From the IMG/VR virus record IMGVR_UViG_2563366840_000001: DNA of 64,000 nucleotides; one strand, given 5' to 3'. The position numbers and the translations under genes were made by a program. Of the stretch, positions 1 to 64,000 are shown one piece after another. This stretch comes from a virus (taxonomy: Duplodnaviria; Heunggongvirae; Uroviricota; Caudoviricetes). Every line of letters starts with the position of its first letter. Positions within the stretch are counted from its first letter, which is position 1. The notes beneath the pieces are model-generated. The model was not told where the DNA came from and made no database searches. It saw nothing but the letters and a program-made list of their open reading frames with translations.

Positions 1-18
1 AAACCAACGTTTTAGTCT
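1..18. other. Partial cix-type inversion crossover site, truncated by the window edge
   Basis: AAACCAACGTTTT resembles the core of Hin/Gin/Cin crossover sites and lies just upstream of the invertase gene; the left half-site is outside the window. Confidence 0.3.
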
Positions 19-73
19 TAATCCCTACCTATACCAACGATGTATTTTTAACTAAACAAAGAGGTTGTTTTTC

Positions 74-646
74 ATGCAAATTGGCTACATTCGTGTGTCA
101 ACAAATGACCAAAACACAGATTTACAAAGAAATGCACTGAACTGCGCAGGATGTGAACTGATTTTTGAAGATAAAATAAGCGGAACAAAGTCAGCCAGAC
201 CAGGCTTGAAAAAGCTGCTCAGAACGTTATCAGAAGGAGATACGCTGGTTGTCTGGAAGCTGGATAGGCTTGGCAGAAGTATGAAACACCTTATCACGCT
301 TATAGAGGAGTTGCGGGAAAAAGGTGTTAATTTCCGTAGTCTGACAGACAGTATTGACACATCAACACCCATGGGGCGTTTCTTTTTTCATGTCATGGGT
401 GCTTTAGCAGAAATGGAACGTGAATTAATTGTTGAGAGAACACTGGCCGGACTGGCAGCTGCACGCGAACAGGGACGCATTGGCGGACGTCGCCCGAAGT
501 TGACAAAAGAACAACATGAGCAAATAGCGAGGTTGATCGAAAATGGCTACAGCAGGAAACAGTTGGCAATTATTTACGATATCGGTGTATCGACGATTTA
601 TCGTTATCATCCTGTAGAGAAGCGCCAAACTCAATCTGAGCTGTAA
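74..646 (+). CDS. cin: Serine DNA invertase, Cin/Gin/Hin family
   Basis: N-terminus MQIGYIRVSTNDQNTDLQRNAL with catalytic Ser motif and C-terminal HTH; ATG at 74 follows AGAGG SD (track ORF starts at upstream TTG 65). Confidence 0.92.
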   Translation: MQIGYIRVSTNDQNTDLQRNALNCAGCELIFEDKISGTKSARPGLKKLLRTLSEGDTLVVWKLDRLGRSMKHLITLIEELREKGVNFRSLTDSIDTSTPMGRFFFHVMGALAEMERELIVERTLAGLAAAREQGRIGGRRPKLTKEQHEQIARLIENGYSRKQLAIIYDIGVSTIYRYHPVEKRQTQSEL

Positions 647-1081
647 TTCTAATGCCGCGTCGGTGTAATTTATCTTGATAGAATAGGTACATTTATCGCG
701 CGGCACATCAATTCGATGTATCTAGCGCCTGCTGACCGCTAATGAAAACTGTTCTCGAAATGTTGTCCCTAGTCCGAGACTAGGGTATCACCTCTGGAAA
801 GCATACGCAGAACCTTTTTTAACCCAGGGTGCCCAGCTTTTTTGCTGCTCGCCTTATTCGCAAAAATTAGCTCACATCCTGCGCTTTCAAGTGCTTTTCA
901 CTGCATAGCTGTGTTTTGTTCATTTGTCTATATGCGTACATAGCCTATTAGCATATTTTCTGCCCACTATCGTTATTTATTGCAAGCTACAGGTTTTAAT
1001 TAACAAAACCAGTGTGTGTGGAAATCACAAAGTGCATACCGTTCTCAAATGTTGTTCAACTTACTGTTGTATAGGTAAAAA

Positions 1082-1345
1082 ATGACATTTTATGTACATA
1101 TCGTGATGTTATCCCTTCTTGGTGGGGTGTATTCGTATTTGAGTGGGCTATGTGAAAACCGTTACGAGTCTTCATGCAAGAAATTGCTGGCCGAATGTAT
1201 TTCCGCCGTACTTGCTGGCTTTATTGGCATGTATCTCGCGGAATATAAGGACATGAATGAAAGCCTTCAGAGCTGCATGGTTCTTATTTTCAGCGCCAAT
1301 AGCAGGCTTATTATTGAAGGTTCCAAAAGTCGGTTGAATAGGTAA
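1082..1345 (+). CDS. Hypothetical small membrane protein
   Basis: 87-aa ORF with hydrophobic segments between cin and lydA; weak SD. Confidence 0.35.
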   Translation: MTFYVHIVMLSLLGGVYSYLSGLCENRYESSCKKLLAECISAVLAGFIGMYLAEYKDMNESLQSCMVLIFSANSRLIIEGSKSRLNR

Positions 1346-1393
1346 GTCTCTTATGCAACATAACCGGTTGAGAAGTTACTTTGCATACCATTA

Positions 1394-1413
1394 CCTCCTG
1401 ACAACGTAGGAGG
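1394..1413 (+). promoter_or_regulatory. Hairpin sequestering the lydA Shine-Dalgarno sequence
   Basis: CCTCCT-gacaacgt-AGGAGG inverted repeat; AGGAGG sits 6 nt upstream of the GTG start at 1420. Confidence 0.45.
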
Positions 1414-1419
1414 GAACTT

Positions 1420-1749
1420 GTGCTTGACACACAGGAATTAGCTCCAGTTGCTATTGCGCTCCTGCTTTCAGTAATTGGTGGGATAGGCACGTTCCTGATG
1501 GATGTCCGAGACGGTCGCCAGTCTGGCAATTTGTTGGGATTGGTTACGGAGATCTTTGTTGCAGTGACAGCTGGCGCGGTGGCGTACCTATTGGGGCAAC
1601 ACGAGGGCTGGGAGTTATCAATTACGTACTTAATGGTAACGATAGCCAGCAATAACGGTCATGAGGTGATTTCAGGGATGAAACGAGTGAATATCGATAG
1701 CATTCTGAATGTTCTTACAAGTTTGGTGAAAAAGGGAGGCGGGAAATGA
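1420..1749 (+). CDS. lydA: Holin LydA (GTG start)
   Basis: 109-aa protein with transmembrane segments, first gene of the operon preceding lydB/hdf/darA as in P1. Confidence 0.7.
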   Translation: MLDTQELAPVAIALLLSVIGGIGTFLMDVRDGRQSGNLLGLVTEIFVAVTAGAVAYLLGQHEGWELSITYLMVTIASNNGHEVISGMKRVNIDSILNVLTSLVKKGGGK

Positions 1750-2189
1750 TTGGCTGGGGTGTATGCGTTCTTGCGTTAGCCTTAGCCGATCGCTATTTGC
1801 TAAAACGCAAGGACATCACGCATTTAGAACTTGGTGATGTGGAAATTAAACCGGGTTTCATCCGGGTGCCGTTCAAATACCGGTCTAAATTCCCGTTTTT
1901 GCGCGGCGCAACGGTCAGATATTGGATCCGCGATGTTCAGAAGCCGACGACAGTGATTGAAGGCGAACAACGTTGTTTGACGTCGGCTGAACAGGGCGAA
2001 AACAGTGAATGGTTGTACATACCCACTGAATATATGGGTAAAGGAGAGCGACTGTGGCATTTCAACGTCATGGTTACGCATGGCGACTCGTTCATTAACC
2101 CGTTGTATCGGATTTTCCCTGTTACTCAGCAAATCCGCAGAAGTTACGTAATAAATCTCGCACAGGATGTGTCAGATGACGAAAAATAA
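1746..2189 (+). CDS. lydB: Antiholin LydB
   Basis: 147-aa ORF translationally coupled to lydA; position matches the P1 darA operon. Confidence 0.65.
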   Translation: MIGWGVCVLALALADRYLLKRKDITHLELGDVEIKPGFIRVPFKYRSKFPFLRGATVRYWIRDVQKPTTVIEGEQRCLTSAEQGENSEWLYIPTEYMGKGERLWHFNVMVTHGDSFINPLYRIFPVTQQIRRSYVINLAQDVSDDEK

Positions 2190-2778
2190 GTATGCAACGG
2201 TCGATTTTGACCAGGTTAATGAAAAGGGGCTGAAATCCCTTATCGCGGCGATCAATAAAACCGGTGTTACGGTAATTGAGGTTGACTCCAGCAACCGCGC
2301 AACAACGAAAGATGGCGTTAAAGTTAAAACCGCAAAGCTGGTTCTTAACGACGGACAAATTCTTGCCATACAGGTAAACGATACTGGCGATATATCGTCT
2401 GTGAGGCTGAATGGAAAAGCTATTCCTAACGCTCAGTCGCCGGATATCAAGACGCTTGGTACCGTCATGGGGCAAGCGGCCCGCAAAAACTCCGCAAAAT
2501 TCCAGAAATCACTGATCGCCAAAGCGAAACGTGTTGCCAATCCGGTAGACAAGAAACCGGCAGTAAAATCCAACTTTCAGCGCCTGCAAGAGGCAAAACA
2601 GCGGAATGCTCAGGTGGTTGCCGCTTATAAATCAGCGCAGAACTCGGTGTCTTTCAATCAACAGCAGATCACTGATTTGCGGGCGAAGCTGGATAAGGAG
2701 ACAGGCCGACTCAATAACGAAAAGGCCCGAAATGGCGAACTCAAACGCCGTCTTAAGCAACTGAAAGCAGGAAATTAA
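2167..2778 (+). CDS. hdf: Hdf, DarA-homologous antirestriction/capsid protein
   Basis: 203 aa; shares a KNSAKFQ-containing segment with the downstream DarA; directly precedes darA. Confidence 0.75.
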   Translation: MCQMTKNKYATVDFDQVNEKGLKSLIAAINKTGVTVIEVDSSNRATTKDGVKVKTAKLVLNDGQILAIQVNDTGDISSVRLNGKAIPNAQSPDIKTLGTVMGQAARKNSAKFQKSLIAKAKRVANPVDKKPAVKSNFQRLQEAKQRNAQVVAAYKSAQNSVSFNQQQITDLRAKLDKETGRLNNEKARNGELKRRLKQLKAGN

Positions 2779-2779
2779 C

Positions 2780-4699
2780 ATGGAACAGTTCAATATCAAT
2801 AAAGGGGTGACGATCAAGCCTGGGCTTGACGTGCTTCCCCCGCCAGTGACTGATGATGAATATCGCGCATTAATGGCCGGTGAGGACCGCTATCTGATGA
2901 CGGAATCCAACACCCTGGAGGAAATCGAGGCTACGTTCTTCTATGACACGCCGATCCACTGGTGTGCTACGGATTTACTGGAGGCGATTAGTTCTACTCG
3001 TTTGCAGTTACACCGGACCATGCAGGCATTTGTCCGGGCATTAAACCAGAAGCTGAATGGTACCGGAATCTCTGCGGGGAGTGATAAAACGGGGGATGTG
3101 GCCCAGAACGGTGCACGCGCGATCGGCGGGGCTGAAATTGGCCGGGCACGTAACGTTAACGGGCTGCCGGTCCTGCCAGCCATTATTCCGCTCAGTGATG
3201 GTCAGACTATCAGCATTCTGTTTCATAGCCCGACAGCGGAAAACCGGATCACCAATAGCGATACGCTGATTGCTTTCCAGTTCTTACTGAATAAAAAAGA
3301 CGTTACTCATACCGTTGCTCCGATGAGTGGACGTGATATGACGCTGGCGCAGGTCACCATGAAACTTGCCAACCTTGCAGAGAAAAACTCGGCAAAATTC
3401 CAGCGTGCGCAGAAGAAGAAAAAAGCCCTGGTTGATGAAATAACCCAACTACAGGCTGACAGTGACCAGAAAGAGGATGCCATGAGCGACCTCGCGGATC
3501 AGGTGGCAGCGGTAGAAGGGCAGAAGGTAGATCTGGAGCAGAAAATTAACGCTGTTGCATCGGAAGCGGATTCTCTTTATGAAGAGAATGAGCGTTTGCA
3601 GACGGAGATTGATCAGCTCAATCGAACTGGTGGGCGCGAAACCATTGCTCCTGCGGGGATGACTGGTGGACACTCTCGCGCGATGACGGATCGCCTTGCA
3701 AGTATCAAAAATCGTATGCATATGAACGGGGAAGTGACGCTCAGTAATGGTGCATCAATGAAGCAATTCATTGAGGACGGTGAAGGGTATATCCAGTTAA
3801 CCGATTCGGATGGCAGCGTGTACATGATCAAGGCTAAATCCATACAGGGTGTGGACATGGCAGATGCGATCGGCAAGCTGTTTAAAGCCTATAAAGCGGG
3901 TAATGTATCGGAATACCTGGTCCAACCAGAAGAACATAAACCGGAAAACGTCGAACCTGAACCAGCGGAGGATACCGGTAGCTCTTCGCCTGAACCAGAA
4001 GTCTCTGTAGGTGCATATCGATATGCCCTGCAAATGCGTCCGGCGGCCCCTGGCGCAATACCTGAAGGTAACAAAGCAATTCTGCCGCGCCCTGATGAAG
4101 GTGACCCGTATTATGAATATGCACGCTACGGCATTGCTACTTACGATACCCCGCTTTCTGATCAGCAAATGAGTGAGTACGACCTGAAGTTATTGCCTCG
4201 CGAGGATTCTTTCGACTTCTTGGCGAAGACACTTACTAATGGTCCGTTTGGCAAATATGCACAAAAAGCTCTGGAGCTGGCCACCAGCTCACCAGACGAG
4301 TTCCGCGTAATGCTGAAAACTCAGTTTCAAAAAACTTTCCCCAATATTGCGTATCCGGGGGGCGCTGGCACCGAAAAAATGGTGCAGAGCATGATCAATG
4401 CATTGCAGGCCGAAGTCGGTGAGATTACTCAGCCAGAACCTGCCCCGGCACAGCCTGATGAAACGGTTAGCGAAGCAGATGCAGAGGCTAATAAAGCCAT
4501 TGAATATCTCAATAACGTGATGGATATGCAAAGCACTGACATGGCGGAGATCCGTAACGCCCGGGGCAATGTCCGGGAAGCGATTGCAGCCCTTCAGGCT
4601 GCCGGGCGTTTTGAGGAAAACGAAGAGCTGGTTAATGGCGCTGCTCGCCACCTGGCTGATCTGCTGGTAGCAATCCAGAAAGCGGGGGTAGCGGCATGA
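2780..4699 (+). CDS. darA: DarA antirestriction capsid protein
   Basis: 639 aa, size and operon context as in P1 DarA; coiled-coil central region. Confidence 0.85.
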   Translation: MEQFNINKGVTIKPGLDVLPPPVTDDEYRALMAGEDRYLMTESNTLEEIEATFFYDTPIHWCATDLLEAISSTRLQLHRTMQAFVRALNQKLNGTGISAGSDKTGDVAQNGARAIGGAEIGRARNVNGLPVLPAIIPLSDGQTISILFHSPTAENRITNSDTLIAFQFLLNKKDVTHTVAPMSGRDMTLAQVTMKLANLAEKNSAKFQRAQKKKKALVDEITQLQADSDQKEDAMSDLADQVAAVEGQKVDLEQKINAVASEADSLYEENERLQTEIDQLNRTGGRETIAPAGMTGGHSRAMTDRLASIKNRMHMNGEVTLSNGASMKQFIEDGEGYIQLTDSDGSVYMIKAKSIQGVDMADAIGKLFKAYKAGNVSEYLVQPEEHKPENVEPEPAEDTGSSSPEPEVSVGAYRYALQMRPAAPGAIPEGNKAILPRPDEGDPYYEYARYGIATYDTPLSDQQMSEYDLKLLPREDSFDFLAKTLTNGPFGKYAQKALELATSSPDEFRVMLKTQFQKTFPNIAYPGGAGTEKMVQSMINALQAEVGEITQPEPAPAQPDETVSEADAEANKAIEYLNNVMDMQSTDMAEIRNARGNVREAIAALQAAGRFEENEELVNGAARHLADLLVAIQKAGVAA

Positions 4700-5061
4700 C
4701 ACTATCAGCTATTGAGTTAATGGATCTCAGCGATAAGTTGGATGCTCTGATGTCCAAAGCGGCTACCGCGAGTGGCATGGAGTTGCTGGATATCAGCGAT
4801 GAAATCGACCAGATCATGCAACAGATGGGGTACGGCGCGTCCGGCGGTGGTAGTGGCGAGGAAAAACAACCTTCGGAACATGATGGTGTGCCAAAACTGG
4901 TTGCTGATTTCCTGGCTGATAAATTCGTCGATCAGAGCACCGATGCATTTATCGGTACCTTGCAGGATTTGAGTCAATATGTTGGCACATACATCGACCT
5001 GGACCAGGTTAAACAGCACACGGCGGCATGGATAGCCGCCAACATTAAAGAGGCAGCATAA
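4696..5061 (+). CDS. ddrA: DdrA (Dar operon)
   Basis: 121-aa ORF overlapping the darA stop (ATGA coupling). Confidence 0.7.
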   Translation: MTLSAIELMDLSDKLDALMSKAATASGMELLDISDEIDQIMQQMGYGASGGGSGEEKQPSEHDGVPKLVADFLADKFVDQSTDAFIGTLQDLSQYVGTYIDLDQVKQHTAAWIAANIKEAA

Positions 5062-5073
5062 GGCGTAACAGGG

Positions 5074-8061
5074 ATGAGCTTAAGCGATCAGGTGGTAATG
5101 GCCACCAGCATAGAAACGCTGATCGAGCTGCTAAAGAACTTGCCCGATTATGGGCGGGTTTCGTATGTGGTGACAGCGAAGGGAGACGAGGTAAAAACAG
5201 CGTTTGATATCGTCGATGCCTCAGCTCTTTTGGTATCCAATACTCTGGATGGGAAAATTAATCCTGACTATCCCCAGGAACTTCAACCGCGCGACCGGAC
5301 CCGCGCATCCAGCCTTCTTCAGGTTAACCAGATATCCAAGGATTTGCGGCCTGCTCAGCTTACCGATTCCGGTCTATCCAGCCATGGCGCGCCGATAATT
5401 GGTGAGGACAATGCCGTTGAGTCAGGTAATGGACGGACCATGGGGATCATTAAAGCCTATCAGGACGGCAATGCGGATCGGTATCGTGAGTACCTGATTG
5501 ATCATGCGACCGAATTCGGCATACGACCTGAAAAGGTTGAATCAATGACGGCTCCGGTACTGGTGCGCCGCCGGTTAACTAAGGTTGACCGCGTTCAGTT
5601 TGCCAAGGACTCAAATATTTCTGATCTTCAGGAAATGGCAGCCAGTGAAAAGGCTTTTGTTGATGCCGACAGCATAACACCGGCGATGATGGCGCTTTTT
5701 AACCCGTCAGAAAGCGGAGATCTGCTTAGCCGCAGTAATGACACGTTTATTCGCGGATTTATGACGCAAGTTGGTGCCACACAGGCGGCTGGCCTTGTAA
5801 CTGAAGATGGGCGACCAACACGGCAACTTGTAGACCGTATACAAAACGCGATCTTTGCCAAGGCATATAAGGATGCGCGCCTGGTAAGGATGGTTGCAGA
5901 AGAACCTGATCCGGATATGCGTAATGTTCTGACGGCGCTTAATGCGGCAGCCAATGATTTTGTCCAGATGCAGGCTTTGTCAGGAGAAGCGCACAAGCAG
6001 GCTGTGACAACTATTGTTGATGGCATTGAGACAGCGGATAGCCTCGATAAAAAGGCGCTGGCGGCATTGAAAGATGCGGTAGACCTGGTAAGGCAATCGA
6101 AGGAGTCAGGCCAGCATATTACCGATGTTATTGCTCAGGGGGATATGTTCAGCGAAACGGCCCCGGAAGTGAAAGCACTCGCGTTGTTCATCGTCGCGAA
6201 TAACCGTAGCGCGAAGCGTATGGCCACCGCCTTTAAGTTGATGGCGCAACGTATCAATGATGAGTTACAGCACCAGGGCCAGGCGCTCGGGGATATGTTT
6301 GGCGGCGGCGATGTGTCGTTACAGGATATCCTTCGCCAGGTGTCTCAGGAACTGGAAAACGAAGGCATGCAAGGGATATCCGGCGGTCTTTTCGAGTCCG
6401 TTTCCGGCGGTAGTTACAACGGTGTTGCTCCATATACCAGCTTGCTATTACATCGGGCATCCGGCATCAAAGACATTATTCATCTGATCAGGCTGCTATC
6501 CCGCACCGATCCCCAGGATGAGCAGCTTGTACAAGTGCTTGCGCATTTTGTCCGAATGCCTGTTGCCGACGTAAAAAAATGGTGCCGATTATTCGGTATC
6601 AGCAATTCGTTACTTCGCGGATTGTTAAATCACGCATCCTCCCTTGGGCGCGACGGCTTTGATGAGATAGCGCAGGCGATAAAAAACGGAGATATGCCAC
6701 CAGCTATTGACTGGTTTTCCATTCGCCCAACCAGGGTGAAAGCATTCCTTAGCGCGGCGCATTCGGCATCACCATTGGCAGAAATGGTTCAGAGGTTGTC
6801 GCTCATATTCACAGACCATACCGCGTTGGGTGATCTGACTCTGGACGAGATGAAAGAAGCCTCCATTCAGTGGGCCGATCAACAAAATGAGGTTAACTCT
6901 GACTTCTTGCCAGCATTCAGGAAGGCCGTTAGTAAAGTGGATGATGCCCGTGGAATTCTGAAGGCATTTAAGGCATTGCAAAGTCGGGTTAATAAACATG
7001 TCGGTGATATCGATGGGGTAACGGCGGAAGGCAGGGATATCCTTAAAGAGCACGGCATAACGCCAGAGTTTATTGATGAGATCAGGACGGATATGCAGCG
7101 TGAGGTCGTATCGTCCCTGCAAATCGTAGCCAGAGCGTTGGCGGATGCTAATCCGAAGAGTGCGGCCATTGTTAACCGGGTTATTGGTGATATTGAAGCA
7201 TCGGAGGGCATGGGGGCGCTGAAACTCTTCCTTTCGCGAGCGTTTAATCCTAACGGCAATATTCTCCCCGGCATTATTTGTGAGGCTAAAAAGTATGTCA
7301 GCGAAGAAGAACTTGAGCATCTTGACCAACTACTTAAGCGATTCTCATATAACCCGCAGACACGCTGGCAAATGAATCAGCGAAGTATGGGTTCGGTCCA
7401 CGAGAAAGTGTTATCTGCCATGAACAGTGCGATCGCCAACTCATCCGTATCTGAAGAAAAAGCTCTTGAGTGGGCCGACTCTTTTATCACGGAAGAAGTG
7501 GAAGAAGCCCGCGCTGGACAGAATGGTGGGATAGACCTGCGCAAGGAACTTGCTGATATTTATCGCCTGACCGGCGGTAAAATTTCGACCTTATCAAAGG
7601 TGGTTCACCACCAGGGAAGGGCATATGCAAATCTAAATGGTGTTGTTGCTGTCAATTTGAACGATGAAAATGCAAGTGCACTGTGGCACGAGCTGGGTCA
7701 TCATCTTGAGTACAGTAACCCTGGTTTGTTAGAGAAAGCCCGGTCATTCCTGAAGGCCAATGTTGAAGGGGATAAGCCATCTTTCGTTAATATCGGTGGG
7801 CGTGGCAAGCCTGAATGGTGCTTCAGATCTCGATTGAGTAATATTTATATGGCGAAGGTATACCCGCCAGCCTCAGTAAGTAACACCGGGAAAATTCGGC
7901 AGAAATCACCGACTATTTCCAAAACGTCAGCAACGGAAGTATTCTCTATGGCTCTTCAGTTGTATCATGACAAAGAGGCCGCTGCCGCATCACTGATGAA
8001 TGGTGACGGATTGCTGGAACTGTTATTAGGTGTGGCAAAGGAGCTAAATAATGCAGATTAA
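5074..8061 (+). CDS. ddrB: DdrB, large Dar-operon capsid-associated protein
   Basis: 995-aa ORF following ddrA. Confidence 0.8.
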   Translation: MSLSDQVVMATSIETLIELLKNLPDYGRVSYVVTAKGDEVKTAFDIVDASALLVSNTLDGKINPDYPQELQPRDRTRASSLLQVNQISKDLRPAQLTDSGLSSHGAPIIGEDNAVESGNGRTMGIIKAYQDGNADRYREYLIDHATEFGIRPEKVESMTAPVLVRRRLTKVDRVQFAKDSNISDLQEMAASEKAFVDADSITPAMMALFNPSESGDLLSRSNDTFIRGFMTQVGATQAAGLVTEDGRPTRQLVDRIQNAIFAKAYKDARLVRMVAEEPDPDMRNVLTALNAAANDFVQMQALSGEAHKQAVTTIVDGIETADSLDKKALAALKDAVDLVRQSKESGQHITDVIAQGDMFSETAPEVKALALFIVANNRSAKRMATAFKLMAQRINDELQHQGQALGDMFGGGDVSLQDILRQVSQELENEGMQGISGGLFESVSGGSYNGVAPYTSLLLHRASGIKDIIHLIRLLSRTDPQDEQLVQVLAHFVRMPVADVKKWCRLFGISNSLLRGLLNHASSLGRDGFDEIAQAIKNGDMPPAIDWFSIRPTRVKAFLSAAHSASPLAEMVQRLSLIFTDHTALGDLTLDEMKEASIQWADQQNEVNSDFLPAFRKAVSKVDDARGILKAFKALQSRVNKHVGDIDGVTAEGRDILKEHGITPEFIDEIRTDMQREVVSSLQIVARALADANPKSAAIVNRVIGDIEASEGMGALKLFLSRAFNPNGNILPGIICEAKKYVSEEELEHLDQLLKRFSYNPQTRWQMNQRSMGSVHEKVLSAMNSAIANSSVSEEKALEWADSFITEEVEEARAGQNGGIDLRKELADIYRLTGGKISTLSKVVHHQGRAYANLNGVVAVNLNDENASALWHELGHHLEYSNPGLLEKARSFLKANVEGDKPSFVNIGGRGKPEWCFRSRLSNIYMAKVYPPASVSNTGKIRQKSPTISKTSATEVFSMALQLYHDKEAAAASLMNGDGLLELLLGVAKELNNAD

Positions 8062-8362
8062 AATCGCAGCGCCATTAGGCGGAGATGCCATTATCGAATT
8101 TGATGATAATGAAGAAGTTTCCGGGCGTTTAAGCATTATCTCCGGTGACATTACCGAGGACATGATCGCTGAAGCCATAGCTGGGGCAAATCCCAATAGC
8201 TATATGGGATTCGTTAACACCCTTGATGCTCCCGCAAGTGATGTTCTCCGAACGCTACATCTTTACGCTGGCTGGTTTGTTGATTGGCCAGCAGTAGATG
8301 GTGGCGATGAGGACGACGACGACGATGATTTTGGTGATCATGTAGACCAGATCGTATATTGA
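8051..8362 (+). CDS. Small highly acidic protein ending the Dar operon
   Basis: 103 aa, D/E-rich with a C-terminal DEDDDDDD run; overlaps the ddrB stop. Confidence 0.6.
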   Translation: MQIKIAAPLGGDAIIEFDDNEEVSGRLSIISGDITEDMIAEAIAGANPNSYMGFVNTLDAPASDVLRTLHLYAGWFVDWPAVDGGDEDDDDDDFGDHVDQIVY

Positions 8363-8365
8363 AGA

Positions 8366-8393
8366 AATCCCGCCAATCGGCGGGATTTTTTTT
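8366..8393. terminator. Rho-independent terminator (bidirectional) between convergent operons
   Basis: AATCCCGCC-aatc-GGCGGGATT stem followed by T8; A-run on the other side. Confidence 0.8.
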
Positions 8394-9180
8394 AATCGCT
8401 TTCCACTTCTTCCGTGGTGTTTTCTTGCAGTTCTGTTAATGCAGCACGACATAGGTTCCGGGCATTGGCTATAGCTACACTTTTGACTTCATCTGTCATC
8501 GTGCAGGTAATGTACTGATCGAGTTCTTCAGCGCGGATGATGCTTTTGCCAATCAGAAACTGTATTTGCCAGAGCAGATCGGCATCCATAATCAGAATTT
8601 CTGCCGGGCCTTCAGGGCCAGCCGGGAAGGAAACATAAGACTGTTTGCCCAGGCCGATAACTCGACAACTTGCTTCAAGAATTGCGCGATTGAGGTCTGA
8701 CTTTGTAACTGAAACAGGTTGATTTTCACCTGCGATTACGCCGTTGACATGGATGTGGAATGGCATGTAGCTTGAAATTCGCTCTACTTTCCATACGCCA
8801 GCAAGCGATCCTTCATGCAGCACAATGGGGGTAACCGCGAGTTTCATCTCACCATATAACTGCTGGCAGATGGCTGGATTGCTGAATACATCCAAAGGTT
8901 CACACTCAAACAGCGGCGCAATCTGCATGAGGTCCATCATGGTCATACCAGGGGTACGAGCAGTAATGAATCTGCGCATGCCAGTATCCATTGTGCGCCA
9001 GATAGCTACACCATGCTTTTTGCTCACTTCTTCAGTAAAGCCAAGGTGGCACATGATGGTTTTTTCGATAGCCAGATCAGAGATAGAAACCTTTTCGCCA
9101 GGTACACCATCATTATTGATGGCCACTTCGACACTCTGGCCATTACGCAGGCGGTATTGAATTGCTTTAGTATTTTCCAC
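8392..9180 (-). CDS. Hypothetical protein in the ssb operon
   Basis: 262-aa ORF directly downstream of the DUF2829 gene on the minus strand. Confidence 0.6.
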   Translation of the reverse strand: MENTKAIQYRLRNGQSVEVAINNDGVPGEKVSISDLAIEKTIMCHLGFTEEVSKKHGVAIWRTMDTGMRRFITARTPGMTMMDLMQIAPLFECEPLDVFSNPAICQQLYGEMKLAVTPIVLHEGSLAGVWKVERISSYMPFHIHVNGVIAGENQPVSVTKSDLNRAILEASCRVIGLGKQSYVSFPAGPEGPAEILIMDADLLWQIQFLIGKSIIRAEELDQYITCTMTDEVKSVAIANARNLCRAALTELQENTTEEVESD

Positions 9181-9186
9181 GTTAAA

Positions 9187-9864
9187 TCACTCCACTACAA
9201 ACCAGTCACATGCCAGTAAGTCGCCTACAGAAGGCACCCACGGAACAACTACACCTTGTGCATTTTTTAAGGCGAAATAAGCACCATACGGAACGAGGTC
9301 GCCGGGGAAATATCCCTTAATGGCTTCCATTCGTGCCGGGTACTGTCCTTCAGGAACCAGCCAGCAGAATTGGTTTTCGCCGTTCCACCCGCGTCGAGCA
9401 ACTTTCTTGCCATCCTTCAGCCACATCAGCGCGTCAGAAAAGTCGGCTGCTTCAAGGTCGATTTCTTCTTGTGTGGTAATGATGCCACTGGCAGCAATAG
9501 TTACGTCCCTGGCTGTAATGAATGTCACCCCATTGTGACCTTCAATACTGAGCGATACCCCATTTTCGAAGAAGTCGTTAGTCCGACTAAAGCCTTCTTC
9601 AAATGTTTTTTCTGGTGAATAGGACAGAGATCCGTCCTCATAAGCGACCAGATATCCGCCAATTTCTGGTCGGTGTTTTTGCAAAAACATTTTATCAACA
9701 TGGACTTTTACCCCTTCTGGCTCAACGACTTCGATGTTGCAAAAAAGGACCACATCCATTAGGGCGATAATTTCGATATCTTTGATTTTTGAGGCGCGAA
9801 CTGTTTTATGGCTTTTGTATTTTGGAAGTGCCGTCAAAAGCTCTTTCGTTGTCATGTTATTCAT
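9187..9864 (-). CDS. DUF2829 (Tad2-like) domain protein
   Basis: C-terminus ARRGWNGENQF...WVPSVGDLLACDWFVVE matches the DUF2829 signature; ATG at 9864 has an AGGAAAG SD; the track ORF extends to 10032 via a basic low-complexity N-terminus. Confidence 0.6.
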   Translation of the reverse strand: MNNMTTKELLTALPKYKSHKTVRASKIKDIEIIALMDVVLFCNIEVVEPEGVKVHVDKMFLQKHRPEIGGYLVAYEDGSLSYSPEKTFEEGFSRTNDFFENGVSLSIEGHNGVTFITARDVTIAASGIITTQEEIDLEAADFSDALMWLKDGKKVARRGWNGENQFCWLVPEGQYPARMEAIKGYFPGDLVPYGAYFALKNAQGVVVPWVPSVGDLLACDWFVVE

Positions 9865-10066
9865 AGTCTTTCCTCTGCTTAAAACCTGATGTATTGCGCC
9901 TTCAGGTGGGTCAGGAATGTTTTCCCACCAGCGAAAGCAATATCTCGGGGTGTTCTTTTCGTGAAAAGCGCGTGCCATTGCCAACTTTGGCGTTTTTTTG
10001 CGAGTTCGTGCTTTTGTCGGCGTCTTGACCACCGCTTTTCTTTCAGTCGTTTTTTACTCATAAACT

Positions 10067-10555
10067 CTAAAACGGAATATCGTCGTCAAAGTCCATTGGA
10101 GATTCGTTATTGGCGTTGCTCTGAGGTTTACCGCCACCACTGTATTGCTGGTGGTTTTGAGGTTGGTTTGATTGCCCCCAGCCATTTGAGGACTGTGAAT
10201 CGTCACGGCGAGCGCCGATCATTTGCATGGTGCCGCCCTGGCTGACGATAATTTCCGTCGTGTAACGTTCTACACCGGCGTCATCTGTCCACTTACGGGT
10301 TTTAAGTTTTCCTTCGATGTAGACCTGAGAACCTTTTCGTAAATACTCACTCGCAATTTCAGCAAGTTTCCCGAACAAAACGACTCTATGCCATTCTGTT
10401 TGCTCTTTCTGTTGGCCCGTTTGCTTGTCGCGCCATGATTCATTTGTTGCGATGCTTAGTCTTCCGACCGTTCCGCCATTTGGTATATACCTGATCTCCG
10501 GGTCTTGCCCCAGAGTACCAATCAGGATGACTTTGTTTACACCGCGTTGTGCCAC
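10067..10555 (-). CDS. ssb: Single-stranded DNA-binding protein
   Basis: [22 protein letters not shown]-fold N-terminus and acidic C-terminal tail DFDDDIPF; probable GTG start (track ORF starts at upstream TTG 10576). Confidence 0.93.
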
Positions 10556-10574
10556 TTTTCTTACCCAATAAAAC

Positions 10575-10591
10575 AAATTAATTAGAGCAAT
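10575..10591 (-). promoter_or_regulatory. C1 operator 17-mer (ATTGCTCTAATTAATTT on minus strand)
   Basis: 16/17 match to the P1 C1 operator consensus ATTGCTCTAATAAATTT; in the ssb/lyz divergent region. Confidence 0.7.
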
Positions 10592-10723
10592 AATGTATAT
10601 CTTTGAAACGTAGCTAACAAGTGATTTGCATTATCCTGTGTCTTCTAAAGGGATCGAGTCAGTCGGTATTGGCTGTGAATGGGTGTTTGTCCTGGAGCGT
10701 AAAAATTCGCTTATGAGGTCTTT

Positions 10724-11281
10724 ATGAAGGGAAAAACAGCCGCAGGAGGCGGTGCAATTTGCGCTATCGCGGTGATGATTACCATCGTAATGGGTAATGG
10801 CAATGTGCGAACCAACCAGGCGGGGCTTGAGCTGATTGGTAACGCTGAAGGTTGCCGACGTGATCCATACATGTGCCCGGCGGGGGTATGGACTGACGGG
10901 ATCGGTAATACACACGGGGTAACGCCGGGTGTGCGAAAAACCGACCAGCAAATCGCCGCTGATTGGGAAAAGAATATCCTGATCGCTGAACGCTGTATTA
11001 ATCAGCACTTCCGGGGCAAAGACATGCCCGATAATGCCTTTAGTGCAATGACAAGCGCGGCATTCAATATGGGATGCAATAGCTTACGGACCTACTACAG
11101 CAAAGCGCGAGGCATGCGAGTCGAAACGTCCATCCACAAGTGGGCGCAGAAAGGGGAATGGGTGAATATGTGTAACCATCTCCCTGATTTTGTGAACAGT
11201 AACGGCGTGCCCCTGCGAGGTTTAAAGATTCGCCGTGAAAAAGAACGCCAGCTTTGCCTGACGGGACTGGTCAATGAATAA
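10724..11281 (+). CDS. lyz: SAR endolysin (lysozyme)
   Basis: 185 aa; N-terminal signal-arrest-release hydrophobic segment GGGAICAIAVMITIVMG followed by a lysozyme domain; matches the recalled P1 Lyz sequence. Confidence 0.95.
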   Translation: MKGKTAAGGGAICAIAVMITIVMGNGNVRTNQAGLELIGNAEGCRRDPYMCPAGVWTDGIGNTHGVTPGVRKTDQQIAADWEKNILIAERCINQHFRGKDMPDNAFSAMTSAAFNMGCNSLRTYYSKARGMRVETSIHKWAQKGEWVNMCNHLPDFVNSNGVPLRGLKIRREKERQLCLTGLVNE

Positions 11282-11525
11282 ACTCCGGCAGCTCCGCAGA
11301 CTTTCGACAATGAAGTTATCGCTGGCAGCGATAGTTTTCGACTCGATTTTCATGGCGGTATATGTGCTTAATGAAACGTGGCCACTGGAACCGCTATTGT
11401 ATGCTGGGCTTCGGCTGTGCCTGACATTTTTGAGCATGGCCGCGAGATTGATGCAGCAGAAAGAAACCGCTTCAGATTGTCCACGCCGCGCGGTGCGCAA
11501 TTATATGGCACGCAGACGAAGGTGA
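11274..11525 (+). CDS. Small membrane protein downstream of lyz
   Basis: 83-aa ORF overlapping the lyz stop, hydrophobic N-terminal region; followed by a terminator. Confidence 0.4.
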   Translation: MNKLRQLRRLSTMKLSLAAIVFDSIFMAVYVLNETWPLEPLLYAGLRLCLTFLSMAARLMQQKETASDCPRRAVRNYMARRRR

Positions 11526-11541
11526 TAATAGTTAACGAGAA

Positions 11542-11567
11542 CCCCGGCACTCGCCGGGGTTATTTTT
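11542..11567 (+). terminator. Rho-independent terminator
   Basis: CCCCGGC-actc-GCCGGGG stem followed by TTATTTTT. Confidence 0.75.
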
Positions 11568-11572
11568 GGTGG

Positions 11573-14303
<2,731 letters not shown>

Positions 14304-14369
14304 TTAATTAGAATAATTCGCATCGTGTTTGAACGGAATTTAACACTAGTCACTTGTTAAGGATTACCA

Positions 14370-17300
14370 ATGAACAAGCTATCTATGGGTGTGTTTCGCT
14401 GTTCAAGTGTCAGCGAAATATTGAAATACATTAGGGCAATAACATCTCACCGAGCGCCGATTAAATACGGCGTGGAAAAGGTGGAAGGCAAAAGCTATGA
14501 CCGACTGCGCCGGGAGGCGAATCAGAAGGCGATAGATTTGCTTAATTCGCTGGTGGACGGCGCGACACTGACAGATGAACAGCGCCAGATCCTGGCCGGG
14601 TACACTGGTGAAGGCGGCATTGGCGGGTCCGTCTCCGAATATTACACACCAAAGCCTATCGCTGAAGGTGTCTGGGAGATCATGAAGCTCTACGGCGCGG
14701 ACGTAGGTAACACTCTGGAACCATCGGCGGGAACCGGCGTTTTTAATGAGACAAAACCGGTTGGTACGGTGATGACCGCGACTGAGATCAGCAGTGTTTC
14801 CGGTCGTATAAACCAGTTGTTACACCCGGAAGACAGCGTACAGATTTCCCCGTTCGAACAGCTGGCTATAAACACGCCTAACGATTCATTCGACCATGTT
14901 GTGGGTAACGTTCCGTTCGGCGGTCGTGATAACACACGCAACATCGATAAGCCTTACGCAGAAGAAACGGACATGGGGTCTTACTTCATGCTCCGCATGC
15001 TGGACAAGATAAAACCTGGCGGATTCATGTGTGTGATTGTGCCGCCGTCCATTGTTTCAGGTTCAAACATGAAGCGGTTACGCCTGCGCTTATCCCGTAA
15101 AGCTGAATTTCTTGGCGCTCACCGCTTGCCTACCGGTACTTTTGACGCAAACGGGACCAGTACAGTCGTTGATGTGGTGCTGATGCGCAAACATCCGGCA
15201 GAGATGGCTGAGAAAATCCCCCTGGTGGATGAAAGCACTCTTGAATCGGCAAATGTGCTTTGGCCAACGTTTATTTCTGGCAAGTGGTTTGAAAAGGACG
15301 GTCGCCGGTTTGTTCATGGCACCCAGGAAAAGGGCTTCCAGGGGCGTATTGAGGTTCGTGCCGACGGTCAGATTGATAACCAGGCTCTTAAAGCGAAGCT
15401 GATTCATCGTTTCGAAAGCCGTATCGACTGGTCTTTGCTCGATATGGCTGAACCGTCACCGACCGCAGACGTTGTTGGTGAAGGGGAAATGCGCCTGATT
15501 AATGGCGTATGGCAAAAATATGCTGGTGGTCGCTGGATTGAAGCTGATGCCGGGAAGGAACTTAAGATCGATGCTGCCAGTTATGGCGCGGATAGCTGGG
15601 AGGCTCTTCAGCGTAACCTGACTACAACAGAAGGCCGTCTCGGCATGACATTTACCCAGATGGCAAATGTCCGCGATAAGTACACCACATCAATCAGCGA
15701 CGATATGGTGCAGCTGGTGGACTGGATTAACAGCCAGCCTGAAAAATACCGTGAACGCTTGTATCGCGGGGCGATGATTGGCCGGATGTTAATTGAATAT
15801 CAGGACATGAAGGCCGCCGGGCATAGTGCTGAACAAATCGAACAGCAGCGCCTTTCTCTGGTATCCCGTTTGCAGGCAGAGATTGACCGTTTTGGTAACC
15901 CCGGTCGCGGTCCGATAGCGAAATTGTCGGGGAGCGGTGCGCGCGCCTGGTTTGCTTTCCGTGGTGCGATTAAGCTGGATGGCACTATTTCTGACGAGCT
16001 GACAGGAAAGCTGGTTACGCATGATTCCAGCGCCAGTTATGACTCCACCAGCTATCAGGACACCCTGCGTTATCTCTATAGCGATCTTACCCGCGATCCA
16101 ATCCAGCTCGATGATTTCCGCCTTGCGTTTACCGGCGAACTGCCAGCCAGTGATGAAGAGTTGCTTAATTTATTGGCCAGCACCCCTGGTATTGCGGTTT
16201 CACCGTATGGCGGGATTGTTCCGTTCGCCCGCGCCACCAGCGGCGACATTAACGAGATAGTGGCTCCAAAACAGGAATTTCTTGCCACACTCCCCGACGG
16301 TCCAGTAAAGAACAACGTCCTTAATCAGCTGGCAGCGATCGAAGAGAAGCGCATCAAGACGCCAGCAGAGAATATCCGCTTTAAGCTCAATAGCCGTTGG
16401 TTCGACCGCTCCGTCATTCTGGAATTTTTGCAGGAAAACGGCTATCCGGATCTGCGCTATGTGCAGTCAGTGCAGCTGGAAGGCGACGAAATGGTTTCTG
16501 ACACCTATCACGGTGGTGATGGTCTGTTCGTCGGGCACCGATACGGTGTCGTCCAGCGCAAGGATAAAGAAACAGGCGAGATCCGCTACGAGTGGGACCG
16601 TAAATCAGGTGAAAACGCGACCGGGTTCCCGGCACAGCTGGAAAAGTATCTCAATGGTGCGCGTATCGGTGGCAAAGATAGCGCGACGGCGAACGGCTAC
16701 CGCGAGCAGATGGCACTGCTTGAGGACCAGTTCAATAAGTGGATCAAGACGCACGATCGCTACGATGAACTGGTTGCCAAATACAACGATGTGTTCAATA
16801 GCAATATCCCGTATGAACACTCTGGCGATCCGCTTGGGTTGAAGGGATTAAGCGGTAAGCGCCAGCCATTTGATTACCAGAATAGCGAAGTGCGCCGACT
16901 GTCCGAAGATGGGCGCGGCATCCTGGGCTTCGGCACCGGGCTGGGTAAAACTACGACCGCGCTGGTGCTTGAGGCGTTCAACTATGAGAACGGTCGCTCC
17001 ACCCGTACTGCGTATGTAGTGCCTAAATCAGTGCTGGAAAACTGGTATTACGAAGCAAAAGAATTCCTGAGTGAAGAGGCATTCAGTAACTACCTGTTCG
17101 TCGGTCTTGATGTGCTGATGGATGGCGATCAGATTCGCCAGGTGCCGGTGCTCGATGAGAACGGTAAACCTGTTCTTGGTACTGATGGCACTCCAGTTAT
17201 GCGCGATGCCCTAAAACTGGCAGATGAAGCCACTATCACGGCGCGGATGAACGCGATCCCGCACTCAAATTACCGTGCAGTCGTGTTTACCAAAGAACAA

Positions 17301-20300
17301 TACGCCCGCATTCCGCTACGTGATGACACCGTAGATGAGCATGCACAGGATATGCTTTATGACTTCGTTGCCGCCGGGCGCGTAGCCAGCGCAATGGACT
17401 CCGACTCCCACCGCAAAGAGGCCGCGCGTCGCCGGGTATTGTCGGAGTATTCAGATACCGGCACCGAAAAAGCAGAGAAGTATCCGTACTTTGAGGATAT
17501 GGGCTTCGATAGTGTGATCGCTGACGAAGGTCACAACTACCGCAATAGCTATAAAAATGGTCGCGAAGCGTCACAACTGGCCTATCTGCCCACCAGCGCG
17601 GTGGCGCAATCGGCGCGGGATATGGCAATTAAAAACGCGTACCTGATGAAAAAGAATGGTGGGCGCGGACCGGTTCTCCTGACTGCAACGCCAGTCGTTA
17701 ACACCCCGATCGATGCATACAACATGCTTTCTCATGTGCTGCCGAAGGAATACTGGCAGAAGATGGGGATCTACGGTCCTGATGACTTCGTTAAATTCTT
17801 CGGCAAGACCAGGCTGGAAACGGTACAGAAAATCAGCGGTGAAGTTGAAGAAAAAATGGCGCTGGTGGGCTTTGAAAACCTTGATGCGCTGCGCGGCATA
17901 TTCCATCGCTGGACAACGCTTAAAACGGCGGAAGACGTTAAGGATACCGTGGAGATCCCGGAACTGGACGAACACCAGCAGGATGCACCACTTACGGAAG
18001 AACAACTGGCGGCGTATGAAGAATTGCGTCAGCAGGCGGAAGCGGCAGCCAAAGCCAACAATGGCGTAACGACCTCGGTCAATGAAGACGGCGTGATTGA
18101 GCACGAGAAAGCCCGTCCGATCTTCTCAATAATCAGGGATATGGACCGCGTATGTACTGACATGGACCTGTACTATCGCAGGATCACCTATCGTTTCCTG
18201 CCGGAGTACGCCGATGCGGTGCAGCAGCTGGCGGACAGTTTGCCTAAACAAGCCACCAGCGAAGACGACGACAGTGATGATTCGATCACGCAGCAATCGC
18301 AATACTCCCTGATAGATAAGGGCGAGTTTATTCAGTTGCAGGTACCGGAAGCATTTGAGCAGGAAGTGAATAAGCGCCTGGCCAGGTTTGGCATTGACGA
18401 ACAGACCGTAACTCACCCCGTTACGCCCAAATACGCGAAGCTGATTGCCACGCTGAAGGAGTTTTTCCCGGAAGGTAAGCAAATCATCTTCACCGATGAA
18501 AAAACGCAACACCAGAAGCTCAAGCGCATTATCTGCAATGCTCTTAACCTTGAACCTTCAAAGGTGGGGATCCTGAATGCTCAGACGGTTGCCGAGGCAG
18601 GTAAAACCGGTAAGAAACTGAAAGCGGTTAAACCACCGAAAGAGCTACCGGATGAACCAACAGATGCACAGATAGCGAAATACAACGAGCAAATGGCTCT
18701 GTATGACGCCTATATCGCGCAGCAAAATGAAATGTCGCTGGGTGGGCTGGAAAAGATTGCTGCCGACTTCCAGGAGGGCCGGACTCCGATCATCATCTGC
18801 AACAAAAAGGCAGAGGTGGGTATCAACCTGCATCGAGGAACGACTGACATCCATCATCTGACGTTGCCATGGACACCAGCCAGTATCGCACAGCGTAACG
18901 GTCGCGGTGCCCGAGTTGGTTCCAACCGTGCAAGCGTTCGCGTTCACTACTACTGCGGCAAGGGTTCTTTCGATGAATACCGACTGAAGACGCTGAAGCG
19001 TAAAGCAGGCTGGATCTCCGATATCCTCCGCTCAGATAAGTCTGAAATGGAGAACGCCGACGCCAACGATATGATCGAAATGCAGATGTATACCGCTAAG
19101 GATGATGGCGAACGTCTGGCAATGATGCAGGTTCAAATGGATAAGGCGAAAGCCGCGCAACGCGCTCGCCAGAAAGAACAGGCTACTATCGACCTTCAGA
19201 ACTACATCAAGGCGCAGCACGCAGCTGGCGAGGATGTGGAGGTACTTACCGCTGAATTAGAGCGAAGCAAAGCGGAACTTGAAAAGACCACCGCCGAGGT
19301 AGCTAAATTCAAACAGGCGGTAATGGCCAAAGCAGCTGATAACGCAGACTGGAAGGCCCGCTGGGGGAGCGTCCATCACACAGACCGTATGTTGTTAGCA
19401 CAGTATCGCGCGTCGTTGAAAAACGCCATTCAGCGCAAGGCTAATATCTCTCAAGCCATCTCCCGCTATGAGAAATTATTGAACCGTACTCAGAAGGCCG
19501 CGACGGATATCAAACGCCTGCGCCCGCTGGTGGAGGATGCAATAAATAAAGGCATTCTGGATGTTGATCCTGACCTGGTTAACCATGCGAGTGAGTTCCT
19601 TGTTATCGGCGATCGCTCATGGCGTGTAGGCCAATACTACGATTGTGCCGGTGATATCGTTCGCATTAAGTCGCTGGACTTCGACAGCCAGCGCGCAGAC
19701 GTGGAGATCATCTTTACCTTCAAAGGCACCAAATCGGGTAACTGGGATGTGAAGACGCTGGATAAACAGGTGGATGTAACTCCCGATGAAGATGCTGTTA
19801 TGCAGAAAATCAGTGGTGGCGTCTCCATCGCCGGGATTAACGACATCATTTCCTGTGACGATTTCTACCGTTTCCAGCAGCGCGGCATGATCAAAATAAC
19901 TGACTCGTACGGCGTTCAGACTACAGAGTCAGGCTATAGCATTGATTTTGTTGGTACCTATACGGACCCACTGAAGCATGCGGTTTACCCGGATCGCCGT
20001 GACGGCGCGCTGAAGTCGTCAATTGCAAAATGGGTGCTTGGTATGATGTCGGAAGGGAATAACCGCCAGATCCGTTCGGCAGAAACATTCCTGGTTGAAT
20101 TGTTTGGCTCCAATTATGGCGATGTAATCGCGTCATACGGAGATACGCTATCCCCTGAAGCAATTCAGGAGAAAATAGCGGATGCGATCGCCAGAATGCC
20201 GGAAAAAACAAGCCAGGGGGCTACTCGTAACGGGGATTCTGAACTTGAAGTCACCAATGCCATTTTCGGTACCAATGAGTTCCGGGGGTCAGATTATGAG

Positions 20301-21137
20301 ATCACCACAGCACAGTTTGGCACCATTGGCATTTACAGCAATAAAGCCGAGATCAAGCAGGCAATGGACGCAGCAAGCGCGCGCATCGCAGCAGAACGGG
20401 AAGCCAATCTGAATCATGCAGTCGCCGCGCTGACTCAATCGTGGGTAACAGCAATCAGGGAGGCCGCCACCACAGGGAAAATCACACCTGCAATAGCGGA
20501 TGTCGTAAACGACGGCTCTAAATTTATGGATGCCTATCAAATGGATGCGGTGAAGTTGCCATCAGCCTATGGTCAACTCAGCTATCGCATGACCTACAAC
20601 CTGGTATCAATGTTTTCCGACCTTGCCATCCTTGGGCTGGTGGATCTTAACGAGGTTACGCCGGAATTGCTCAGCATGCGCAAGAATCATGTGGAGATAT
20701 TGCAGAGAATTAACACGGTTCTTGCCGGGCGCACCGATGAAGAGAAACAGGCCGACGCTGATCGGATAAACCTAGCCCTTGGCAACATCACGGAGGAAGA
20801 GATTGCCGCCAGAAACGAGAAACAAGAAGAGTTATCATCAATACAGGGTGATGCCACCAGCATAGCTCAGTCTCTTGGTCTGAATTATCGCGTATCCACC
20901 GCCGACCTGAAGATGATGTACGCACCAAAATTCGCCGCTGGCGAGGTATTTGGGCTTCAGGAAGCCTCAGGCATGAAAGGCGTTCTTTTCCGTGCGAAAG
21001 ACGCAATCAAGGCGAAATTCGGCGCTCGCTGGCTGCCAGCGAAGGCGAAGAACAGCGATTTCCCGGGTAACTGGTGGATTATCGAGACAAAACACAACGT
21101 GGCGGACGTTCTGGCCGTCATCCAACAATACGCATAA
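14370..21137 (+). CDS. darB: DarB antirestriction protein (N6-adenine methyltransferase plus helicase domains)
   Basis: 2255 aa; methyltransferase-like motif HVVGNVPFGG, helicase Walker A GFGTGLGKTT and DEGH box; size identical to P1 DarB. Confidence 0.9.
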   Translation: MNKLSMGVFRCSSVSEILKYIRAITSHRAPIKYGVEKVEGKSYDRLRREANQKAIDLLNSLVDGATLTDEQRQILAGYTGEGGIGGSVSEYYTPKPIAEGVWEIMKLYGADVGNTLEPSAGTGVFNETKPVGTVMTATEISSVSGRINQLLHPEDSVQISPFEQLAINTPNDSFDHVVGNVPFGGRDNTRNIDKPYAEETDMGSYFMLRMLDKIKPGGFMCVIVPPSIVSGSNMKRLRLRLSRKAEFLGAHRLPTGTFDANGTSTVVDVVLMRKHPAEMAEKIPLVDESTLESANVLWPTFISGKWFEKDGRRFVHGTQEKGFQGRIEVRADGQIDNQALKAKLIHRFESRIDWSLLDMAEPSPTADVVGEGEMRLINGVWQKYAGGRWIEADAGKELKIDAASYGADSWEALQRNLTTTEGRLGMTFTQMANVRDKYTTSISDDMVQLVDWINSQPEKYRERLYRGAMIGRMLIEYQDMKAAGHSAEQIEQQRLSLVSRLQAEIDRFGNPGRGPIAKLSGSGARAWFAFRGAIKLDGTISDELTGKLVTHDSSASYDSTSYQDTLRYLYSDLTRDPIQLDDFRLAFTGELPASDEELLNLLASTPGIAVSPYGGIVPFARATSGDINEIVAPKQEFLATLPDGPVKNNVLNQLAAIEEKRIKTPAENIRFKLNSRWFDRSVILEFLQENGYPDLRYVQSVQLEGDEMVSDTYHGGDGLFVGHRYGVVQRKDKETGEIRYEWDRKSGENATGFPAQLEKYLNGARIGGKDSATANGYREQMALLEDQFNKWIKTHDRYDELVAKYNDVFNSNIPYEHSGDPLGLKGLSGKRQPFDYQNSEVRRLSEDGRGILGFGTGLGKTTTALVLEAFNYENGRSTRTAYVVPKSVLENWYYEAKEFLSEEAFSNYLFVGLDVLMDGDQIRQVPVLDENGKPVLGTDGTPVMRDALKLADEATITARMNAIPHSNYRAVVFTKEQYARIPLRDDTVDEHAQDMLYDFVAAGRVASAMDSDSHRKEAARRRVLSEYSDTGTEKAEKYPYFEDMGFDSVIADEGHNYRNSYKNGREASQLAYLPTSAVAQSARDMAIKNAYLMKKNGGRGPVLLTATPVVNTPIDAYNMLSHVLPKEYWQKMGIYGPDDFVKFFGKTRLETVQKISGEVEEKMALVGFENLDALRGIFHRWTTLKTAEDVKDTVEIPELDEHQQDAPLTEEQLAAYEELRQQAEAAAKANNGVTTSVNEDGVIEHEKARPIFSIIRDMDRVCTDMDLYYRRITYRFLPEYADAVQQLADSLPKQATSEDDDSDDSITQQSQYSLIDKGEFIQLQVPEAFEQEVNKRLARFGIDEQTVTHPVTPKYAKLIATLKEFFPEGKQIIFTDEKTQHQKLKRIICNALNLEPSKVGILNAQTVAEAGKTGKKLKAVKPPKELPDEPTDAQIAKYNEQMALYDAYIAQQNEMSLGGLEKIAADFQEGRTPIIICNKKAEVGINLHRGTTDIHHLTLPWTPASIAQRNGRGARVGSNRASVRVHYYCGKGSFDEYRLKTLKRKAGWISDILRSDKSEMENADANDMIEMQMYTAKDDGERLAMMQVQMDKAKAAQRARQKEQATIDLQNYIKAQHAAGEDVEVLTAELERSKAELEKTTAEVAKFKQAVMAKAADNADWKARWGSVHHTDRMLLAQYRASLKNAIQRKANISQAISRYEKLLNRTQKAATDIKRLRPLVEDAINKGILDVDPDLVNHASEFLVIGDRSWRVGQYYDCAGDIVRIKSLDFDSQRADVEIIFTFKGTKSGNWDVKTLDKQVDVTPDEDAVMQKISGGVSIAGINDIISCDDFYRFQQRGMIKITDSYGVQTTESGYSIDFVGTYTDPLKHAVYPDRRDGALKSSIAKWVLGMMSEGNNRQIRSAETFLVELFGSNYGDVIASYGDTLSPEAIQEKIADAIARMPEKTSQGATRNGDSELEVTNAIFGTNEFRGSDYEITTAQFGTIGIYSNKAEIKQAMDAASARIAAEREANLNHAVAALTQSWVTAIREAATTGKITPAIADVVNDGSKFMDAYQMDAVKLPSAYGQLSYRMTYNLVSMFSDLAILGLVDLNEVTPELLSMRKNHVEILQRINTVLAGRTDEEKQADADRINLALGNITEEEIAARNEKQEELSSIQGDATSIAQSLGLNYRVSTADLKMMYAPKFAAGEVFGLQEASGMKGVLFRAKDAIKAKFGARWLPAKAKNSDFPGNWWIIETKHNVADVLAVIQQYA

Positions 21138-21170
21138 CAGGAGCGCCCGGTTCGCCGGGCGTCGCATAAT

Positions 21171-21611
21171 ATGGCCACACTATCTGATACAATAAAACCG
21201 AATAAAACATATCTTGAGGCGGTACTCCGTACAGCGTTGTTAGGAAAGACAGAAGACGAATACGTTGATTTCTTCCTGTCAGGGCTACGCGGGCGATTAC
21301 TGAAAAATCCCCGCCTGTACCGCAGCTATGGTCCATACTGGCCGGAAATTAAAAAATTATTACTGGAGCGCGGTTATGGTAATTTCGGTCGTCTCGTTGA
21401 CCGTGACGTTCGCAAAATTTACCGTTATGACCGCCCGGCGCTGACGCTCATAGCCGCGACGCTCTACAGCCAGGAGCGTTTTGATAATGGTCAGATATAC
21501 TCAGCCTGGCATTTACTGCCAGTACCTGAAGAGGTTGACGACCAGGACTATGAGTTTGAGTCTTACGATTTGGAAGTTGAAGCCTTAGCACAGGCTGGAG
21601 AGAAAACTTGA
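21171..21611 (+). CDS. ulx: Ulx
   Basis: 146-aa ORF between darB and lxc, as in P1. Confidence 0.65.
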   Translation: MATLSDTIKPNKTYLEAVLRTALLGKTEDEYVDFFLSGLRGRLLKNPRLYRSYGPYWPEIKKLLLERGYGNFGRLVDRDVRKIYRYDRPALTLIAATLYSQERFDNGQIYSAWHLLPVPEEVDDQDYEFESYDLEVEALAQAGEKT

Positions 21612-21856
21612 AAAAGCGATACTACACAGTAAAGCATGGGACGCTACGAGCATTACAAGAGTTTGCTGATAAGCATAACGTTGAGGTGCGCAGGGAGGGG
21701 GGAAGTAAAGCTCTGCGCATGTACCGTCCGGACGGGAAATGGCGTACGGTCGTCGATTTCAAAACTAACAGCGTTCCCCAGGGCGTCCGCGATCGGGCAT
21801 TCGAAGAATGGGAGCAGATCATCATAGATAATGCATTGCTTCTCAATGCGGATTAA
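21608..21856 (+). CDS. lxc: Lxc/Bof, C1 co-repressor
   Basis: 82-aa ORF, size and position of P1 Lxc (Bof). Confidence 0.7.
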   Translation: MKKRYYTVKHGTLRALQEFADKHNVEVRREGGSKALRMYRPDGKWRTVVDFKTNSVPQGVRDRAFEEWEQIIIDNALLLNAD

Positions 21857-22015
21857 ACTTCCCCAAATAATGGCTGTTTGCTCGCCGAGCATCGCTCAAA
21901 GAAACACGATTATTCAAACATATAGATAGTGATAGTGCCCTCGTATAAGTGTGACAACTTCTGGCTCTAGTGGGCTGGGGAGGCGGCGCTTTGTTGCTAA
22001 ATGATCTGGTTTAAA

Positions 22016-23956
22016 ATGGATATGAAAAAAGAAACGATTTTTTCCGAAGTAGAAACGGCTAACAGCAAGCAACTGGCTGTGTTGAAAGCTAATTTCCCTC
22101 AGTGTTTTGATAAAAACGGAGCCTTCATTCAAGAAAAATTGCTTGAGATTATTAGGGCATCGGAAGTTGAACTCTCTAAAGAATCATACAGCTTGAACTG
22201 GCTGGGTAAATCTTATGCCCGTTTGTTGGCCAATCTACCACCGAAAACGTTGTTGGCAGAAGATAAAACTCATAACCAACAAGAAGAGAACAAGAACAGT
22301 CAACACCTGTTAATCAAAGGGGATAATCTCGAAGTATTGAAGCATATGGTTAATGCTTACGCTGAAAAGGTGAAGATGATTTACATTGACCCACCATACA
22401 ATACAGGTAAGGATGGGTTCGTTTATAATGATGATCGCAAATTTACACCTGAGCAGCTTTCTGAACTAGCAGGCATCGACCTCGATGAGGCTAAACGCAT
22501 ATTAGAATTTACCACCAAGGGGTCAAGCAGTCATAGTGCATGGCTGACATTCATTTACCCACGCCTTTATATTGCTCGTGAATTAATGAGAGAAGACGGG
22601 ACTATTTTTATTTCTATTGACCATAATGAGTTCAGTCAATTAAAACTAGTTTGCGACGAGATCTTTGGTGAGCAAAACCATGTTGGGGATCTAGTATGGA
22701 AAAATGCAACTGATAACAACCCTTCAAATATCGCTGTAGAGCATGAATATATTATTGTTTACACAAAAAACAAAGAGCAGCTTATAAGTGAGTGGAAATC
22801 TAATATCTCCGATGTAAAAAACTTACTTGTCAACATAGGTGAAGAATTTGCATCAAAATACACTGGCAATGAACTTCAGGAAAAATATACCCAGTGGTTT
22901 CGTGAACACAGATCTGAATTATGGCCTCTTGACCGATACAAATATATAGACAAAGACGGCATCTATACTGGTAGTCAGAGCGTCCACAACCCCGGAAAAG
23001 AGGGTTACAGATATGATATTATACATCCAAAAACTAAGAAGCCATGCAAACAACCTCTTATGGGGTATCGTTTTCCATTAGATACAATGGATAGGCTTCT
23101 GTCTGAAGAAAAGATCATCTTCGGTGATGATGAAAACAAAATTATAGAACTAAAAGTTTATGCTAAGGATTACAAACAGAAATTAAGCTCCGTTATCCAT
23201 CTTGATGGGCGTGTTGCAACGAACGAACTTAAAGAGCTGTTCCCAGAAATGACTCAACCATTCACAAATGCTAAAACTATAAAATTAGTAGAAGATTTAA
23301 TATCTTTTGCATGTGATGGAGAGGGTATTGTTTTGGATTTTTTTGCTGGGTCAGGAACTACAGCGCATACAGTTTTTAATTTGAATAACAAAAATAAAAC
23401 GTCGTATCAGTTTATTACAGTTCAACTAGATGAACCTACAAAAGATAAATCTGATGCCATGAAGCATGGCTATAATACAATATTTGACTTAACAAAGGAG
23501 CGTTTAATTAGGGCGTCTAAAAAAAATAGGGATCAGGGGTTTAAGGTATATCAACTAATGCCAGATTTTCGCGCTAAAGACGAATCAGAACTTACACTGT
23601 CTAATCATACATTCTTTGATGATGTTGTCTTGACGCCTGAACAATATGACACTCTATTAACTACATGGTGCCTGTATGATGGCAGTTTGCTAACAACACC
23701 TATTGAAGATGTTGATCTTGGTGGCTACAAAGCACATTTGTGCGATGGTCGTCTGTATTTGATTGCACCTAATTTTACTAGCGAAGCATTGAAAGCGTTA
23801 CTTCAAAAGGTGGATTCAGACAAAGACTTTGCTCCAAACAAAGTCGTGTTTTATGGCAGCAACTTTGAAAGCGCAAAGCAAATGGAACTCAATGAAGCAC
23901 TAAAAAGTTATGCTAATAAAAAATCTATTGAGTTAGATTTGGTGGTGAGGAACTAA
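22016..23956 (+). CDS. mod: Type III restriction-modification methyltransferase (Mod), EcoP1I-like
   Basis: N6-adenine MTase motifs DPPY and FFAGSGTT; start uncertain between ATG 22016 and 22022 (track 22001); AT-rich coding sequence. Confidence 0.93.
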   Translation: MDMKKETIFSEVETANSKQLAVLKANFPQCFDKNGAFIQEKLLEIIRASEVELSKESYSLNWLGKSYARLLANLPPKTLLAEDKTHNQQEENKNSQHLLIKGDNLEVLKHMVNAYAEKVKMIYIDPPYNTGKDGFVYNDDRKFTPEQLSELAGIDLDEAKRILEFTTKGSSSHSAWLTFIYPRLYIARELMREDGTIFISIDHNEFSQLKLVCDEIFGEQNHVGDLVWKNATDNNPSNIAVEHEYIIVYTKNKEQLISEWKSNISDVKNLLVNIGEEFASKYTGNELQEKYTQWFREHRSELWPLDRYKYIDKDGIYTGSQSVHNPGKEGYRYDIIHPKTKKPCKQPLMGYRFPLDTMDRLLSEEKIIFGDDENKIIELKVYAKDYKQKLSSVIHLDGRVATNELKELFPEMTQPFTNAKTIKLVEDLISFACDGEGIVLDFFAGSGTTAHTVFNLNNKNKTSYQFITVQLDEPTKDKSDAMKHGYNTIFDLTKERLIRASKKNRDQGFKVYQLMPDFRAKDESELTLSNHTFFDDVVLTPEQYDTLLTTWCLYDGSLLTTPIEDVDLGGYKAHLCDGRLYLIAPNFTSEALKALLQKVDSDKDFAPNKVVFYGSNFESAKQMELNEALKSYANKKSIELDLVVRN

Positions 23957-23958
23957 TC

Positions 23959-26871
23959 ATGTCAAAAGGGTTCACTCTCGAAAAGAACTTGCCGCATCAG
24001 AAAGCAGGAGTCGATGCGGTGATGAATGTTTTTGTTTCCGCAACACCTCACCTGACGGATAATGTTGCTGTTCGCCTTTTAGCTAATCCTGAACTGAAGC
24101 TGTCTGAACAACAATACTACAACAATATAAAAAATGTTCAGGCGTTCAATGGTATTGCGCACTCAAAAGATAATCACAATGCTAAAAGCAACATCATTGA
24201 TGTTTCTATGGAGACAGGTACAGGCAAGACGTACACCTATATCAAAACTATTTTTGACCTGAATAAATCATTTGGTATTAACAAGTTTATCATCATTGTT
24301 CCGACTCTATCTATCAAGGCCGGAACCGTTAACTTTTTAAAAAGTGATGCTTTAAAAGAACACTTCCGGGATGATTACAAGCGTGAGCTGAGAACTTACG
24401 TTGTTGAAAGTCAGAAAAACGCTGGCAAAAATACAAAATCGTATATGCCTCAGGCTATACATGATTTTGTTGAAGCAAGTAACTTCAATAAAAAATATAT
24501 ACACGTTCTTGTTATTAACTCAGGAATGATCAACTCTAAGTCTTTAACGGATACTTACGATACTGGCTTGCTTGATAATCAGTTTAATACTCCAGTTGAC
24601 GCGCTCAGAGCTGTAAAACCATTTATCATCATTGACGAACCACATAGATTTCCTACTGGTAAAAAAACATGGGAAAACATAGAGAAATTTAACGCACAAT
24701 ATATTATCCGCTATGGCGCAACCTTTAGCGAAGGCTATAAGAACCTGGTTTATCGTCTTACAGCCGTGGACGCATTTAACGATGATCTCGTTAAAGGTAT
24801 TGATGCATATATTGAGGATATAGTCGGCGATGGTAACGCAAACCTCAAATTCGTCAAATCTGACGGAAAGGAAGCTACATTTGAACTGAATGAAAACAAC
24901 AACAAAAAATCGTTTAAGTTAGCTAAAGGTGAATCACTGTCTAAGACGCATAGTGCGATCCATGATTTAACTCTTGATGCTTTAAACAAGAGCACAGCAG
25001 TGTTGAGTAATGGTATTGAGTTGAAGATTGGTAGCTCAATAAATCCCTATTCTTACGATCAGACACTCGCTGATAACATGATGCGTAAGGCTGTCAAAGA
25101 ACACTTTAAGTTAGAAAAAGAACTTCTGACACAAAGGCCACGCATAAAGCCTCTTACTCTTTTCTTTATTGACGATATTGAAGGCTATCGTGACGGTAAT
25201 GATATTTCCGGAAGCCTGAAGACCAAATTCGAAGAATACGTTCTGGCAGAAGCTAATGAACTGTTAAAAACAGAGCAAGATGCGTTTTATAAAAACTATC
25301 TTGAAAAAACAGTCACAAATATATCTTCCGTTCATGGTGGTTATTTCTCAAAAGATAACAGTGATAAGGATGATAAAATCGAGCAGGAAATCAACGAAAT
25401 CCTTCATGACAAAGAGCTTTTGCTGTCTTTAGATAATCCCCGTCGGTTTATTTTCTCAAAATGGACGTTGCGTGAGGGGTGGGATAATCCTAATGTTTTT
25501 CAGATCTGTAAGCTCCGTTCGAGCGGTAGTACCACATCTAAGCTTCAAGAGGTAGGGCGCGGTTTGCGTCTTCCTGTGAATGAATACATGTGTCGAGTGA
25601 AAGACCGCAATTTTACCCTTAAATATTATGTTGATTTTACAGAAAAGGATTTTGTTGACTCACTTGTTAAAGAGGTCAACGAGAGTTCTTTCAAAGAAAG
25701 GGTTCCAAGTAAGTTTACTCAAGAGCTTAAGGAACAAATCATGGCTCAGTATCCTGAGCTTTCATCCAGAGCACTAATGAATGAACTTTTCAATGATGAA
25801 ATCATTGATGACAATGATAATTTCAAAGATTCAGATGCCTATAGCCGCTTAAAATCCAAATATCCAGCAGCATTCCCTATAGGAGTGAAACCTGGTAAAA
25901 TCAAAAAAGCTACTGATGGAAAAAGACGCACTAAAATGCGTGTTGGTAAGTTCAGTGAGCTGAAAGAACTATGGGATTTGATCAATCAAAAAGCGGTGAT
26001 TGAGTACAAAATAAACAGTGAAAGTGAATTTTTATCCATTTTCAAGTCATTCATGCTCGAAGAAACAGAACGATTTACCAAATCAGGCGTTCATACTCGC
26101 ATTGATAAAATTTACATCCACAATGATATGGCAATGTCGAAAAGCATTGTCAGTGATGACGATGACTTTGCTAAGCTGAACACAATGAGCTATCGAGAGT
26201 TTCTCGATAACTTATCACAGACTATTTTTGTTAAACACGGTACTTTACATAAAGTTTTTTGTGATATAAAAGACACTATTAATATCACTGAATACCTTAA
26301 TATTCAAACAATCAGAAAAATTAAATCTGGTTTTAGTAAGTATTTGTTGAACAATTCGTTTAATAAATTCAGCCTCGGATATAATTTGATTTCGGGTTCA
26401 ATTCATCCTACAAAGTTCACAAATGCTGATGGTAATCCTCTAGGCGAGGTATTATCAAGTGATCTTGGTGTATTGCAGGATAATGCAAAAGCACCATTAG
26501 ATACTTATCTTTTTGAAGAAGTTTTTTATGATTCAGAGCTTGAAAGGCGTAATATAACAGATAGAGAGATCCAGTCTGTTGTTGTTTTTTCAAAGATACC
26601 GAAGAATTCTATTAAGATCCCGGTAGCTGGTGGATACACTTACTCACCCGATTTTGCTTATGTTGTAAAAACAGCGGAAGGTGATTATCTTAATTTTATC
26701 ATTGAAACAAAAAACGTAGATAGTAAGGATAGTTTACGGCTTGAAGAAAAACGGAAAATTGAACATGCCCAAGCGCTTTTCAATCAAATAAGTCAGTCTG
26801 TTAAAGTTGAATTCAGAACGCAGTTTGCTAATGATGATATTTATCAGTTAATCAAGAGCGCATTACCATAA
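23959..26871 (+). CDS. res: Type III restriction endonuclease (Res), EcoP1I-like
   Basis: 970 aa; helicase motifs ETGTGKT and IIIDEPH; immediately follows mod. Confidence 0.93.
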   Translation: MSKGFTLEKNLPHQKAGVDAVMNVFVSATPHLTDNVAVRLLANPELKLSEQQYYNNIKNVQAFNGIAHSKDNHNAKSNIIDVSMETGTGKTYTYIKTIFDLNKSFGINKFIIIVPTLSIKAGTVNFLKSDALKEHFRDDYKRELRTYVVESQKNAGKNTKSYMPQAIHDFVEASNFNKKYIHVLVINSGMINSKSLTDTYDTGLLDNQFNTPVDALRAVKPFIIIDEPHRFPTGKKTWENIEKFNAQYIIRYGATFSEGYKNLVYRLTAVDAFNDDLVKGIDAYIEDIVGDGNANLKFVKSDGKEATFELNENNNKKSFKLAKGESLSKTHSAIHDLTLDALNKSTAVLSNGIELKIGSSINPYSYDQTLADNMMRKAVKEHFKLEKELLTQRPRIKPLTLFFIDDIEGYRDGNDISGSLKTKFEEYVLAEANELLKTEQDAFYKNYLEKTVTNISSVHGGYFSKDNSDKDDKIEQEINEILHDKELLLSLDNPRRFIFSKWTLREGWDNPNVFQICKLRSSGSTTSKLQEVGRGLRLPVNEYMCRVKDRNFTLKYYVDFTEKDFVDSLVKEVNESSFKERVPSKFTQELKEQIMAQYPELSSRALMNELFNDEIIDDNDNFKDSDAYSRLKSKYPAAFPIGVKPGKIKKATDGKRRTKMRVGKFSELKELWDLINQKAVIEYKINSESEFLSIFKSFMLEETERFTKSGVHTRIDKIYIHNDMAMSKSIVSDDDDFAKLNTMSYREFLDNLSQTIFVKHGTLHKVFCDIKDTINITEYLNIQTIRKIKSGFSKYLLNNSFNKFSLGYNLISGSIHPTKFTNADGNPLGEVLSSDLGVLQDNAKAPLDTYLFEEVFYDSELERRNITDREIQSVVVFSKIPKNSIKIPVAGGYTYSPDFAYVVKTAEGDYLNFIIETKNVDSKDSLRLEEKRKIEHAQALFNQISQSVKVEFRTQFANDDIYQLIKSALP

Positions 26872-26882
26872 TGCTAGTTTAA

Positions 26883-26906
26883 AAGGAGGTGAAAACCTCC
26901 TTTTTT
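26883..26906 (+). terminator. Rho-independent terminator after res
   Basis: AAGGAGGT-gaaa-ACCTCCTT stem followed by TTTTTT. Confidence 0.8.
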
Positions 26907-26945
26907 GACATCCTACACGACCTGAAAGAAGTGGCGTTTAGGCCG

Positions 26946-27587
26946 TTAAAAATAGTTCCCCTCTCCAGTTAAGATTCCATGAGGAACTCTTTTTTCTGCA
27001 AGTCTCTGTGTGCCCCGAATTATGTTAATGAGAGGGCTTAGTAACGATGGTTCCTGGTGTGCCTCAACTTCTCCAGCCATTGCCCTGATGTAGTCGGCGC
27101 TGGCAACGTTGTTGTATTCCGTCGCAAAGCAACATAGTAACGTCAGAACATGCTCTGTCGTTATTTCGCTCCAGTTGATGTTGAAAAATTCATCGCCTTT
27201 TTTATCGTGTTCGGAATCGAAGATGCTTTGGTGGAGGATGTATTTGCCGGATTCCTTGCGCGGTAACTTGATTGCTTTCTGGCGTTCCAGCTCCTTATAA
27301 ATCTGCATTGCCTCAATTAGTACCGGCCTGCCGTTCATGAAGGGATCGCGCAACCTTACACGCTGGCCAACTCGACCAGTAATAAAGCTGTTTTCCTCTT
27401 CCACCAGCACGATAAAACCCTTTTCCTCTTTTTCTCGCAATTCGCGCAGCAGCTGGAGTTCCATATCGCGGCGGCGTTCAGGGTAGCTGGTCCGCTCAGC
27501 CATTATCAGCTCGTTATTGATCCATGCAGCAGTCATTGACGCCGGTTTGCCGACGCTCATCGAAACAACGCATATTTTCTTATCCAT
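26946..27587 (-). CDS. mat: Mat-like protein
   Basis: Position between res and ref as in P1; start at MDKKICVV (27587) follows a GGGGG SD; track ORF extends to 27734. Confidence 0.5.
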   Translation of the reverse strand: MDKKICVVSMSVGKPASMTAAWINNELIMAERTSYPERRRDMELQLLRELREKEEKGFIVLVEEENSFITGRVGQRVRLRDPFMNGRPVLIEAMQIYKELERQKAIKLPRKESGKYILHQSIFDSEHDKKGDEFFNINWSEITTEHVLTLLCCFATEYNNVASADYIRAMAGEVEAHQEPSLLSPLINIIRGTQRLAEKRVPHGILTGEGNYF

Positions 27588-27776
27588 AGCGCCCCCTACA
27601 AAAAAGAAAAGCCACCAGCGGCGGCTTAGCAATACAACTGAAGGTAGCGCCCGGTACTCAGACTGTGCCGTCCATGGAATATTTGAAAAGGGATCCATCC
27701 GTACCGGGCGTGTGATGATTCTGACTGAAGTCACTTGTCAGTTGTCAATCATTTATCATTAAAAATAATATATTTA

Positions 27777-28337
27777 TTAGTGCATGATGTTTGCCATCTC
27801 ATAGGCGTCAGCCAGTAACTCCATCTCTGACTTGTTCAGCAGGGTGAATTCTTTCTTGCCTCCAACCACACCATCGGCATGAACAGGGACCAGCCAGGGG
27901 TATTTTGCTCTTACTTCAGCCGGTGCTGCATGCTGGTGGTGCCATCTACAAAGTGGCAATTGCTTTTTATGACAACCCGGCGCGGTACGACCGGCGATAT
28001 GGTGCAGAGACACCTCATTAGATATTACTCCATGCATATAGCAGGCAATGCAGGGGAGAGTGCCAAGAGCATTGGCGATGCGCCGTTCCTCCGCCGTTGG
28101 TGTTCTCCCCTTCAAGCCACGAGATTTTATTTTTACCGCGCTTTTCCGCGTTTTGCTGGCTGGTGGGCGCTCTTTCTGTTTAGCGATACGGCGGTCGATA
28201 GTATCCCGCATTTTCTGATATTGAGATTCTCGCCAGACCGGATCAGCCAACTTCTCCCGTTGCCGAGCGATCGCTCGTTCTCTGGCTGCCTTCTGCCACT
28301 TGCGGCACTGTTCAATTTTTTGTTCGATTGTTTTCAT
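27777..28337 (-). CDS. ref: Ref recombination enhancement HNH nuclease
   Basis: 186 aa with Cys/His-rich HNH-type motif CIACYMHG...HHIAGR...CRWHH; matches P1 Ref. Confidence 0.9.
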   Translation of the reverse strand: MKTIEQKIEQCRKWQKAARERAIARQREKLADPVWRESQYQKMRDTIDRRIAKQKERPPASKTRKSAVKIKSRGLKGRTPTAEERRIANALGTLPCIACYMHGVISNEVSLHHIAGRTAPGCHKKQLPLCRWHHQHAAPAEVRAKYPWLVPVHADGVVGGKKEFTLLNKSEMELLADAYEMANIMH

Positions 28338-28436
28338 ATGGTCAAAAAAAAGGCGGCCTAATGGCCGCCTATGATGTCAAGGAGTGAAGTAATGGCAACG
28401 TCTTCGTAGTTGGCAAAAACTGCGACTCAATTATAG

Positions 28437-28453
28437 CAACCAATTAGAGCAAT
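28437..28453. promoter_or_regulatory. C1 operator-like site upstream of ref
   Basis: Contains the TTAGAGCAAT core of the C1 operator. Confidence 0.45.
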
Positions 28454-28584
28454 TAAAGTTGTTTATTTATCGCGAATCACATTTTTTCACTTCAGTACCT
28501 GTGTGCTATACTCCTTCTTGATTGATTGGATGCGGAATACAAACCCGCTCTTTTGTGCAGCCTGGATCCTTGCCAGGCTTTTTT

Positions 28585-28896
28585 TTATTTCATCATGGAA
28601 GCTGTTAACGCTTTGGACCTTGCTGAACTGATTGAGAGGGCTTTGTCAACGTGCCCCAAAAATTCGCCAAACTCAGACATCACTTTAGCAAAACCGCGCC
28701 GTGCTTCTTCCTCGGTGGCATTCATCACGAAATGTTCAGCACCACGCATACTTTTGACAGGGAACGCAACGGATATTGAATCAATATCAGGCATTCTATC
28801 GCTCAGCTTTACAGTGACAATGACGGCTGGCGACTGAATATTAGTGCTTACAGACAGCACTACATATTTTCCGTCGATGTTGAAATCCTTTCTCAT
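28585..28896 (-). CDS. cra: Cre-associated protein
   Basis: 103-aa ORF immediately downstream of cre. Confidence 0.6.
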   Translation of the reverse strand: MRKDFNIDGKYVVLSVSTNIQSPAVIVTVKLSDRMPDIDSISVAFPVKSMRGAEHFVMNATEEEARRGFAKVMSEFGEFLGHVDKALSISSARSKALTASMMK

Positions 28897-28912
28897 ATGT
28901 CACCATAAATAT

Positions 28913-28929
28913 CAAAGAATTAGAGCAAT
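28913..28929. promoter_or_regulatory. C1 operator-like site between cre and cra
   Basis: AATTAGAGCAAT core, about 13/17 to consensus. Confidence 0.4.
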
Positions 28930-28946
28930 CATTTACGCGTTAATGG

Positions 28947-29978
28947 CTAATCGCCATCTTCCAGCAGGCGCACCATTGCCCCTGTTTCACTATCCAGGTT
29001 ACGGATATAGTTCATGACAATATTTACGTTGGTCCAGCCACCAGCTTGCATGATCTCCGGTATTGAAACTCCGGCACGGGCCATATCTCGCGCGGCTCCG
29101 ACACGGGCACTGTGTCCAGACCAGGCCAGGTACCTCTGGCCAGAGTCATCCTTAGCCCCGTAAATCAATCGGTGAGTTGCTTCAAAAATCCCTTCCAGGG
29201 CGCGAGTTGATAGCTGGCTGGTGGGTGATGGCGAGGCAACACCATTTTTTCTGACCCGGCAAAACAAGTAGTTATTCGGATCATCAGCCACACCAGAGAC
29301 AGAAATCCATCGCTCGACCAGTTTAGTTACCCCCAGGCTAAGTGCCTTCTCTACACCTGCGGTGCTAACCAGCGTTTTCGTTCTGCCAATATGGATTAAC
29401 ATTCTCCCACCGTCAGTACGTGAGATATCTTTAACCCTGATCCTGGCAATTTCGGCTATACGTAACAGGGTGTTATAAGCAATCCCCAGAAATGCCAGAT
29501 TACGTATATCCTGGCAGCGATCGCTATTTTCCATGAGTGAACGAACCTGGTCGAAATCAGTGCGTTCGAACGCTAGTGCCTGTTTTGCACGTTCACCGGC
29601 ATCAACGTTTTCTTTTCGGATCCGCCGCATAACCAGTGAAACAGCATTGCTGTCACTTAGTCGCGGCAGCCCGGACCGACGATGAAGCATGTTTAGCTGG
29701 CCCAAATGTTGCTGGATAGTTTTTACTGCCAGACCGCGCGCCTGAAGATATAGAAGATAATCGCGAACATCTTCAGGTTCTGCGGGAAACCATTTCCGGT
29801 TATTCAACTTGCACCATGCCGCCCATGACCGGCAAACGGACAGAAGCATTTTCCAGGTATGCTCAGAAAACGCCTGGCGATCCCTGAACATGTCCATCAG
29901 GTTCTTGCGAACCTCATCACTCGTTGCATCGACCGGCAATGCAGGCAAATTTTGGTGTACGGTCAGTAAATTGGACAT
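28947..29978 (-). CDS. cre: Cre tyrosine recombinase
   Basis: 343 aa, MSNLLTVHQNLPALPVDATSDEVRKNLMDMF...; near-identical to Cre with a few substitutions. Confidence 0.99.
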   Translation of the reverse strand: MSNLLTVHQNLPALPVDATSDEVRKNLMDMFRDRQAFSEHTWKMLLSVCRSWAAWCKLNNRKWFPAEPEDVRDYLLYLQARGLAVKTIQQHLGQLNMLHRRSGLPRLSDSNAVSLVMRRIRKENVDAGERAKQALAFERTDFDQVRSLMENSDRCQDIRNLAFLGIAYNTLLRIAEIARIRVKDISRTDGGRMLIHIGRTKTLVSTAGVEKALSLGVTKLVERWISVSGVADDPNNYLFCRVRKNGVASPSPTSQLSTRALEGIFEATHRLIYGAKDDSGQRYLAWSGHSARVGAARDMARAGVSIPEIMQAGGWTNVNIVMNYIRNLDSETGAMVRLLEDGD

Positions 29979-30396
29979 TTGACACTCAGATAATGGTTTT
30001 AAGTAAAGTGTACAGGATCGGCTCTGCCTTTACCTGTTTATGGTTCTCGTCATAGAAACGCCAACGACCGCGACTGCGTTCTATCTTTTCTTCACCGCGC
30101 GATAATGACAGTTGACAACTATCACGATCAAACCCTTTTGCCCGCCAGTAACCACGATTTTTCTCAAGCTCAAGATGAGTGGACACTTTAGCAGCTGAAT
30201 ATCCCATTTTTCACCTCTGATTGATTGGTGGTGCTAAGTGCGCTACGCGAAATCTGGAGCACTAACACTGCCAACATTTCGCAGATTTTACGTAGCGCAA
30301 CCTTGATCAAATGATCAAGTGATCACTATTTGACCTGGTAAGGTATTGAACTGTATGGATTTACAGGTAAATTGATCATGTTCAATAACCCTTAAG

Positions 30397-30430
30397 ATAA
30401 CTTCGTATAATGTATGCTATACGAAGTTAT
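30397..30430. other. loxP site
   Basis: Exact ATAACTTCGTATA-ATGTATGC-TATACGAAGTTAT 34-bp sequence. Confidence 0.99.
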
Positions 30431-30473
30431 TAGGTCTGAAGAGGAGTTTACGTCCAGCTGCGCATAAAAATCA

Positions 30474-30490
30474 AGAATTATTAGAGCAAT
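30474..30490 (-). promoter_or_regulatory. C1 operator (Op99-type)
   Basis: AGAATTATTAGAGCAAT, 14/17 to the reverse consensus. Confidence 0.6.
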
Positions 30491-30550
30491 AAATTTTGAG
30501 AGAAAAATCCCACTCCACCAGCCAAAAACTGGATTGTTTTTCATAGTTGT

Positions 30551-30577
30551 TTGACAATTGCTCTAATAAATTATAGT
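30551..30577 (+). promoter_or_regulatory. coi/c1 promoter overlapped by a C1 operator
   Basis: TTGACA followed by ATTGCTCTAATAAATTA (16/17) and TATAGT. Confidence 0.75.
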
Positions 30578-30811
30578 TTTGCCGCCGTTACGTAATACGA
30601 CTTTGGATTCACTATTTAATGTGTCTTCAGCGTTGTAGAGCGGCTCAGAAGGAAATGAGCAAACAGGGAAACCTTATACAACGGCATTACAGCTATGCAT
30701 TGCTCATCTTACACACAGCGCAATGTTGTTAGATTACCCCAGCATGGATCATGGGTGAAACAGTAGGTCAGAGCTTCAGGCTCTGTGTTGTCAATACAGT
30801 GAGGCATAATT

Positions 30812-31021
30812 ATGGCTTTCATTCCACCAACCATCGACGACGTTAGACATTGCTCTAACGCTTTATCTGTAGACCCCGCCGAAACCGACGCTGCCCGCGC
30901 CATTGCTGAACACTACTCAAAGATATCCAATCAGGAGTACCGCATCACCCAAGACGACCTGGATGATCTCACTGACACAATCGAATATCTCATGGCCACT
31001 AACCAGCCAGACTCACAATAA
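30812..31021 (+). CDS. coi: Coi, C1 inactivator
   Basis: 69-aa ORF directly upstream of c1. Confidence 0.85.
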   Translation: MAFIPPTIDDVRHCSNALSVDPAETDAARAIAEHYSKISNQEYRITQDDLDDLTDTIEYLMATNQPDSQ

Positions 31022-31131
31022 ATGCACTAATAAATCTATTATTTTCGTTGGATCCTTCTATAATGGTGGCCAACAACTCCCAGTGTAATCCGCTGTGAGT
31101 TGTTGGCCATGTCAATTCTGGAGGAGGATCA

Positions 31132-31983
31132 ATGATAAATTATGTCTACGGCGAACAACTGTACCAGGAGTTCGTCAGCTTCAGGGATCTCTTTCTAAAA
31201 AAAGCTGTTGCACGCGCCCAACACGTTGATGCCGCCAGCAACGGTCGTCCTGTACGCCCGGTTGTCGTTCTACCGTTCAAAGAAACTGACAGCATTCAGG
31301 CTGAAATTGATAAATGGACTTTAATGGCGCGGGAACTGGAACAGTACCCAGACCTCAATATCCCAAAGACTATTTTATATCCAGTGCCTAACATCCTTCG
31401 CGGTGTGCGTAAGGTTACAACTTATCAGACAGAGGCTGTGAACAGCGTCAACATGACCGCTGGCCGCATTATTCATCTGATTGATAAGGACATTCGCATC
31501 CAAAAAAGCGCGGGGATCAATGAGCACAGTGCGAAATACATAGAGAACCTGGAAGCAACAAAAGAGCTAATGAAGCAGTACCCGGAGGATGAAAAATTCC
31601 GTATGCGCGTACACGGCTTTAGCGAAACAATGCTGCGCGTCCATTACATTTCTAGTAGCCCTAACTACAATGATGGTAAATCAGTTAGTTACCATGTGCC
31701 GCTATGTGGTGTGTTTATCTGCGATGAAACTCTCCGTGATGGAATTATCATCAACGGTGAATTCGAGAAAGCAAAATTTAGCCTTTATGACTCCATAGAA
31801 CCGATCATCTGCGACCGCTGGCCGCAAGCAAAAATATATCGCCTGGCAGATATTGAAAATGTAAAAAAACAAATTGCCATCACTCGCGAAGAGAAAAAGG
31901 TTAAGTCAGCCGCATCAGTTACGCGCAGTCGTAAAACCAAGAAGGGGCAGCCAGTAAACGACAACCCCGAAAGCGCGCAATAA
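31132..31983 (+). CDS. c1: C1 master repressor
   Basis: 283 aa, MINYVYGEQLYQEFVSFRDLFLKKAV...; matches P1 C1. Confidence 0.97.
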   Translation: MINYVYGEQLYQEFVSFRDLFLKKAVARAQHVDAASNGRPVRPVVVLPFKETDSIQAEIDKWTLMARELEQYPDLNIPKTILYPVPNILRGVRKVTTYQTEAVNSVNMTAGRIIHLIDKDIRIQKSAGINEHSAKYIENLEATKELMKQYPEDEKFRMRVHGFSETMLRVHYISSSPNYNDGKSVSYHVPLCGVFICDETLRDGIIINGEFEKAKFSLYDSIEPIICDRWPQAKIYRLADIENVKKQIAITREEKKVKSAASVTRSRKTKKGQPVNDNPESAQ

Positions 31984-32015
31984 ATTATGCCCGGCATCAA
32001 CCGGGCATTCTTCCA

Positions 32016-33128
32016 TTATTCAACCGCCACCGGTTTTAACAAGCCAGCATCGAGCAGTTTACGCGTCAACCACTGCTGGCCTTTACCCGTTAATTGAGGC
32101 GTCAACCGTATCTGGTAGCCATCTTCATCATCCAGCACCACTTCTTTCACCGTGAAATACCCCGCGTTGATGTACTGCTGGAACGGCACATTTTTACGTC
32201 CACCGGACGCTATCAGGATGCCGTTCTCCCGTAACCAGGCAAACAGCGCGTTTTGCTTAAGTCCAACAACCTTTGCAAAATTCCCAATCAGGATCCCTTT
32301 AGCTACTGATACCCGGTCGGCAAAATCGACCTTAGGAGCGGCGGCTACCAGCTGCTGATTTAGCTGGTGGGCTTTCTGTTCCAGAAGCTGCTTTTTTTCA
32401 GCCAGTTCGGCAGCCAGGCGTAGGGCTTCTGGTAATGTTTGGGGGATTGCAACCGGTTGCTGTTCTTTTTGCCGGAAGTAGCTGTCTTCCAGTTTTTCAA
32501 AGAATGCCCATGCTTCATTTGTGTCCACGATCTTAGACATGCGTGCCGCTCCGCGCTCGGCCCAGAGAATTACCTGACTTGTATATTTGCTAACCAAGTG
32601 ACTAATAGTCACTAGCCTTTTAAATTCCTTTAATTTTGAACCAGTTAAGAGATAGTAATGCTTACCTTCTTCAAAGCGATCGGGGTTGCGAGACAAATTT
32701 TTACGAATATTCGCTTCATCGGTCCCATACCCTTTAGCAAGAGTCTCAGTTGTCACTACACGCACTCCCAGCCATTCCAGAACGGGAATTTCATCAGACT
32801 GATTCTGAACAACCACCAGCTCCGATTCCTGAACTGAAGGTGCATGAATTTTTTCTGATTTAACGTTAGTTGCTTTCATTCTGTGTGCCTCCTTGCGTGC
32901 TTCGGCTGCGACGGTTGCGTAATTCAGATGACCCTGTTCGAGCAGGTATTCGCGGATATCAGACAACAGAATGCGGTGAACAGCGTTCTTGTCCTTTCTC
33001 CGGTAAAGTTGTTTGGTGATCATGAAGTAGTTGGCTATAACGCCTGGTATATCCCTGGTACTGATACAGGCAGTGTGCTGTTCAATTGCCTCGATCATCT
33101 CTTCACGGGTGACTAATGACGTTCTCAT
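32016..33128 (-). CDS. Antirepressor-like protein (ORF6N plus KilAC/ANT domains)
   Basis: Central ORF6N-like segment NPDRFEEGKHYYLLTGSKLKEFKR and C-terminal ANT-like segment VPFQQYINAGYFTVKE. Confidence 0.65.
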   Translation of the reverse strand: MRTSLVTREEMIEAIEQHTACISTRDIPGVIANYFMITKQLYRRKDKNAVHRILLSDIREYLLEQGHLNYATVAAEARKEAHRMKATNVKSEKIHAPSVQESELVVVQNQSDEIPVLEWLGVRVVTTETLAKGYGTDEANIRKNLSRNPDRFEEGKHYYLLTGSKLKEFKRLVTISHLVSKYTSQVILWAERGAARMSKIVDTNEAWAFFEKLEDSYFRQKEQQPVAIPQTLPEALRLAAELAEKKQLLEQKAHQLNQQLVAAAPKVDFADRVSVAKGILIGNFAKVVGLKQNALFAWLRENGILIASGGRKNVPFQQYINAGYFTVKEVVLDDEDGYQIRLTPQLTGKGQQWLTRKLLDAGLLKPVAVE

Positions 33129-33346
33129 AGTCCCTCCTGAGCAGAAGCGTTAACAGGGAGGCACCAGTAACTGAGAGAATTGCGCGAATCAGTAGAAAAA
33201 CGGGCGGAGAAAATACAGGGTGCATCAGGAAGCTGAGAGCGAGCCTCATCTTCTGTCGGTGCAATAACGAAGTGATAGTGACGTTTCTGGCAGGAGTAAA
33301 AGCGCCAGATAAATTCAGGATGAGTTGGGGTAGGGATAGTAGCCAT
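33125..33346 (-). CDS. Small protein translationally coupled to the antirepressor gene (icd-like position)
   Basis: 73-aa ORF whose stop overlaps the antirepressor ATG (ATGA). Confidence 0.5.
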   Translation of the reverse strand: MATIPTPTHPEFIWRFYSCQKRHYHFVIAPTEDEARSQLPDAPCIFSARFSTDSRNSLSYWCLPVNASAQEGL

Positions 33347-33520
33347 AATGGCAGCCTCCTTTGACTAAGTTAAGGAGCTACCGCGTGAGGTTCCAATCTC
33401 AATGGCGGTAGCACTGACTGGGTTGGAACTACCGGCGTCAAAGGGAACCGGCCTGCCTTTCGGCAGCCCAGCCAGCACTACCATTGATCTCTGAGCTAAA
33501 CGCTACGTATGGCCGTGCGA

Positions 33521-33685
33521 TGGCATGACACAAAAAAAGACGCTTTTGGCGTCTGTGTCGCCTTTGACATTATCCGGGGTTCCAATCCCGGCACCCGTTT
33601 TAATGAGGTGCCTGATAAGCATAAACCGAAAATGCCTCAAGGCGCAAGAGGTCAGGTTCAATGTAACATCGGTAGCTAAAAAACA
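33521..33685 (-). ncRNA. Candidate small structured RNA (c4-like antisense regulator) upstream of icd-like/ant-like genes
   Basis: C1 operator-bearing promoter region, hairpin-rich sequence with a GGTTCCAATC motif repeated in the downstream leader, ends in AGACGC-tttt-GGCGTCT stem plus U-run on the minus strand. Confidence 0.3.
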
Positions 33686-33702
33686 CAATTTATTAGAGCA
33701 AA
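33686..33702 (-). promoter_or_regulatory. C1 operator
   Basis: AATTTATTAGAGCAA, 15/17 to consensus. Confidence 0.65.
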
Positions 33703-33705
33703 TGT

Positions 33706-35190
33706 TCATTCATTAAGCCATGCCAGAGCTTCATCAACCTGCGCTTCGTCTTCGACGCTAAGCACTTCATCCTGGGGAACATAATCCGCCAGCATAGCGA
33801 AACAATATGTATCCCAATGGTCTGGTGAGTGCAGGTTGAGTTTTTTCTTCATATCCTCCTTACTCATCACCTTCCATTGACCTGCGGAGTTAATCCCTAC
33901 AGGGATTTTCGACGCTTCCTCAATAGTTTCATTACCCTTATCCAGTCTCATACGACCAGATTTTACGGCCTCTGCGGCTTGAACGTTGGCATAAGCACGT
34001 TTATCAAAGTACAGGCTCTTATCTTCACGGCTATGCATCTTTTTACCCCAGCGTATACGCTGTACGGTAATACCATAATACTCGTACATCAGATCCGCCG
34101 TTGCTTTACCCAGCCCATCACCGTCTATCGCTATGGTGATATTTGGGAATCGCTCAGGATTACATTCTGCGAAAATTTTGGCGGCAAGCTGCGTTTCTGT
34201 AACGTCTGTGTATTCCAGCATTCGATAGTTGATTACACGGCGTTTATTTCTCTGGCCGGACACCATCATGATATTGATAACGGACTTATCCCGTCCCGTA
34301 CCACCAGCAACGTCCACACATGCAAGCCAGCCCCATCCTTTGGCAATCTTGACTTTCCGCCGCGTCGCACGTTCAACCTCATCACGTCCAAGAAGGAAGC
34401 CATCCTGTGATTTAGGGAATAGTCCGCGTACCTTAATCATGTACATAGGGTTATCACGCCCGCCGTACTCCGCCAGCTTCATTTTGATAAATGCTGGCGT
34501 TACCAGCGGTGATTCCTCACTGTTAAGCGTGATCGCCGTATAAACGCCATCAGGGTTACCAGGACGCTTGGCCAGTTTATGGTGAGTATCGTAGAAATAG
34601 CCGCTTGGGCGTGTAGGCTGTGACAATAATAAGATGCGGTTATCCTGTCCGGTAAGAGCACCAGTGATGATACCGAAAGCTCTATCACTGACACCGGAGG
34701 CTTCATCGATAATATACAGAAGATGATCTGCGTGTTCACCGGCGAGAGCTTCTTCACTTCCCAGACGAAAGCCCTTCGGTACTACAGTCCATACACCTTT
34801 ACCAGTAACCTCATAGAAAGCGGTTTCTGTCAGAACAAAATAATCAGCAAGCCATGGAAAACGGCTGGTGGCAGTAGCCCAGTTTATCTTGATGTACTTG
34901 AATATACCGGTCATTACCTGCTGAATTTTGTTCGCAACGATAATGGCGCGGGCACCGGGATACATGATTATGAACAACATGATCATGATAGAAGTCATGT
35001 CTGATTTCCCGGTACCGTGACCAGACGAAACAGATGTCTTGCTACCCTGTTCCTGCACAGACTCAATAATCAGATCCTGCTGCCAGGTAGGTGTTTTGCC
35101 GAACAAAACATCAGCGGCAGCAATCCAGTCATAACGATATAGCGCCACCAGCTCGCGCCAACGTGGATCCGTTACGCAACTTCTGGCCAT
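33706..35190 (-). CDS. pacB: Terminase large subunit PacB
   Basis: 494-aa ORF overlapping the pacA stop; position as in P1. Confidence 0.85.
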
Positions 35191-36383
35191 TAATCATCAT
35201 CCCCGTATAGCTTGCGGGTAACTTCTTCGTCTTCCTCCTCGTCTTCGTCCAGGTCTTGTTCCAGCCATGGGTCGTTTGATACACCTTCAGTATCAACATC
35301 TCCATAACCGCCTGTATCAACGATATCGGCGATTTCTTCCCTACGCTGCTCAATCCACAATGCGGCATCGGCGCGGCGGTTGGCGGCCCGTTCTCGCGCA
35401 ACTTTGTCCAGATCTTCAAGAGAAGGGCCACCGACGGCTGTTTGCCTTTCCTCATCATCGGTATTGGTCTTAGGAGCACGCAGATCGGCTTTGATTTGCT
35501 CCAGCATCAGGGGCGGAACTTTCCCACCATGCGCCTCGATGAATTCAGCTGCTTCCAGCACTGACCAGTTATTTTCACGCTTTCGTTCGTATGCCAGCTT
35601 AACAATGCCAGCTTGCCCCATAGACAAAGCGTGCTTTTCCGCCTCCCGGCTTTCTTTTCGATAGTTATTCCGGATGCTGTAAATGGTGTTGATCAGACTG
35701 CTTATCTGCGCGGAACAGCTGTTTAGCATGCTCGCGATACGGTATTCAGGCGGAGTACCTCCATCATCGTCTTTTTGCTGATCGCGCATTTCCTGCACCA
35801 GGCGAATACACGTATCCCTGGCGTTCTCCAGCATAAGGAGATGAGAAAGAGACTTTTCAAGAAGAGTGGTTTCCAGAACATCGGCCCCGGACCGACGCAA
35901 CATAGCGCGCGCGGCCTTCCGCGCTTCAACGTTATCTATCAGGTAATCGCCAGCTTCGAATTCAAAGCGTTCACCATCATCATCCAGGGTGTCGCGTTCC
36001 AGACGATCACGTAAGGTCCGGTGGGCGCGGGTGATCACGTCATGATCATCTGAACGATCATTTATGCGCTTATTTTGGCGCTTCGCATTCTCGACTGCGG
36101 CACTGACAACGGCATTAACTCTCTGTTTTTCCGCTATTTCAGCCGCAATATGATCACCTGCATGTTGATCATTAGAGTGATCAATGATCATGCCTTTTAG
36201 TGGCTTCCTGACTGGCTTATTTGGCTTGCGGCTGTCCGCAGTCCTGGTGTCTTCTTTGAAGGCACGGAGATAACGACGTGCGGTATTAGGGTTAAGATTA
36301 AACTCGGCGGCATACTGTGCGATGGTGTAACCACCATCTCGCGCCAGGCGAGCAAAATTCTTCTTGTGATCGTCCCAGGTCAC
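35190..36383 (-). CDS. pacA: Terminase small subunit PacA
   Basis: 397 aa with acidic C-terminus; contains the pac hexamer cluster in its 5 prime third. Confidence 0.9.
36030..36190. other. pac packaging site (TGATCA/G hexamer clusters)
   Basis: Three to four TGATCA-type hexamers at 36004-36061 and four at 36151-36190 flanking a roughly 90-bp spacer, each containing a GATC Dam site. Confidence 0.85.
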
Positions 36384-36468
36384 TTATGCTTCCTTTCGTA
36401 AAAACTCTTTTTGACGCGAGGGTAACGAAAGTCACATGTCAAAAGGCCCGGAACGGGCAAGCAATCAA

Positions 36469-36921
36469 TCAGATACGTGCGGATGTGGCATTACCGTAAT
36501 GACGGTGCTGACGGGCCACCTTATTGAAAAGTTGACGCGCCATTACCCAAGGCTGGTGCTCCCGGCGTTCCTTTTCGTCCTGCGTCATATAGAGTTCGTT
36601 CTGGAGTTTTTCATCAAACCGGCGCGGAGCGCGGCTGCGGCGAAAGAATTCAGGATTCAGAGAGTGGATCTGAAATCTACGTGGGCGTGTACTGTCATCA
36701 ATCAAAACAGACGAATACTTAGACACAGCGATAGCCTTTAAGCGCAGATAAACATCGCGCTTATCGACATCCAGATGCGGGTATTCCTTTTCAAGAATTG
36801 CTGCGAGTTCTTTCGCTGATAGAAGAGATTTAGTGCGGATCATGTAATCCGCAATCTCGTACGATGTTATTCGTGAGTGATTTATTTCCATGAAGTGGCG
36901 TCCCTGCCAGTTAAGTAACAT
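36469..36921 (-). CDS. lpa: Late promoter activator Lpa
   Basis: 150-aa ORF (start may be the internal MEINHS) preceded by a C1 operator, between pacA and pdcB as in P1. Confidence 0.75.
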   Translation of the reverse strand: MLLNWQGRHFMEINHSRITSYEIADYMIRTKSLLSAKELAAILEKEYPHLDVDKRDVYLRLKAIAVSKYSSVLIDDSTRPRRFQIHSLNPEFFRRSRAPRRFDEKLQNELYMTQDEKERREHQPWVMARQLFNKVARQHRHYGNATSARI

Positions 36922-36991
36922 CCTGTCACCTACTGATTAGCCCATGTCAACTAATCAACGTCGAATATAATACCATCGATTAAAGAAATAG

Positions 36992-37008
36992 CAATGCATT
37001 AGAGCAAT
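36992..37008 (-). promoter_or_regulatory. C1 operator upstream of lpa (Op94-type)
   Basis: CAATGCATTAGAGCAAT, 14/17 to the reverse consensus. Confidence 0.6.
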
Positions 37009-37009
37009 T

Positions 37010-38053
37010 TCATCTAACGCTCGACGAATGACTTGTGATAGCGCCGACTCCAAGCGCGTAATCAAAGAACAATCGTTGATGCATCGCCAGCCTACCGTGC
37101 GTCTTCTCCCAATTATCGCGGTCACGCTCAATATCACGCTGGCATGACTGGCACAGAGGAATAGCATAAATGTCATGCGCGCATAATCGACTATGACGAA
37201 CGATATAAGGCGTAATGTGAGCGCCAGCTCCCGCAGCTCCACAGCCACAGCATGGACGGGAAGCCACAAAATCCATGTACTCGGGCAATTTTAGCGATTG
37301 AAGTTTTGGTATTTTGAAATGCGCCATGCTAGGGTCGGAGTCAACATCCACAGGGCATACTTTTGCACGCATCGGCGCGGCGCGTTCTTCCATCATCTGA
37401 ACATATGCTGTAGCGCGATCGTCATACGGGCGAATATCCGCCTCTTTCAGAGGTCCACTATCCTGCGGAGTAGCCTTCATCTTATTTATTGATATGCGGC
37501 AGACTTCTTCCGGCATCAGGTGCATCATGTTGCGCATGAAAGCCCACCAGCACAGCTCCTGAATACTTAAATCATGGCTATTTGAAAGGCCCATTTCCTG
37601 ACGGGCGACATCCAGTATCCAGTTAACGCGATTATTGTGCAGCGTTTCTTTCAGCTCATTAAAACCACGCATCCGGTAATGGTTATCGTGATGCCAGCAC
37701 AACAACACCGCGCTATTGTCTCGTTCAGCGTGGACAATATGGTTGTCACACCAACTACGATCTGCGGCCTGGCATTGACCCTCTTTCCTACGCAACCACG
37801 CAACCAGCGCGTCAATTCCACCAATACGGCGAAACAGTTCATCGCTGTTAAAAAACGGCTGCAACGCCTCATTTGTTGCCATGGTTTGCTCGGTAACAAC
37901 GAGGCCGTCTTCCATGTGCTCGATTAACTCACGCGGCACCGGCTCCATAATAAATTTACGGCCAGCCTCCACCAGCTTTCTGACCTCCTGATCCACTTTG
38001 AACGTGGCGAGGCCAAGCTCTTTCTGTACAAAGGGAGTAATTACGGCTTTCAC
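37010..38053 (-). CDS. pdcB: PdcB
   Basis: 347-aa Cys-rich ORF downstream of doc, as in P1. Confidence 0.7.
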
Positions 38054-38080
38054 ATCACACCTTTAATCACTGATTGGGCT

Positions 38081-38281
38081 TTATCTGCTGCCCGGCATTC
38101 TCTGTTTAAGCACAGCCATTTCCTGACGGCATAACACAGCAATAGCGGTCCTGGCACCAATTTGCCTACCAACCAGGTATTGCTTTACCTCGCGGCGACT
38201 CACGCCATCAAGAAGCATCTTTAACGCTTCACGGGACAACTTGTTGTATTTACGTGCCATTAATCTACTCCGCAGAACCAT
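38081..38281 (-). CDS. Small protein downstream of doc (pdcA position)
   Basis: 66-aa track ORF; likely start at internal MARKYNK (38260) just after the doc stop. Confidence 0.45.
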
Positions 38282-38645
38282 ACAATCTACGTAACGTGTC
38301 GGCGACAGAAGATACAGATATCTCGCCAGTCGCAGCGCCTACGGTAAGGTCTGCCAGTTCAGGTGAATCAAATACCTGCACCCCGTTACGGCGTAGAAAT
38401 AGCAGCGCACTGTTTAGCGCGGTACGCTTATTGGCATCATTGAATATATGCCCTCTCGCTGTAGCCACCAGGTAGGTGGCGGAGACTTCGAAAAGGTCGG
38501 TGATCTCTTCGTAGGCAACTCTGGCCTGAACTCTCCCGATAATGGCCTCTGCCCTACCCGGATCTGACATTCCCGGCAGGCCGCCGTAGCGGCTTATATT
38601 CGCATCATGAAGCGCAATAAGTTCTTCCGGTGATATATGCCTCAT
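38265..38645 (-). CDS. doc: Doc toxin (Fic-fold kinase)
   Basis: 126 aa with Fic motif [12 protein letters not shown]; matches P1 Doc. Confidence 0.97.
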
Positions 38646-38866
38646 TATCGGTTAACCAGTTCCTTGTTGGTGGAGTCCAGAGTGTCAAACAGGGATGCAA
38701 ATTCAGCATCCAGCGCCGCTTTTTTGTAGGCTTCGAAAGTAGCCTTGCTGACAATTACTGCTGGCTCACGGCCTCTGCGGGTGATTTCAACCTCTTCCCC
38801 GGCTTCAACATTGTTGAGCACTTCAGAAAGGTTGCCGCGCGCGGTACGGAAGTTAATGGATTGCAT
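38645..38866 (-). CDS. phd: Phd antitoxin
   Basis: 73 aa [39 protein letters not shown]; overlaps the doc start. Confidence 0.97.
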
Positions 38867-38872
38867 AAACAC

Positions 38873-38896
38873 CTCGTGTACTCGTTATGTGTACAC
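38873..38896. promoter_or_regulatory. phd-doc operator palindromes
   Basis: GTGTAC half-site plus perfect TGTGTACACA palindrome immediately upstream of phd. Confidence 0.7.
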
Positions 38897-38938
38897 AATT
38901 ATAAACTTCACAGGCATAAAGCACCAGCACTTTGCAGC

Positions 38939-39328
38939 TTAAATCACCGGACAATCATCAAACTCCCCACTTCGGGCATCATTGATGACATGAGTGATCA
39001 CACCAAAAACAGCATTACTGCCCGTGCATCCATCGTCATCTACTGGTAACGCCTCTTTCTTCCCGGTGCTTAAATCCTCCAGGTGCTGGCGCGGATACTT
39101 CCTGTATCTCTTTATGCGATATTCACCCTCCATAGCGCACACAAGCAGAGAACCATCAACCGGAGTAAGCGAGGAATCAACCACCAGCAAAGCACCCTGC
39201 AATATTCCCTCACGGTGATGGCTATCAGCTGCCCGCATGAAGTAGGTTGCTGATGGATGCCTGATTAGTTGCTGATCAAGAGAAATTCGGCTTTCAACAT
39301 AATCCGCCGCAGGAGAAGGGAAGCCCAT
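38939..39328 (-). CDS. humD: HumD, UmuD-like S24 peptidase
   Basis: 129-aa UmuD-prime-like protein; LexA box in its promoter region. Confidence 0.9.
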   Translation of the reverse strand: MGFPSPAADYVESRISLDQQLIRHPSATYFMRAADSHHREGILQGALLVVDSSLTPVDGSLLVCAMEGEYRIKRYRKYPRQHLEDLSTGKKEALPVDDDGCTGSNAVFGVITHVINDARSGEFDDCPVI

Positions 39329-39347
39329 AGCGTTTCCACCTCAATAA

Positions 39348-39367
39348 TACTGTTCATTTATACAGTA
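39348..39367. promoter_or_regulatory. LexA (SOS) box
   Basis: TACTGTTCATTTATACAGTA fits CTG-N10-CAG with flanking TA; lies between divergent humD and the downstream plus-strand gene. Confidence 0.85.
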
Positions 39368-39502
39368 TACATTAAAGAGACACCTTTGGTGCAAACGCGT
39401 TACGTACATCAACCACCGCTGATGATTTTGTGCGCTTTGCTACTATTCATCACCAACGGATCAGCGTAACCTCGTTGCCAATCAGTTAATAAGGAATTAG
39501 CT

Positions 39503-40087
39503 ATGCCTAATCGCATTCCTCTCGATCCTGTATTGCCCAAAAATTTTGACTGCACTCCTAACGAGAAACGCTTTAAAGCTCAGCTGGACGCCTAGTGGGA
39601 CCATCCATATGGGGTTACACAACCTGACGGGAAAATTGTAGTTTATTGTCTGAATGGTGGGGCGTGGGACCGTCCATCCGTGCTTTGTTTGGCAGATAAC
39701 TATGATGAAGCCTGTGAACTTGCCGAAAGACAGCAGGCAAGCTGGGTAAAAACACGGTCTGAACCGACATTCATGTTTTCAAAAGAACCGCCATTTATAC
39801 TGGCGAGGATGTCGCAGCGACCGGATCATCAACAAGAAATTGTTGCTGAATTTTCCTCAAGGGATGAGATGAATCTCTTCTCATTAAAGCAGGAAGAAAG
39901 GGATCGCGTCGAAGTGTCTCCAACTCTCGACCACAACCGGATGAACCTGGCCCAGCTCGCCTGGTACAGCAAAGAATTAGAGATGTCTATTGCCCGGCTT
40001 GAAAACGAAAAAGCCGCTATCCAAGTCCAGCACGAAGTAGTTCTGAACCGGATTAGAGAAATGCAAAACGATAACAGGGGATTTTGA
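39503..40087 (+). CDS. LexA-regulated gene (lxr position) interrupted by an in-frame TAG at codon 31
   Basis: ATG 39503 with AAGGA SD, TAG at 39593-39595, same frame continues to 40087; the track ORF alone begins at GTG 39680, which has no convincing SD. Confidence 0.5.
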
Positions 40088-40444
40088 ATGGCTAAAATCG
40101 AGTACCATCGCGATCGCAGTAATTACCTGGAAATATACGATCATGAATCTCTTAACGATATCAACGATGCGTTATATGAATACTGTGAAAAAACGAGCAT
40201 CACAGATGCACCTGATGCATTTGTCGAGCTGCCGGTATATCTCCGCGACATCTATGCAATACGAACACCGCCCGTATCGGTGATTCACATTGGCTATGTC
40301 CGCCTGTCCATCGAAGAAGATGAAGATCGTTATATCGTGCGCCACTATACATTGGACAGAAAAGAACTTCCTAATGAATGGAACATGAGTAATTTCTACA
40401 ACGGTGAATATGGCTTAAAATCCGCTAATAATTTACGGTCATAA
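40088..40444 (+). CDS. Hypothetical protein
   Basis: 118-aa ORF; its ATG abuts the upstream stop (TGAATG). Confidence 0.6.
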   Translation: MAKIEYHRDRSNYLEIYDHESLNDINDALYEYCEKTSITDAPDAFVELPVYLRDIYAIRTPPVSVIHIGYVRLSIEEDEDRYIVRHYTLDRKELPNEWNMSNFYNGEYGLKSANNLRS

Positions 40445-40997
40445 TCTATACAGGCATGTATAACAACAACGAGCCTATTAGCTGTCAACAACGTTATTTC
40501 CTCAAATAAGAAAAAGCAGAAAACAAATTGTTTAAGGTCACAAATTGTGGCCTTGATGGAGGAGGGAGGCTTATTGGCTATGGCTAAAAATCAAATTAGA
40601 CACTTCATGTTGCTGTAGCTCATCAAGATCCGAGGCCACAAAACCTTTTCCGAAAAACTTCACAAGTAACTCACTAGCCGCATCATTGTCACCTATTACA
40701 CGAAAGTCATACGGCAACGTCGCAAGTTGACGATGTAATCCTGCTGAGAAAGTCGAATCTAACAGCGCCCAGAATTCCCACCGCAGGATAATACTCGCCT
40801 CTTAATACTGTATATATGTTGTTACGATATGTTTTTCTGTCTCTAAAAAAAGATGTTAATAGAATGCTAACCATTGAAGGGGATAAAAATATACAATTCC
40901 AACAAACGTTATTTTTAACAATTTTTTTCTTTGCGTTGACTTTCCCGGACACCTTGTCTGACCGAAGGTGCGCGAAAGCCACTTTTTCCTTCCTGAG

Positions 40998-41006
40998 TTA
41001 TCCACA
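40998..41006 (+). promoter_or_regulatory. DnaA box consensus TTATCCACA in an AT-rich noncoding island
   Basis: Exact 9-mer match; single site, function unknown. Confidence 0.3.
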
Positions 41007-41306
41007 AAGTTATGCACTTGCAAGAGGGCCATTTTCTACATATTGTGGTGGCTAACAGATGAAATGAATGTAGATTAATTGAAGATAAGGAGAAAATTTG
41101 AGATGCAATCATGACGTTAATAGATAGGGTCTGCATTACAGACCCCACCCGCATCAAGGAATTAGCCGTTCCCTGATGTTTTTCCGAAAACATGTGCCGT
41201 AAGCTCACGTTAACGACTTTCATTCACCGAATCCAACTATATAGGGGTTGGGTTTCTACGTCAACGTGAGCAAGTGCACCTTTACATTTGACAAGGAACC
41301 ACCTGA

Positions 41307-41444
41307 ATGAACGCTTTTTTTCAGTTCCTGAGTGCATTTTTAGATGCGCCTATTATTAGCCAGATTCTGGCTATTATCCTCATCATCGTTTTGATTTTGC
41401 TTTTAAGGTCAGTAAAAAATGGAATTATGCACTGGCTTACTTAA
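41307..41444 (+). CDS. Small hydrophobic peptide (45 aa)
   Basis: MNAFFQFLSAFLDAPIISQILAIILIIVLILLLRSVKNGIMHWLT, single predicted TM helix; preceded by long inverted repeats. Confidence 0.3.
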   Translation: MNAFFQFLSAFLDAPIISQILAIILIIVLILLLRSVKNGIMHWLT

Positions 41445-41463
41445 TGTTTCAGTGAAACATTAA
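41441..41463. repeat. 23-bp perfect palindrome TTAATGTTTCAGTGAAACATTAA
   Basis: Overlaps the stop of the small peptide ORF and lies at the end of the convergent minus-strand operon. Confidence 0.6.
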
Positions 41464-41519
41464 AATCTCCTTGATGTGGAAACAATCATTTTCTGTATGT
41501 GCTGGTGGGCACCTGTAGT

Positions 41520-41882
41520 TCAGCTTTCGTTGGCATTTAACTTCGTCTTTGCTTTCTCCACCAGCAACTTCCAGATGCCTATTTCATTAGCAGCCGCCTT
41601 GATGGCGGCATAAAAAGCATCTTGCTGATCGTAACGCTGGATCTGTTTTTTCAGTTTTGCCTCCACCAATTTAATTTCATTACGTGCTTTCTGAAGCCGC
41701 ATCACCGCCCGGTTACGTCTGTTCTTGTATAGCGTGTTAATCTCTGACAATTGCTTTAATTTACCAGCCTGACTGCGGATTATCGCCTCCCTGGCTTCTG
41801 CCGTGCGTCTCATCTTATCTCTTAAGAGTTCACCGTTTTCGATAATTCTTTCAAGGTGTTTGATGTGATCTGCAACTCTCAT
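41520..41882 (-). CDS. Hypothetical coiled-coil protein
   Basis: 120-aa ORF, last gene of the minus-strand operon. Confidence 0.6.
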   Translation of the reverse strand: MRVADHIKHLERIIENGELLRDKMRRTAEAREAIIRSQAGKLKQLSEINTLYKNRRNRAVMRLQKARNEIKLVEAKLKKQIQRYDQQDAFYAAIKAAANEIGIWKLLVEKAKTKLNANES

Positions 41883-42760
41883 ACTTCACCCTCGCTTGTA
41901 TCACCAGCGTCCACCAACGACAATAAAGCCCTAGCCATCTTATGAACCAACAGTGCATCAATAATGCCAAGCGTATGCCCCGGCTTAATGTTTAATGCTG
42001 CCTCAAGATGACACCTTTCCAGACCGCTTTTCTCGGCTTGTTTATGATGATATGGCGTAATAACGTCGCCCAAAACACGGCTAATTCTTTCTCGTAATTG
42101 CTGGGTGCCAGCACACTTGATCGCTGTATCGTGGAGACGGTTAACCAGTTCGCGATAAACATGCGGCTTAATGCGGATACGTTCACCGGTGACGCCCTTT
42201 CCTGGCGCAGGCACCGAACTATCCGGAATATCCGGATAGTTGCCAGCCAGTCTACGCAAAACAGCCTTAATTGCATCAATACGGTCATCATCAACTTTTT
42301 CTACAATATTGGAATTTAAATACTTCGAAGCCTTGCTATGCCAATCGCTGGTTTTAGGGTCTTGTCCATCCATCAAACGCCAAGCTTCAGCGATTAACTC
42401 ATAGCCAGTAACAGTGGCTTCCTGCGCATCACCAATCAGTTGTGTGATCTCTCTTTCAAGCATGCTTAGAGCGTTAGGCATTGGTTTTTCTTCCGGTACT
42501 ACTGGAACGGGGGGAGCGGCGTAGACCTCAATAATTCCATTATCAATAGGCCATTCTCCATCCTTGAGGTAGTCACTTGTGCCGTCAACTTGCTGTTCTG
42601 CAATGTGGAATGCACCTATTGGTTTTGCGTCCAGCGATGCCAGAGCAATTCGTGCCAGTTCTTCCGCTTCTTCTGCTGGCAGTACAACGTTGCTACCAGG
42701 TCCGTATGTTTCGCGCCACTGCTTGATTGTCAGTAGTCGCTCTTTGGTAATAGTGGTCAT
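41879..42760 (-). CDS. Hypothetical protein
   Basis: 293-aa ORF, overlapping neighbours by 4 bp. Confidence 0.65.
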   Translation of the reverse strand: MTTITKERLLTIKQWRETYGPGSNVVLPAEEAEELARIALASLDAKPIGAFHIAEQQVDGTSDYLKDGEWPIDNGIIEVYAAPPVPVVPEEKPMPNALSMLEREITQLIGDAQEATVTGYELIAEAWRLMDGQDPKTSDWHSKASKYLNSNIVEKVDDDRIDAIKAVLRRLAGNYPDIPDSSVPAPGKGVTGERIRIKPHVYRELVNRLHDTAIKCAGTQQLRERISRVLGDVITPYHHKQAEKSGLERCHLEAALNIKPGHTLGIIDALLVHKMARALLSLVDAGDTSEGEV

Positions 42761-43272
42761 GCCGCGTTTCCTTCTTTCTTATTAACAATTACACCGTCAT
42801 ATATTTCATTAAGGTGCCCTCTCAACTCCATGCGCCTTAATGCAGATAACATGTAATCGCATTCAACCTGCTTATTTCCAGTAAATGGCTTATCGTCAGG
42901 ATTACCCCAACAGCAATTACCCTTGGGCCACCCATGTACTTTCCGTACTCTTCCGTTAACAACGTGAAGTAATCCCCAGCCAGGTGGTAAATCCTCAATT
43001 GAAATAATTCCCGGCTCACTAATAAAGAATCGCCAGTCGCCCATTCCAAGAGACGGATTTTTACGAAAACGCTTTTTTCTATCTGCCAACAAGTCAGCAC
43101 GAGAACACTTCGCCTCTATCAGGCATGATGCTGAATTTCTGAATCCCATAGCATCTGGCTGTTCTCCGGTACTGGTTACAGCTATAAAGCGGTCATGAAA
43201 ACAAACCTTGAACCCGTTGCGCTTAAGGAACTTGTACGCAATCTGACAGAGTTCGCGGTGTGTTAACGCCAT
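42757..43272 (-). CDS. Putative PD-(D/E)xK-type nuclease
   Basis: 171 aa with D...EAK arrangement (DAMGF...IEAKCS). Confidence 0.5.
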   Translation of the reverse strand: MALTHRELCQIAYKFLKRNGFKVCFHDRFIAVTSTGEQPDAMGFRNSASCLIEAKCSRADLLADRKKRFRKNPSLGMGDWRFFISEPGIISIEDLPPGWGLLHVVNGRVRKVHGWPKGNCCWGNPDDKPFTGNKQVECDYMLSALRRMELRGHLNEIYDGVIVNKKEGNAA

Positions 43273-43273
43273 A

Positions 43274-43963
43274 TCACTCTCCTTTGATGCGAATGCCAGC
43301 GTCAGACATCATATGCAGATACTCAACTGCATCCTGAACCCATTGACCGCCAATCCCGTAATAGCGATGCGTAATGATGTCGATAGTTACTAACGCGTCT
43401 TGTTCGATTAACTTCCGCAGAAACTCTTCCAGGTCACCAGTGCAGTGCTTGATGACAGGAGTTTTCCCAGGATGGCGAACAACAAGAAACTGATTTCCGA
43501 CTTCACGGACTTCGTTGCTTTCCAGTTCTGCTATGCGCTTACTTCCATCCGCGATTACTCCCTCGTAATATTCACGCTGCTCGTTGAGTTTTGATTTTGC
43601 TGTTTCAAGCTCAACGCGCAGCTTCCCTACCGTTAGCGCAATATCCTCGTTCTCCTGGTCGCGGCGTTTGATGTATTGCTGGTTTCTTTCCCGTTCATCC
43701 AGTAGTGCCAGCACGGTAGCTGGACTGGCTGCTGCGATGAATTCAGCATTGGCCTGCTGTTCCATTTGGAAATCTTCATCGAAACCGCTTTCTGGATGCG
43801 CTCCTTCAATTCTGCAAATGGGAATATATCCAGCAACTTCACGATGAATTAGCGCATCATCACCATCAAATCGGCTCTCTCCATATTCGAGCGACCATAC
43901 ACCACACGTTGCTTTTTCTGCCTTTTCACGCAGTGCCTGATAGTCAATTTTCATACTCGCCAT
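43274..43963 (-). CDS. Ea22-like coiled-coil protein
   Basis: N-terminus IDYQALREKAEKATCGVW typical of the lambdoid Ea22/ead family. Confidence 0.55.
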   Translation of the reverse strand: MASMKIDYQALREKAEKATCGVWSLEYGESRFDGDDALIHREVAGYIPICRIEGAHPESGFDEDFQMEQQANAEFIAAASPATVLALLDERERNQQYIKRRDQENEDIALTVGKLRVELETAKSKLNEQREYYEGVIADGSKRIAELESNEVREVGNQFLVVRHPGKTPVIKHCTGDLEEFLRKLIEQDALVTIDIITHRYYGIGGQWVQDAVEYLHMMSDAGIRIKGE

Positions 43964-44595
43964 CCTTCACAGTTGTAATCACGACATCCTTCAAAATCAT
44001 ATGGGCTGTACTGCCAGGTAATTTTTCCGCAATGCGGACAATTCCAGCGCACCTTACCGCTTCGCGACTTTTTTCTTCTGTTTTGTTTTTTCAACCAGTC
44101 AGGTATGACCAAACCTGCGCCCTGAACCATTGTTCTGCGGTTAAAATTATTGATATTGAACGTCCGGCGCTTTGCTACATCGGCAATGGAAAATGGCAAC
44201 CAAACTATTCCTGGCTCGTTTTTGTTAGCGACGCTAAAGATGGTTGCTTTACTGAAGTCATCTGTTGGCAATCCACCGTGTTGAAGCCAGTAAACATCGT
44301 TGCCGTTCCAGCTACCTTTTTTGTAGGCCACATACGCAGTGCAATCTGACTCAATCAGGCTTTCTGTGGGGATGTACTGGCAATCAACGTGCCACAGAGC
44401 CATTGCATCCACGCTATCAGCGCAAACAGGCTGATCGATATCTCGTCCACAATTCCAGGCTTTTTGGGCTTCTTCCAGCGTGTAAACATGAGCGCGATCG
44501 ATATCAGAACTGTAACCATTGCCGTTATGGCAATGGAATGAGGCGTTATTACCCACAGTTTCACGCAAGCACATCATGTAAAAGCGGTTATTCAC
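43951..44595 (-). CDS. Hypothetical Cys-rich protein with C-terminal zinc-ribbon
   Basis: 214 aa; CPHCGK...C..C motif. Confidence 0.6.
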   Translation of the reverse strand: MNNRFYMMCLRETVGNNASFHCHNGNGYSSDIDRAHVYTLEEAQKAWNCGRDIDQPVCADSVDAMALWHVDCQYIPTESLIESDCTAYVAYKKGSWNGNDVYWLQHGGLPTDDFSKATIFSVANKNEPGIVWLPFSIADVAKRRTFNINNFNRRTMVQGAGLVIPDWLKKQNRRKKSRSGKVRWNCPHCGKITWQYSPYDFEGCRDYNCEGWRV

Positions 44596-44872
44596 TGGTT
44601 GCCTCCGCTTCCCACGTTTTCAGACTTTCACCACAGAACGGGCAAAATGAAACTCGAATAGGCGATTTAGAAAATTCACCAGACCGCAGCATGATCAGGT
44701 CTTGTGAATGAATTAATTCATGGTTATAGATTTTGTATTTCAGCAGACCTTTTCGCGTCGTGTATTCAGCGTCATGCTCCAGGGATTGTGCCAACGCCGC
44801 GCACGGTTCTATCTTGTTGCCATTAATTTGGCATTTTGACTCACTCACTGGTTGCCCCCTGAATACGCTCAA
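44588..44872 (-). CDS. Small zinc-ribbon protein
   Basis: 94 aa with CxxC...CPFCG. Confidence 0.55.
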   Translation of the reverse strand: MSVFRGQPVSESKCQINGNKIEPCAALAQSLEHDAEYTTRKGLLKYKIYNHELIHSQDLIMLRSGEFSKSPIRVSFCPFCGESLKTWEAEATSE

Positions 44873-45422
44873 ACTCTATTACCCACACCCAAGGATTAGC
44901 GTTCCAACTATCTTCGCCATAAATTGATTTCCATAGGCTAGGGAAACCTGGGTAATGCTTATCGCCAATGAGGGTCGATTCTGTTGGTGCGCCCTCAGCC
45001 CTTGCATCGCATTCGCTGATATCGTTCAACCGCTCAACGCGAACGTTGGTAATTTCCAGAAGAATGCGCGATGCCCAGCGCGGCATGTGAATTGATGGCG
45101 TCCACTTTTCTGATACTGGTTTATTACAAACCTCGACCGGAACCCGGTGCGTTTGTTCTGTCCAGGAGTTACGCACGCTTGCGCGATAAACCAGCGTTGC
45201 GACGTCCGTCGCTTTGCCATGTACCCGGTAGGTTTCGCGAACCCAAATACGATCGCCCGGTTGACCATATGGACAATGCTTGGCAAGCAACTCTGCGGCC
45301 ACTGCCCGTCCATAGAATTTTTCTTCAACAATCCTGCGAGTCTGTGTTTTATTCCCGCCAAGAATTGCCCGGACCATCTCATCGTTAAAAATCATGCCGC
45401 GCTCTTTCACTTCGCCTTTCAT
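44841..45422 (-). CDS. Hypothetical protein, ASCH-like N-terminal region
   Basis: 193 aa; GGNKTQTRR...IWVRETY segment resembles the ASCH fold signature (uncertain). Confidence 0.55.
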   Translation of the reverse strand: MKGEVKERGMIFNDEMVRAILGGNKTQTRRIVEEKFYGRAVAAELLAKHCPYGQPGDRIWVRETYRVHGKATDVATLVYRASVRNSWTEQTHRVPVEVCNKPVSEKWTPSIHMPRWASRILLEITNVRVERLNDISECDARAEGAPTESTLIGDKHYPGFPSLWKSIYGEDSWNANPWVWVIEFERIQGATSE

Positions 45423-45431
45423 GCATCCCCC

Positions 45432-45518
45432 TTACCCATGAGCGACGATGCCGCCAAAAGTGATAGAGAACAGCCAGAAATAGATCGCGGCCATAATGAT
45501 TTTGAATGCCGTGTTCAT
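45432..45518 (-). CDS. 28-aa hydrophobic micro-ORF upstream of the ASCH-like gene
   Basis: MNTAFKIIMAAIYFWLFSITFGGIVAHG with AGGAG SD; downstream of a C1 operator. Confidence 0.25.
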   Translation of the reverse strand: MNTAFKIIMAAIYFWLFSITFGGIVAHG

Positions 45519-45600
45519 ATTTTCAGCTCCTGTGATTGATTGGATACATGCCGCGCCTTGCGGCATGTTTTTATTTTCACTTTCTCTGTTTTAAAAATCA

Positions 45601-45617
45601 ATATTTATTAGAGCAAT
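45601..45617 (-). promoter_or_regulatory. C1 operator
   Basis: ATATTTATTAGAGCAAT, 16/17 to the reverse consensus. Confidence 0.7.
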
Positions 45618-46123
45618 TATTGTTGATGAAGAAGCGCGTTTTCATACTCCCTGACCATTAACGTAAGCACGCCGTGCCTCCTGAAAACACGCGCCACTTC
45701 AATCTTATCTTCCAGCGCGAACGCGATTTTACTTAGACCAATTTTCTTAAGGAGATCAATCTTTGCTGGGCCGTCATTTCTGTCATCGGTGGCAGGACGC
45801 ATAGATAGCAAAGGCTCAGCCCCATTTGTTACGTGCTTACGCAACCAAGCTCGTGTTTTATCCCTGGCTATCTCACAGCGCCCGGTTACAAACCAGAGCG
45901 TGTAAATGCTGGACAACTGGCGCACCATATCAATAACTGGAGTGATGGGAGCATCAGTGTCACAGGCAAGGTTAAACTCGTTCCAGTGCTCTGTTAATGC
46001 ACCTTTGCCAGGTGGTGGAAGTAAATGCAGCCTGTCTTCCGTTGCCTCTGATATTGTTCCATCAATATCAACTATGACGATATACGGACGTTCCTGGTGT
46101 GCGTGTTTATTGAAAATACTCAA
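45617..46123 (-). CDS. HAD-superfamily phosphatase (polynucleotide 3-prime-phosphatase-like)
   Basis: 168 aa with HAD motif I IVDIDGT. Confidence 0.6.
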   Translation of the reverse strand: MSIFNKHAHQERPYIVIVDIDGTISEATEDRLHLLPPPGKGALTEHWNEFNLACDTDAPITPVIDMVRQLSSIYTLWFVTGRCEIARDKTRAWLRKHVTNGAEPLLSMRPATDDRNDGPAKIDLLKKIGLSKIAFALEDKIEVARVFRRHGVLTLMVREYENALLHQQ

Positions 46124-46195
46124 ATGCCCTCCTCATTGGACGAAAAAAATGCTGGTGGGCGCACTCCACCAGCATTAAAAGTGACACTGTAACTG

Positions 46196-47458
46196 TCAGC
46201 GAACGTAAATAGTGCCGCCGTTCTCTTTTTCCCATGCATCGCTACGTGCATAGCAAACATCGAGAAGTCTTCTTGCCGCTGTTTCCTCTAAACCCAATTC
46301 GACAACCAACTGCTCATGACGGCGGGTAACCACATCAAACAGGGTATGCAGCCCTTTAGCTGCCAGATCATCAATAAATTCCGGTTCGAACGGCAGCTCT
46401 GCCTCTGCCAACATAACCTCTTGCGCCCACTCAACTCGACGGACCAGTTCCGGGCGGCGGCTTTCCATCTCTTTACAGATCAATTCATGGAAGAACTCTA
46501 CCCAACCTTCCGGCTGGAACTCGCGGAAAATGGCCAACGGCTGGAAGTTTGGCATCAACCATTCGTTGATCCGGATATCAATGGCATAGCCCATGTCGCA
46601 GCAGAACTGATAAGCAAAGTCCAGCTTAGAAACGATATAAGGACGCTCGTTATTGAACTCTTTAGGCGATGAGATCCCATAAGCCAGGAGGCGCGGGAAG
46701 AAGGAGATTTGCCCTAACGTCGGATGAAGTTTGCTTGCAGGGAAACGGCGCTCAGTAATGCCATACATTTCCTTCTTGAGCGTCGCAAATTTGGCATTCT
46801 CATTAACCAGCGCGGTAACCTCTGCTTTTTTATTAGCAAATGCCACGCGCGCCTCGCTTGCATCTTTAATAGTTTTTTTGAGCTGTTGGTTAAGGTCGGC
46901 AACCTGCTTACGCAGTTCCTGTCGCTCGCTTTTAGCTTTGTTATAGCGTTTCTCAAGGTTAAAAGGATCAAGTTTCATGATCTCTTTATATTGAGATTTT
47001 AGCGTTGAAATCTGTGAGTTCCGCAGTTCAACCATCGCGGTCATTTCATTGAGTTTTGTTTCCAGCTCAATGCTTATACGTTCGGCATTATCAGCACGCT
47101 GGTTGGCGTCATGCGTCGCATCGTCGATCGCGTCCTGTTGCTGGCGTTTCAAATGTTCAATTTCCAGCTGAAGCTCTTCAATTTCTTTACCCTTCAGACC
47201 GAGATCCAACTGCATATTTTCAGCTGCATCTACCAGGGAGTTATGGCTATCAGCTTCTGCGTTATAAACATCAATAAGCTGTGCGTGAAGCATCTCCGCT
47301 GACTGAACCGCATTATCAAAAAAACGCGCTGTGAGGTCATCACAACTAACGCGGCGTTGCGCGGCCCGGATGTTCTGGATAATGGCCGGGATACCGGCAT
47401 TCAGGACGTCAGGGATAGATACATTTTCGATTGATTGGTTTTGTGCTGAAGTGCTCAT
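46196..47458 (-). CDS. Hypothetical protein with N-terminal coiled coil
   Basis: 420-aa ORF; about 230 aa of heptad-rich sequence then a globular C-terminal domain. Confidence 0.65.
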   Translation of the reverse strand: MSTSAQNQSIENVSIPDVLNAGIPAIIQNIRAAQRRVSCDDLTARFFDNAVQSAEMLHAQLIDVYNAEADSHNSLVDAAENMQLDLGLKGKEIEELQLEIEHLKRQQQDAIDDATHDANQRADNAERISIELETKLNEMTAMVELRNSQISTLKSQYKEIMKLDPFNLEKRYNKAKSERQELRKQVADLNQQLKKTIKDASEARVAFANKKAEVTALVNENAKFATLKKEMYGITERRFPASKLHPTLGQISFFPRLLAYGISSPKEFNNERPYIVSKLDFAYQFCCDMGYAIDIRINEWLMPNFQPLAIFREFQPEGWVEFFHELICKEMESRRPELVRRVEWAQEVMLAEAELPFEPEFIDDLAAKGLHTLFDVVTRRHEQLVVELGLEETAARRLLDVCYARSDAWEKENGGTIYVR

Positions 47459-47459
47459 T

Positions 47460-47678
47460 TCAAAGTTCCGTATTAGCTTGTGCTTCGGTCATTTTTCCTA
47501 AGTATGAAGGAGGAAGGACGACGCAATTTGTATCCAGTCCCTCACCTATGGCAGCCTGTAAAATTCTGGCTAAGGTGAGTCTCTTATTGCGATACCTGGT
47601 GATGACATGCCTGATACCGCCGGTCGGCGTAACAAAGGCGATCAGCCAGTAGTGATATTTCCGTCGGAATGGCCACAT
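47460..47678 (-). CDS. Small protein, first gene after the C1-controlled promoter
   Basis: 72-aa ORF with AAGGTG SD directly downstream of paired C1 operators. Confidence 0.45.
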   Translation of the reverse strand: MWPFRRKYHYWLIAFVTPTGGIRHVITRYRNKRLTLARILQAAIGEGLDTNCVVLPPSYLGKMTEAQANTEL

Positions 47679-47692
47679 AGTGCACCTTATAG

Positions 47693-47709
47693 ATTGCTCT
47701 AATAAAAAA
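47693..47709 (+). promoter_or_regulatory. C1 operator
   Basis: ATTGCTCTAATAAAAAA, 14/17. Confidence 0.6.
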
Positions 47710-47740
47710 CGTGATGAGTGTACATCACGTTTTAAAAATA

Positions 47741-47757
47741 TGGAATTATTAGAGCAA
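47741..47757 (-). promoter_or_regulatory. C1 operator (inverted partner)
   Basis: GGAATTATTAGAGCAAT, 14/17; with the site at 47693 flanks the palindrome ACGTGATGagtgtaCATCACGT. Confidence 0.6.
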
Positions 47758-48116
47758 TATTATTCTGATTCTTGCTCAAAAAACGAGCTAATAAGGGGAA
47801 GCCAATCCTCTGACACTTCGCGAGGTCGCGGTTTGCCGTGGAAAAAGATTATTCGGCAGTCTTTTGGTAATGCCCCATTCCCCCTGGAGTAACGCGCGCT
47901 CGCATATTTCGAACCAGGTTCCACAACATCGGCCTTGTAACTTACAAACCATCCCGGATACAGATCCTGAAATGCTGGTGTATCATCACCCATAACCTTC
48001 CGCAAAAACCCCTGATCACCCCAGCATTCAGTAGTAACACAACGAGCAACCCAACCTTCCGGATCTTGCCAGAATGAACCGCCCCGGGTTTCCTGGAGAG
48101 TGTTTTATCTGTGAAC

Positions 48117-49007
48117 TCAGGCTGCCAGATCATCGTTTCCGATGGAAGCATAATAAGCTTTTTCTGCTTCTGCCGGAGGAGTATGGCCCAGCCTTTCCAG
48201 CAATCGTCGATTGTTATACCAGTCCACCCACGTGAGTGTGGCCAGTTCCACTTCTGCACGGTTTTTCCAGCTCTTACGGTGTATTACCTCCGCTTTGTAA
48301 AGACCATTGATGCTCTCCGCCATCGCGTTGTCATACGAGTCGCCTGTACTTCCTGTTGATGCCAGTAATCCGGCTTCCTTAAGCCGCTGTGTGTAGGCCA
48401 GCGATACATACTGAGAACCTTTATCACTGTGATGGACCGTGCCGGACGGTCGACGGGCCCATAACGCCTGCTCCAGTGCATCCAGCACGAATGTCGTTTC
48501 CATGGACGATGAGACCCGCCACCCCACGATGTATCCGGCAAACACATCAATGATGAACGCCACATAGACGAAGCCCCGCCATGTGCTGACGTAAGTAAAA
48601 TCAGCCACCCACAGCTGGTCAGGTCGTTCTGCCACGAACTGACGGTTTACGCGGTCGCCTGCGGCAACGGCTTTCCGGCTGATGGTCGTACGGACCTTTT
48701 TACCCCGGAGAACACCGGCAAGTCCCATAACCGCCATGAGACGTGCCACAGTGCATCTGGCCACTCTGATACCTTCCCGTAACAACTGACGCCAGACTTT
48801 ACGCACACCGTATACCTTGTGATTTTCATCGTATACGCGCTGTATCTCTTTCTTCAGCCAGTCATCGCGCTGCGCACGGGCACTGCGTTTATCCGGATGA
48901 TGTCGCTGTTGCTGACAGTGGTAATACGTTGACGGGGCAATATGCAGTTCGCTGCATAGCGGTCCGACCCCGTACTGCTCACGCAGCTTATCCAGCAGTG
49001 GCATCAT
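48117..49007 (-). CDS. IS3-family transposase OrfB (DDE catalytic domain), expressed by -1 frameshift from OrfA
   Basis: DDE integrase core; frame overlaps the orfA end at the A6 slippery sequence. Confidence 0.9.
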
Positions 49008-49330
49008 TTTTTCCAGAGGCGGTCGAACTCCGCCTTCGCAAAATAAGCGGAAGCCTGGCGAAGGATATCGTTACTGCGGCGCAGTTCACGATTTTCACGT
49101 TCCAGCTCTTTCAGACGCTGACGTTCAGCGGTGGTGAGCCCTCCATCACCGCCCCCGGTATCCCGCTCATGCTGGCGAACCCAGACACGCAGAGTCTCCG
49201 GCGTACAGCCAATCTTTGGAGCAATGGAACAAATTGTCGCCCATTGTGAGTCATATTCGCTCTGACTTTCCAGAACCATACGGACTGCCCGTTGACGGAC
49301 TTCGGGGGAAAAACGAGTATTTTTAGTCAT
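49004..49330 (-). CDS. IS3-family transposase OrfA
   Basis: 108 aa with HTH and leucine zipper; ends WKK at an AAAAAA run. Confidence 0.9.
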
Positions 49331-49770
49331 CCTGTTTACCTCTTTCTCAGGAAGTTTAGTCTCCAGGATTCCCGGGGCGGTTCAGAATGCACTCCAGATA
49401 TGCGCTTTTACACTATTTGGTATCCACAGGGCACCGCTACCACGATATTGTGGATGGTAAAAATCCCTAAGCATGGTGAAGCTGGTTGGTGGATTCTCAA
49501 GGATTGGGCGTATATCACCGGCAATAACCGTGTCCAAATCCAGATAGAACAGATCATCGGTTATATCCGGTCGGAACAACTCGATTTTCGCCCACCAGCC
49601 ACGGCACTTTTGCCACTGGTTGATCAATGGGATAACTTTGACGCCAGGTACATGTAAACGCTTCAGGTCTGTCAGGCAAATAATTTCATAGCCTTTTGGC
49701 AGTTGATTAACCAGCCACTGCACATCGGAAGCGTTATAGTCACCACCAGAGCGAAGAACTAAAGCAATCT

Positions 49771-50463
49771 TCATGCTGCACCATCACCTTTCACTTTCAT
49801 CAATGTCAGGTTTCCGCAAAATACGGCACCAGTATCGATATAATGCTGATTCCAGAATGTCTTCGGGCTTTTCACCAGAGTGTGACCAAAGATAAAACGA
49901 TCTGCGCCCGAAATTTCGCCACCAATATCATCCATCGAATCACTGATACGCTCGCGCGCCCAGACAACGTTGAAAAGCGGCACCTCCTTACCGAATTGAT
50001 ATTCATTATCCGGATAGTCGGCATGGGCTATAACGATAGTTTCTTGCCCGGTGTTCAACTCAATGATATAGGGCAGTCGTCTTACCAACTCCACCAGCGC
50101 CCTGGCTAATATTTCCTGATCAGCGTCCAGCATGAAGAACCATTGACCGCCATTCATTAGCCAGTTATTCACGTTGCCATCAGGACTTAACGCATCAATC
50201 ATCAGCCGCTCATGGTTGCCCATAACCGCTCTGAACCATGGCATCTGCAATAGCTCCAGGCATTTAACATTTTCGGTGCCGCGATCGATAAGGTCGCCGA
50301 CCGATATCAGTAAATCCTGCGCAGGGTCAAAATCCACACGATGGAGTTCGGACATCAGTCTGGTGTAGCAACCATGCAGATCACCAACAACCCAGATATT
50401 CCTGTATTTGGTACCGTCGATACGGTGATAAATTGTGGGTGCCATCATGTATTCTTCAGCCAT
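49771..50463 (-). CDS. Ser/Thr protein phosphatase, calcineurin-like metallophosphatase
   Basis: Motifs GDLHG, GDLIDRG, GNHE. Confidence 0.85.
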
Positions 50464-51071
50464 TCTTTAAGAGTCATCTGCGGAATACCTCCCATTTTCC
50501 CGCATGAAACAACGTCAATCTGTTCACGCGCAGACTGGAATAACAAAGGCAGGTGACTTAGATTTTTTGGCGTGCCGCCGGAGTGAACGCGTGGTTCTTG
50601 CGTAGCGTCAACGCCCACCAGGGCTACATGTTTGAATCCGATATGGAAAGCCAGGTTCAGAGCACCATATGCACTATTGCCACTGGCAATTTCATTCTCA
50701 TCTTCACAAAGGCCGAAATGTGCGGACCAGCGCCACGCCCACCACTCGGGAGAATTCGTATTTTTTGGCTCGATGCCGCGTTCAGCCACACGACGGAAGC
50801 ACAGAACGCCGTCTCTGACTTCACGTTCTTTAACATCGGGTAGTGCCATGCAATAACAAACACCACGGCGACGGCGGCCACGACCAACGCGCCGCATATT
50901 GTCTGGGGATGGATCAAGGGTGAAAAAATAAGAAGCGCGGTTAAGCCAGTCGATAGCCCCATTGACCGCTATAATCGGCACTCCGCGCGGCGCAACAAAG
51001 TTTGCGGCGCTTGGGCCACTGCCGACGATAATAACGCGATCACTGCCTCTAAATTTATTCTTGGGAAACAT
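50445..51071 (-). CDS. MptE-like (DUF115) protein, paralog 2
   Basis: N-terminal VIIVGSGPS...IIAVNGA Rossmann-like motif; overlaps the upstream paralog by about 100 bp. Confidence 0.6.
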
Positions 51072-51631
51072 TGAATTGCACTGCTCCTACTTGCATTCAA
51101 AATATGTAAATCTGCGTGTTTTTTGCGGGTATCCAAGAACTGCTGTTGCCATTTTGAAATAGACACCTGCGTTGGATTCCGTAGGGCTTGAGGGTGCGCA
51201 CCATGCCAATGAAGGCCGTTTTGCAGAGAACAGTCATAGCCGACTAATACCACTACTTCAGCCCCTGATTCAGCAGCCAGACTGATAGCCTGCGCGCCGC
51301 TATTTACCCCTTCCGCCGGTCCACAATATCGCCTGTACTCCAACGAAAATGATTTCGCCGCCGCCAGGTTGGCTGTCACTTTGCGGAATCTCCCTCCCGG
51401 TATGGTGGAGCCGTATTGCTTCCACCATGACAAATCACCGGCGTATAAGGCATAAATGTCATCGAACATCTGCCAGGAATTGTTAACCGCGATGATTGAA
51501 CAGCCAGTTTTTTCTATAGCAGCACAGTCCTCACGAGTGAGTGACGGACCGCTACCGACACAAAAAACAGTCCTAGTCGCCCTGGGTGGTATGTTCATTC
51601 TCAGCTGCAAATTCAGCCTCCAGGCGAGCAT
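50969..51631 (-). CDS. MptE-like (DUF115) protein, paralog 1
   Basis: N-terminal VFCVGSGPS...IIAVNNS motif. Confidence 0.6.
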   Translation of the reverse strand: MLAWRLNLQLRMNIPPRATRTVFCVGSGPSLTREDCAAIEKTGCSIIAVNNSWQMFDDIYALYAGDLSWWKQYGSTIPGGRFRKVTANLAAAKSFSLEYRRYCGPAEGVNSGAQAISLAAESGAEVVVLVGYDCSLQNGLHWHGAHPQALRNPTQVSISKWQQQFLDTRKKHADLHILNASRSSAIQCFPRINLEAVIALLSSAVAQAPQTLLRRAECRL

Positions 51632-51794
51632 TCATTTCAGCGATTACAGGGTCCACTACAGCATCTGTTTCCTGTTCATTACGCGGCATGATCGATGCCA
51701 GCGATTCATAATTAGCCTTGGATGACACGATTATTCTCCCGATGTTAATGTGCGCTATATCAAATGGCGCATATGCGCTAATTAATTTATTATT

Positions 51795-64000: not shown

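What the first reader, a model, noticed from the sequence alone, without database searches (positions are those of the whole stretch)
1..646. Invertase gene at the window edge with a truncated crossover site
cin is intact, but the inversion site upstream of it is cut by the window start, so the invertible tail-fiber C-segment must lie just outside. Which fiber variant is expressed cannot be read from this window.
Basis: partly seen in the sequence, partly recalled or inferred. Interest (0 to 1): 0.2.

Follow-up and report, generated by a model that had tools for sequence, protein, structure and literature searches.

The report
Min invertase with cut crossover site
The left edge of this P1-like phage-plasmid holds an intact DNA invertase gene and the last 19 of 26 bases of its crossover site, but it is the long-known Min tail-fibre switching system of plasmid p15B, not phage P1's Cin system, so the finding is real and ordinary.

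Summary
Window 74-646 (+) encodes an intact 190-aa serine invertase, and window 1-19 is the last 19 nt of a 26-bp crossover site cut by the window start.

The labels are wrong. The protein is 74% identical to P1 Cin and 81% to e14 Pin. The 19 nt equal the published p15B site mixMl''L' (TTCCCCCAAACC AA CGTTTTAGTCTT), not cixL or cixR. The gene runs opposite to P1 cin, with the site 5' of it. Window 1-1929 is collinear with p15B X62121 nt 6366-8294. A dead cin 5' stub lies at 778-954 (-).

In nine relatives examined, the DNA just outside the window is not a two-site S/U C-segment. It is a Min-type cluster of 2-13 mix-type sites separating ~150-aa tail-fibre C-terminal cassettes and one tfa gene, with one inverted site in the constant S gene.

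Two 96,320-bp plasmids, identical to the window over its first 1,100 bases, are exact isomers. All eight mix-bounded segments are 100% identical but inverted or permuted, so the system is active in nature.

No tail-fibre homologue lies in the window, so the expressed variant cannot be read. This is already known biology and of low interest.

The parts
1..19 (+). Right 19 nt of the invertase-proximal 26-bp crossover site, published as mixMl''L'. The central AA is at 6-7. The seven left-most bases (TTCCCC[C/T]) lie outside the window.
   Evidence: Sequence. The full site is seen in relatives. It is identical to the p15B site in PMC3241671 Table 3.
59..64 (+). Shine-Dalgarno-like AAGAGG, 9 nt before the ATG of the invertase gene.
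   Evidence: Read directly. This is an inference. No sigma-70 consensus promoter was found on the + strand between the site and the ATG.
74..646 (+). min-type DNA invertase gene, a Din-family serine recombinase of 190 aa. It is intact.
   Evidence: Pfam Resolvase and HTH_7. 81% identical to Pin, 74% to Cin and 72% to Gin, with Ser9 conserved. PDB Gin at 3.9e-92. The exact sequence is UniRef Q05517_ECOLX 'DNA-invertase'.
92..163 (+). Presumed Fis-dependent recombinational enhancer (sis) inside the 5' part of the invertase gene.
   Evidence: This stretch is positionally equivalent to the enhancer annotated in P1 at cin nt 19-90. It is 58/72 identical to that enhancer. Window 98-168 is 83.1% identical to P1 31684-31754, as the P1 record states for p15B 6463-6533. 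Function is inferred, not tested.
778..954 (-). Remnant of the first 59 codons of the ancestral cin gene. It is a pseudogene. It carries a copy of the cin enhancer region at 865-936.
   Evidence: 157/177 nt identical to P1 cin. It translates to MLIGYVRI*TNEQNTAMQ*..., and the catalytic Ser9 codon TCA is now TAG. The enhancer copy is 62/72 identical to P1's.
955..1045 (-). Decayed cin promoter region, corresponding to P1cin and P2cin of P1.
   Evidence: Alignment to P1, using the promoter coordinates of the P1 record. The P1cin -10 TAAAAT is TAAAAC here, and the P2cin hexamers are not conserved.
1082..1345 (+). lydC-like holin gene, the first gene of the P1-type backbone (lydC, lydA, lydB, hdf, darA) that fixes the orientation of the invertase gene.
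   Evidence: Pfam Phage_holin_3_3, LydB and DarA_N/C. Annotations of relatives and of P1.

Best explanation
The window starts inside the invertase-proximal crossover site of a Min-type multiple DNA-inversion system, first described on plasmid p15B, carried by a P1-like phage-plasmid.

The 190-aa Min invertase is a Din-family serine recombinase closest to e14 Pin. By inference from the Hin, Gin and Cin paradigm, it binds as dimers to 26-bp mix sites. It is activated by Fis bound to an enhancer inside the 5' end of its own gene. It cuts at the central AA, rotates the half-sites and rejoins them, which inverts the DNA between oppositely oriented sites.

One fixed site lies in the constant part of tail-fibre gene S, encoding ...YLGLGEG.... 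The other fixed site is the one cut by the window edge. Between them lie several more sites that separate ~150-aa C-terminal cassettes and a single tfa gene. Successive inversions fuse different receptor-binding ends to S and so change host range.

Shown here: the intact gene, the identity of the site, the collinearity with p15B, the architecture in relatives, and natural isomers. Inferred: Fis and enhancer dependence, the catalytic mechanism, and the presence and composition of the cassette array upstream of this particular molecule.
For: - Gene and domains.
- Window 1-19 is identical to the last 19 nt of the published mixMl''L' site.
- P1-versus-window identities of 83.1, 89.7, 83.3 and 99.8% fall at the coordinates predicted from the P1 record's notes on p15B X62121 (offset 6365). 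The annotated values are 83, 89, 84 and 99%.
- The exact protein is UniRef Q05517_ECOLX.
- PMC6906374 reports a Min-like invertase (98.5% aa to p15B Min) in reverse orientation to cin in a P1-like plasmid.
- 114 plasmid records match window 1-1100 at 99% identity or more, and 158 cover at least 80% of it.
- Eight relatives scanned carry 2-13 mix-type sites, only in the tail-fibre region. Each of nine relatives has exactly one inverted site in S.
- pD72-mcr1 and pS13-1, both 96,320 bp, have eight mix-bounded segments that are each 100% identical. One of 5,276 bp is inverted and seven are permuted.
- The same cassette proteins occur in opposite orientations in different plasmids.
Against: - The partner sites and cassettes of this particular molecule are outside the window and were not seen.
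- The source record was not found. The best 25-kb matches are 97-98% identical, and the genome and viral scans gave only non-identical relatives.
- X62121 itself is not held in the collections, so identity to p15B Min rests on indirect fingerprints.
- No consensus promoter was found for the gene.
- Enhancer function rests on 58/72 identity inside a coding region, where protein constraint also conserves sequence.
Confidence: 0.9

Rival explanations
1. One reading: this is phage P1's cin gene with a truncated cix site, and the classical two-site C-segment (Sv/U and Sv'/U') lies just outside.
For: The backbone is P1-like, with lydC, lydA, lydB, hdf, darA and ddrA at 94-98% nt identity to P1 or P7. 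The invertase belongs to the same Din family as Cin, at 74% aa identity. A cin fragment does exist nearby at 778-954.
Against: - Nucleotide similarity to P1 starts only at window 778.
- The protein is closer to Pin (81%) than to Cin (74%).
- The site equals mixMl''L' and differs from cixL at 6 of 12 and from cixR at 7 of 12 right-half bases.
- P1 cin is on the other strand, with cixL at its 3' end.
- Seven of the eight relatives scanned carry multi-cassette arrays, not S/U pairs.
- The cin copy here is a stub with two stop codons.
Confidence: 0.03
2. An orphan or crippled switch. The invertase and its proximal site are intact, but in this molecule the invertible region upstream is reduced, deleted or interrupted, so little or no fibre switching occurs.
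For: PMC6906374 describes P1-like plasmids in which the invertase target region is 'greatly modified' and the switch is probably impaired. Phage 813R1 has only two sites. mcr-1 and ISApl1 have inserted inside the invertible region in some relatives. Nothing upstream of the window can be seen.
Against: All nine relatives checked keep an inverted partner site in S. All 18 IMG/VR contigs keep the completed left half-site. The invertase gene is under evident conservation, with at least 114 plasmid records at 99% identity or more. Even the mcr-1-bearing plasmids are found as inversion isomers.
Confidence: 0.07

Closest known systems
Min multiple DNA-inversion system of E. coli 15T- plasmid p15B (min gene, six mix sites; Iida 1990 and Sandmeier 1990/1992, as cited in PMC6906374 and PMC3241671; GenBank X62121)
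   Same: The visible part of the crossover site is identical to mixMl''L'. The gene lies 5' to 3' away from the invertible region, on the same strand as lydC and lydA. Window 1-1929 is collinear with X62121 6366-8294 by four independent identity fingerprints. The cin-like remnant downstream matches the p15B 7147-7408 similarity noted in the P1 record. Relatives carry sites identical to mixMr''N', mixN''O' and mixQ''R'.
   Different: Nothing substantive within the window. Among relatives the number of sites varies from 2 to 13, against six in p15B. Some carry cargo such as mcr-1 inside an invertible segment. Direct percent identity to X62121 could not be computed.
Pin system of the defective prophage e14 (pinE, pixL/pixR, stfE/tfaE and stfP/tfaP)
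   Same: It has the closest characterised invertase, at 81% aa identity. The gene has the same orientation relative to the invertible segment. The left half-site is very similar: TTCTCCCAAACC AA against TTCCCCCAAACC AA.
   Different: Pin has two sites and one invertible segment. The right half-sites differ. The genomic context differs: e14 against a P1-type plasmid prophage.
Cin/C-segment of phage P1 and Gin/G-segment of phage Mu
   Same: Same Din family (74% and 72% aa identity). Same function of switching tail-fibre C-termini. The crossover site sits at the same ...YLGL... position of the S gene. The enhancer lies in the 5' part of the recombinase gene.
   Different: These are two-site, two-state switches with large Sv/U modules. 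The cix and gix sequences differ. P1 cin is inverted relative to the gene here and has cixL at its 3' end.
R64 shufflon (Rci)
   Same: It works alike at the level of outcome. Multiple sites shuffle alternative C-terminal cassettes onto a constant N-terminal part.
   Different: Rci is a tyrosine recombinase with asymmetric sfx sites, and its target is the PilV adhesin. There is no homology, and this is not a member of that family. This comparison rests on established knowledge and was not tested here.

Membership tests
Din family of DNA invertases (Hin/Gin/Cin/Pin/Min) | A small (~190 aa) serine recombinase with an N-terminal catalytic domain containing the active-site Ser9/10 and a C-terminal HTH. 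| tested here: met
   Pfam Resolvase 2.1e-51 and HTH_7 3.4e-15. Ser9 is invariant in the alignment with Pin, Cin and Gin. PDB Gin at 3.9e-92.
Din family of DNA invertases (Hin/Gin/Cin/Pin/Min) | [quoted passage not shown] | tested here: met
   19 of the 26 bp are in the window, and relatives supply the rest. The complete site is TTCCCCCAAACC AA CGTTTTAGTCTT.
Din family of DNA invertases (Hin/Gin/Cin/Pin/Min) | A Fis-dependent recombinational enhancer located in cis, within the 5' part of the invertase gene. | tested here: inconclusive
   Window 92-163 is 58/72 identical to the enhancer annotated in P1. The sequence also codes for protein, and Fis binding cannot be tested with these tools.
Din family of DNA invertases (Hin/Gin/Cin/Pin/Min) | A partner site in inverted orientation on the same molecule. 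| not testable with these tools
   It lies outside the window, and the source record was not found. It is present in 9 of 9 relatives.
Min system of p15B | The invertase-proximal site has the sequence of mixMl''L'. | tested here: met
   19 of 19 visible bases are identical.
Min system of p15B | The invertase is Min (X62121), and the region is collinear with p15B min-lydA. | tested here: met
   The test is indirect. Four P1-versus-window identities and gap counts match those the P1 record gives for p15B at a constant offset of 6365. The exact protein is UniRef Q05517_ECOLX. X62121 itself is not held.
Min system of p15B | A cluster of more than two crossover sites that delimit overlapping invertible segments with alternative tail-fibre 3' ends. 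| not testable with these tools
   It lies outside the window. Relatives that match window 1-1100 at 99.5-100% carry 3-13 such sites; 813R1, which matches only from window 72, carries 2. Exact isomers exist.
Cin/C-segment system of phage P1 | The invertase is Cin, and the site is cixL or cixR. | tested here: not met
   74% aa identity to Cin, and no nucleotide match to P1 before window 778. The right half-site differs from cixL at 6 of 12 and from cixR at 7 of 12 positions.
Cin/C-segment system of phage P1 | cin is transcribed toward the C-segment, with cixL overlapping its 3' end, divergent from lydC. | tested here: not met
   Here the gene is co-directional with lydC and the site is 55 nt upstream of its ATG.

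The most novel reading that the evidence does not exclude
The cin stub at 778-954 (-) may not be inert. It keeps a 62/72-identical copy of the P1 recombinational enhancer about 770 bp from the one inside min. It also keeps the old cin promoter region, which points into the 3' end of min. It could therefore act as a second Fis-bound enhancer or as a source of antisense transcription that tunes inversion frequency. My evidence does not exclude this, but the -10 of P1cin has lost its invariant T and P2cin is not conserved.
Probability: 0.05. Interest if true: 0.3.

Novelty: already known. Interest (0 to 1): 0.1.

Why it matters
The value is mainly for correct annotation. In P1-like phage-plasmids of this widespread type, the invertase next to lydC is min, not cin. 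The region beyond it is a multi-cassette host-range shuffler that short-read assemblies often break in.

It also means the tail-fibre allele, and in some relatives the orientation of an embedded mcr-1 gene, is a population variable rather than a fixed feature of the sequence. There is no new biology in the window itself.

Tried and rejected
- Source record. I tried to find it so as to read the real upstream DNA. The 25-kb megablast against plasmids and E. coli genomes gave at best 97-98% identity. An exact 42-nt scan of genome contigs gave one contig with 3 mismatches in 2,254 nt. The same scan of IMG/VR gave 18 contigs, none identical.\n- Primary papers and records. I tried to read the p15B papers (PMC53420) and the P1 genome paper (PMC523184), and to fetch X62121 and MN510445. 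None is held.\n- Promoter. The scan found no + strand sigma-70 consensus between the site and the ATG.\n- RNA families. Rfam found nothing in 1-1500.\n- Naming. NCBIfam gave only sub-threshold hits for the invertase and none for the cassette or tfa proteins.\n- Transposon resolvase reading. Rejected, because the protein is 72-81% identical to the phage invertases, against E-values of about 1e-30 for the gamma-delta and Tn3 resolvases.\n- Minus-strand ORFs inside the gene (85-372 and others). Treated as antisense noise, with no supporting evidence.\n- A second site-like repeat at window 24-49. It matches the mix site at only 16/26, so I do not call it a site.

Full report
**What is in the sequence**

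Window 1-646 contains an ORF from ATG 74 to TAA 646 on the + strand. It encodes 190 aa with a full Resolvase catalytic domain (2.1e-51) and an HTH_7 DNA-binding domain (3.4e-15). It matches the solved Gin invertase at 3.9e-92 over residues 1-185. It shares 117 invariant positions, including Ser9, with Pin, Cin and Gin. The gene is intact.

The genes downstream are lydC, lydA, lydB, hdf, darA and ddrA of a P1-type phage-plasmid. Rfam finds no RNA family in 1-1500.

**The truncated site**

The window begins AAACC AA CGTTTTAGTCTT. The 1,100 bases at the window start match 114 plasmid records at 99% identity or more, and 128 E. coli genome records likewise. In these records, and in 18 of 18 IMG/VR contigs containing window 1-42, the preceding bases are TTC[C/T]CC[C/T]. 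They complete a 26-bp site, TTCCCCCAAACC AA CGTTTTAGTCTT.

This is letter for letter the p15B site mixMl''L' listed in Table 3 of PMC3241671. So 19 of 26 bases are in the window and 7 are cut off. The exchange dinucleotide AA is at window 6-7.

**It is Min, not Cin**

- Megablast to P1 aligns only from window 778 onward, so the invertase gene itself has no close P1 counterpart.
- The protein is 81% identical to e14 Pin, 74% to P1 Cin and 72% to Mu Gin.
- In P1, oriented like the window, cin lies on the opposite strand. It is transcribed toward the C-segment, and cixL overlaps its 3' end. Here the gene is co-directional with lydC, and the site is 55 nt upstream of its ATG.
- The visible right half-site differs from cixL at 6 of 12 positions and from cixR at 7 of 12.

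The P1 RefSeq record notes four stretches of similarity to p15B (X62121). With a constant offset (p15B = window + 6365), I recomputed the P1-versus-window identities at the predicted places:

| Stretch (p15B nt) | P1 vs window, recomputed | P1 vs p15B, as annotated |
|---|---|---|
| 6463-6533 | 83.1%, 0 gaps | 83% |
| 7147-7408 | 89.7%, 1 gap | 89% |
| 7483-7638 | 83.3% | 84% |
| 7728-8294 | 99.8% | 99% |

Window 1-1929 is therefore collinear with p15B 6366-8294.

The exact protein is UniRef Q05517_ECOLX 'DNA-invertase'. PMC6906374 had already reported a Min-like invertase (98.5% aa to p15B Min), in reverse orientation to cin, in a P1-like plasmid.

**The real cin is a stub**

Window 778-954 on the minus strand is 157/177 identical to the first 59 codons of P1 cin. 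It translates to MLIGYVRI*TNEQNTAMQ*..., and the catalytic Ser codon TCA is now TAG. It retains a 62/72 copy of the annotated cin enhancer, at window 865-936. The former cin promoter region is at 955-1045. There the P1cin -10 TAAAAT has become TAAAAC, and the P2cin hexamers are not conserved.

This fits my recollection of the published account that Min replaced a Cin-like system in an ancestral P1/p15B genome. I could not read those papers here.

**What lies outside the window**

I fetched the upstream region from phages 673R5 and 813R1 and from plasmids of eleven strains. Upstream of the invertase there is a tail-fibre gene S with a constant N-terminal part. It is followed by an array of ~150-aa 'phage tail protein' cassettes in both orientations and a single tfa gene.

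A scan for the conserved 20 nt of the site found 2-13 sites per record in the eight relatives scanned. All lie in this region and none elsewhere, and there is no complete one in the window. In seven of the eight scanned records the sites form one block in '-' orientation and one in '+' orientation. In the eighth, L012, the only '-' site is the diverged fixed site in S, which the relaxed search found. Each of nine relatives has exactly one fixed site in S, TTCTTGATTACC TT GGTTT[A/G]GG[G/A]GAA (TTAATT in the two phage records), matching published mixQ''R'. It encodes ...DYLGLGEG....

This is the Min architecture, not P1's two-site C-segment with Sv/U and U'/Sv'.

**Evidence that the system works**

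pD72-mcr1 (E. coli) and pS13-1 (Salmonella) are both 96,320 bp and are identical to the window over 1-1100. I cut both at the central AA of their nine sites. Each of the eight resulting segments is 100% identical between the two plasmids. The 5,276-bp segment, which carries tfa, ISApl1 and mcr-1, is inverted. The seven segments of 439-514 bp are in a different order.

The same cassette proteins also appear in opposite orientations in other plasmids. WP_001408994.1 is next to S in one record and next to the invertase in another. The tfa protein WP_000367945.1 occurs in both orientations.

**Mechanism**

Shown here: the recombinase, the site, and the outcome, namely isomers whose junctions fall exactly at the site cores.

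Inferred from established knowledge of Hin, Gin and Cin:
- Dimers bind the 26-bp sites.
- A Fis-bound enhancer in the 5' part of the gene assembles the invertasome on supercoiled DNA. That enhancer would be window 92-163, which is 58/72 identical to P1's.
- Ser9 makes staggered cuts at the central AA, followed by a 180-degree subunit rotation and religation.
- The result is in-frame fusion of alternative C-terminal cassettes to S, which changes receptor specificity.

No consensus promoter for the gene was found. AAGAGG at 59-64 is a plausible ribosome-binding site.

**Limits**

The source molecule was not identified. Its own cassette array is therefore unknown, and a reduced or disrupted array cannot be excluded; I put that at about 7%. 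tblastn of the S, cassette, tfa, R and U proteins finds nothing in the 64 kb.

**Verdict**

The feature is real and correctly located, and it is broadly correctly interpreted as an invertase with a cut crossover site. It is mislabelled: it is min and mix, not cin and cix, and the region outside is a multi-cassette cluster, not the C-segment. The system has been known since 1990 and is common in P1-like plasmids. Interest is low.

Noticed in passing
window 778-954 (-), with 865-936 and 955-1045: A dead 5' stub of the ancestral cin gene, 157/177 nt identical to P1. It has two in-frame stops, and the catalytic Ser codon is now TAG. It keeps a 62/72 copy of the cin enhancer and a decayed cin promoter region that points toward the 3' end of min.
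   Followed up: yes
window 767-785: An 8-nt inverted repeat, CCCTAGTC (767-774) and GACTAGGG (778-785). Its right arm starts exactly at the first base of P1 homology. It may be a scar of the event that replaced cin by the Min module, or a small hairpin.
   Followed up: no
window 24-51: The half-site core ACCAACG recurs at 33, 30 nt after the copy at 3. There are only six + strand copies in the whole 64 kb. Window 24-49 matches the mix site at 16/26. This is too weak to call a site. It could be a vestigial or regulatory half-site overlapping the untranslated leader of min.
   Followed up: partly
window 1 (edge); loci L019-L036: The window starts one base after the C/T-variable position of the left half-site. 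That is the first position at which inversion isomers would differ when reading out from min. In 7 of 18 IMG/VR contigs the contig ends 18-650 nt upstream of this point. Assemblies seem to break in the cassette array, so the window edge may be a contig end caused by inversion heterogeneity.
   Followed up: partly
L017 (NZ_CP035313.1) 5571-9566; L018 (CP047090.1) 5251-9246: In the relatives pD72-mcr1 and pS13-1, the colistin-resistance gene mcr-1 and ISApl1 sit inside a 5,276-bp Min-invertible segment next to tfa. The two plasmids are exact inversion isomers, so the resistance cassette flips with the tail-fibre switch.
   Followed up: yes
L002 (ON470617.2) 10012-11947; also plasmid hits whose match starts at window 72: Phage vB_EcoM-813R1 and some plasmids share the min gene from window 72 onward. 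Upstream they have a pixR-like proximal site (CTTCCCTAAACCAACGTTTAAGAAAA) and a single Stf/TfaE-type invertible segment. The same invertase is thus paired with a simpler, Pin-like substrate.
   Followed up: partly
L012 (NC_017653.1) 2768-5535; L009 4515-5126: The only tfa (tail-fibre assembly) gene lies on an invertible segment. In some deposited isomers it points away from the expressed S gene, so chaperone expression may also depend on the inversion state.
   Followed up: no
L001 (ON470615.2) 12074-12645: In phage vB_EcoM-673R5 the same invertase gene is annotated as two ORFs, 'Hin2' and 'Hin1'. The record is 99.5% identical to the window, so this is probably a frameshift from sequencing error rather than a real split.
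   Followed up: no

What the first reader, a model, noticed from the sequence alone, without database searches (positions are those of the whole stretch)
2167..8362. Dar antirestriction operon ending in a strongly acidic small protein
hdf and darA share a KNSAKFQ-containing segment, indicating a partial duplication. The last ORF (103 aa) is very D/E rich with a DEDDDDDD tail, a composition reminiscent of DNA-mimic anti-restriction proteins, and it sits in an operon whose known role is protecting DNA from restriction.
Basis: partly seen in the sequence, partly recalled or inferred. Interest (0 to 1): 0.45.

Follow-up and report, generated by a model that had tools for sequence, protein, structure and literature searches.

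The report
Phage P1 Dar operon and Hxr
This is the well-known anti-restriction (Dar) operon of a P1-like phage; its last gene, the very acidic 103-residue protein, is the uncharacterised P1 gene hxr, which appears to be mislabelled as a repressor and instead always accompanies the protease end of DdrB.

Summary
Both observations are real, but the locus is already known. The window is a P1-like phage-plasmid, about 98% identical to P1, RCS47 and SJ46. Positions 2167-8362 hold hdf, darA, ddrA, ddrB and hxr of the late darA operon. The Hdf/DarA similarity is a shared Pfam DarA_N domain.

The 103-aa ORF is P1 Hxr (98% identical), annotated since 2004 as a 'possible repressor; homolog of Xre'. That label fails. 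None of 19 family members has an HTH match, the pI is 4.05, and the predicted fold is beta-beta-beta-alpha-alpha-beta plus a disordered acidic tail.

What the data do show is obligate coupling. hxr overlaps the ddrB stop codon in every relative. Across 33 clusters of the DdrB-type C-terminal metallopeptidase, about 29 have a coupled ORF of 64-107 aa, usually acidic, directly downstream, whatever the N-terminal domains.

The most likely role is a partner or regulator of the DdrB peptidase module. That step is inferred, not shown. Interest is low to moderate.

The parts
1373..1391 (+). LPdar late promoter (-22 box and -10) that drives lydA-lydB-hdf-darA-ddrA-ddrB-hxr
   Evidence: Annotated in P1 NC_005856. 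The whole annotated promoter (window 1373-1391) is identical to P1; the only mismatch in the 66-nt alignment lies upstream of it.
1420..2189 (+). lydA (1420-1749) and lydB (1746-2189), the first genes of the same late operon; they lie outside the finding's coordinates
   Evidence: Pfam Phage_holin_3_3 and LydB (E 8e-104); P1 annotation.
2167..2778 (+). hdf: basic protein (pI 10.3, net charge +21) with a DarA_N domain
   Evidence: Pfam DarA_N E 1.5e-21; charge; P1 annotation; BLASTP against DarA.
2780..4699 (+). darA: DarA_N plus DarA_C domains
   Evidence: Pfam E 3.2e-42 and 5.6e-17; P1 annotation.
4696..5061 (+). ddrA
   Evidence: PHROG 1855, DdrA-like anti-restriction protein, E 9.8e-58; P1 annotation.
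5074..8061 (+). ddrB: polyvalent protein with an N-terminal ddrB-ParB domain (aa 36-167) and a C-terminal zincin-like metallopeptidase (HELGH at aa 872-876, nt 7687-7701)
   Evidence: Pfam ddrB-ParB E 2.2e-39. The LWHExGH..E motif is invariant in the alignment with relatives, including Vibrio phage VAP7. The metallopeptidase assignment is from PMC5512222.
8038..8043 (+). Shine-Dalgarno sequence AAGGAG of hxr, 7 nt before the ATG and inside the end of ddrB
   Evidence: Read directly from the sequence.
8051..8362 (+). hxr: 103-aa acidic protein. Folded core aa 1-82 (beta-beta-beta-alpha-alpha-beta). Acidic tail predicted disordered, aa 83-103 (nt 8297-8359), ending in ..QIVY.
   Evidence: 98% identical to P1 Hxr; PHROG 2292, function unknown; AF2 model with mean pLDDT 75.8 and core blocks mostly 82-90; charge; family alignment.
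8306..8329 (+). D-E-D6 tract encoded by a GAC/GAT run; its length is polymorphic among relatives, always in frame
8361..8393 (.). Intrinsic terminator hairpin (14-bp stem, AATC loop; T run on the + strand, matching A run on the - strand) between the convergent genes hxr and the 262-aa ORF; it marks the end of the operon
   Evidence: RNA fold dG -21 kcal/mol, z -4.28, 0 of 200 shuffles as stable.

Best explanation
The region is the late darA (Dar anti-restriction) operon of a P1-like phage-plasmid, and its last gene is P1 hxr. Hxr is not an Xre-type repressor. It is a small acidic protein made in fixed translational coupling with DdrB. It belongs to a class of short, mostly acidic proteins encoded directly after the DdrB-type C-terminal zinc metallopeptidase (MPTase) of virion-delivered 'polyvalent' proteins.

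The most likely mechanism is that Hxr binds the DdrB peptidase module during late infection and controls when it acts. It could hold the peptidase inactive, or guide the known 108-to-76 kDa maturation and packaging of DdrB. Binding would use the folded core and the conserved extreme C-terminus (..[I/V]-x-COOH). The acidic tail would be a lineage-specific electrostatic add-on.

Shown: gene identity, coupling, conservation, purifying selection, acidity, absence of an HTH, and association with the MPTase rather than with the ParB domain.

Inferred: physical binding and any regulatory effect.
For: Identity.
- 98% identical to P1 Hxr; the operon is 97.6-98.6% identical to P1, RCS47 and SJ46.

Coupling.
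- The hxr start overlaps the ddrB stop by 11-17 nt in the window, P1, RCS47, Cronobacter JK004, a Rosenbergiella plasmid, a Citrobacter plasmid and metagenomic relatives (29-64% identical to window Hxr). The overlap persists even where an IS or a HicB gene separates ddrA from ddrB.
- The one apparently stand-alone copy (L003) still carries the last ~60 nt of ddrB, cut by an IS.

Specificity.
- jackhmmer from Hxr against 4052 distinct ORFs of all fetched loci returns 45 hits. All lie directly downstream of ddrB-type genes, with no false positives.

The small ORF tracks the MPTase, not ParB.
- The upstream protein carries ddrB-ParB, MuF, or no recognisable N-terminal domain.
- Phage D6 has only the N-terminal 454 aa of DdrB and no Hxr.
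- In L176 the order is MPTase gene, small ORF, separate ParB gene.

Breadth.
- Of 33 assessable MPTase clusters (>=70% identity), 22 have an acidic ORF starting -17..+3 nt from the stop. Three more are coupled but not acidic. Four more have a small ORF at +12..+59.
- Within the 22, three clusters (L234, L255/L256, L257) carry a long second polyvalent protein at that position rather than a small ORF.
- The background rate in the same loci is 3 of 275 other long ORFs.

Shared C-terminal signature.
- The penultimate residue is V or I in 18 of 25 clusters (P 8e-11).
- It is V or I in 12 of the 18 clusters not counted as Hxr-family in that test (P 5e-7). One of these, L307, later joined the Hxr family.

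Independent hint.
- The 90-aa protein encoded right after the MPTase gene of Vibrio phage VAP7 appeared among the top 50 BFVD fold matches of the Hxr model (TM 0.43/0.48).

Selection.
- pN/pS is 0.08.
Against: - Homology between Hxr and the small ORFs of most other MPTase lineages is not demonstrable. hhalign gives probabilities of 1.2% and 0.2%, and 15 separate sequence families occupy the position. The shared position could reflect several unrelated partners.
- The net charge of the MPTase domain does not anticorrelate with that of the small ORF (Spearman -0.08, p 0.71).
- The tempting 'product mimic' reading has no conserved support. In P1, AAIVN701|R would give a 76.5 kDa fragment, but the tripeptide is not conserved in other DdrBs.
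- hxr is dispensable for plaque formation (CRISPRi; PMC10695390), and no phenotype has been published.
Confidence: 0.4

Rival explanations
1. DNA-mimic anti-restriction or anti-defence protein. Hxr's negative surface and poly-Asp tail would imitate DNA and titrate type I restriction enzymes or other DNA-binding defences. It would act either after being injected with the Dar cargo or in the producing cell late in infection.
For: - Strong acidity: net charge -21, pI 4.05, 23% D/E.
- Acidity is conserved in both the core (net -3 to -10) and the tail (-3 to -13) across the whole Hxr family.
- The protein is small and sits in the operon whose products protect DNA from type I restriction.
- The most acidic members accompany ParB-bearing DdrBs.
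- Absence from the virion proteome is weak evidence. With K/R only at positions 4, 26 and 67, Hxr gives tryptic peptides of 4, 22, 41 and 36 residues, against a threshold of two unique peptides (sequence).
Against: - No sequence or profile match to Ocr, ArdA or any Pfam, NCBIfam or PDB entry.
- No fold match in PDB or BFVD.
- Half of the charge lies in a disordered tail rather than on a rigid DNA-shaped surface.
- Transcription is from a late promoter.
- Hxr is not among the six Dar proteins defined by deletion analysis and virion mass spectrometry.
- Positional counterparts in other phages can be neutral or basic (VAP7 pI 9.6, L253 pI 7.8, L320 pI 6.8).
Confidence: 0.2
2. Packaged internal head protein with a physical role. 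Hxr would ride into the capsid on DdrB and act as an acidic counter-ion, spacer or ejection aid next to the strongly basic Hdf, without a specific enzymatic target.
For: - All the other products from hdf to ddrB are internal head proteins.
- Hdf has net charge +21 and Hxr -21.
- In three MPTase lineages the same genomic position holds the N-terminus of a second polyvalent cargo protein (L234, L255-L257), which suggests a docking or packaging role for that position.
Against: - Hxr was not detected in purified P1 virions (with the tryptic-peptide caveat).
- According to PMC5512222, the DdrB fragment that is packaged is predicted to be the N-terminal 76 kDa piece. That would leave the peptidase end, and anything bound to it, outside the capsid.
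- The charge symmetry with Hdf may be coincidence.
Confidence: 0.1
3. Xre-like transcriptional repressor, as in the current database annotation ('possible repressor; homolog of Xre').
For: Only the 2004 annotation note, which cites 28% identity over aa 23-80 to a phage Xre repressor. Later records propagate it.
Against: - No helix-turn-helix family match in any of 19 family members, even at E <= 10.
- pI 4.05 with only 3 basic residues.
- The predicted fold is a three-strand sheet plus two helices and a fourth strand, not a five-helix HTH bundle.
- The gene is the last cistron of a late structural operon, translationally coupled to a virion protein.
Confidence: 0.02

Closest known systems
Phage P1 darA operon and P1 Hxr (YP_006490, PHROG 2292)
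   Same: Same genes in the same order and at about 98% nucleotide identity. The LPdar promoter is identical. Hxr is 98% identical; the only changes are N56D, A81V and one fewer Asp.
   Different: No IS1 lies downstream. The window has an intact 262-aa gene and a Tad2-like gene where P1 has isaB, IS1 and isaA.
DNA-mimic anti-restriction proteins (T7 Ocr, ArdA)
   Same: Small, very acidic, and encoded by a mobile element that fights type I restriction.
   Different: No sequence or fold similarity. Much of the charge lies in a disordered tail. Expression is late rather than immediate-early. No evidence of delivery or of enzyme binding.
Toxin/immunity and protease/inhibitor gene pairs (for example, immunity genes after metallopeptidase toxin domains of polymorphic toxins; colicin DNase-Im pairs). 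This comparison is from general knowledge.
   Same: A short, acidic, fast-diverging ORF is translationally coupled to the 3' end of a gene whose last domain is an enzyme. The pairing is kept while the other domains are swapped.
   Different: DdrB's peptidase is thought to process DdrB itself rather than to be a toxin (PMC5512222). No binding or inhibition data exist, and there is no homology to any described immunity family.
Xre-family HTH repressors
   Same: Only the size (about 100 aa) and the historical annotation.
   Different: No HTH motif, acidic rather than basic, mixed alpha/beta fold, late structural-operon context.
Acidic C-terminal tails ending in a hydrophobic motif (E. coli and P1 SSB ..DFDDDIPF; T7 gp2.5). 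This comparison is from general knowledge; the P1-like SSB tail is visible in the window at 10067-10576.
   Same: A disordered poly-acidic stretch followed by a short conserved hydrophobic C-terminal motif, which suggests a docking peptide.
   Different: The terminal motif differs (..IVY or ..IVN rather than ..IPF), and Hxr has no OB fold.

Membership tests
P1-type darA (Dar) operon | Gene order lydA-lydB-hdf-darA-ddrA-ddrB-hxr on one strand | tested here: met
   ORF map and alignment to the annotated records of P1 and RCS47.
P1-type darA (Dar) operon | DarA_N domain (in Hdf and DarA), DarA_C domain, and ddrB-ParB domain | tested here: met
   Pfam E-values from 1.5e-21 to 3.2e-42.
P1-type darA (Dar) operon | Late promoter LPdar upstream of lydA | tested here: met
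   The 19-nt annotated promoter is identical to P1. Promoter activity itself was not tested.
P1-type darA (Dar) operon | Protection of packaged DNA from type I restriction | not testable with these tools
   Known for P1 from the literature (PMC9024508, PMC12810830).
P1 Hxr family (PHROG 2292) | Full-length sequence match | tested here: met
   98% identity to P1 Hxr; PHROG 2292 E 3.2e-60.
Xre-type HTH repressor | Helix-turn-helix domain (Pfam HTH_3, HTH_19 or HTH_31) | tested here: not met
   0 of 19 family members match any HTH model at E <= 10.
Xre-type HTH repressor | All-alpha five-helix fold | tested here: not met
   The AF2 model has strands 2-6, 12-16, 28-32 and 76-78 and helices 36-44 and 62-71.
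Xre-type HTH repressor | Specific operator binding | not testable with these tools
   Needs EMSA or ChIP.
DNA-mimic anti-restriction proteins (Ocr, ArdA) | Small and strongly acidic | tested here: met
   103 aa, pI 4.05, net charge -21.
DNA-mimic anti-restriction proteins (Ocr, ArdA) | Sequence or fold relationship to a known mimic | tested here: not met
DNA-mimic anti-restriction proteins (Ocr, ArdA) | Negative charges fixed on a rigid surface with DNA-like spacing | tested here: inconclusive
   The core carries net charge -10. The other -11 lies in residues 83-103, which have pLDDT mostly below 50.
DNA-mimic anti-restriction proteins (Ocr, ArdA) | Present when the DNA enters the cell (immediate-early expression or virion delivery) | tested here: inconclusive
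   The promoter is late. Hxr is not listed among the 27 virion proteins, but it yields only one favourable tryptic peptide.
DNA-mimic anti-restriction proteins (Ocr, ArdA) | Binds and inhibits a restriction enzyme | not testable with these tools
   Needs plating assays and biochemistry.
Cognate partner of the DdrB-type metallopeptidase (proposed here; immunity- or inhibitor-like pair) | Translationally coupled ORF directly after the enzyme domain | tested here: met
   The overlap is 11 nt here and -17..+3 nt in 25 of 33 MPTase clusters. The background rate is 3 of 275.
Cognate partner of the DdrB-type metallopeptidase (proposed here; immunity- or inhibitor-like pair) | Co-occurrence follows the enzyme domain and not the other domains | tested here: met
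   The upstream N-terminal domain can be ParB, MuF or none. D6 lacks both the MPTase half and Hxr. L176 has a permuted gene order.
Cognate partner of the DdrB-type metallopeptidase (proposed here; immunity- or inhibitor-like pair) | Physical binding to, or modulation of, the peptidase | not tested
   No complex prediction was possible (cap reached). The charge-complementarity test was null.

The most novel reading that the evidence does not exclude
Hxr-type proteins are the cognate 'safety catch' or docking partner of a clade of zinc metallopeptidases that end phage polyvalent (virion-injected) proteins. This would be a two-gene module conserved across P1-like, Ackermannviridae-like and many uncultured phages, and not described in the polyvalent-protein literature I could read. 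In the P1 lineage the partner has additionally acquired a DNA-like poly-acidic tail. That tail could give it a second role as a decoy for DNA-binding host defences, which would make it a seventh, overlooked Dar component.
Probability: 0.3. Interest if true: 0.55.

Novelty: already known. Interest (0 to 1): 0.3.

Why it matters
P1 is the textbook transducing phage, and its Dar system is the paradigm for virion-delivered anti-restriction. About 9% of complete E. coli genomes carry this segment on P1-like plasmids.

The practical result here is a correction. The 'putative repressor Hxr' label that is propagated through phage and plasmid annotations has no support.

The lead worth testing is that DdrB, and many other injected polyvalent proteins ending in the same metallopeptidase, come with a dedicated small partner. 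If that partner controls the peptidase, it would explain how such proteins are kept intact or are cut at the right time. It would also give a handle on DdrB's still unknown biochemical role.

Tried and rejected
- Remote homology of Hxr to large repeat proteins (P0021, P0024, P0026). These are SprB-type or other repeat proteins whose score is summed over weak repeats, so the hits are spurious.
- Homology between Hxr and the VAP7 90-aa protein, or the L178/L243/L234 group. hhalign gives probabilities of 1.2% and 0.2%. I kept them only as positional counterparts.
- Charge complementarity between the MPTase domain and the small ORF. Result null.
- 'Product mimic' idea. P1 DdrB has a single IVN tripeptide at 699-701, and cutting there gives 76.5 kDa. 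The tripeptide is not conserved in other DdrBs, and about one such tripeptide is expected by chance. I kept it as an unexplained coincidence.
- A stand-alone Hxr homologue (L003) that seemed to break the ddrB linkage. It is an IS-truncated remnant that still carries the ddrB 3' end.
- The afdb50 fold library was not available.
- The genome-contig scan returned only one locus.
- Piya et al. 2017 and Lobocka et al. 2004 are not in the held library. Statements about them rest on how other papers cite them.
- A broad literature search for Hxr returned only unrelated uses of the acronym.

Full report
WHAT IS THERE

The window is a P1-like phage-plasmid. Positions 1700-9300 match P1, P7, RCS47, SJ46 and relatives at 97.6-98.8% identity over 88-100% of the query. 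The annotated P1 and RCS47 records show the same genes in the same order: cin, lydC, lydA, lydB, hdf, darA, ddrA, ddrB, hxr.

- hdf 2167-2778
- darA 2780-4699
- ddrA 4696-5061
- ddrB 5074-8061
- a 103-aa ORF at 8051-8362

Pfam finds DarA_N in both Hdf and DarA, DarA_C in DarA, and ddrB-ParB in DdrB. The annotated P1 late promoter LPdar is identical in the window at 1373-1391. A strong hairpin terminator at 8361-8393 closes the operon.

CHECK OF THE TWO OBSERVATIONS

1. Hdf and DarA do share KNSAKFQ. It sits inside a 31%-identical stretch that corresponds to their common DarA_N domain. This is real homology. It is already built into the gene name and the Pfam family, and a 2026 cryo-EM paper describes DarA-Hdf pairs in the P1 head (PMC12810830).

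2. The 103-aa protein is very acidic: 24 D/E against 3 K/R, pI 4.05, with the run DEDDDDDD at residues 86-93. It is 98% identical to P1 Hxr. Several lines show it is a real gene:
- AAGGAG lies 7 nt before the ATG, and the start overlaps the ddrB stop by 11 nt.
- pN/pS is about 0.08 across 22 core alleles.
- All 80 IMG/VR relatives keep the frame, although the Asp run varies from 4 to 8 or more residues.

WHAT HXR IS NOT

P1's annotation calls Hxr a 'possible repressor; homolog of Xre', and later records copy this. I found no support for it.
- No Pfam family matches at E <= 0.01.
- No helix-turn-helix family matches any of 19 family members, even at E <= 10.
- There is no NCBIfam hit and no PDB sequence or profile hit. 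The PHROG family has unknown function.
- With a 19-sequence alignment, the AlphaFold2 model (mean pLDDT 75.8; core blocks mostly 82-90, one at 69) has strands at 2-6, 12-16 and 28-32, helices at 36-44 and 62-71, a strand at 76-78, and a low-confidence tail from residue 83. That is not an HTH bundle.

FAMILY AND CONTEXT

The family is small: 27 clusters at 90% identity in 5.8 billion proteins, and 18 hits in an exhaustive HMMER scan of 1.84 billion representatives. Three of those 18 hits are spurious repeat proteins.

Members sit on contigs of about 80-96 kb from Escherichia, Klebsiella, Citrobacter, Cronobacter and Rosenbergiella. In every case examined, the gene begins 11-17 nt before the stop codon of ddrB. 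The linkage survives an IS605 insertion (RCS47) or a HicB gene (L087) between ddrA and ddrB.

There were two apparent exceptions.
- A copy next to DinI and IS elements still carries the last ~60 nt of ddrB and is an IS-truncated remnant.
- A tandemly duplicated 184-aa version also follows ddrB.

Both the folded core (net charge -3 to -10) and the tail (-3 to -13) stay acidic throughout the family, and the extreme C-terminus is conserved as ..[I/V][I/V]N or ..IVY.

THE LINK IS TO THE PEPTIDASE END OF DdrB

Iyer et al. describe DdrB as a polyvalent protein. It has an N-terminal ParB-like domain and a C-terminal zincin-like metallopeptidase (MPTase), and it is processed to 76 kDa before packaging (PMC5512222).

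Phage D6 has only the N-terminal 454 residues of DdrB and has no Hxr. Conversely, Vibrio phage VAP7 (Ackermannviridae) has a 1207-aa protein with no recognisable Pfam domain, of which only the last ~220 residues match DdrB (HExxH region, E 4e-14). The gene 3 nt downstream encodes a 90-aa protein. That protein had already appeared among the top 50 BFVD fold matches of the Hxr model (TM 0.43/0.48). By my estimate, the chance that a random top-50 hit is the immediate downstream neighbour of one of the handful of DdrB-C homologues is below 1e-3.

I then used the C-terminal MPTase alignment to fetch diverse loci from IMG/VR and metagenomes. Clustered at 70% identity, 33 MPTase clusters could be assessed.
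- 22 have an acidic ORF of at least 55 aa starting -17 to +3 nt from the MPTase stop.
- 3 more are coupled but neutral or basic.
- 4 more have a small ORF at +12 to +59.
- Within the 22, three clusters (L234, L255/L256, L257) carry a second long polyvalent protein at that position rather than a small ORF.
- Counting everything, about 29 of 33 clusters have an ORF directly downstream.

In the same loci, only 3 of 275 other long ORFs have such a neighbour.

The N-terminal part of the MPTase protein varies: ddrB-ParB, MuF, or nothing recognisable. In one contig the order is MPTase gene, small ORF, then a separate ParB gene. So the small ORF follows the peptidase, not ParB.

By sequence, only some of these small ORFs are Hxr homologues: the P1-like group plus L172-175, L179 and L307. 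An iterative search over 4052 ORFs returned 45 hits, all downstream of ddrB-type genes, with no false positives. The rest fall into at least 14 other families or singletons, and profile-profile comparison does not link them to Hxr.

They nevertheless share size, usually acidity, and a C-terminal signature. The penultimate residue is V or I in 18 of 25 clusters (P 8e-11). It is V or I in 12 of the 18 clusters not counted as Hxr-family in that test (P 5e-7); one of these, L307, later joined the Hxr family.

MECHANISM

Shown:
- Hxr is a conserved, selected, late-expressed acidic protein.
- It is translationally coupled to DdrB.
- Its presence tracks the DdrB-type peptidase module.

Inferred: Hxr binds that module and regulates its activity, or DdrB maturation and packaging. 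The conserved C-terminal end would act as a docking peptide, and the poly-acidic tail would be a lineage-specific addition. I put about 0.4 on this.

Two tests of specific versions failed.
- The net charges of the peptidase domain and the partner do not anticorrelate.
- The 'product-mimic' idea has no conserved support. P1 DdrB has a single IVN at 699-701, and cutting there gives exactly 76.5 kDa. But the motif is absent at that position in other DdrBs, and about one such tripeptide is expected by chance.

I give it about 0.2. It is compatible with the conserved acidity and the operon context, and with the fact that the most acidic members accompany ParB-bearing DdrBs. It has no positive evidence beyond composition.

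Several points count against it.
- The operon is late.
- Hxr is not among the six Dar proteins or the 27 virion proteins reported for P1 (PMC9024508, PMC12810830).
- CRISPRi knock-down has no effect on plating, and that paper cites Piya 2017 for non-essentiality (PMC10695390).

One caveat applies. Hxr has K/R only at positions 4, 26 and 67, so trypsin gives one usable peptide. A threshold of two peptides would miss the protein even if it were packaged.

COMPARISON AND VERDICT

As a locus this is already known: it is the P1 darA operon at 98% identity, hxr included. Three results appear to be undescribed in the literature I could search. The Xre label is unsupported. Hxr has an unmatched predicted fold with a conserved acidic tail. 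A small coupled ORF is a near-constant companion of this MPTase clade; the polyvalent-protein paper does not mention one.

These are modest, testable leads and not a discovery. Interest is 0.3.

Noticed in passing
window 9187-10032 (- strand): A 281-aa ORF (the true start is probably Met57) carries a Pfam Tad2-like (DUF2829, Thoeris anti-defence 2) domain at aa 197-280, E 2.4e-22. Only its first ~57 codons match P1 isaA. The 163 nt at its 3' end and junction with the 262-aa ORF (window 9138-9300) are 98% identical to phage D6, where the match overlaps a DUF2829 gene. This is a possible signal-sponge anti-defence gene that P1 itself lacks at this spot.
   Followed up: partly
window 8392-9180 (- strand): A 262-aa ORF (PHROG 2326, function unknown) is the intact form of the gene that IS1 splits into isaB and isaA in P1. 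There is no IS1 in this window.
   Followed up: partly
window 8394-10066, and the same interval in L001, L002, L005, L086, L087, L088, L250: The interval between the hxr terminator and ssb (or the lysozyme/CHAP gene) is a cargo hot spot in P1-like elements. Its contents include IS1 (P1), ISSod13 plus IS26 plus a lacY fragment (RCS47), an OmpD porin (P7-like), an MqsA/RelE toxin-antitoxin pair, and an Arc-like gene.
   Followed up: no
window 8306-8329: The GAC/GAT run that encodes the Asp tract of Hxr is length-polymorphic (4 to 8 or more Asp) among 80 related loci, always in multiples of three. This looks like slippage under a frame constraint.
   Followed up: yes
window 7159-7176 (DdrB residues 696-701): DdrB has a single [IV][IV][NY] tripeptide (AAIVN701|R). 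Cutting after it gives 76.5 kDa, the reported size of processed DdrB, and Hxr-family proteins end in ..IVN or ..IVY. The tripeptide is not conserved in other DdrBs, so this may be coincidence.
   Followed up: yes
window 5628-6026 (- strand): This 132-aa ORF, annotated in P1 as iddB, lies wholly inside ddrB on the opposite strand. I saw nothing that supports it as a gene.
   Followed up: no
L176 3371-6122: In one uncultured phage contig the DdrB modules are split and permuted into three genes: an MPTase protein, a 76-aa acidic ORF, and then a protein 59% identical to DdrB residues 23-444.
   Followed up: partly
L234 4867-7428; L255, L256, L257: In several metagenomic phages the position of the small ORF is taken by the N-terminus of a second polyvalent protein. 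In L234 this protein carries PBECR3 and InPase domains (Pfam) and a further HExxH motif, and its start overlaps the stop of the upstream MPTase gene by 4 nt.
   Followed up: partly
L250 6001-6555: A P7-like relative encodes a tandemly duplicated Hxr (184 aa, two cores and one acidic tail) after ddrB.
   Followed up: partly
window 7900-8400: 479 of 5426 complete E. coli genomes carry this ddrB-3'/hxr segment. Of the 482 matching places, 471 are on plasmids of about 90-100 kb. RefSeq calls the product 'hypothetical protein'.
   Followed up: yes

What the first reader, a model, noticed from the sequence alone, without database searches (positions are those of the whole stretch)
9187..10032. DUF2829 (Tad2-like) domain protein co-transcribed with ssb
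The C-terminal segment ARRGWNGENQF...WVPSVGDLLACDWFVVE carries the DUF2829 signature, the family that includes the Thoeris anti-defence protein Tad2. Here it is fused to a larger N-terminal region of unknown function and sits under a C1 operator, so it would be expressed early on induction. It is a candidate immune-signal sponge.
Basis: partly seen in the sequence, partly recalled or inferred. Interest (0 to 1): 0.6.

Follow-up and report, generated by a model that had tools for sequence, protein, structure and literature searches.

The report
Two-domain Tad2-like sponge in P1-like phage
A P1-like phage carries, just after its ssb gene, a gene for a protein that joins a small barrel domain related to a capsid-decoration protein to a Tad2 domain, the kind phages use to soak up bacterial alarm molecules; the Tad2 part is already annotated in databases, but this two-part form has never been tested.

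Summary

The ORF is drawn too long. Its first 56 codons carry in-frame stops in 11 of 24 related leader variants. P1 has the same leader joined directly to isaA. The true gene is 9187..9864 (-), 225 aa.

It is the third cistron of the ssb operon, which has a C1 operator at 10575..10591. It is a cassette present in 24 of 59 related IMG/VR loci and absent from P1 itself.

The protein has three parts:
- an OB-fold related to the phage L Dec decoration protein (aa 12-96);
- a variable linker;
- a Tad2 domain that keeps the ligand-pocket residues W160, N161, W209, S212 and D215.

The most likely function is an early-expressed sponge for TIR-derived ADP-ribose signals. His-ADPR, 3'cADPR or N7-cADPR are candidates, and possibly cyclic mononucleotides. 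This is inferred and untested.

Tad2 in P1/D6 phage-plasmids has already been reported from DefenseFinder scans, and NCBI annotates the gene as DUF2829, so the core call is not new.

The lead worth following is the OB domain. It has 2,688 clusters and no Pfam model. Among its best 149 relatives it recurs fused to Sequestin, Tad2, Acb4 and an Acb2/Tad1 domain. That suggests a further anti-signalling module.

The parts
10575..10591 (-). C1 repressor operator (equivalent of P1 Op21/Ossb) at the ssb promoter
   Evidence: ATTGCTCTAATTAATTT has one mismatch to the C1 consensus. The window holds 11 such sites against 0.32 expected. The position corresponds to the annotated Ossb of P1.
10067..10555 (-). 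ssb, first cistron of the operon (GTG start, 162 aa)
   Evidence: Pfam PF00436 SSB at 7.7e-40. It is the same length as P1 ssb, 489 nt. The start was read from the sequence.
9879..10061 (-). Conserved unannotated 60-aa basic ORF (MSKKRLKEKRW...) between ssb and the Tad2-like gene.
   Evidence: The ORF is open in 23 of 24 distinct leader variants, whereas the GTG frame carries stops in 11 of 24. It has no Pfam, NCBIfam or PHROG match. Whether it is translated is not shown.
9868..9876 (-). Ribosome-binding site (AGAGGAAAG) of the Tad2-like gene
   Evidence: Read from the sequence. It is conserved, as GAGGAAAG or GAGAAAAG, before both the Tad2-like gene and, in P1-type loci, isaA.
9187..9864 (-). 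True CDS of the two-domain Tad2-like protein (225 aa plus stop)
   Evidence: It is 99% identical to P0001 and 97% to P0002, which NCBI names 'DUF2829 domain-containing protein' at 225 aa. PHROG 872 covers the full length at 4.9e-60. dN/dS is 0.43-0.50 in all three regions.
9577..9831 (-). N-terminal Dec-like OB-fold domain (aa 12-96)
9457..9576 (-). Variable linker (aa 97-136)
   Evidence: pLDDT is below 50. It has the highest column entropy, 2.02 bits. It carries a recombination block of 11 substitutions between otherwise identical alleles. It weakly resembles the Dec stalk sequence.
9190..9456 (-). C-terminal Tad2 (PF11195/DUF2829) domain (aa 137-225)
8392..9180 (-). isaA-like gene, last cistron (262 aa), function unknown
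   Evidence: It is 95% identical to residues 60-320 of P1 IsaA. PHROG 2326 at 1.7e-150, function unknown. It lies directly downstream of the Tad2-like gene in both P1-like and D6 phages.
8367..8390 (.). Stem-loop between the convergent isaA-like and hxr genes, a probable bidirectional terminator
   Evidence: It has a 10-bp GC-rich stem, -17.1 kcal/mol, z -3.9 against shuffles. A run of T follows on the plus strand.

Best explanation
The feature is a 225-aa accessory protein of a P1-like phage-plasmid. It is encoded as the third cistron of the C1-repressed operon ssb - orf60 - tad2-like - isaA.

Its C-terminal 89 residues form a Tad2-family domain of the ModTad2 clade. The proposed mechanism runs as follows:
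1. When C1 repression is absent, on infection or induction, the operon is transcribed early.
2. The Tad2 domains assemble into tetramers.
3. Inter-subunit pockets lined by W160/N161 and W209/S212/D215 sequester ADP-ribose-derived signals made by host TIR proteins. Candidates are His-ADPR, 3'cADPR or N7-cADPR.
4. A second pocket, shaped by the hypervariable beta2-beta5 insertion, may bind cyclic mononucleotides.
5. Thoeris, and perhaps Pycsar, effectors are then not switched on.

The N-terminal Dec-like OB-fold is an added module of unknown role. It could be a second ligand-binding unit or a scaffold.

Shown here: domain identity, fold, conservation of pocket residues, operon anatomy, the operator, the cassette-like distribution and purifying selection. 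Inferred: oligomeric state, ligand identity, timing of expression and any anti-defence effect.
For: - Sequence: Pfam PF11195 at E 2.4e-22. phmmer to ModTad2 gives about 8e-21, against 1e-9 for SPO1 Tad2.
- Pocket: the residues that bind gcADPR in SPO1 Tad2 (W25, N26, W73, S76, D79) and in HgmTad2 (W21/N22, W87, S90, D93) align with W160, N161, W209, S212 and D215. Four of these are invariant across 37 homologues, and N161 varies between N and K.
- Precedent: ModTad2 binds His-ADPR and cUMP/cCMP, and other Tad2 proteins block type I, II and IV Thoeris.
- Operon: a C1 operator lies upstream of ssb. No minus-strand terminator lies between ssb and the gene. A terminator hairpin follows isaA.
- Accessory character: the gene is present in 24 of 59 related loci and in 229 PLSDB plasmids. 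Domains recombine between alleles (L059). One allele is broken by an IS.
- Selection: dN/dS is about 0.43-0.50, so the gene is kept under selection.
- Fusions: fusions of Tad2 to other sponges are known and functional.
Against: - No binding or phenotype data exist for this architecture. Hadary et al. removed proteins with a 6E3C-like domain from their tested Tad2 set.
- Characterised Tad2 sponges are stand-alone proteins of about 90 aa that form tetramers. Whether a 136-aa N-terminal extension, attached to the helix that mediates tetramerisation, is compatible with that assembly could not be tested here.
- Peripheral pocket residues differ from SPO1 Tad2 (I63L, T65N, D67Q, H71V, T78G), so the ligand cannot be read from the sequence.
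- About a quarter of sponge homologues tested by Hadary et al. inhibited none of seven systems.
- Reference phage P1 lacks the gene, so it is dispensable for the phage.
Confidence: 0.62

Rival explanations
1. Dual sponge. The N-terminal Dec-like OB domain is itself a signal-binding or otherwise anti-signalling module. The protein would then neutralise two kinds of immune signal, like the known Acb4-Tad2 and Sequestin-Tad2 fusions. This extends the best explanation rather than excluding it.
For: - Among the best 149 of 2,688 OB-domain cluster representatives, 18 of the 20 members with any Pfam partner carry a sponge domain: PF21825 Sequestin (7), PF11195 Tad2 (6), PF13876 Acb4 (4) and PF24729 Acb2/Tad1 hairpin (1). 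The domain boundaries of four of these proteins were confirmed. They include an OB + Acb4 + Sequestin triple fusion (P0283).
- Domain order varies, with Tad2 before OB in P0273. That fits independent modules.
- Many family members are stand-alone proteins of 80-110 aa, the typical size of a sponge.
- Conserved aromatic and basic residues (H19, K20, H64, Y71, Y75, Y79, F88, Y92) would suit a nucleotide pocket.
- Fusion to Tad2 or Acb4 is how Sequestin was discovered.
- Hadary et al. filtered out 6E3C-like domains alongside the known sponge PF21825.
Against: - The only characterised relative, Dec, binds capsids.
- Stand-alone homologues sit next to the major capsid protein gene in Pantoea PdC23 and between the portal and capsid genes in Ralstonia GP4.
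- No oligomer or pocket was modelled here.
- The search was seeded from a Tad2 fusion, which may inflate the Tad2 count, though not the other three families.
Confidence: 0.3
2. Virion-associated protein. The Dec-like OB-fold and stalk-like linker bind the P1-type capsid as trimers and display, or carry, the DUF2829 domain. The primary role would then be structural, adhesive or delivery-related rather than cytoplasmic sequestration.
For: - The OB domain is homologous to Dec.
- Homologues are annotated as decoration proteins, and some lie in head-gene modules.
- The linker loosely resembles the Dec stalk, and its low monomer pLDDT would fit a segment that folds only in an oligomer.
- The neighbouring P1 genes ddrB and darB belong to a system whose proteins are packaged in the head (annotation, plus established knowledge of P1 Dar).
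Against: - The gene lies in an early, C1-controlled operon with ssb, not in a late operon.
- The Dec capsid-contact residues K30, Y31, Y71 and E73 are not conserved here; they are E31, I32, D77 and S79.
- P1 itself and 35 of 59 relatives lack the gene.
- The same OB domain is fused to four cytoplasmic sponge families, in either order.
- A few capsid-bound copies would make a poor sponge.
Confidence: 0.1
3. Binder of a housekeeping nucleotide or anti-CRISPR. The DUF2829 domain would sequester a host second messenger such as c-di-GMP, as HgmTad2 does, to alter host physiology. Alternatively it would act as an AcrIIA7-type Cas9 inhibitor.
For: - HgmTad2, also called AcrIIA7, binds c-di-GMP very tightly, and the domain is 40% identical to it.
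- DefenseFinder labels the family 'Tad2 AcrIIA7'.
Against: - Dinucleotide binding in HgmTad2 and SptTad2 needs a long beta2-beta5 insertion of 35-41 residues. This protein's insertion is 17 residues shorter than that of HgmTad2 and resembles that of ModTad2.
- Li et al. could not reproduce any Cas9 inhibition by HgmTad2.
- Type II CRISPR-Cas is not a feature of the E. coli and Salmonella hosts (general knowledge).
Confidence: 0.05

Closest known systems
ModTad2 (Myroides odoratus prophage Tad2; PDB 9EIB, 8V3E)
   Different: ModTad2 is a stand-alone 89-aa protein. It has been shown experimentally to bind His-ADPR and cUMP/cCMP and to block type II Thoeris and Pycsar. The window protein carries 136 extra N-terminal residues and is untested.
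SPO1 Tad2 (Gp34.65; PDB 8SME-8SMG), founding member of PF11195
   Same: Same fold and family. Core ligand contacts W25, N26, W73, S76 and D79 are conserved.
   Different: The sequence match is weaker (phmmer 1e-9 against about 8e-21 for ModTad2). Peripheral contacts I63, T65, D67, H71 and T78 are replaced. It is stand-alone, from a Bacillus phage, and binds 3'cADPR/2'cADPR.
Sponge-sponge fusion proteins (Acb4-Tad2 of Pasteurella phage Pm86; Tad2-Sequestin, PF21825)
   Same: A Tad2 domain joined by a linker to a second small phage domain. Close alleles of this same Tad2 domain (about 80% identical) are fused to PF21825 in other enterobacterial elements, for example P0063.
   Different: Here the partner is a Dec-like OB-fold with no Pfam model and no demonstrated ligand.
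Phage L Dec capsid decoration protein (PDB 6E3C)
   Different: Dec ends in a trimeric beta-helix stalk of the tail-fibre repeat type. It is expressed with the late genes and binds P22-like capsids through K30, Y31 and Y49, which are not conserved here. The window protein ends in a Tad2 domain and is encoded in an early operon.
P1 IsaA (YP_006486) and D6 orf114/orf113
   Same: Same locus. P1 has the same leader followed directly by isaA. D6 has a DUF2829 gene directly upstream of isaA.
   Different: P1 lacks the Tad2-like gene altogether. The D6 protein is 146 aa, lacks the OB domain and follows a separate dUTPase gene.

Membership tests
Tad2 / DUF2829 (PF11195) sponge family | Significant match to the PF11195 profile over its full length | tested here: met
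   E 2.4e-22, 79.7 bits against a gathering score of 25, profile positions 2-73 of 73.
Tad2 / DUF2829 (PF11195) sponge family | [quoted passage not shown] | tested here: met
Tad2 / DUF2829 (PF11195) sponge family | Conserved residues of the ADPR-signal pocket (SPO1 W25, N26, W73, S76, D79; HgmTad2 W21, N22, W87, S90, D93) | tested here: met
   W160, N161, W209, S212 and D215 align with these residues. W160, W209, S212 and D215 are invariant in 37 homologues, and N161 is N or K. Peripheral contacts differ.
Tad2 / DUF2829 (PF11195) sponge family | Homotetramer with pockets at protomer interfaces | not testable with these tools
   Only monomer prediction was available. It needs AlphaFold-Multimer or SEC-MALS.
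Tad2 / DUF2829 (PF11195) sponge family | Binds an immune signal and relieves Thoeris, Pycsar or CBASS defence | not testable with these tools
   This is experimental. Proteins with a 6E3C-like extra domain were excluded from the published screen.
Tad2 / DUF2829 (PF11195) sponge family | Short stand-alone protein of about 90-105 aa | tested here: not met
   The protein is 225 aa with two domains. This is a typical trait of characterised members, not a requirement. Functional Tad2 fusions exist.
Dec-type OB-fold decoration proteins (phage L Dec, 6E3C) | OB-fold homologous to the Dec N-terminal domain | tested here: met
Dec-type OB-fold decoration proteins (phage L Dec, 6E3C) | C-terminal trimeric beta-helix stalk | tested here: inconclusive
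   The linker (aa 97-136) has pLDDT below 50 and only a loose resemblance to the Dec stalk. No multimer model was made.
Dec-type OB-fold decoration proteins (phage L Dec, 6E3C) | Capsid-contact residues (Dec K30, Y31, Y49, Y71, E73) | tested here: not met
   The aligned positions are E31, I32, D77 and S79, and Y49 falls in an unalignable loop. Contacts could differ for another capsid, so this is weak evidence.
Dec-type OB-fold decoration proteins (phage L Dec, 6E3C) | Encoded and expressed with the late or head genes, and present on virions | tested here: not met
   The gene lies in the C1-controlled early ssb operon. Presence on virions is not testable here.
AcrIIA7 anti-CRISPR | Inhibits Cas9 | not testable with these tools
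   Li et al. could not reproduce Cas9 inhibition by HgmTad2/AcrIIA7. This reading is not pursued.

The most novel reading that the evidence does not exclude
The N-terminal Dec-like OB-fold is not a passive appendage. It would be a member of a large, unnamed family of phage modules (at least 2,688 clusters at 50% identity, no Pfam model) that act against nucleotide-based immune signalling. It could be a new sponge, or a module that localises or potentiates sponges. The P1-like protein would then be a two-headed inhibitor.

The basis is guilt by fusion. In the best 149 relatives, nearly every identifiable fusion partner belongs to one of four unrelated sponge families: Sequestin, Tad2, Acb4 and Acb2/Tad1.
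Probability: 0.3. Interest if true: 0.75.

Novelty: new variant of a known kind. Interest (0 to 1): 0.45.

Why it matters
P1-like phage-plasmids are common in clinical E. coli, Shigella and Salmonella and are the classic transducing phages. An early-expressed signal sponge would help explain how they establish themselves in hosts that carry Thoeris or Pycsar. The natural presence/absence polymorphism (P1 lacks the gene, SJ46-type phages have it) gives a ready-made isogenic test.

Tad2 itself is well understood, so the main call adds little. The more useful lead is the OB-fold partner. If it proves to be another signal-binding module, it would add a large family to the known sponges. Such proteins have repeatedly served as tools to capture and identify new immune signals.

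Tried and rejected
- **The 281-aa ORF from GTG 10032.** Rejected because that frame carries stops in 11 of 24 related leaders, while the other frame's 60-aa ORF stays open in 23 of 24. P1 joins the same leader to isaA.
- **IsaB of P1 as the counterpart of the downstream gene.** No similarity. The counterpart is IsaA.
- **NCBIfam.** No match for any of the four local proteins.
- **Rfam on 8000-10800.** Only sub-threshold hits on the terminator hairpin.
- **Sigma-70 promoter scan.** No internal promoter-like sites, and no minus-strand terminator inside the operon. The scan also missed the obvious hairpin at 8367-8390, which I confirmed by folding.
- **Word-indexed homologue search with the N-domain alone.** It returned only the close P1/D6 family.
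- **IsaA-like protein.** The alignment was shallow, the AlphaFold2 mean pLDDT was 53, and Foldseek against the PDB gave nothing below E 0.2. No inference was drawn.
- **Pfam scan of genes next to stand-alone OB homologues.** No sponge domains were found.
- **Supplementary tables of Hadary et al.** These list the tested Tad2 proteins but are not held in the library. I could not check whether a close relative of the isolated domain was assayed.

Full report
**What the window is.** The region is 96-97% identical to Salmonella phage SJ46, phage P1 and other punaviruses. The local gene order matches P1: ddrB, hxr, then on the other strand isaA and ssb, then lyz.

**Checking the observation.** The ORF 9187..10032 (-) exists. 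Its C-terminus matches Pfam PF11195 'Tad2-like' at E 2.4e-22 over the whole profile. It also matches every solved Tad2 structure, best ModTad2 at about 8e-21. The signature is real.

The 5' end is not. In P1 the annotated IsaA (320 aa) consists of the same 56-residue leader followed by the homologue of the window's next gene, 8392..9180 (95% identity). The leader is therefore shared by two unrelated downstream genes.

I fetched 59 related loci from IMG/VR using the leader and translated both frames.
- The other frame, a 60-aa basic ORF that starts right after the ssb stop and ends 14 nt before the next ATG, is open in 23 of 24.

A good ribosome-binding site precedes the ATG at 9864, and NCBI annotates homologues at 225 aa. 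The real gene is 9187..9864.

**Operon and regulation.** A C1 operator with one mismatch lies at 10575..10591 (-), where P1 has Op21/Ossb. No terminator-like site lies on the minus strand between ssb and the end of isaA. A strong hairpin follows at 8367-8390 (-17.1 kcal/mol). The unit is ssb - orf60 - tad2-like - isaA. Co-transcription and early timing are inferred from this anatomy and from the P1 annotation. They were not measured.

**Distribution.**
- 24 of the 59 loci carry the gene at exactly this place, and 35, like P1, go straight from the leader to isaA.
- 229 PLSDB plasmids carry it, annotated 'DUF2829 domain-containing protein'.
- In D6 a shorter DUF2829 gene also sits directly upstream of isaA, after a dUTPase gene.
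- One allele is interrupted by an IS3-family element.
- Alleles are mosaic. L059 has a diverged N-domain but a nearly identical Tad2 domain, and a block of 11 substitutions is confined to the linker in otherwise identical alleles.
- dN/dS is 0.43-0.50 in all three regions. That indicates purifying but fairly relaxed selection, as expected for an accessory gene.

The Dec relationship is backed by a shared sequence motif and by tblastn hits to phage proteins annotated 'Dec protein' or 'capsid decoration protein'. Stand-alone homologues of 80-95 aa lie in three kinds of place:
- next to the major capsid gene in Pantoea PdC23;
- between the portal and capsid genes in Ralstonia GP4;
- at the late end of a lambdoid genome, after the lysis genes and a Rha-like regulator, in Bas106.

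Klebsiella phage SopranoGao has an OB-Tad2 fusion in an early-looking region next to transcriptional regulator genes.

**Is the Tad2 domain likely to work?** The residues that hold gcADPR in SPO1 Tad2 (W25, N26, W73, S76, D79) and in HgmTad2 align with W160, N161, W209, S212 and D215. Four of them are invariant in the family alignment. Peripheral contacts differ, so the exact ligand cannot be read off.

The closest characterised relative, ModTad2, binds His-ADPR in this pocket and cUMP/cCMP at a second interface. Other Tad2 proteins bind 3'cADPR or N7-cADPR. The beta2-beta5 insertion forms the dinucleotide pocket in HgmTad2. Here it has ModTad2-like length and is the most variable part of the domain among alleles, with 29 to 52 residues between the two Trp anchors. 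That would fit diversifying ligand specificity, but this is inference.

**What is already known.** A 2025 preprint that screened phage-plasmids with DefenseFinder reports 'Tad2 AcrIIA7' in 56% of P1 and 93% of D6 elements. UniRef already names a homologue 'Thoeris anti-defense Tad2 family protein'. I found no experimental test of this protein. Hadary et al. state that Tad1, Tad2 and Acb2 homologues that also contain PF21825 or a 6E3C-like domain were removed before their functional survey.

**The N-domain lead.** An exhaustive phmmer search with aa 1-100 found 2,688 cluster representatives at E <= 1e-3. Pfam has no model for the domain. I scanned the best 149 against Pfam. Only 20 had any other domain, and 18 of those were sponge families:
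- Sequestin PF21825: 7
- Tad2: 6
- Acb4 PF13876: 4
- Acb2/Tad1 hairpin: 1

Domain boundaries were confirmed for OB+Acb4 (P0159, P0217), OB+Acb2/Tad1 (P0219) and OB+Acb4+Sequestin (P0283). Domain order is not fixed. Tal et al. discovered Sequestin from exactly this kind of fusion pattern. This makes the OB domain a candidate anti-signalling module.

The counter-evidence is that its one characterised relative binds capsids, and that some stand-alone members sit among head genes. I rate the 'second active module' reading at about 0.3 and the 'capsid-bound' reading at about 0.1. The remainder covers a passive scaffold or oligomerisation role.

**Verdict.** It is a known family in an uncharacterised two-domain form. 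Interest is moderate, mainly because of the OB-domain fusion pattern.

Noticed in passing
window 9577..9831 (-); proteins P0147-P0294: The Dec-like OB domain belongs to a very large family with no Pfam model, 2,688 representatives at E <= 1e-3. Its identifiable fusion partners are almost only immune-signal sponge domains: Sequestin, Tad2, Acb4 and Acb2/Tad1. One protein, P0283, is a triple OB + Acb4 + Sequestin fusion.
   Followed up: partly
window 9879..10061 (-): A conserved, very basic 60-aa ORF (MSKKRLKEKRWSRRRQKHELAKKRQSWQW...) fills the gap between ssb and the next gene. It is open in 23 of 24 related variants and is not annotated in P1 or SJ46. It has no family match, and translation is not shown.
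   Followed up: partly
L002 4001..4963 (P1 isaA, YP_006486): The P1 reference annotation of IsaA (320 aa) appears over-extended by the same 56 non-coding-frame codons. The likely start is MTAQNTK..., after the shared ribosome-binding site, giving about 264 aa.
   Followed up: yes
window 8392..9180 (-): The isaA-like gene belongs to a narrow family seen only in P1/D6-type elements. It always lies directly downstream of the Tad2-like gene when that gene is present. There is no Pfam or NCBIfam match, the AlphaFold2 model is poor (pLDDT 53), and no fold match was found.
   Followed up: partly
L009 about 3780..5045 (IMGVR_UViG_2695420521_000002): An IS3-family element (orfA 108 aa, orfB 295 aa) is inserted inside the Tad2 domain after ...PGDLVPYG. 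This is a naturally inactivated allele. Phage RCS47 also annotates the gene as 'part 1'.
   Followed up: partly
window 9274..9351 (-), aa 172-197 of the 225-aa protein: The beta2-beta5 insertion of the Tad2 domain is hypervariable among close alleles. At least three length classes (35, 44 and 52 residues between the Trp anchors) occur in P1-like elements, while the flanking core is nearly invariant.
   Followed up: partly
proteins P0056, P0023, P0063, P0057; L068 3550..4499: Nearly identical copies of this Tad2 domain occur fused to a dUTPase, to a tail-fibre repeat followed by the OB domain, to Sequestin, and to the OB domain followed by a second small barrel domain. In D6 the dUTPase and DUF2829 genes are adjacent but separate. 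The conserved segment EEIDLEAADFSDALMWLK marks the junction.
   Followed up: partly
related loci L003-L061, between isaA and hxr (window about 8363..8391): The spacer between the convergent isaA and hxr genes ranges from about 30 bp, as here, to about 1.8 kb in relatives. P1 has IS1 and isaB there. It is a second variable spot next to the cassette.
   Followed up: no
window-wide, e.g. 30474..30573, 45601..45617, 47693..47758: Eleven C1-operator-like sites (3 mismatches or fewer) occur in the window, against 0.32 expected. This is consistent with a P1-type immunity network.
   Followed up: no

Follow-up and report, generated by a model that had tools for sequence, protein, structure and literature searches.

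The 64 kb stretch of phage DNA analysed here, referred to as the window throughout, belongs to a P1-like phage-plasmid and carries 46 exact copies of the octamer GCTGGTGG, which the RecBCD enzyme of E. coli and Salmonella recognizes as Chi. In the explanation that we favour, with a probability of about 0.8 for the whole of it, these are genuine RecBCD Chi sites that are maintained by selection and would serve the circularization of the phage genome through its terminal repeats, while the sites upstream of the packaging site pac would handle the unpackaged pac end. We observed a Chi excess, its specificity for the octamer, selection at synonymous sites, clustering around pac and maintenance in distant relatives. 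The Chi excess of P1 and its relatives is already published, as are the clustering around pac and a proposed role (Subramaniam & Smith, bioRxiv 2021.07.08.451572; Genome Res 2025, PMC12315714), and the present work is a confirmation with small extensions.

The window shares about 96–98% DNA identity with P1, P7, SJ46 and vB_EcoM-813R1, which bears out the P1 lineage put forward in the original prediction. Its closest relatives come from E. coli and Salmonella, and its orientation is inverted with respect to the P1 reference. The gene map, built from P1 protein homology, contains 62 genes orthologous to P1 (mean amino-acid identity of 95.5%). Features of the P1 type include pacAB, an exact loxP and cre; the plasmid replication and partition genes lie beyond the window. 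Packaging proceeds from pac towards lower window coordinates, and the window covers −28 to +36 kb relative to pac. The landmarks are the following.

30397–30430, minus strand: loxP, exact 34 bp match, 5.7 kb downstream of pac
33706–36383, minus strand: pacB and pacA terminase genes (89% and 96% amino-acid identity to P1, respectively)
35190–36383, minus strand: pacA (96% amino-acid identity to P1)
36099–36108, minus strand: pac cleavage site inside pacA, with flanking TGATCA hexamer clusters, aligned to P1 90804–90813 (annotated)

Counted strand by strand, the copies split into 18 on the plus strand and 28 on the minus strand, that is one per 1.4 kb, and by their exact sequence all 46 are predicted Chi sites for enteric RecBCD. 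Dinucleotide-preserving shuffles of the window (n = 100) gave 1.62 ± 1.25 copies with a maximum of 7, so the observed number is about 28 times the chance prediction. Markov models gave expectations of 1.6 (order 0), 5.5 (order 3) and 15.3 (order 5); those of order 5–6 (15–33 Chi) were set aside because they are inflated by the Chi copies themselves, and codon-preserving shuffles were used instead. Chi is the commonest octamer of the window (46 copies versus 20 for the runner-up), and its 24 single-mismatch variants show no enrichment (mean of 3.0 copies, maximum of 8). The high density that had been claimed for positions 14370–47000 is confirmed, with 31 copies (14 on the plus strand and 17 on the minus strand; one per 1.05 kb), and the check proposed with that claim, a count on each strand against the expectation from base composition, gave numbers far above this expectation (46 window-wide versus 1.6). 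The claimed span is nevertheless too narrow: the Chi-rich stretch runs from 4281 to 56711, with zero Chi in the flanks 1–4280 and 56719–64000. Five of the seven example positions given were right to within one base (sites at 15522, 17861, 27612, 41501 and 46151) and two were slightly off (28151 for 28159 and 34321 for 34301). The sites are listed below; each is common to P1 unless another status is given.

4281–4288, minus strand: Chi in darA (antisense); absent in P1, which has CCACCAAC
5102–5109, minus strand: Chi in ddrB (antisense)
6697–6704, minus strand: Chi in ddrB (antisense)
9925–9932, minus strand: Chi in ORF 9187–10032 (sense, R-W-W)
10147–10154, plus strand: Chi in ssb (antisense)
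12158–12165, plus strand: Chi in pro (antisense)
12213–12220, minus strand: Chi in pro (sense)
14081–14088, minus strand: Chi in the portal gene prt (sense, G-L-V-D)
14549–14556, plus strand: Chi in darB (sense)
15522–15529, plus strand: Chi in darB (sense)
15713–15720, plus strand: Chi in darB (sense)
16045–16052, minus strand: Chi in darB (antisense)
16234–16241, minus strand: Chi in darB (antisense)
17590–17597, minus strand: Chi in darB (antisense)
17861–17868, plus strand: Chi in darB (sense)
18253–18260, minus strand: Chi in darB (antisense)
19526–19533, plus strand: Chi in darB (sense)
20636–20643, plus strand: Chi in darB (sense)
20854–20861, minus strand: Chi in darB (antisense)
26626–26633, plus strand: Chi close to the res 3′ end (sense), the sole Chi of the low-GC mod–res block
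27401–27408, minus strand: Chi in mat (sense)
27612–27619, minus strand: Chi in mat (sense, R-W-W)
27932–27939, plus strand: Chi in ref (antisense)
28159–28166, plus strand: Chi in ref (antisense)
29038–29045, minus strand: Chi in cre (sense)
29217–29224, plus strand: Chi in cre (antisense)
30515–30522, minus strand: Chi in the non-coding control region between loxP and imcA (P1 94692)
32363–32370, plus strand: Chi in the extra ant1-like gene (antisense); P1 without a counterpart at that place
32813–32820, minus strand: Chi in the extra ant1-like gene (sense); P1 without a counterpart
34301–34308, minus strand: Chi in pacB (sense)
34864–34871, plus strand: Chi in pacB (antisense); absent in P1, which has GCTAACAG
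35145–35152, minus strand: Chi in pacB (sense); absent in P1, which has CCACAAGC
37544–37551, minus strand: Chi in pdcB (sense), upstream of pac, facing the pac cut (P1 89361)
37969–37976, minus strand: Chi in pdcB (sense), upstream of pac, facing the pac cut (P1 88936)
39181–39188, minus strand: Chi in humD (sense), upstream of pac, facing the pac cut (P1 87724)
41501–41508, plus strand: Chi, intergenic between pmgV and upfM
41558–41565, minus strand: Chi in pmgV (sense)
46148–46176, minus strand: intrinsic-terminator hairpin 3′ of pmgS (11 bp stem, then a 7-U run), with one Chi per arm of the stem (46151–46158 on the plus strand and 46166–46173 on the minus strand); predicted −18.1 kcal/mol, z −4.3; conserved in P1 (83737/83752)
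49592–49599, minus strand: Chi in the pmgQ remnant adjoining the IS (sense, G-W-W)
50091–50098, minus strand: Chi in ppp (sense)
53460–53481: inverted Chi pair inside gene 25 with a 6 nt spacer (53460–53467 on the plus strand and 53474–53481 on the minus strand), conserved in P1 and in Cronobacter phage JK004
53601–53608, minus strand: Chi in gene 25 (antisense)
56239–56246, minus strand: Chi in gene 6 (antisense)
56711–56718, plus strand: Chi in gene 6 (sense)

When synonymous codons were shuffled within each gene (1000 shuffles, with proteins and codon usage kept), 9.5 ± 2.3 Chi were obtained, with a maximum of 18, and codon-order shuffles of the window genes gave 5.4. Synonymous choice permits a Chi at 90 positions in the window proteins and Chi is present at 43 of them; selection for an eight-base signal would then override codon choice at about half of the protein-permitted positions. 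The sites fall in all six frames and in non-coding DNA, the most frequent frame, xxG-CTG-GTG-Gxx, accounting for 15 of the 43 genic sites. In the window genes, CTG makes up only 34% of the Leu codons and GTG 25% of the Val codons. The flanks of the sites are variable, and the unit under selection is the exact RecBCD octamer. Taylor et al. (2016, PMC5041463) reported that Chi is more active in vitro when purines occupy positions +4 to +7 of the 3′ flank; we found no purine enrichment in the 3′ flank in the window, in P1 or among 380 sites from five genomes. The shuffles, the use of permitted positions and the spread over frames argue that the Chi density is kept by selection in the P1-like lineage and is not a by-product of coding.

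The P1 genome is reportedly Chi-rich according to Lobocka and coworkers in 2004, and the original prediction had also referred to a reported enrichment. This holds both in the literature and in our own count for P1 (AF234172), which has 50 sites, 31 of them on the top strand, reproducing the published figures; Chi sites are not annotated in the P1 GenBank record. As many as 41 of the 46 window sites are common to P1, five are absent from P1 and about four P1 sites are absent from the window. Expressed as conservation, 41 of 45 Chi octamers are retained between the two, where about 36 would be expected (p ≈ 0.02). The window also contains inserts without a P1 counterpart, namely a Mu-like prophage end, an IS3-family IS, an extra icd/ant module and an Ead/Ea22 module. 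This inserted DNA has one Chi in 11.4 kb versus 9.8 expected (P = 6e-4), and Chi-free islands within a P1-like genome mark recent insertions.

Chi-rich relatives of P1 in the literature are P7, D6 and NGUA22 (bioRxiv 2021.07.08.451572; PMC12315714). In our counts, Chi leads all other octamers about two-fold in D6 (53 copies), Cronobacter phage JK004 (103), a Citrobacter plasmid (77) and a Pantoea plasmid (97), the last three being new as further Chi-topped P1-like elements. With Chi on top in Cronobacter, Citrobacter and Pantoea elements as well, this octamer probably has Chi function in those hosts too. In orthologous genes (41–47% amino-acid identity) the relatives carry 28–37 Chi, of which only 4–7 coincide in position with window sites. 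Comparison of these sequences indicates that Chi positions turn over while the density stays, across distant P1-like relatives. This turnover at constant density and the near-absence of Chi from inserts are also new here.

In P1, Chi is concentrated around pac and sparse elsewhere: 44 of the 50 sites lie between −20 and +40 kb of pac and about 40 kb of the genome is sparsely populated, most of it outside the window because the latter covers −28 to +36 kb. Permitted positions are occupied at 39 of 75 (52%) near pac (−20 to +32 kb) versus 6 of 42 (14%) elsewhere, a four-fold difference at equal GC (Fisher, 6e-5). Downstream of pac, the window has Chi in both orientations (18:14). Over five lineages, whose Chi positions are largely independent, the sites at −10 to 0 kb face the unpackaged pac end in a ratio of 48:11 (117:99 downstream). 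The test was post hoc, and part of the bias tracks gene strand and GC skew; for JK004, D6 and the Citrobacter and Pantoea elements, homology to pacA served to place pac and the direction of packaging by assumption. The bias is seen in a CMH test stratified by gene strand (p = 4e-4) and relative to single-mismatch control words (51:39 versus 48:11; Fisher, 0.002), but is only marginal against order-2/3 Markov models (p of 0.03–0.09). A simple binomial test of orientation was dropped because gene strand and GC skew confound it. The tentative picture is that Chi just upstream of pac tends to face the unpackaged pac end, whereas Chi orientation in P1 has been termed ‘nearly random’ (Subramaniam & Smith).

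The RecBCD dependence of P1 growth, the biochemistry of Chi and headful packaging are taken from the literature. Growth of P1 requires RecA and RecBCD, including the Chi-recognizing residues of RecC, P1 encodes no known RecBCD inhibitor, its Chi sites cluster where headful ends fall, and Chi-stimulated recombination between terminal repeats has been proposed to circularize the injected headful-packaged DNA (Subramaniam & Smith; PMC12315714). Read with this literature, the statistics reported above suggest that RecBCD acts at the window sites. Headful packaging from pac would produce linear virion DNA with 5–10 kb terminal repeats, the ends of about four successive headfuls lying no more than about 40 kb downstream of pac (from window 36100 towards 1). 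RecBCD would then enter both ends of the injected DNA and, at a correctly oriented Chi, would stop degrading the 3′-ended strand and load RecA; the RecA filament would pair with the repeat at the opposite end, giving the circular genome that both plasmid lysogeny and lytic replication need. As the ends may lie almost anywhere in this zone, both are attacked and a single Chi is recognized only sometimes, many Chi in both orientations would be needed, in line with the 18:14 counted in the window. First-headful genomes can use Cre–loxP, so that circularization by Chi would be required for only part of the virions.

We infer a second part from the sites within the first 10–20 kb upstream of pac (window 36100–56700), which mostly face the unpackaged end: they would halt RecBCD, make the unpackaged pac end recombine and spare the concatemer. 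P1-like phages may carry two functionally distinct arrays, the known one bidirectional and downstream of pac for circularization, and one upstream and oriented against RecBCD at the unpackaged end, a division that we put forward tentatively and at slightly less than even odds. If true, the upstream array would keep the concatemer intact and might also seed recombination-dependent replication.

We may wonder whether such a density requires Chi activity at all. Adaptation to host codon or oligonucleotide usage, as with CTG-GTG dicodons and G-rich strands, could leave a composition by-product without selection for Chi, and so could common descent, as the prevalence of the CTG-GTG frame (15/43), the Chi richness of E. 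coli itself and the simple inheritance of 41/46 sites in common with P1 would suggest. This is refuted for practical purposes, and we consider it the least probable of the alternatives. Shuffles that keep protein and codon usage give 9.5 Chi instead of 46, and CTG and GTG supply only 34% of the Leu and 25% of the Val codons in these genes. Sites are also present in the five remaining frames and in non-coding DNA, words one mismatch away from Chi show no excess, and permitted positions are filled four times as often in one region as in another although GC is equal. Distant relatives hold the density at different positions. Moreover, the density is about three times that of E. coli, where there is about one Chi per 4.6 kb. 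An octamer selected for another use, such as a prophage ‘self’ mark, with which RecBCD would supply few fragments to CRISPR spacer acquisition or other defences, or a binding site for a phage protein, is hardly more probable. DNA 5′ of Chi does enter CRISPR arrays less often according to one paper, and all P1-like phage-plasmids examined, which are long-lived as plasmids, have the trait. A self-mark should however be evenly spread, whereas about 40 kb of P1 holds few Chi and the sites cluster around pac. The selected unit is the exact RecBCD octamer with variable flanks, and there is therefore no sign of a longer protein-binding motif; Subramaniam & Smith also argue against Chi as a self-marker.

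The original prediction suggested that Chi may protect linear DNA from RecBCD. In its pure form, this would mean that Chi only switches off the RecBCD nuclease, recombination at Chi playing no necessary part, and it would cover injected genomes, rolling-circle tails and restriction fragments. Attenuation of RecBCD degradation by Chi is indeed established biochemistry, and most of the sites upstream of pac are oriented towards the exposed end. No inhibitor of the Gam type turned up in the 20 accessory, non-P1 ORFs of the window, for which a Pfam scan returned no Gam, Red-beta, RecT or Erf families. Likewise, no recombinase or RecBCD inhibitor is annotated among the P1-homologous genes of the window. 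About 30 kb of the genome lies beyond the window, as does the remainder of the Mu-like insert, and Mu itself has a Gam protein by which DNA ends are protected. However, P1 growth is about 20-fold down and plaques are lost in recA, recBC null and Chi-blind recC hosts (Subramaniam & Smith; PMC12315714), whereas removal of RecBCD should help if the enzyme were only a threat. Pure shielding also leaves unexplained the concentration of Chi at the terminal-repeat zone and its sparseness in the other 40 kb of P1, and we regard it as unlikely. The suggested link to RecBCD was thus right but incomplete: the published role is circularization and, since P1 needs RecBCD, protection accounts for only part of what Chi does. 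Within the circularization that we favour, nuclease attenuation is one component of the Chi-driven process and not its purpose, and protection in the narrow sense may tentatively apply to the sites upstream of pac.

Compared with known systems, the window resembles P1 most closely, with the same backbone, Chi as the top octamer, sites on both strands and clustering around pac and lox. P1-like backbone DNA can be recognized reliably by its very high Chi count, and these phages illustrate clearly how a virus recruits a host repair enzyme instead of blocking it. The E. coli chromosome has the same octamer and the same enzyme, but there Chi ranks 21st among octamers by frequency, is evenly spread and occurs mostly on the coding strand in the CTG-GTG frame, and the density in P1 is ‘more than twice’ that of E. 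coli (Subramaniam & Smith; PMC12315714). In the window, by contrast, no octamer is commoner than Chi, which occurs once per 1.4 kb, uses every frame and is positionally clustered. Cos-packaging phages without their own recombinase, which are unrelated to P1, have many Chi like the P1 group, and host RecBCD–Chi recombination has been proposed to yield their packageable DNA. They have unique ends with nearly all Chi on one strand near the right end, whereas the ends of P1-like headful packagers are scattered across tens of kilobases, with both Chi orientations in use downstream of pac. In these cos-packaging phages the orientation of Chi is tied to the packaging site, a situation reminiscent of the bias found here upstream of pac, and the proposed upstream array may be likened to the cos-oriented Chi of lambdoid phages without a Rec module.

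At 96–98% identity to P1, P7, SJ46 and vB_EcoM-813R1, the window is by sequence a P1-like phage-plasmid (Punavirus), as the original prediction correctly proposed. P1 orthologues were found for 62 window genes (mean amino-acid identity 95.5%), and the window is inverted with respect to the P1 reference AF234172, with the following correspondence:

Window 778–14000: P1 31836–17606
Window 14000–30414: P1 17606–1
Window 30414–60240: P1 94800–71259

An exact 34 bp match to loxP lies at 30397–30430. Alignment to P1 places the pac cleavage site at 36099–36108, within pacA and with TGATCA hexamer clusters on either side; packaging therefore runs from about 36100 to lower window coordinates.

An exact search for the Chi octamer (GCTGGTGG) gave 46 copies (+ strand, 18; − strand, 28), compared with 1.62 ± 1.25 (maximum 7) in 100 dinucleotide-preserving shuffles. 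The span 14370–47000, predicted to be dense in Chi, indeed contains 31 sites (14 on + and 17 on −), although the Chi-rich stretch is broader, from 4281 to 56711; five of the seven example positions were correct within one base, but two were displaced (28159 instead of 28151, 8 bases; 34301 instead of 34321, 20 bases). Chi is the window's commonest octamer, and the runners-up, with 20 copies, share seven overlapping bases with it. Since the 24 one-mismatch variants average only 3.0 copies (maximum 8), the excess is a property of the exact octamer. The bases flanking Chi are variable, and we found no enrichment at these sites of the 3′-flank purine context that boosts Chi activity in vitro (PMC5041463).

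Using a gene map built from P1 homology, we ran 1000 rounds of synonymous-codon shuffling, gene by gene, keeping the proteins and the per-gene codon usage. These shuffles gave 9.5 ± 2.3 Chi (maximum 18) against the 46 observed, and codon-order shuffles gave 5.4. The proteins permit Chi by synonymous choice at 90 positions, of which 43 (48%) are Chi. All six frames are represented: 15 sites read xxG-CTG-GTG-Gxx, 12 are antisense to [S/P/T/A]-Thr-Ser, five encode Trp-Trp and three are in non-coding DNA. CTG accounts for 34% of Leu codons and GTG for 25% of Val codons in the window genes; Chi is present in 15 of 43 L-V-[GAVDE] and 12 of 26 [SPTA]-T-S tripeptides, where a hand estimate from codon frequencies gives roughly one each.

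The complete P1 genome contains 50 Chi, 31 of them on the top strand, matching the published figures (bioRxiv 10.1101/2021.07.08.451572; PMC12315714), and 44 of the 50 fall in the interval from −20 to +40 kb around pac; the window itself spans −28 to +36 kb. Chi occupies 39 of 75 permitting positions at −20 to +32 kb of P1 pac and six of 42 in the remaining genome (Fisher 6e-5), at equal GC (0.476 and 0.469, respectively). The 11.4 kb of window DNA without P1 homology contains one Chi, whereas the backbone rate predicts 9.8 (P = 6e-4), and the low-GC mod–res block (21900–26600, 4.7 kb) contains none. The Chi-free islands are as follows:

60240–64000: end of a Mu-like prophage, with genes for Mor, GemA/gp16, DUF2786/DUF7168 and DUF3164 (− strand)
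48080–49382: IS3-family IS, with orfA (49004–49330) and orfB (48117–49007) (− strand)
42249–45330: Ead/Ea22 module
22630–23563 (middle part): diverged mod gene

The end of the Mu-like transposable prophage, which starts TGATTAGACTTGAG at 60240, is inserted just upstream of P1 ban. The E. coli AW1.7 chromosome (NZ_CP073624) carries a copy with 100% identity, and there the same end disrupts a decarboxylase gene. No copy adjoins ban in any of 494 P1-like plasmids from PLSDB, and Chi is absent both from the window part and from 10.8 kb of the copy in AW1.7. With a full-length insert, this P1 genome would probably be larger than a headful. The IS3-family IS, without P1 counterpart or Chi, interrupts pmgQ. 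The 3 kb module at 42249–45330, with four or five ORFs of which one is Ead/Ea22-like, takes the place of most of pmgT, and is absent in P1 and devoid of Chi. The type III restriction–modification genes (21900–26900) have a GC content of only 0.35–0.37; Res is 92% identical to its P1 counterpart in amino acids, but the middle of mod is not homologous to P1 at the DNA level, suggesting that its target-recognition specificity differs. The interval between c1 and pacB is empty in P1; here it holds a second icd/ant1-like antirepressor module (32016–33346), with two Chi sites of its own and amino-acid identities to the P1 proteins of 80% (Icd) and 56% (Ant1). In the isaA region, a 281-residue ORF (9187–10032, − strand) has a Tad2-like domain (Thoeris anti-defence 2; Pfam E = 2e-22) at its C terminus and matches no P1 protein under the criteria used. 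Finally, the cin-like invertase gene at 65–646 has an amino-acid identity of only 74% to P1 Cin and lies on the strand opposite to the P1 layout, and P1 homology begins only at about 778, suggesting a tail-fibre inversion module that is different or inverted relative to P1.

At homologous positions, 41 of the 46 window sites are common to P1; three of the others are window-only and two lie within an insert, while about four P1 sites are missing from the window, each through single changes. Chi is conserved somewhat better than neighbouring octamers (41 of 45 versus about 36 expected; p about 0.02). It is also the top octamer, about twofold ahead, in four more remote P1-like elements:

Phage D6: 53 Chi in 91 kb
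Cronobacter phage JK004: 103 Chi in 94 kb
Citrobacter portucalensis plasmid NZ_CP099368: 77 Chi in 84 kb
Pantoea agglomerans plasmid NZ_CP134741: 97 Chi in 94 kb

JK004 orthologues of window genes (74% amino-acid identity) share 20 of 35 Chi positions. Those of D6, Citrobacter and Pantoea (41–47%) share only seven, four and five, yet contain 28–37 Chi; density is therefore kept despite the turnover of individual sites, and this indicates ongoing selection, not inheritance alone. The densities of the JK004, Citrobacter and Pantoea elements (about one per 0.9–1.1 kb) exceed that of P1, implying that RecBCD in the three host genera (Cronobacter, Citrobacter and Pantoea) would use GCTGGTGG as its working Chi. 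A host's Chi sequence could be read by applying the top-octamer test to P1-like plasmids.

Two inverted pairs each form a compact Chi readable from both directions. Sites 46151 and 46166 are the two arms of an 11 bp hairpin (−18.1 kcal/mol) followed by seven U, immediately after pmgS (46148–46176), a textbook intrinsic terminator with one Chi per orientation. The second pair, within gene 25 (53460–53481), also forms a hairpin and is kept in P1 and JK004. Pairs in relatives are located as follows:

P1 (sequence part L002): 27742–27763 and 33737–33759
JK004 (sequence part L003): 37427–37448

P1 depends on host RecA and RecBCD, including the Chi-recognizing RecC residues, and from pac fills about four headfuls in succession, with terminal repeats of 5–10 kb on each; in the published model, Chi-stimulated RecBCD–RecA recombination between these repeats would convert the injected linear DNA into a circle, accounting for density and clustering (bioRxiv 10.1101/2021.07.08.451572; PMC12315714). 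Our results fit this model. The protection of linear DNA from RecBCD proposed originally is part of the mechanism but incomplete, P1 being dependent on RecBCD. Downstream of pac (below 36100) the two orientations balance (18:14 in the window; 117:99 across the five lineages D6, P1, JK004, Citrobacter and Pantoea), as required when RecBCD attacks both ends and end positions vary widely. Upstream, Chi facing the end left unpackaged by the pac cut predominate, by 9:3 within 20 kb in the window and, over the five lineages, by 48:11 (10 kb) and 74:22 (20 kb), a bias spotted post hoc and assuming the same pac placement for all lineages. It persists when stratified by gene strand (p = 4e-4) and when one-mismatch words from the same DNA serve as controls (51:39; Fisher 0.002), but is only marginal against order-2/3 Markov models (p 0.03–0.09). 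As a tentative extension, this array may halt RecBCD before it degrades back into the concatemer.

For P1, P7, D6 and NGUA22, the density, top-octamer rank, clustering near pac, coding link weaker than in E. coli and circularization model have all been published (bioRxiv 10.1101/2021.07.08.451572; PMC12315714), and the finding is therefore already known. Our additions are modest: a tentative bias in Chi orientation on the upstream side of pac, Chi-free islands that mark inserted DNA, a direct codon-preserving test of the excess, the turnover of sites at maintained density, and three further lineages with the trait (JK004, Citrobacter and Pantoea).

What the first reader, a model, noticed from the sequence alone, without database searches (positions are those of the whole stretch)
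30397..30577. Exact loxP plus immC operators
The 34-bp loxP is a perfect match to the canonical site. The coi/c1 promoter is overlapped by a near-consensus C1 operator with a second operator 70 bp upstream, giving the layout expected for autoregulated immC.
Basis: seen in the sequence. Interest (0 to 1): 0.2.

Follow-up and report, generated by a model that had tools for sequence, protein, structure and literature searches.

The report
Phage P1 loxP and repressor operators
This is the textbook loxP recombination site of phage P1 followed by two known binding sites for the P1 repressor C1, sitting in a natural P1-like phage-plasmid of E. coli; it is correct as described and entirely ordinary.

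Summary
An exact 34-bp loxP lies at 30397-30430 (none expected by chance). Two C1-operator matches lie at 30474-30490 (minus strand, 2 mismatches) and 30557-30573 (plus strand, 1 mismatch).

The window is a P1-like phage-plasmid, colinear with phage P1 in reverse orientation. From loxP to the c1 start it differs from P1 at only two bases, neither in an operator or promoter.

By coordinate transfer from the P1 record AF234172:
- The downstream site is Oc1d (Op99d), lying between the hexamers of promoter P1coi, which drives imcA-imcB-coi-c1.
- The upstream site is Oc1e (Op99e). It is inverted and abuts the -35 of the divergent promoter P4cre, which reads across loxP towards cra and cre.

Oc1e is assigned to the leftward promoter, not to the coi promoter. 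The classical c1 autoregulatory unit (Oc1ab/Pc1) lies at 31021-31064, outside the interval.

The same DNA occurs at 95% identity or more in about 680 sequenced plasmids, so nothing here is new.

Noticed in passing: an immI-like antirepressor module (C1 operator, isrK-like and C4-like RNAs, icd and ant homologues) is inserted between c1 and pacB. The insertion of an ant gene and short ORFs at this position is already reported in relatives.

The parts
28947..29978 (-). cre, the tyrosine recombinase that acts at loxP
   Evidence: 343-aa ORF. It differs from P1 Cre at only three positions: P107L, A249S and A252P. Pfam Phage_integrase E=6.7e-33. Catalytic residues R173, E176, K201, H289, R292, W315 and Y324 are all present.
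29986..30207 (-). cra, small ORF between loxP and cre ('putative cre associated function')
   Evidence: 73-aa ORF. Corresponds to P1 cra at P1 207-428. Two substitutions relative to P1.
30346..30373 (+). P2coi promoter with an overlapping LexA box (30349-30368), reading rightwards across loxP
   Evidence: Coordinate transfer from P1 41-68 and 46-65. The window has TTGAAC / TAAATT and AACTGTATGGATTTACAGGT, which fits CTGT-N8-ACAG. Promoter activity was not tested here.
30397..30430 (+). loxP, the 34-bp Cre recombination site
   Evidence: Exact match, none expected by chance. Perfect 13-bp inverted arms and spacer ATGTATGC. The P1 record places the centre of lox at its coordinate 1.
30445..30474 (-). 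P4cre, a leftward sigma-70 promoter reading through loxP towards cra and cre
   Evidence: Coordinate transfer from P1 94740-94769. Hexamers TTGATT / TAAACT with an 18-bp spacer. Identical to P1.
30474..30490 (-). C1 operator Oc1e (former Op99e)
   Evidence: ATTGCTCTAATAATTCT, 2 mismatches to the consensus. Equals P1 94724-94740, annotated as a monovalent C1-controlled operator. One variable column among 11 relatives.
30551..30580 (+). P1coi (former P99d), promoter of the imcA-imcB-coi-c1 transcript
   Evidence: Coordinate transfer from P1 94634-94663. The -35 is TTGACA. The -10 is ambiguous in sequence: TATAGT with a 15-bp spacer, TAGTTT with 17, or the annotated hexamer with 18. The generic promoter scan did not call it.
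30557..30573 (+). C1 operator Oc1d (former Op99d), in the spacer of P1coi
   Evidence: ATTGCTCTAATAAATTA, 1 mismatch. Equals P1 94641-94657. Invariant in all 11 aligned relatives.
30619..30732 (+). imcA small ORF
   Evidence: 37-aa ORF. Equals P1 imcA. One base differs from P1.
30751..30846 (+). imcB small ORF
   Evidence: 31-aa ORF. Equals P1 imcB.
30812..31021 (+). coi, the inactivator of C1 repressor
   Evidence: 69-aa ORF. Identical in protein sequence to P1 Coi.
30849..30865 (+). C1 operator Oc1c (former Op99c), inside coi
   Evidence: Coordinate transfer from P1 94349-94365. ATTGCTCTAACGCTTTA, 5 mismatches, so the 3-mismatch search missed it.
31021..31064 (+). Bivalent operator Oc1ab (31021-31048) overlapping promoter Pc1 (31035-31064), the autoregulatory unit nearest c1
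   Evidence: Coordinate transfer from P1 94150-94193. Oc1a is AATGCACTAATAAATCT, 3 mismatches. The -10 is TATAAT.
31132..31983 (+). c1, the primary repressor that binds the operators
   Evidence: 283-aa ORF. Two differences from P1 C1.100: D37N and C193G.

Best explanation
The interval is the junction between the Cre-lox module and the immC immunity region of a natural P1-like phage-plasmid.

loxP (30397-30430) is the substrate of Cre, encoded 418 bp to the left on the minus strand. By established knowledge of P1, Cre recombines two loxP sites to circularise infecting DNA and to resolve plasmid dimers.

To the right, C1 repressor (gene at 31132-31983) binds as a monomer to the asymmetric 17-bp operator Oc1d, which fills the spacer of promoter P1coi. 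This shuts off the transcript that carries imcA, imcB, coi and c1. In a lysogen the antirepressor Coi is therefore not made, and c1 is kept going from its own promoter Pc1, which is damped by the bivalent operator Oc1ab. After infection, before C1 accumulates, P1coi makes both Coi and C1, and their balance sets the lysis-lysogeny choice.

The second operator, Oc1e, points the other way and abuts the -35 of P4cre. That promoter reads leftwards through loxP into cra and cre, so C1 probably also limits that transcript.

Shown here: the sequences, their identity to P1, the presence of intact cre, coi and c1, and enrichment of operator matches far above chance. Taken from the P1 record and papers: the binding and promoter assignments. 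Inferred: that they act identically in this element.
For: - Exact loxP, none expected by chance.
- 11 operator matches against 0.32 expected. Nine fall on operators annotated in P1: Ossb, Oc1e, Oc1d, Oc1a, Olpa, OpmgT, OpmgRa, OpmgRb and O26.
- The window is colinear with P1 over about 60 kb at 92-99% identity.
- From the loxP centre (30414) to the c1 start there are only 2 substitutions relative to P1, neither in an operator or promoter.
- The P1 record annotates lox, P4cre, Oc1e, P1coi, Oc1d, imcA, imcB, coi, Oc1c, Oc1ab, Pc1 and c1 in exactly this order. On the other side it annotates the LexA box, P2coi, Dam sites, cra and cre.
- Cre is 340/343 identical to P1 Cre and keeps all catalytic residues. 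Coi is identical. C1 is 281/283 identical.
- PMC2409434 places loxP between c1 and cre, with coi, imcB and imcA on one side and cra on the other.
- Among 11 relatives, operator positions vary less than the surrounding intergenic DNA: 1 of 34 columns against 23 of 154, one-sided Fisher p=0.04.
Against: Nothing contradicts this explanation. Its limits are:
- A generic sigma-70 consensus scan calls no promoter anywhere in 29900-31200. The promoter assignments therefore rest on the P1 annotation, not on independent prediction here, and the -10 of P1coi is ambiguous in sequence.
- The role of Oc1e is worded only as 'may control' in the P1 record.
- The conservation contrast is weak, because the relatives are all at least 94% identical.
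- The primary papers on Op99 footprinting and the P1 genome paper are not in the held library.
Confidence: 0.96

Rival explanations
1. The exact loxP marks an engineered construct or vector contamination (a P1-derived cloning vector or a floxed cassette), not a natural phage genome.
For: Exact 34-bp loxP sites are common in engineered DNA. A few plasmid hits from unrelated genera (Alicyclobacillus, Nonomuraea, Pseudobutyrivibrio) match the query and may be vector-derived; these records were not inspected.
Against: loxP sits in its native context. There are about 60 kb of colinear P1 genes on both sides at 92-99% identity with natural polymorphism. Cre, Cra and C1 carry natural substitutions. 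The same arrangement is found in about 680 plasmids from human, animal and environmental Escherichia and Salmonella isolates. No vector backbone was seen.
Confidence: 0.01
2. The two 17-bp matches are chance AT-rich look-alikes and do not bind C1.
For: The operator consensus is AT-rich and the intergenic region is AT-rich. One of the 11 hits (14424-14440, 3 mismatches) falls inside darB where P1 has no annotated operator, so some weak hits may be chance.
Against: The whole 64-kb window is expected to give 0.32 hits at up to 3 mismatches, and 11 are found. The two sites here have only 1 and 2 mismatches. They are base-for-base identical to P1 operators Oc1d and Oc1e. Oc1d is invariant in 11 relatives.
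Confidence: 0.01
3. The upstream operator Oc1e is not an independent switch for P4cre. It acts mainly as an auxiliary site that cooperates with Oc1d, Oc1c and Oc1ab, through C1-mediated looping, to tighten repression of immC. This is closer to what the first reader implied.
For: Five operators are clustered within 575 bp. From my own recollection of the P1 literature, not checked in the held library, C1-mediated DNA looping among the Op99 operators has been reported to contribute to c1 autoregulation. The P1 record itself says only that Oc1e 'may control' cra and cre.
Against: Oc1e is inverted and lies 61 bp upstream of the -35 of P1coi, but it touches the -35 of P4cre. That geometry favours control of the leftward promoter. 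Nothing in the sequence discriminates between the two roles, and they are not exclusive.
Confidence: 0.3

Closest known systems
Bacteriophage P1 lox-immC junction (AF234172 / NC_005856: lox, P4cre, Oc1e/Op99e, P1coi/P99d, Oc1d/Op99d, imcA, imcB, coi, c1)
   Same: Same order, spacing and orientation of every element. The sequence is identical from the loxP centre through both operators and P1coi, with 2 substitutions in the 718 bp from 30414 up to the c1 start. Coi is identical, C1 is 281/283 identical and Cre is 340/343 identical.
   Different: On the cre side there are about a dozen substitutions relative to P1 in 30257-30396, including one that creates a fourth GATC at 30321. Downstream of c1 the window carries a 1.7-kb insertion that P1 lacks.
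P1-like phage-plasmids and phages such as vB_EcoM-673R5, phi456, JL22, RCS47 and pTZ20_1P
   Same: Same loxP-immC region. These relatives also share the ant-containing insertion between c1 and pacB: coverage of the 3-kb query runs past the c1 stop in 673R5, phi456, JL22 and RCS47, and PMC6906374 reports the insertion for pTZ20_1P and RCS47.
   Different: 673R5 differs from the window at several intergenic positions and in the c1 leader at 31046-31106, where two haplotypes exist. The window carries the P1 type.
Phage P7 immC (AF503408, AY751747)
   Same: Matches the window at 97.7-98.2% through loxP, coi and c1, with the same features annotated.
   Different: The P7 match stops at the end of c1, so P7 has no ant insertion there.

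Membership tests
loxP site of the P1 Cre-lox system | 34 bp: two 13-bp perfect inverted repeats (ATAACTTCGTATA) around the asymmetric 8-bp spacer ATGTATGC | tested here: met
   Exact match at 30397-30430. Arms verified as reverse complements.
loxP site of the P1 Cre-lox system | Cognate Cre tyrosine recombinase encoded nearby with an intact catalytic set | tested here: met
   cre at 28947-29978 (-). 340/343 identical to P1 Cre. Phage_integrase domain. R173, E176, K201, H289, R292, W315 and Y324 present.
loxP site of the P1 Cre-lox system | Native position between cra-cre and immC | tested here: met
   Colinear with P1 on both sides. Map described in PMC2409434.
loxP site of the P1 Cre-lox system | Cre-dependent recombination at the site | not testable with these tools
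   Needs an in vitro or in vivo recombination assay with this element's Cre variant.
C1-controlled operators of phage P1 (Oc1d/Op99d and Oc1e/Op99e) | Asymmetric 17-bp match to ATTGCTCTAATAAATTT | tested here: met
   1 and 2 mismatches. 11 hits in the window against 0.32 expected.
C1-controlled operators of phage P1 (Oc1d/Op99d and Oc1e/Op99e) | Positional and sequence identity with the operators annotated in P1 | tested here: met
   Identical to P1 94641-94657 and 94724-94740.
C1-controlled operators of phage P1 (Oc1d/Op99d and Oc1e/Op99e) | Operator overlaps or abuts a sigma-70 promoter, shown by independent prediction | tested here: inconclusive
   TTGACA abuts Oc1d, and the P1 record annotates P1coi and P4cre here. 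The generic consensus scan called no promoter in 29900-31200, and the -10 of P1coi is ambiguous.
C1-controlled operators of phage P1 (Oc1d/Op99d and Oc1e/Op99e) | Cognate repressor C1 encoded by the same element | tested here: met
   c1 at 31132-31983, 281/283 identical to P1 C1.100.
C1-controlled operators of phage P1 (Oc1d/Op99d and Oc1e/Op99e) | Physical binding of C1 and repression of the promoter | not testable with these tools
   Needs footprinting or a reporter assay. Inferred from identity with P1.
immC region of P1 | Gene and site order P1coi/Oc1d, imcA, imcB, coi (with Oc1c inside), Oc1ab/Pc1, c1 | tested here: met
   All ORFs are present at the expected coordinates. All sites were located by coordinate transfer and their sequences read.

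The most novel reading that the evidence does not exclude
Oc1e, together with the two promoters that fire across loxP (P4cre leftwards, and the LexA-boxed P2coi rightwards), could make the immunity state and the SOS response gate both the Cre supply and transcription through the recombination site. Dimer resolution or cyclisation would then be coupled to the lysis-lysogeny state. The P1 record only says that Oc1e 'may control' cra and cre. I found no direct test in the papers I could read.
Probability: 0.15. Interest if true: 0.3.

Novelty: already known. Interest (0 to 1): 0.04.

Why it matters
It matters only as annotation. It fixes the identity of the window as a P1-like phage-plasmid, fixes its orientation (reverse of the P1 reference), and marks the zero point of the P1 map at 30413/30414. 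It also shows that this element has an intact Cre-lox system and an intact C1/Coi switch. No open question is advanced.

Tried and rejected
- A generic sigma-70 and terminator scan of 29900-31200 called no promoter, and only a weak hairpin inside coi that coincides with Oc1c. It neither supports nor refutes the P1 promoter annotation.
- The P1 genome paper (PMC523184) and the paper on the c1 genes of P1 and P7 (PMC334876) are not held.
- A search for the operator names Op99, P1coi and Oc1 returned only unrelated papers. One search failed on a term that was too short. One script failed on a file name.
- I considered vector contamination and chance matches as explanations and rejected both (see rival explanations).
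- I asked whether convergent transcription from the inserted ant operon could run antisense into c1. A GC-rich hairpin at 31987-32008 sits between the two stop codons, so I did not pursue the idea.
- The conservation test across relatives is weak because every available relative is at least 94% identical.

Full report
**Observation**

I read 30100-31000 and ran the two pattern searches. The canonical 34-bp loxP occurs once in the window, at 30397-30430 on the plus strand, with no mismatch. No shuffle of the window gave any match even at three mismatches. Its arms are perfect 13-bp inverted repeats around ATGTATGC.

Two hits lie in the interval:
- ATTGCTCTAATAAATTA at 30557-30573 (+), one mismatch
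- ATTGCTCTAATAATTCT at 30474-30490 (-), two mismatches

TTGACA at 30551-30556 abuts the first. The gap between the two operators is 66 bp, 83 bp centre to centre.

**What the window is**

A 3-kb query around the interval matches phage P1, P7 and many P1-like phages at 96-98%. A 25-kb query matches 1,753 plasmid records, mostly Escherichia, and 24 of them cover at least 80% of it.

BLAST of the whole window against P1 AF234172 shows colinearity in reverse orientation:
- P1 31836..1 corresponds to window 778..30413.
- P1 94800..71259 corresponds to window 30414..60239.
- Several non-P1 stretches interrupt the alignment.

The P1 map origin (the centre of lox) therefore falls at 30413/30414.

**Mapping onto the curated P1 record**

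The annotation of AF234172 gives the following order to the right of lox:

| P1 feature | Window coordinates |
|---|---|
| P4cre (minus strand) | -10 at 30445-30450, -35 at 30469-30474 |
| Oc1e (former Op99e), 'may control expression of cra and cre' | 30474-30490 (-) |
| P1coi (former P99d) | 30551-30580 |
| Oc1d (former Op99d), 'controls expression of c1, coi, and imcBA' | 30557-30573 |
| imcA | 30619-30732 |
| imcB | 30751-30846 |
| coi | 30812-31021 |
| Oc1c | 30849-30865 |
| Bivalent Oc1ab | 31021-31048 |
| Pc1 | 31035-31064 |
| c1 | 31132-31983 |

To the left of lox the record gives:
- Dam sites.
- A promoter P2coi (30346-30373, reading rightwards across lox) overlapped by a LexA box (30349-30368). 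The window reads AACTGTATGGATTTACAGGT there.
- P3cre, P2cre and P1cre.
- cra (29986-30207, minus strand).
- cre (28947-29978, minus strand).

All the corresponding ORFs are present.

From the loxP centre (30414) to the c1 start the window differs from P1 at two bases, one just downstream of P1coi and one in imcA. Neither is in an operator or promoter. At the protein level:
- Coi is identical to P1 Coi.
- C1 differs from C1.100 at D37N and C193G.
- Cre differs at P107L, A249S and A252P.
- Cra differs at two positions.

Cre keeps R173, E176, K201, H289, R292, W315 and Y324 and has the Phage_integrase domain.

**The other operator hits**

Nine of the 11 hits coincide with operators annotated in P1: Ossb, Oc1e, Oc1d, Oc1a, Olpa, OpmgT, OpmgRa, OpmgRb and O26. 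One, at 33686-33702, lies in a non-P1 insertion. One, at 14424-14440 with three mismatches, lies in darB, where P1 has no annotated operator.

Some P1 operators in the window's range have four or more mismatches and were missed by the 3-mismatch search:
- Oref, Omat and Oppp: 4 mismatches each.
- Oc1c: 5 mismatches.
- Oc1b: 7 mismatches.

**How it works**

By established knowledge of P1, Cre recombines loxP sites to circularise infecting DNA and to resolve plasmid dimers (PMC2409434).

PMC8546580 states the following:
- C1 is made from P1coi and Pc1.
- Coi is made only from P1coi.
- C1 represses both promoters through adjacent operators.
- Coi forms a 1:1 complex with C1.
- Lxc strengthens C1 binding.
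- The operator consensus is the 17-mer used here.

Oc1d fills the spacer of P1coi, so C1 bound there excludes RNA polymerase. In a lysogen coi is silent, and c1 is maintained from Pc1 under Oc1ab control.

Oc1e faces the other way and touches the -35 of P4cre, so it most plausibly damps the leftward transcript that crosses loxP into cra and cre. A contribution to cooperative repression of immC is a non-exclusive alternative. I recall reports of C1-mediated looping among the Op99 operators, but I could not check this in the held library.

The sequence identities are shown here. The binding and promoter assignments are taken from the P1 record and papers. That they act the same way in this element is an inference from near-identity.

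**Limits**

A generic sigma-70 scan calls no promoter in 29900-31200. The -10 of P1coi is ambiguous: TATAGT at 15 bp, TAGTTT at 17 bp, or the annotated hexamer at 18 bp.

Conservation evidence is weak because all relatives are at least 94% identical. Among 11 aligned sequences Oc1d is invariant and Oc1e has one variable column. That is 1 of 34 operator columns against 23 of 154 in the remaining intergenic DNA (one-sided Fisher p=0.04).

**How common it is**

A 301-bp query (30340-30640) covering the interval is found in 705 plasmid records. In 684 of them at least 80% of the query is covered, and 689 match at 95% identity or more (411 at 99% or more). A 941-bp query gives 712 records. It is a standard feature of P1-like phage-plasmids.

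**Comparison and novelty**

This is the P1 lox-immC junction itself, in a natural relative of P1. Every defining feature that can be tested by sequence is met. Only physical binding and recombination remain untested. The finding is correct and already known.

**Side observations**

Between the c1 stop (31983) and the start of pacB homology (33704) the window carries a 1.7-kb module on the minus strand. In order of transcription it holds:
- a C1-operator-like site, TTTGCTCTAATAAATTG, at 33686-33702
- an Rfam isrK match at 33533-33611 and an Rfam C4 antisense RNA match at 33401-33488
- a 73-aa homologue of P1 Icd, 80% identical
- a 370-aa antirepressor with ORF6N and KilAC domains, 56% identical to P1 Ant1

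The C4-like RNA is strongly diverged from P1 c4. A GC-rich hairpin at 31987-32008 separates the convergent c1 and ant genes. The insertion of ant plus short ORFs between pacB and c1 is already reported for pTZ20_1P and RCS47 (PMC6906374).

Noticed in passing
window 31984-33703 (minus strand): An immI-like antirepressor module is inserted between c1 and pacB. It holds a C1-operator-like site (33686-33702), an Rfam isrK match (33533-33611), an Rfam C4 antisense RNA match (33401-33488), an Icd homologue (33125-33346, 80% identical to P1 Icd) and an ORF6N+KilAC antirepressor (32016-33128, 56% identical to P1 Ant1). The C4-like RNA is strongly diverged from P1 c4, so it may have a different immunity specificity. 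The insertion itself is reported in PMC6906374; the passages I read there mention only short ORFs and ant, not the RNAs or the operator.
   Followed up: partly
window 31987-32008: A GC-rich hairpin, ATGCCCGGCATCAACCGGGCAT, lies between the stop codons of the convergent c1 and ant genes. It is a possible bidirectional terminator and belongs to the insertion, not to P1.
   Followed up: partly
window 48079-49383 (ALIL at 48933-49049, minus strand): An Rfam ALIL pseudoknot (120 bits) lies inside a 1.3-kb stretch with no P1 match. ALIL is the frameshift signal of IS3-family transposases (from my own knowledge), so an insertion sequence has probably landed near pmgQ/pmgR.
   Followed up: no
window 14424-14440 (minus strand): An operator-like 17-mer, ATTGCCCTAATGTATTT (3 mismatches), maps to about P1 17177, in the 5' end of darB near PdarB/LPpro. 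P1 has no annotated operator there. It may be chance or an unannotated weak site.
   Followed up: no
window 28947-29978 (minus strand): Cre carries P107L, A249S and A252P relative to P1 Cre. All catalytic residues are intact. Any effect on activity is unknown.
   Followed up: partly
window 30305-30324, and loci L002, L013: The window has a fourth GATC at 30321, where P1 has GGTC. Two relatives (673R5 and NZ_CP142591) lack the 8 bp at 30312-30319, so the number of Dam sites in the cre regulatory region varies among P1-like elements.
   Followed up: no
loci L006 and L007 (positions equivalent to window 30412, 30551, 30554): One relative (NZ_CP145664) has a loxP spacer variant, G to A, giving ATATATGC. 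That plasmid and NZ_CP050045 have CTGGCA instead of TTGACA at the -35 of P1coi. These are natural variants that might alter lox compatibility or coi expression.
   Followed up: no
window 31046-31106: The c1 leader between Oc1ab and the c1 start exists as two sharply different haplotypes among relatives, differing at about 25 positions in 60 bp. The window, P1 and NZ_CP142591 share one; the other eight aligned sequences share the other.
   Followed up: no
loci L009, L010, L011 (cra homologues): Several plasmid records annotate the 73-aa cra ORF next to loxP as 'creatininase'. This is almost certainly an annotation error propagated by name similarity.
   Followed up: no
window 1-777, 9176-9861, 22582-23588, 40037-40968, 42248-44990, 60239-64000: Further stretches without a P1 match in the BLAST. 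Their content was not examined.
   Followed up: no

What the first reader, a model, noticed from the sequence alone, without database searches (positions are those of the whole stretch)
32016..33705. immI-like antirepressor module placed beside immC
Between c1 and pacB lies a C1 operator and promoter, a hairpin-rich untranslated region ending in a terminator, a leader with a perfect 8-bp stem (GCTACCGC...GCGGTAGC), then a 73-aa ORF coupled to a 370-aa ORF6N/ANT-domain antirepressor-like gene. The loop motif GGTTCCAATC occurs twice. This resembles the c4 antisense RNA / icd / ant design of P1 immI, which I recall mapping elsewhere in P1; here it is convergent with c1.
Basis: partly seen in the sequence, partly recalled or inferred. 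Interest (0 to 1): 0.6.

Follow-up and report, generated by a model that had tools for sequence, protein, structure and literature searches.

The report
Second C4–Icd–Ant antirepressor operon beside c1
This P1-like phage-plasmid carries, wedged between its repressor gene c1 and the packaging gene pacB, a complete extra copy of the known P1 "immI" circuit, which makes it a correct but fairly ordinary finding, because the same insert sits in about a third of P1-like plasmids and has been noted before.

Summary
The window is a P1-like phage-plasmid. P1 itself has only 24 nt between the pacB and c1 stop codons. This window has 1,722 nt there, forming a minus-strand operon:
- a C1 operator at 33686-33702
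- P1-like promoter hexamers
- a terminated leader that matches Rfam isrK and carries the a1/b1 sites (33611-33533)
- a C4 antisense RNA gene (33488-33401, 77 bits)
- the a2 and b2 target sites, with b2 overlapping the Shine-Dalgarno sequence
- a 73-codon icd (80% identical to P1 Icd)
- an ATGA-coupled ant of 370 aa (ORF6N + KilAC domains), with a P1-like internal Ant2 start

It is not the 33690-33520 stretch, which is the a1/b1 decoy-like leader.

Across 20 distinct copies, the C4 loops and all four target sites co-vary with 99.9-100% pairing and fall into five specificity types. None of them matches the canonical immI sites.

RCS47, JL22 and 673R5 carry both this module and the canonical immI. 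About 285 of 5,426 complete E. coli genomes have this insert. RCS47's annotation and Venturini et al. 2019 already record "ant between pacB and c1".

Verdict: a new member of a known kind, of low to moderate interest.

The parts
33686..33702 (-). C1 repressor operator (TTTGCTCTAATAAATTG), starting 4 nt after the pacB stop codon (TGA at 33708-33706)
   Evidence: It matches the P1 operator consensus at 15 of 17 positions. The window has 6 such sites against 0.02 expected. It aligns with P1 Oc4/Op51. The core is conserved in all 60 copies, while the bases between the pacB stop and the operator vary.
33660..33688 (-). Candidate operator-overlapped promoter (TTGTGT-17 nt-TACATT), at the position of P1 P2c4/P51a
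   Evidence: Assigned by alignment to the annotated P1 promoter. It was not found by the strict consensus scan, so this is an inference from position.
33612..33640 (-). Second candidate promoter (TTGAGG-17 nt-TATCAG), at the position of P1 P1c4/P51b. The -10 hexamer is weak.
   Evidence: Assigned by alignment to P1. Inference only.
33533..33611 (-). Leader RNA of the IsrK / c4-a1b1 type. Target site a1 (UUGGAAC, 33585-33579) sits in a hairpin loop. Target site b1 (GUCAAAGG, 33568-33561) is in a single-stranded linker. An intrinsic terminator follows (stem 33554-33538, then a T run).
   Evidence: Rfam isrK matches at 62.6 bits (gathering score 50). The P1 leader at the same position matches Rfam c4-a1b1 at 51 bits and isrK at 35 bits. 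The terminator was found. The a1 and b1 sites co-vary with the C4 loops, with 99.9% of cells paired.
33401..33488 (-). C4 antisense RNA gene. The b' loop is CCUUUGAC (33444-33437). The a' stretch is GUUCCAA (33429-33423).
   Evidence: Rfam C4 (RF01695) matches at 77.1 bits over the full model, E = 2.4e-13. The intramolecular helices are 100% paired across 20 distinct sequences, and 9 pairs change on both sides.
33390..33396 (-). Target site a2 (UUGGAAC), 4 nt downstream of the 3' end of the C4 model match
   Evidence: It is complementary to C4 a' over 7 bp. Four of the 7 pairs change on both sides across the types, and all cells are paired.
33355..33365 (-). Target site b2 (GUCAAAGG, 33365-33358) overlapping the icd Shine-Dalgarno sequence (AAGGAGG, 33361-33355)
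   Evidence: It is complementary to C4 b' over 8 bp. Three pairs change on both sides, and all cells are paired. The sequence was read directly.
33377..33412 (-). It is an alternative to the C4 closing helix.
   Evidence: Sequence. Seven of 8 bp are kept in the divergent type, with one compensatory pair. The stem is absent from the minimum-free-energy fold. P1 has an analogous 5+3 bp pairing, seen by reading the sequence.
33125..33346 (-). icd-like gene, 73 codons
   Evidence: It is 80% identical to P1 Icd and has the same length. NCBIfam phage_ICD_like matches at 49.8 bits against a cut-off of 25. It is 73 aa in all 39 copies that could be evaluated.
32016..33128 (-). ant-like antirepressor gene, 370 aa. 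Its start overlaps the icd stop (ATGA). An internal Ant2-like start is at Met84 (32879), preceded by AAGGAGG-N8.
   Evidence: Pfam finds ORF6N (residues 117-200) and ANT/KilAC (residues 258-359). PHROG 63 'anti-repressor Ant' matches at E = 2e-131. It is 56% identical to P1 Ant1 overall; the N- and C-terminal parts align closely and the middle does not. The context of the internal start is nearly identical to that of P1 ant2.
31987..32008 (.). GC-rich hairpin between the convergent ant and c1 stop codons, probably a two-way terminator
   Evidence: Terminator-like site found. The c1 ORF ends at 31983 and the ant ORF ends at 32016.

Best explanation
The segment is a complete second immI-type operon on the minus strand, inserted between pacB and c1 of a P1-like phage-plasmid.

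Transcription starts at promoter(s) overlapped by a C1 operator. It first produces a structured leader that displays two short sites, a1 and b1, and ends in an intrinsic terminator. Transcripts that read through the terminator contain the C4 RNA, a second pair of sites (a2 and b2), and then icd and ant.

By analogy with P1, C4 is cut out of the transcript. Its two exposed stretches pair with a2 and b2. Because b2 covers the icd ribosome-binding site, icd is not translated. ant is translationally coupled to icd through the ATGA overlap, and in P1 ant is also subject to Rho polarity, so ant stays off.

When C1 repression or the C4 supply fails, Icd and Ant1/Ant2-like proteins are made. Ant then inactivates the C1 repressor.

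The short terminated leader, which carries a1 and b1, probably acts as a decoy or modulator for C4, as IsrK does in Gifsy-1.

The C4 specificity differs from that of the canonical immI, so the two circuits should work independently.

Shown here: the sequence anatomy, the family matches, the co-variation of the RNA-RNA pairings, and the conservation and distribution of the module. Inferred: the transcription start sites, C4 processing, translational repression, the role of the leader, and Ant binding to C1.
For: - Rfam C4 matches at 77.1 bits and isrK at 62.6 bits, both above their gathering scores.
- P1's own immI gives the same pair of RNA matches in the same order.
- The layout is colinear with annotated P1 immI: operator, two promoters, a1 and b1, c4, a2 and b2, icd, ant1/ant2.
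- A C1 operator is present.
- Icd is 80% identical to P1 Icd, has the same 73 aa, and matches NCBIfam Icd-like.
- Ant has homologous N- and C-terminal parts and a conserved internal Ant2 start.
- icd and ant overlap by ATGA.
- In 20 distinct copies from 60 loci, the C4 helices, a'-a2 and b'-b2 are 100% paired. Sixteen pairs change on both sides. None of 500 shuffles reaches the observed pairing, and slid controls give 26-50% pairing.
- a1 and b1 pair with the C4 loops in 99.9% of cells.
- There are five concordant specificity types and one recombinant.
- Only cognate C4/target combinations give 15 of 15 pairs. Against the canonical immI sites the best score is 11 of 15.
- icd is intact in 39 of 39 copies, and ant is 364-372 aa in 33 of 39.
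- RCS47, JL22 and 673R5 carry both this module and the canonical immI.
Against: - There are no expression data. No promoter passes the strict consensus scan, and the second -10 hexamer (TATCAG) is weak.
- An intrinsic terminator sits between the promoters and C4, so C4 and ant expression depends on read-through. That has not been shown here.
- The middle third of Ant is replaced by an ORF6N domain that Pfam does not detect in P1 Ant1. Binding to C1 is therefore not assured.
- ant is a pseudogene or truncated in some close relatives.
- The number of independent co-variation events is small: three a-types and three b-types.
- Whether the source genome also has the canonical immI cannot be told, because that part of the map lies outside the window.
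Confidence: 0.78

Rival explanations
1. The module works in the IsrK (Gifsy-1) manner rather than the P1 manner. The short terminated leader RNA is the main regulator. It acts in trans on the read-through transcript to switch on translation of the upstream ORF and of ant. The 'C4' stretch serves mainly as a cis structure within the mRNA.
For: The leader matches Rfam isrK above the gathering score and has a terminator. In Gifsy-1, short IsrK activates the read-through isrK-orf45-anrP mRNA, and a processed species of about 80 nt arises from the orf45 region (PMC4825925). The leader shows a1 in a hairpin loop and b1 in a single-stranded linker, which suits a decoy for C4 (alignment).
Against: The C4 stretch matches the full Rfam C4 model. 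Its loops co-vary with a2 and b2 as well as with a1 and b1, as expected for a trans-acting antisense RNA. Layout and icd are closer to P1 immI (80% Icd identity) than to the Gifsy-1 locus as its paper describes it; no Gifsy-1 sequence was compared here. The two readings are compatible: the leader may act as an anti-antisense decoy.
Confidence: 0.12
2. The module is functional, but its Ant is aimed at the repressor of a competing phage or plasmid, or at another target, rather than at the element's own C1. It would then be a weapon or cross-induction device, not part of the element's own lysis-lysogeny switch.
For: The central domain of Ant is swapped to ORF6N, which Pfam does not detect in P1 Ant1. 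These elements already have a canonical Ant1/2. C4 specificity at this locus is polymorphic.
Against: The N-terminal part (about the first 90 residues) and the C-terminal part (from about residue 227) align closely with P1 Ant1, and the last 90 or so residues are almost identical. The internal Ant2 start is conserved. The operon carries a C1 operator, which ties it to the element's own repressor.
Confidence: 0.08
3. The segment is an inert relic of recombination with another phage, carried along without function.
For: ant has an internal stop in the closest plasmid match and is truncated in 673R5. Six of 39 copies have an ant of unusual length.
Against: icd is intact in 39 of 39 copies and ant is full length in 33 of 39. 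Compensatory changes maintain both the RNA structure and the RNA-RNA pairing. The operator is conserved. The insert is present in about 285 complete E. coli genomes.
Confidence: 0.03

Closest known systems
Phage P1/P7 immI operon (Oc4/Op51, P51a/b, a1 b1, c4, a2 b2, icd, ant1/ant2)
   Same: The order of all parts is the same. Both have a C1 operator over the first promoter, a C4 RNA of the same Rfam family, two pairs of 7-nt and 8-nt targets, and b2 over the icd ribosome-binding site. Both have a 73-codon icd, an ATGA overlap with ant, and an internal Ant2 start with an almost identical context. The specificity loops are polymorphic, as they are between P1 and P7.
   Different: The location differs: here it lies between pacB and c1 and is convergent with c1, whereas in P1 it lies between sim and kilA-repL. 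The C4 loops and targets are different and non-cognate. The leader matches isrK better than c4-a1b1. The central part of Ant is an ORF6N domain. In the three sequenced relatives it is present in addition to the canonical immI.
The same insert in P1-like phage-plasmids RCS47, JL22, vB_EcoM-673R5 and pTZ20_1P
   Same: It sits at the same position and is 93-96% identical. RCS47 annotates 'ant' there. Venturini et al. 2019 (PMC6906374) state that two short ORFs and an ant gene are inserted between pacB and c1, as in RCS47.
   Different: Those records and that paper treat it as protein genes only. In none of these records is C4, the leader or the operator annotated at this locus. The window has the rarest of the five specificity types, shared with one of the 55 IMG/VR loci.
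IsrK-orf45-AnrP locus of the Salmonella Gifsy-1 prophage, and the isrK + C4 + ant modules of Stx phages
   Same: Both have a terminated leader sRNA of the isrK family, followed by a structured RNA region and a translationally coupled antirepressor gene. Stx phage F039 is annotated with 'C4 antisense RNA' and 'isrK' side by side.
   Different: As described in the Gifsy-1 paper, that locus has orf45 rather than an icd-like gene and no P1 C1 operator, and the published mechanism is activation by the short RNA; I did not inspect Gifsy-1 or Stx-phage sequence for these features. Identity to the Stx-phage copies is only about 69%.
Phage P4 CI immunity RNA
   Same: The C4 half of the query matches the P4 cI region at 73.5% identity (H183). 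From my own knowledge, P4 CI is a small RNA processed from a leader transcript that pairs with repeated target sites.
   Different: From my own knowledge, P4 CI causes transcription termination and does not control an icd-ant pair. This was not tested here.

Membership tests
P1-type immI operon | C1 operator overlapping the operon's promoter | tested here: met
   The operator at 33686-33702 matches the consensus at 15 of 17 positions. The window has 6 sites against 0.02 expected. It aligns with P1 Oc4, and -35-like TTGTGT overlaps its end. Actual C1 binding was not tested.
P1-type immI operon | C4 antisense RNA gene (Rfam RF01695) | tested here: met
   77.1 bits against a gathering score of 45, over the full model. 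Helices are 100% paired, with 9 compensatory pairs.
P1-type immI operon | Target sites a2 and b2 downstream of c4 are complementary to the C4 loops, with b2 covering the icd ribosome-binding site. Sites a1 and b1 lie upstream. | tested here: met
   The pairings are 7 bp and 8 bp. Pairing is 100% for a2/b2 and 99.9% for a1/b1 over 20 distinct sequences. Seven of the inter-site pairs change on both sides. b2 overlaps AAGGAGG.
P1-type immI operon | icd of 73 codons, translationally coupled to ant | tested here: met
   80% identity to P1 Icd. NCBIfam matches at 49.8 bits against a cut-off of 25. ATGA overlap.
P1-type immI operon | Nested Ant1 and Ant2 products from one reading frame | tested here: met
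   Met84 is preceded by AAGGAGGCACACAGA, against AAGGAGGCACATAGA in P1. This is evidence at the sequence level only.
P1-type immI operon | Ant binds and inactivates C1. C4 is processed by RNase P. Rho polarity acts on ant. | not testable with these tools
   These need biochemistry or genetics. The mechanism as described for P1 is taken from PMC8198154 and from my own knowledge of the Citron & Schuster and Biere et al. papers.
P1-type immI operon | Map position next to sim and kilA-repL | tested here: not met
   It lies between pacB and c1. No sim, kilA or repL sequence is present in the window.
IsrK sRNA (Rfam RF01394) | Sequence and structure match above the gathering score, with an intrinsic terminator | tested here: met
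   62.6 bits against a gathering score of 50. Terminator found.
IsrK sRNA (Rfam RF01394) | Hfq binding, and trans-activation of the read-through mRNA | not testable with these tools
   Known only from Gifsy-1 experiments (PMC4825925).
Phage antirepressor, KilAC/ANT family (PF03374) | C-terminal ANT domain | tested here: met
   109.6 bits against a cut-off of 25.3. ORF6N also matches at 61.6 bits.

The most novel reading that the evidence does not exclude
The second immI may be an independent antirepressor switch that does not cross-react with the canonical one. Its rapidly reassorting C4/target specificities (at least five types at this one locus) would decide which co-resident or incoming P1-like plasmids can induce or exclude each other. 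The terminated a1/b1 leader would act as a sponge for C4. This would give P1-like phage-plasmids a two-channel RNA-coded system for recognising self and non-self, beside the master repressor gene.
Probability: 0.2. Interest if true: 0.55.

Novelty: new member of a known kind. Interest (0 to 1): 0.3.

Why it matters
P1-like phage-plasmids are common carriers of resistance genes in E. coli and Salmonella. Whether they stay as plasmids or turn lytic depends on C1 and its antagonists.

About a third of these elements have a second Ant circuit, gated by its own antisense RNA and sitting next to c1, and the sequenced relatives examined also carry the canonical immI. The RNA specificities of the second circuit do not match those of the canonical immI. 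Immunity, heteroimmunity and cross-induction among these elements are therefore probably more complicated than the P1 textbook model.

There is also a practical point for annotation. The C4 gene at this locus is routinely labelled as a protein ("ash family protein"), and the leader is labelled as a hypothetical ORF.

Tried and rejected
- I tried to find the exact source record with 25 kb of the window. The best plasmid hit covers only 87% at 96% identity, so I cannot say whether the source genome has the canonical immI. That part of the P1 map lies outside the window.
- The consensus promoter scan found nothing in the leader. The promoters are assigned only by alignment to P1.
- I aligned the second-locus copies together with canonical immI copies (A3). 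The loop columns were out of register, so I used the 20 second-locus sequences alone for pair counts (A4).
- I considered a protein-coding reading of the C4 stretch, which PGAP calls "ash family protein" (33365-33484). I rejected it for three reasons. NCBIfam gives no match. The frame is not kept between C4 types, and in one type it runs into icd. The nucleotide changes are compensatory for RNA helices.
- The 68-aa ORF at 33503-33709 (JL22 gp120) spans the operator, the promoters and a T run that varies from 6 to 9 T between copies. I rejected it as a gene.
- The 8-bp stem as an independent leader hairpin is not in the minimum-free-energy fold. I kept it only as a possible alternative conformer.
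- Three literature calls failed because a search term was too short, and one similarity search failed because the query was one base over the limit.
- The JL22 paper does not mention the module.
Full report
**Context.** The window is a P1-like phage-plasmid. cre lies at 28947-29978 (-), c1 at 31132-31983 (+), pacB at 33706-35190 (-) and pacA at 35190-36383 (-). In P1 the stop codons of pacB and c1 are 24 nt apart. Here they are 1,722 nt apart, and the finding is that extra segment. The rest of the window runs from the darA/lyd/cin region at one end to ban at the other. P1's own immI, at about 48-50 kb on the P1 map, therefore falls outside the window. No sim, kilA or repL sequence is present.

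**Checking the observation.** All the listed features are there.
- A 17-nt C1 operator (TTTGCTCTAATAAATTG) lies at 33686-33702 on the minus strand and starts 4 nt after the pacB stop codon. It matches the consensus at 15 of 17 positions. The window has six such sites where 0.02 are expected.
- The strict promoter scan found nothing. However, TTGTGT-17-TACATT (33688-33660) and TTGAGG-17-TATCAG (33640-33612) align with P1's annotated P2c4 and P1c4 promoters.
- A structured leader ends in a terminator (stem 33554-33538 followed by a T run).
- The 8-bp stem, the ATGA-coupled 73-aa and 370-aa ORFs, and the ORF6N and ANT domains are as described.
- GGTTCCAATC occurs exactly twice, against 0.16 expected.

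**What the parts are.** Rfam at gathering thresholds finds a C4 antisense RNA at 33488-33401 (77.1 bits; gathering score 45). It also finds an isrK-family RNA at 33611-33533 (62.6 bits; gathering score 50). P1's own immI gives C4 plus, in the leader, c4-a1b1 (51 bits) and a weaker isrK match (35 bits). The isrK-like element is therefore the counterpart of P1's a1/b1 leader.

The 73-aa protein is 80% identical to P1 Icd and has the same length. It matches NCBIfam Icd-like.

The 370-aa protein is 56% identical to P1 Ant1. The N-terminal part (roughly the first 90 residues) and the C-terminal part (from about residue 227) align closely. The middle is replaced by an ORF6N domain, which Pfam does not detect in P1 Ant1. 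An internal Met84, preceded by AAGGAGG-N8, mirrors the P1 ant2 start almost base for base.

Reading the minus strand, two sites lie in the leader. Site a1 (UUGGAAC, 33585-33579) is in a hairpin loop and b1 (GUCAAAGG, 33568-33561) is in a linker. The same two motifs recur after C4: a2 at 33396-33390 and b2 at 33365-33358, where b2 overlaps the icd Shine-Dalgarno sequence AAGGAGG. They are complementary to two exposed stretches of C4: a' (GUUCCAA, 33429-33423) and b' (CCUUUGAC, 33444-33437). This is the P1 design, with a 7-nt a site and an 8-nt b site.

**Evidence that the RNA circuit is under selection.** An exact-pattern scan of IMG/VR returned 55 loci. In all those with enough upstream sequence, the leader starts right after the pacB stop.

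Tabulating a1, b1, the two C4 stretches, a2 and b2 gives five fully concordant types, with 28, 12, 7, 6 and 2 copies. There is also one recombinant in which only a1 is mismatched. The window has the rarest type.

On 20 distinct sequences, the C4 helices together with a'-a2 and b'-b2 are 100% paired. Sixteen pairs change on both sides. None of 500 shuffles reaches the observed pairing, and slid controls give 26-50% pairing. With a1 and b1 in place of a2 and b2, pairing is 99.9%.

The number of independent events is small: three a variants and three b variants. However, the two a variants and two b variants of the main group occur in all four combinations, and each stays matched to its C4 stretch.

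icd is 73 aa in 39 of 39 copies. ant is 364-372 aa in 33 of 39.

The 8-bp stem keeps 7 of 8 pairs in the divergent type, with one compensatory change. It is not in the minimum-free-energy fold. I treat it as a possible alternative conformer of unknown role.

**Relation to the canonical immI.** RCS47, JL22 and 673R5 carry this module between c1 and pacB and also carry a P1/P7-type immI at the usual place. The canonical sites (a = UUGACAG or UUAGCAG; b = GUUAGUGA, GAUUGUGA or ACGAAUGA) do not match the second-locus C4 stretches.

Only cognate combinations give 15 of 15 pairs. Second-locus against canonical gives at most 11 of 15. P1 against P7, which from my own knowledge are heteroimmune, gives 12 of 15. 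Some second-locus types differ from each other by only one or two pairs, so cross-reaction among them cannot be excluded.

**Distribution and prior knowledge.** The full segment is found in 4 phage records and 299 plasmid records. It is also in 285 of 5,426 complete E. coli genomes, out of 812 genomes with any match. That is roughly a third of P1-like elements.

RCS47's GenBank record annotates "ant" there. Venturini et al. 2019 state that two short ORFs and an ant gene are inserted between pacB and c1, as in RCS47 (PMC6906374). RefSeq names the genes "antirepressor KilAC", "Icd-like" and "ash family protein".

A Stx phage record already annotates C4 and isrK side by side. In the papers I could search, I found no description of this locus as a full operon with an operator, a leader, C4, icd and ant, or of its specificity types.

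**Mechanism.** The best explanation is the P1 immI mechanism (as summarised in PMC8198154) applied to a second, independent copy. C1 limits transcription. C4 blocks icd translation at b2, and so blocks ant. Loss of either control releases Icd and Ant.

The terminator between the promoters and C4, and the leader's isrK match, suggest an additional layer like the one shown for Gifsy-1 IsrK. There, the short terminated RNA acts on the read-through transcript (PMC4825925). Here the obvious form of that layer is a decoy for C4.

These steps are inferred. Only the anatomy, homology, co-variation and conservation are shown.

**Verdict.** Its interpretation is supported, with a correction of which segment is the antisense RNA. 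The element is a new member of a well-known kind, already recorded at this position. The polymorphic specificity, which does not match the canonical immI, is a modest addition.

Noticed in passing
window 60240-64000: From about 60240 to the end, the window matches Mu-like phages (Phi06_2974 B at 99.7%; PhiKM GemA and late regulator C). Bases 60001-60239 are P1 ban. This looks like a Mu-like prophage inserted in the ban helicase gene of the plasmid.
   Followed up: no
window 48933-49049 (-): Rfam ALIL pseudoknot at 120 bits. This is the frameshift element of IS3-family insertion sequences, so an IS element sits in this part of the plasmid.
   Followed up: no
window 33365-33484 (-): RefSeq annotates a 39-aa 'ash family protein' in close relatives exactly over the C4 RNA gene. 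NCBIfam gives no match here. The frame is not conserved between C4 types. The same stretch matches the phage P4 cI RNA region. The protein call is probably spurious.
   Followed up: partly
L036:5031-5315 (IMGVR_UViG_2778261639_000014): This is a recombinant copy. The leader site a1 is of the UUGAGAC type, but C4 a' and a2 are of the UUGGAAC type. It is the only discordant copy among 56.
   Followed up: partly
L022 (IMGVR_UViG_2698536372_000019), reverse-strand positions 7825 and 9391: Two identical copies of the module start, including the last bases of pacB, lie 1,566 nt apart. This is either a tandem duplication or an assembly artefact.
   Followed up: partly
L065 (NZ_CP019262.1) 417-1529; L003 3461-4234: ant at this locus is a pseudogene with an internal stop in the closest plasmid match, and is truncated to 257 aa in phage 673R5. 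Six of 39 IMG/VR copies have an ant of unusual length.
   Followed up: partly
L061 (JL22 canonical immI) against L004 (P1) and L063 (P7): The canonical immI of JL22 combines the P1-type a site (UUGACAG) with the P7-type b site (GAUUGUGA). 673R5 has a third b type (ACGAAUGA). The canonical locus therefore reassorts its two specificity sites as well.
   Followed up: partly
window 33533-33560 and alignment A4 columns 80-88: The T run of the leader terminator varies from 6 to 9 T between copies. This could alter termination efficiency.
   Followed up: no
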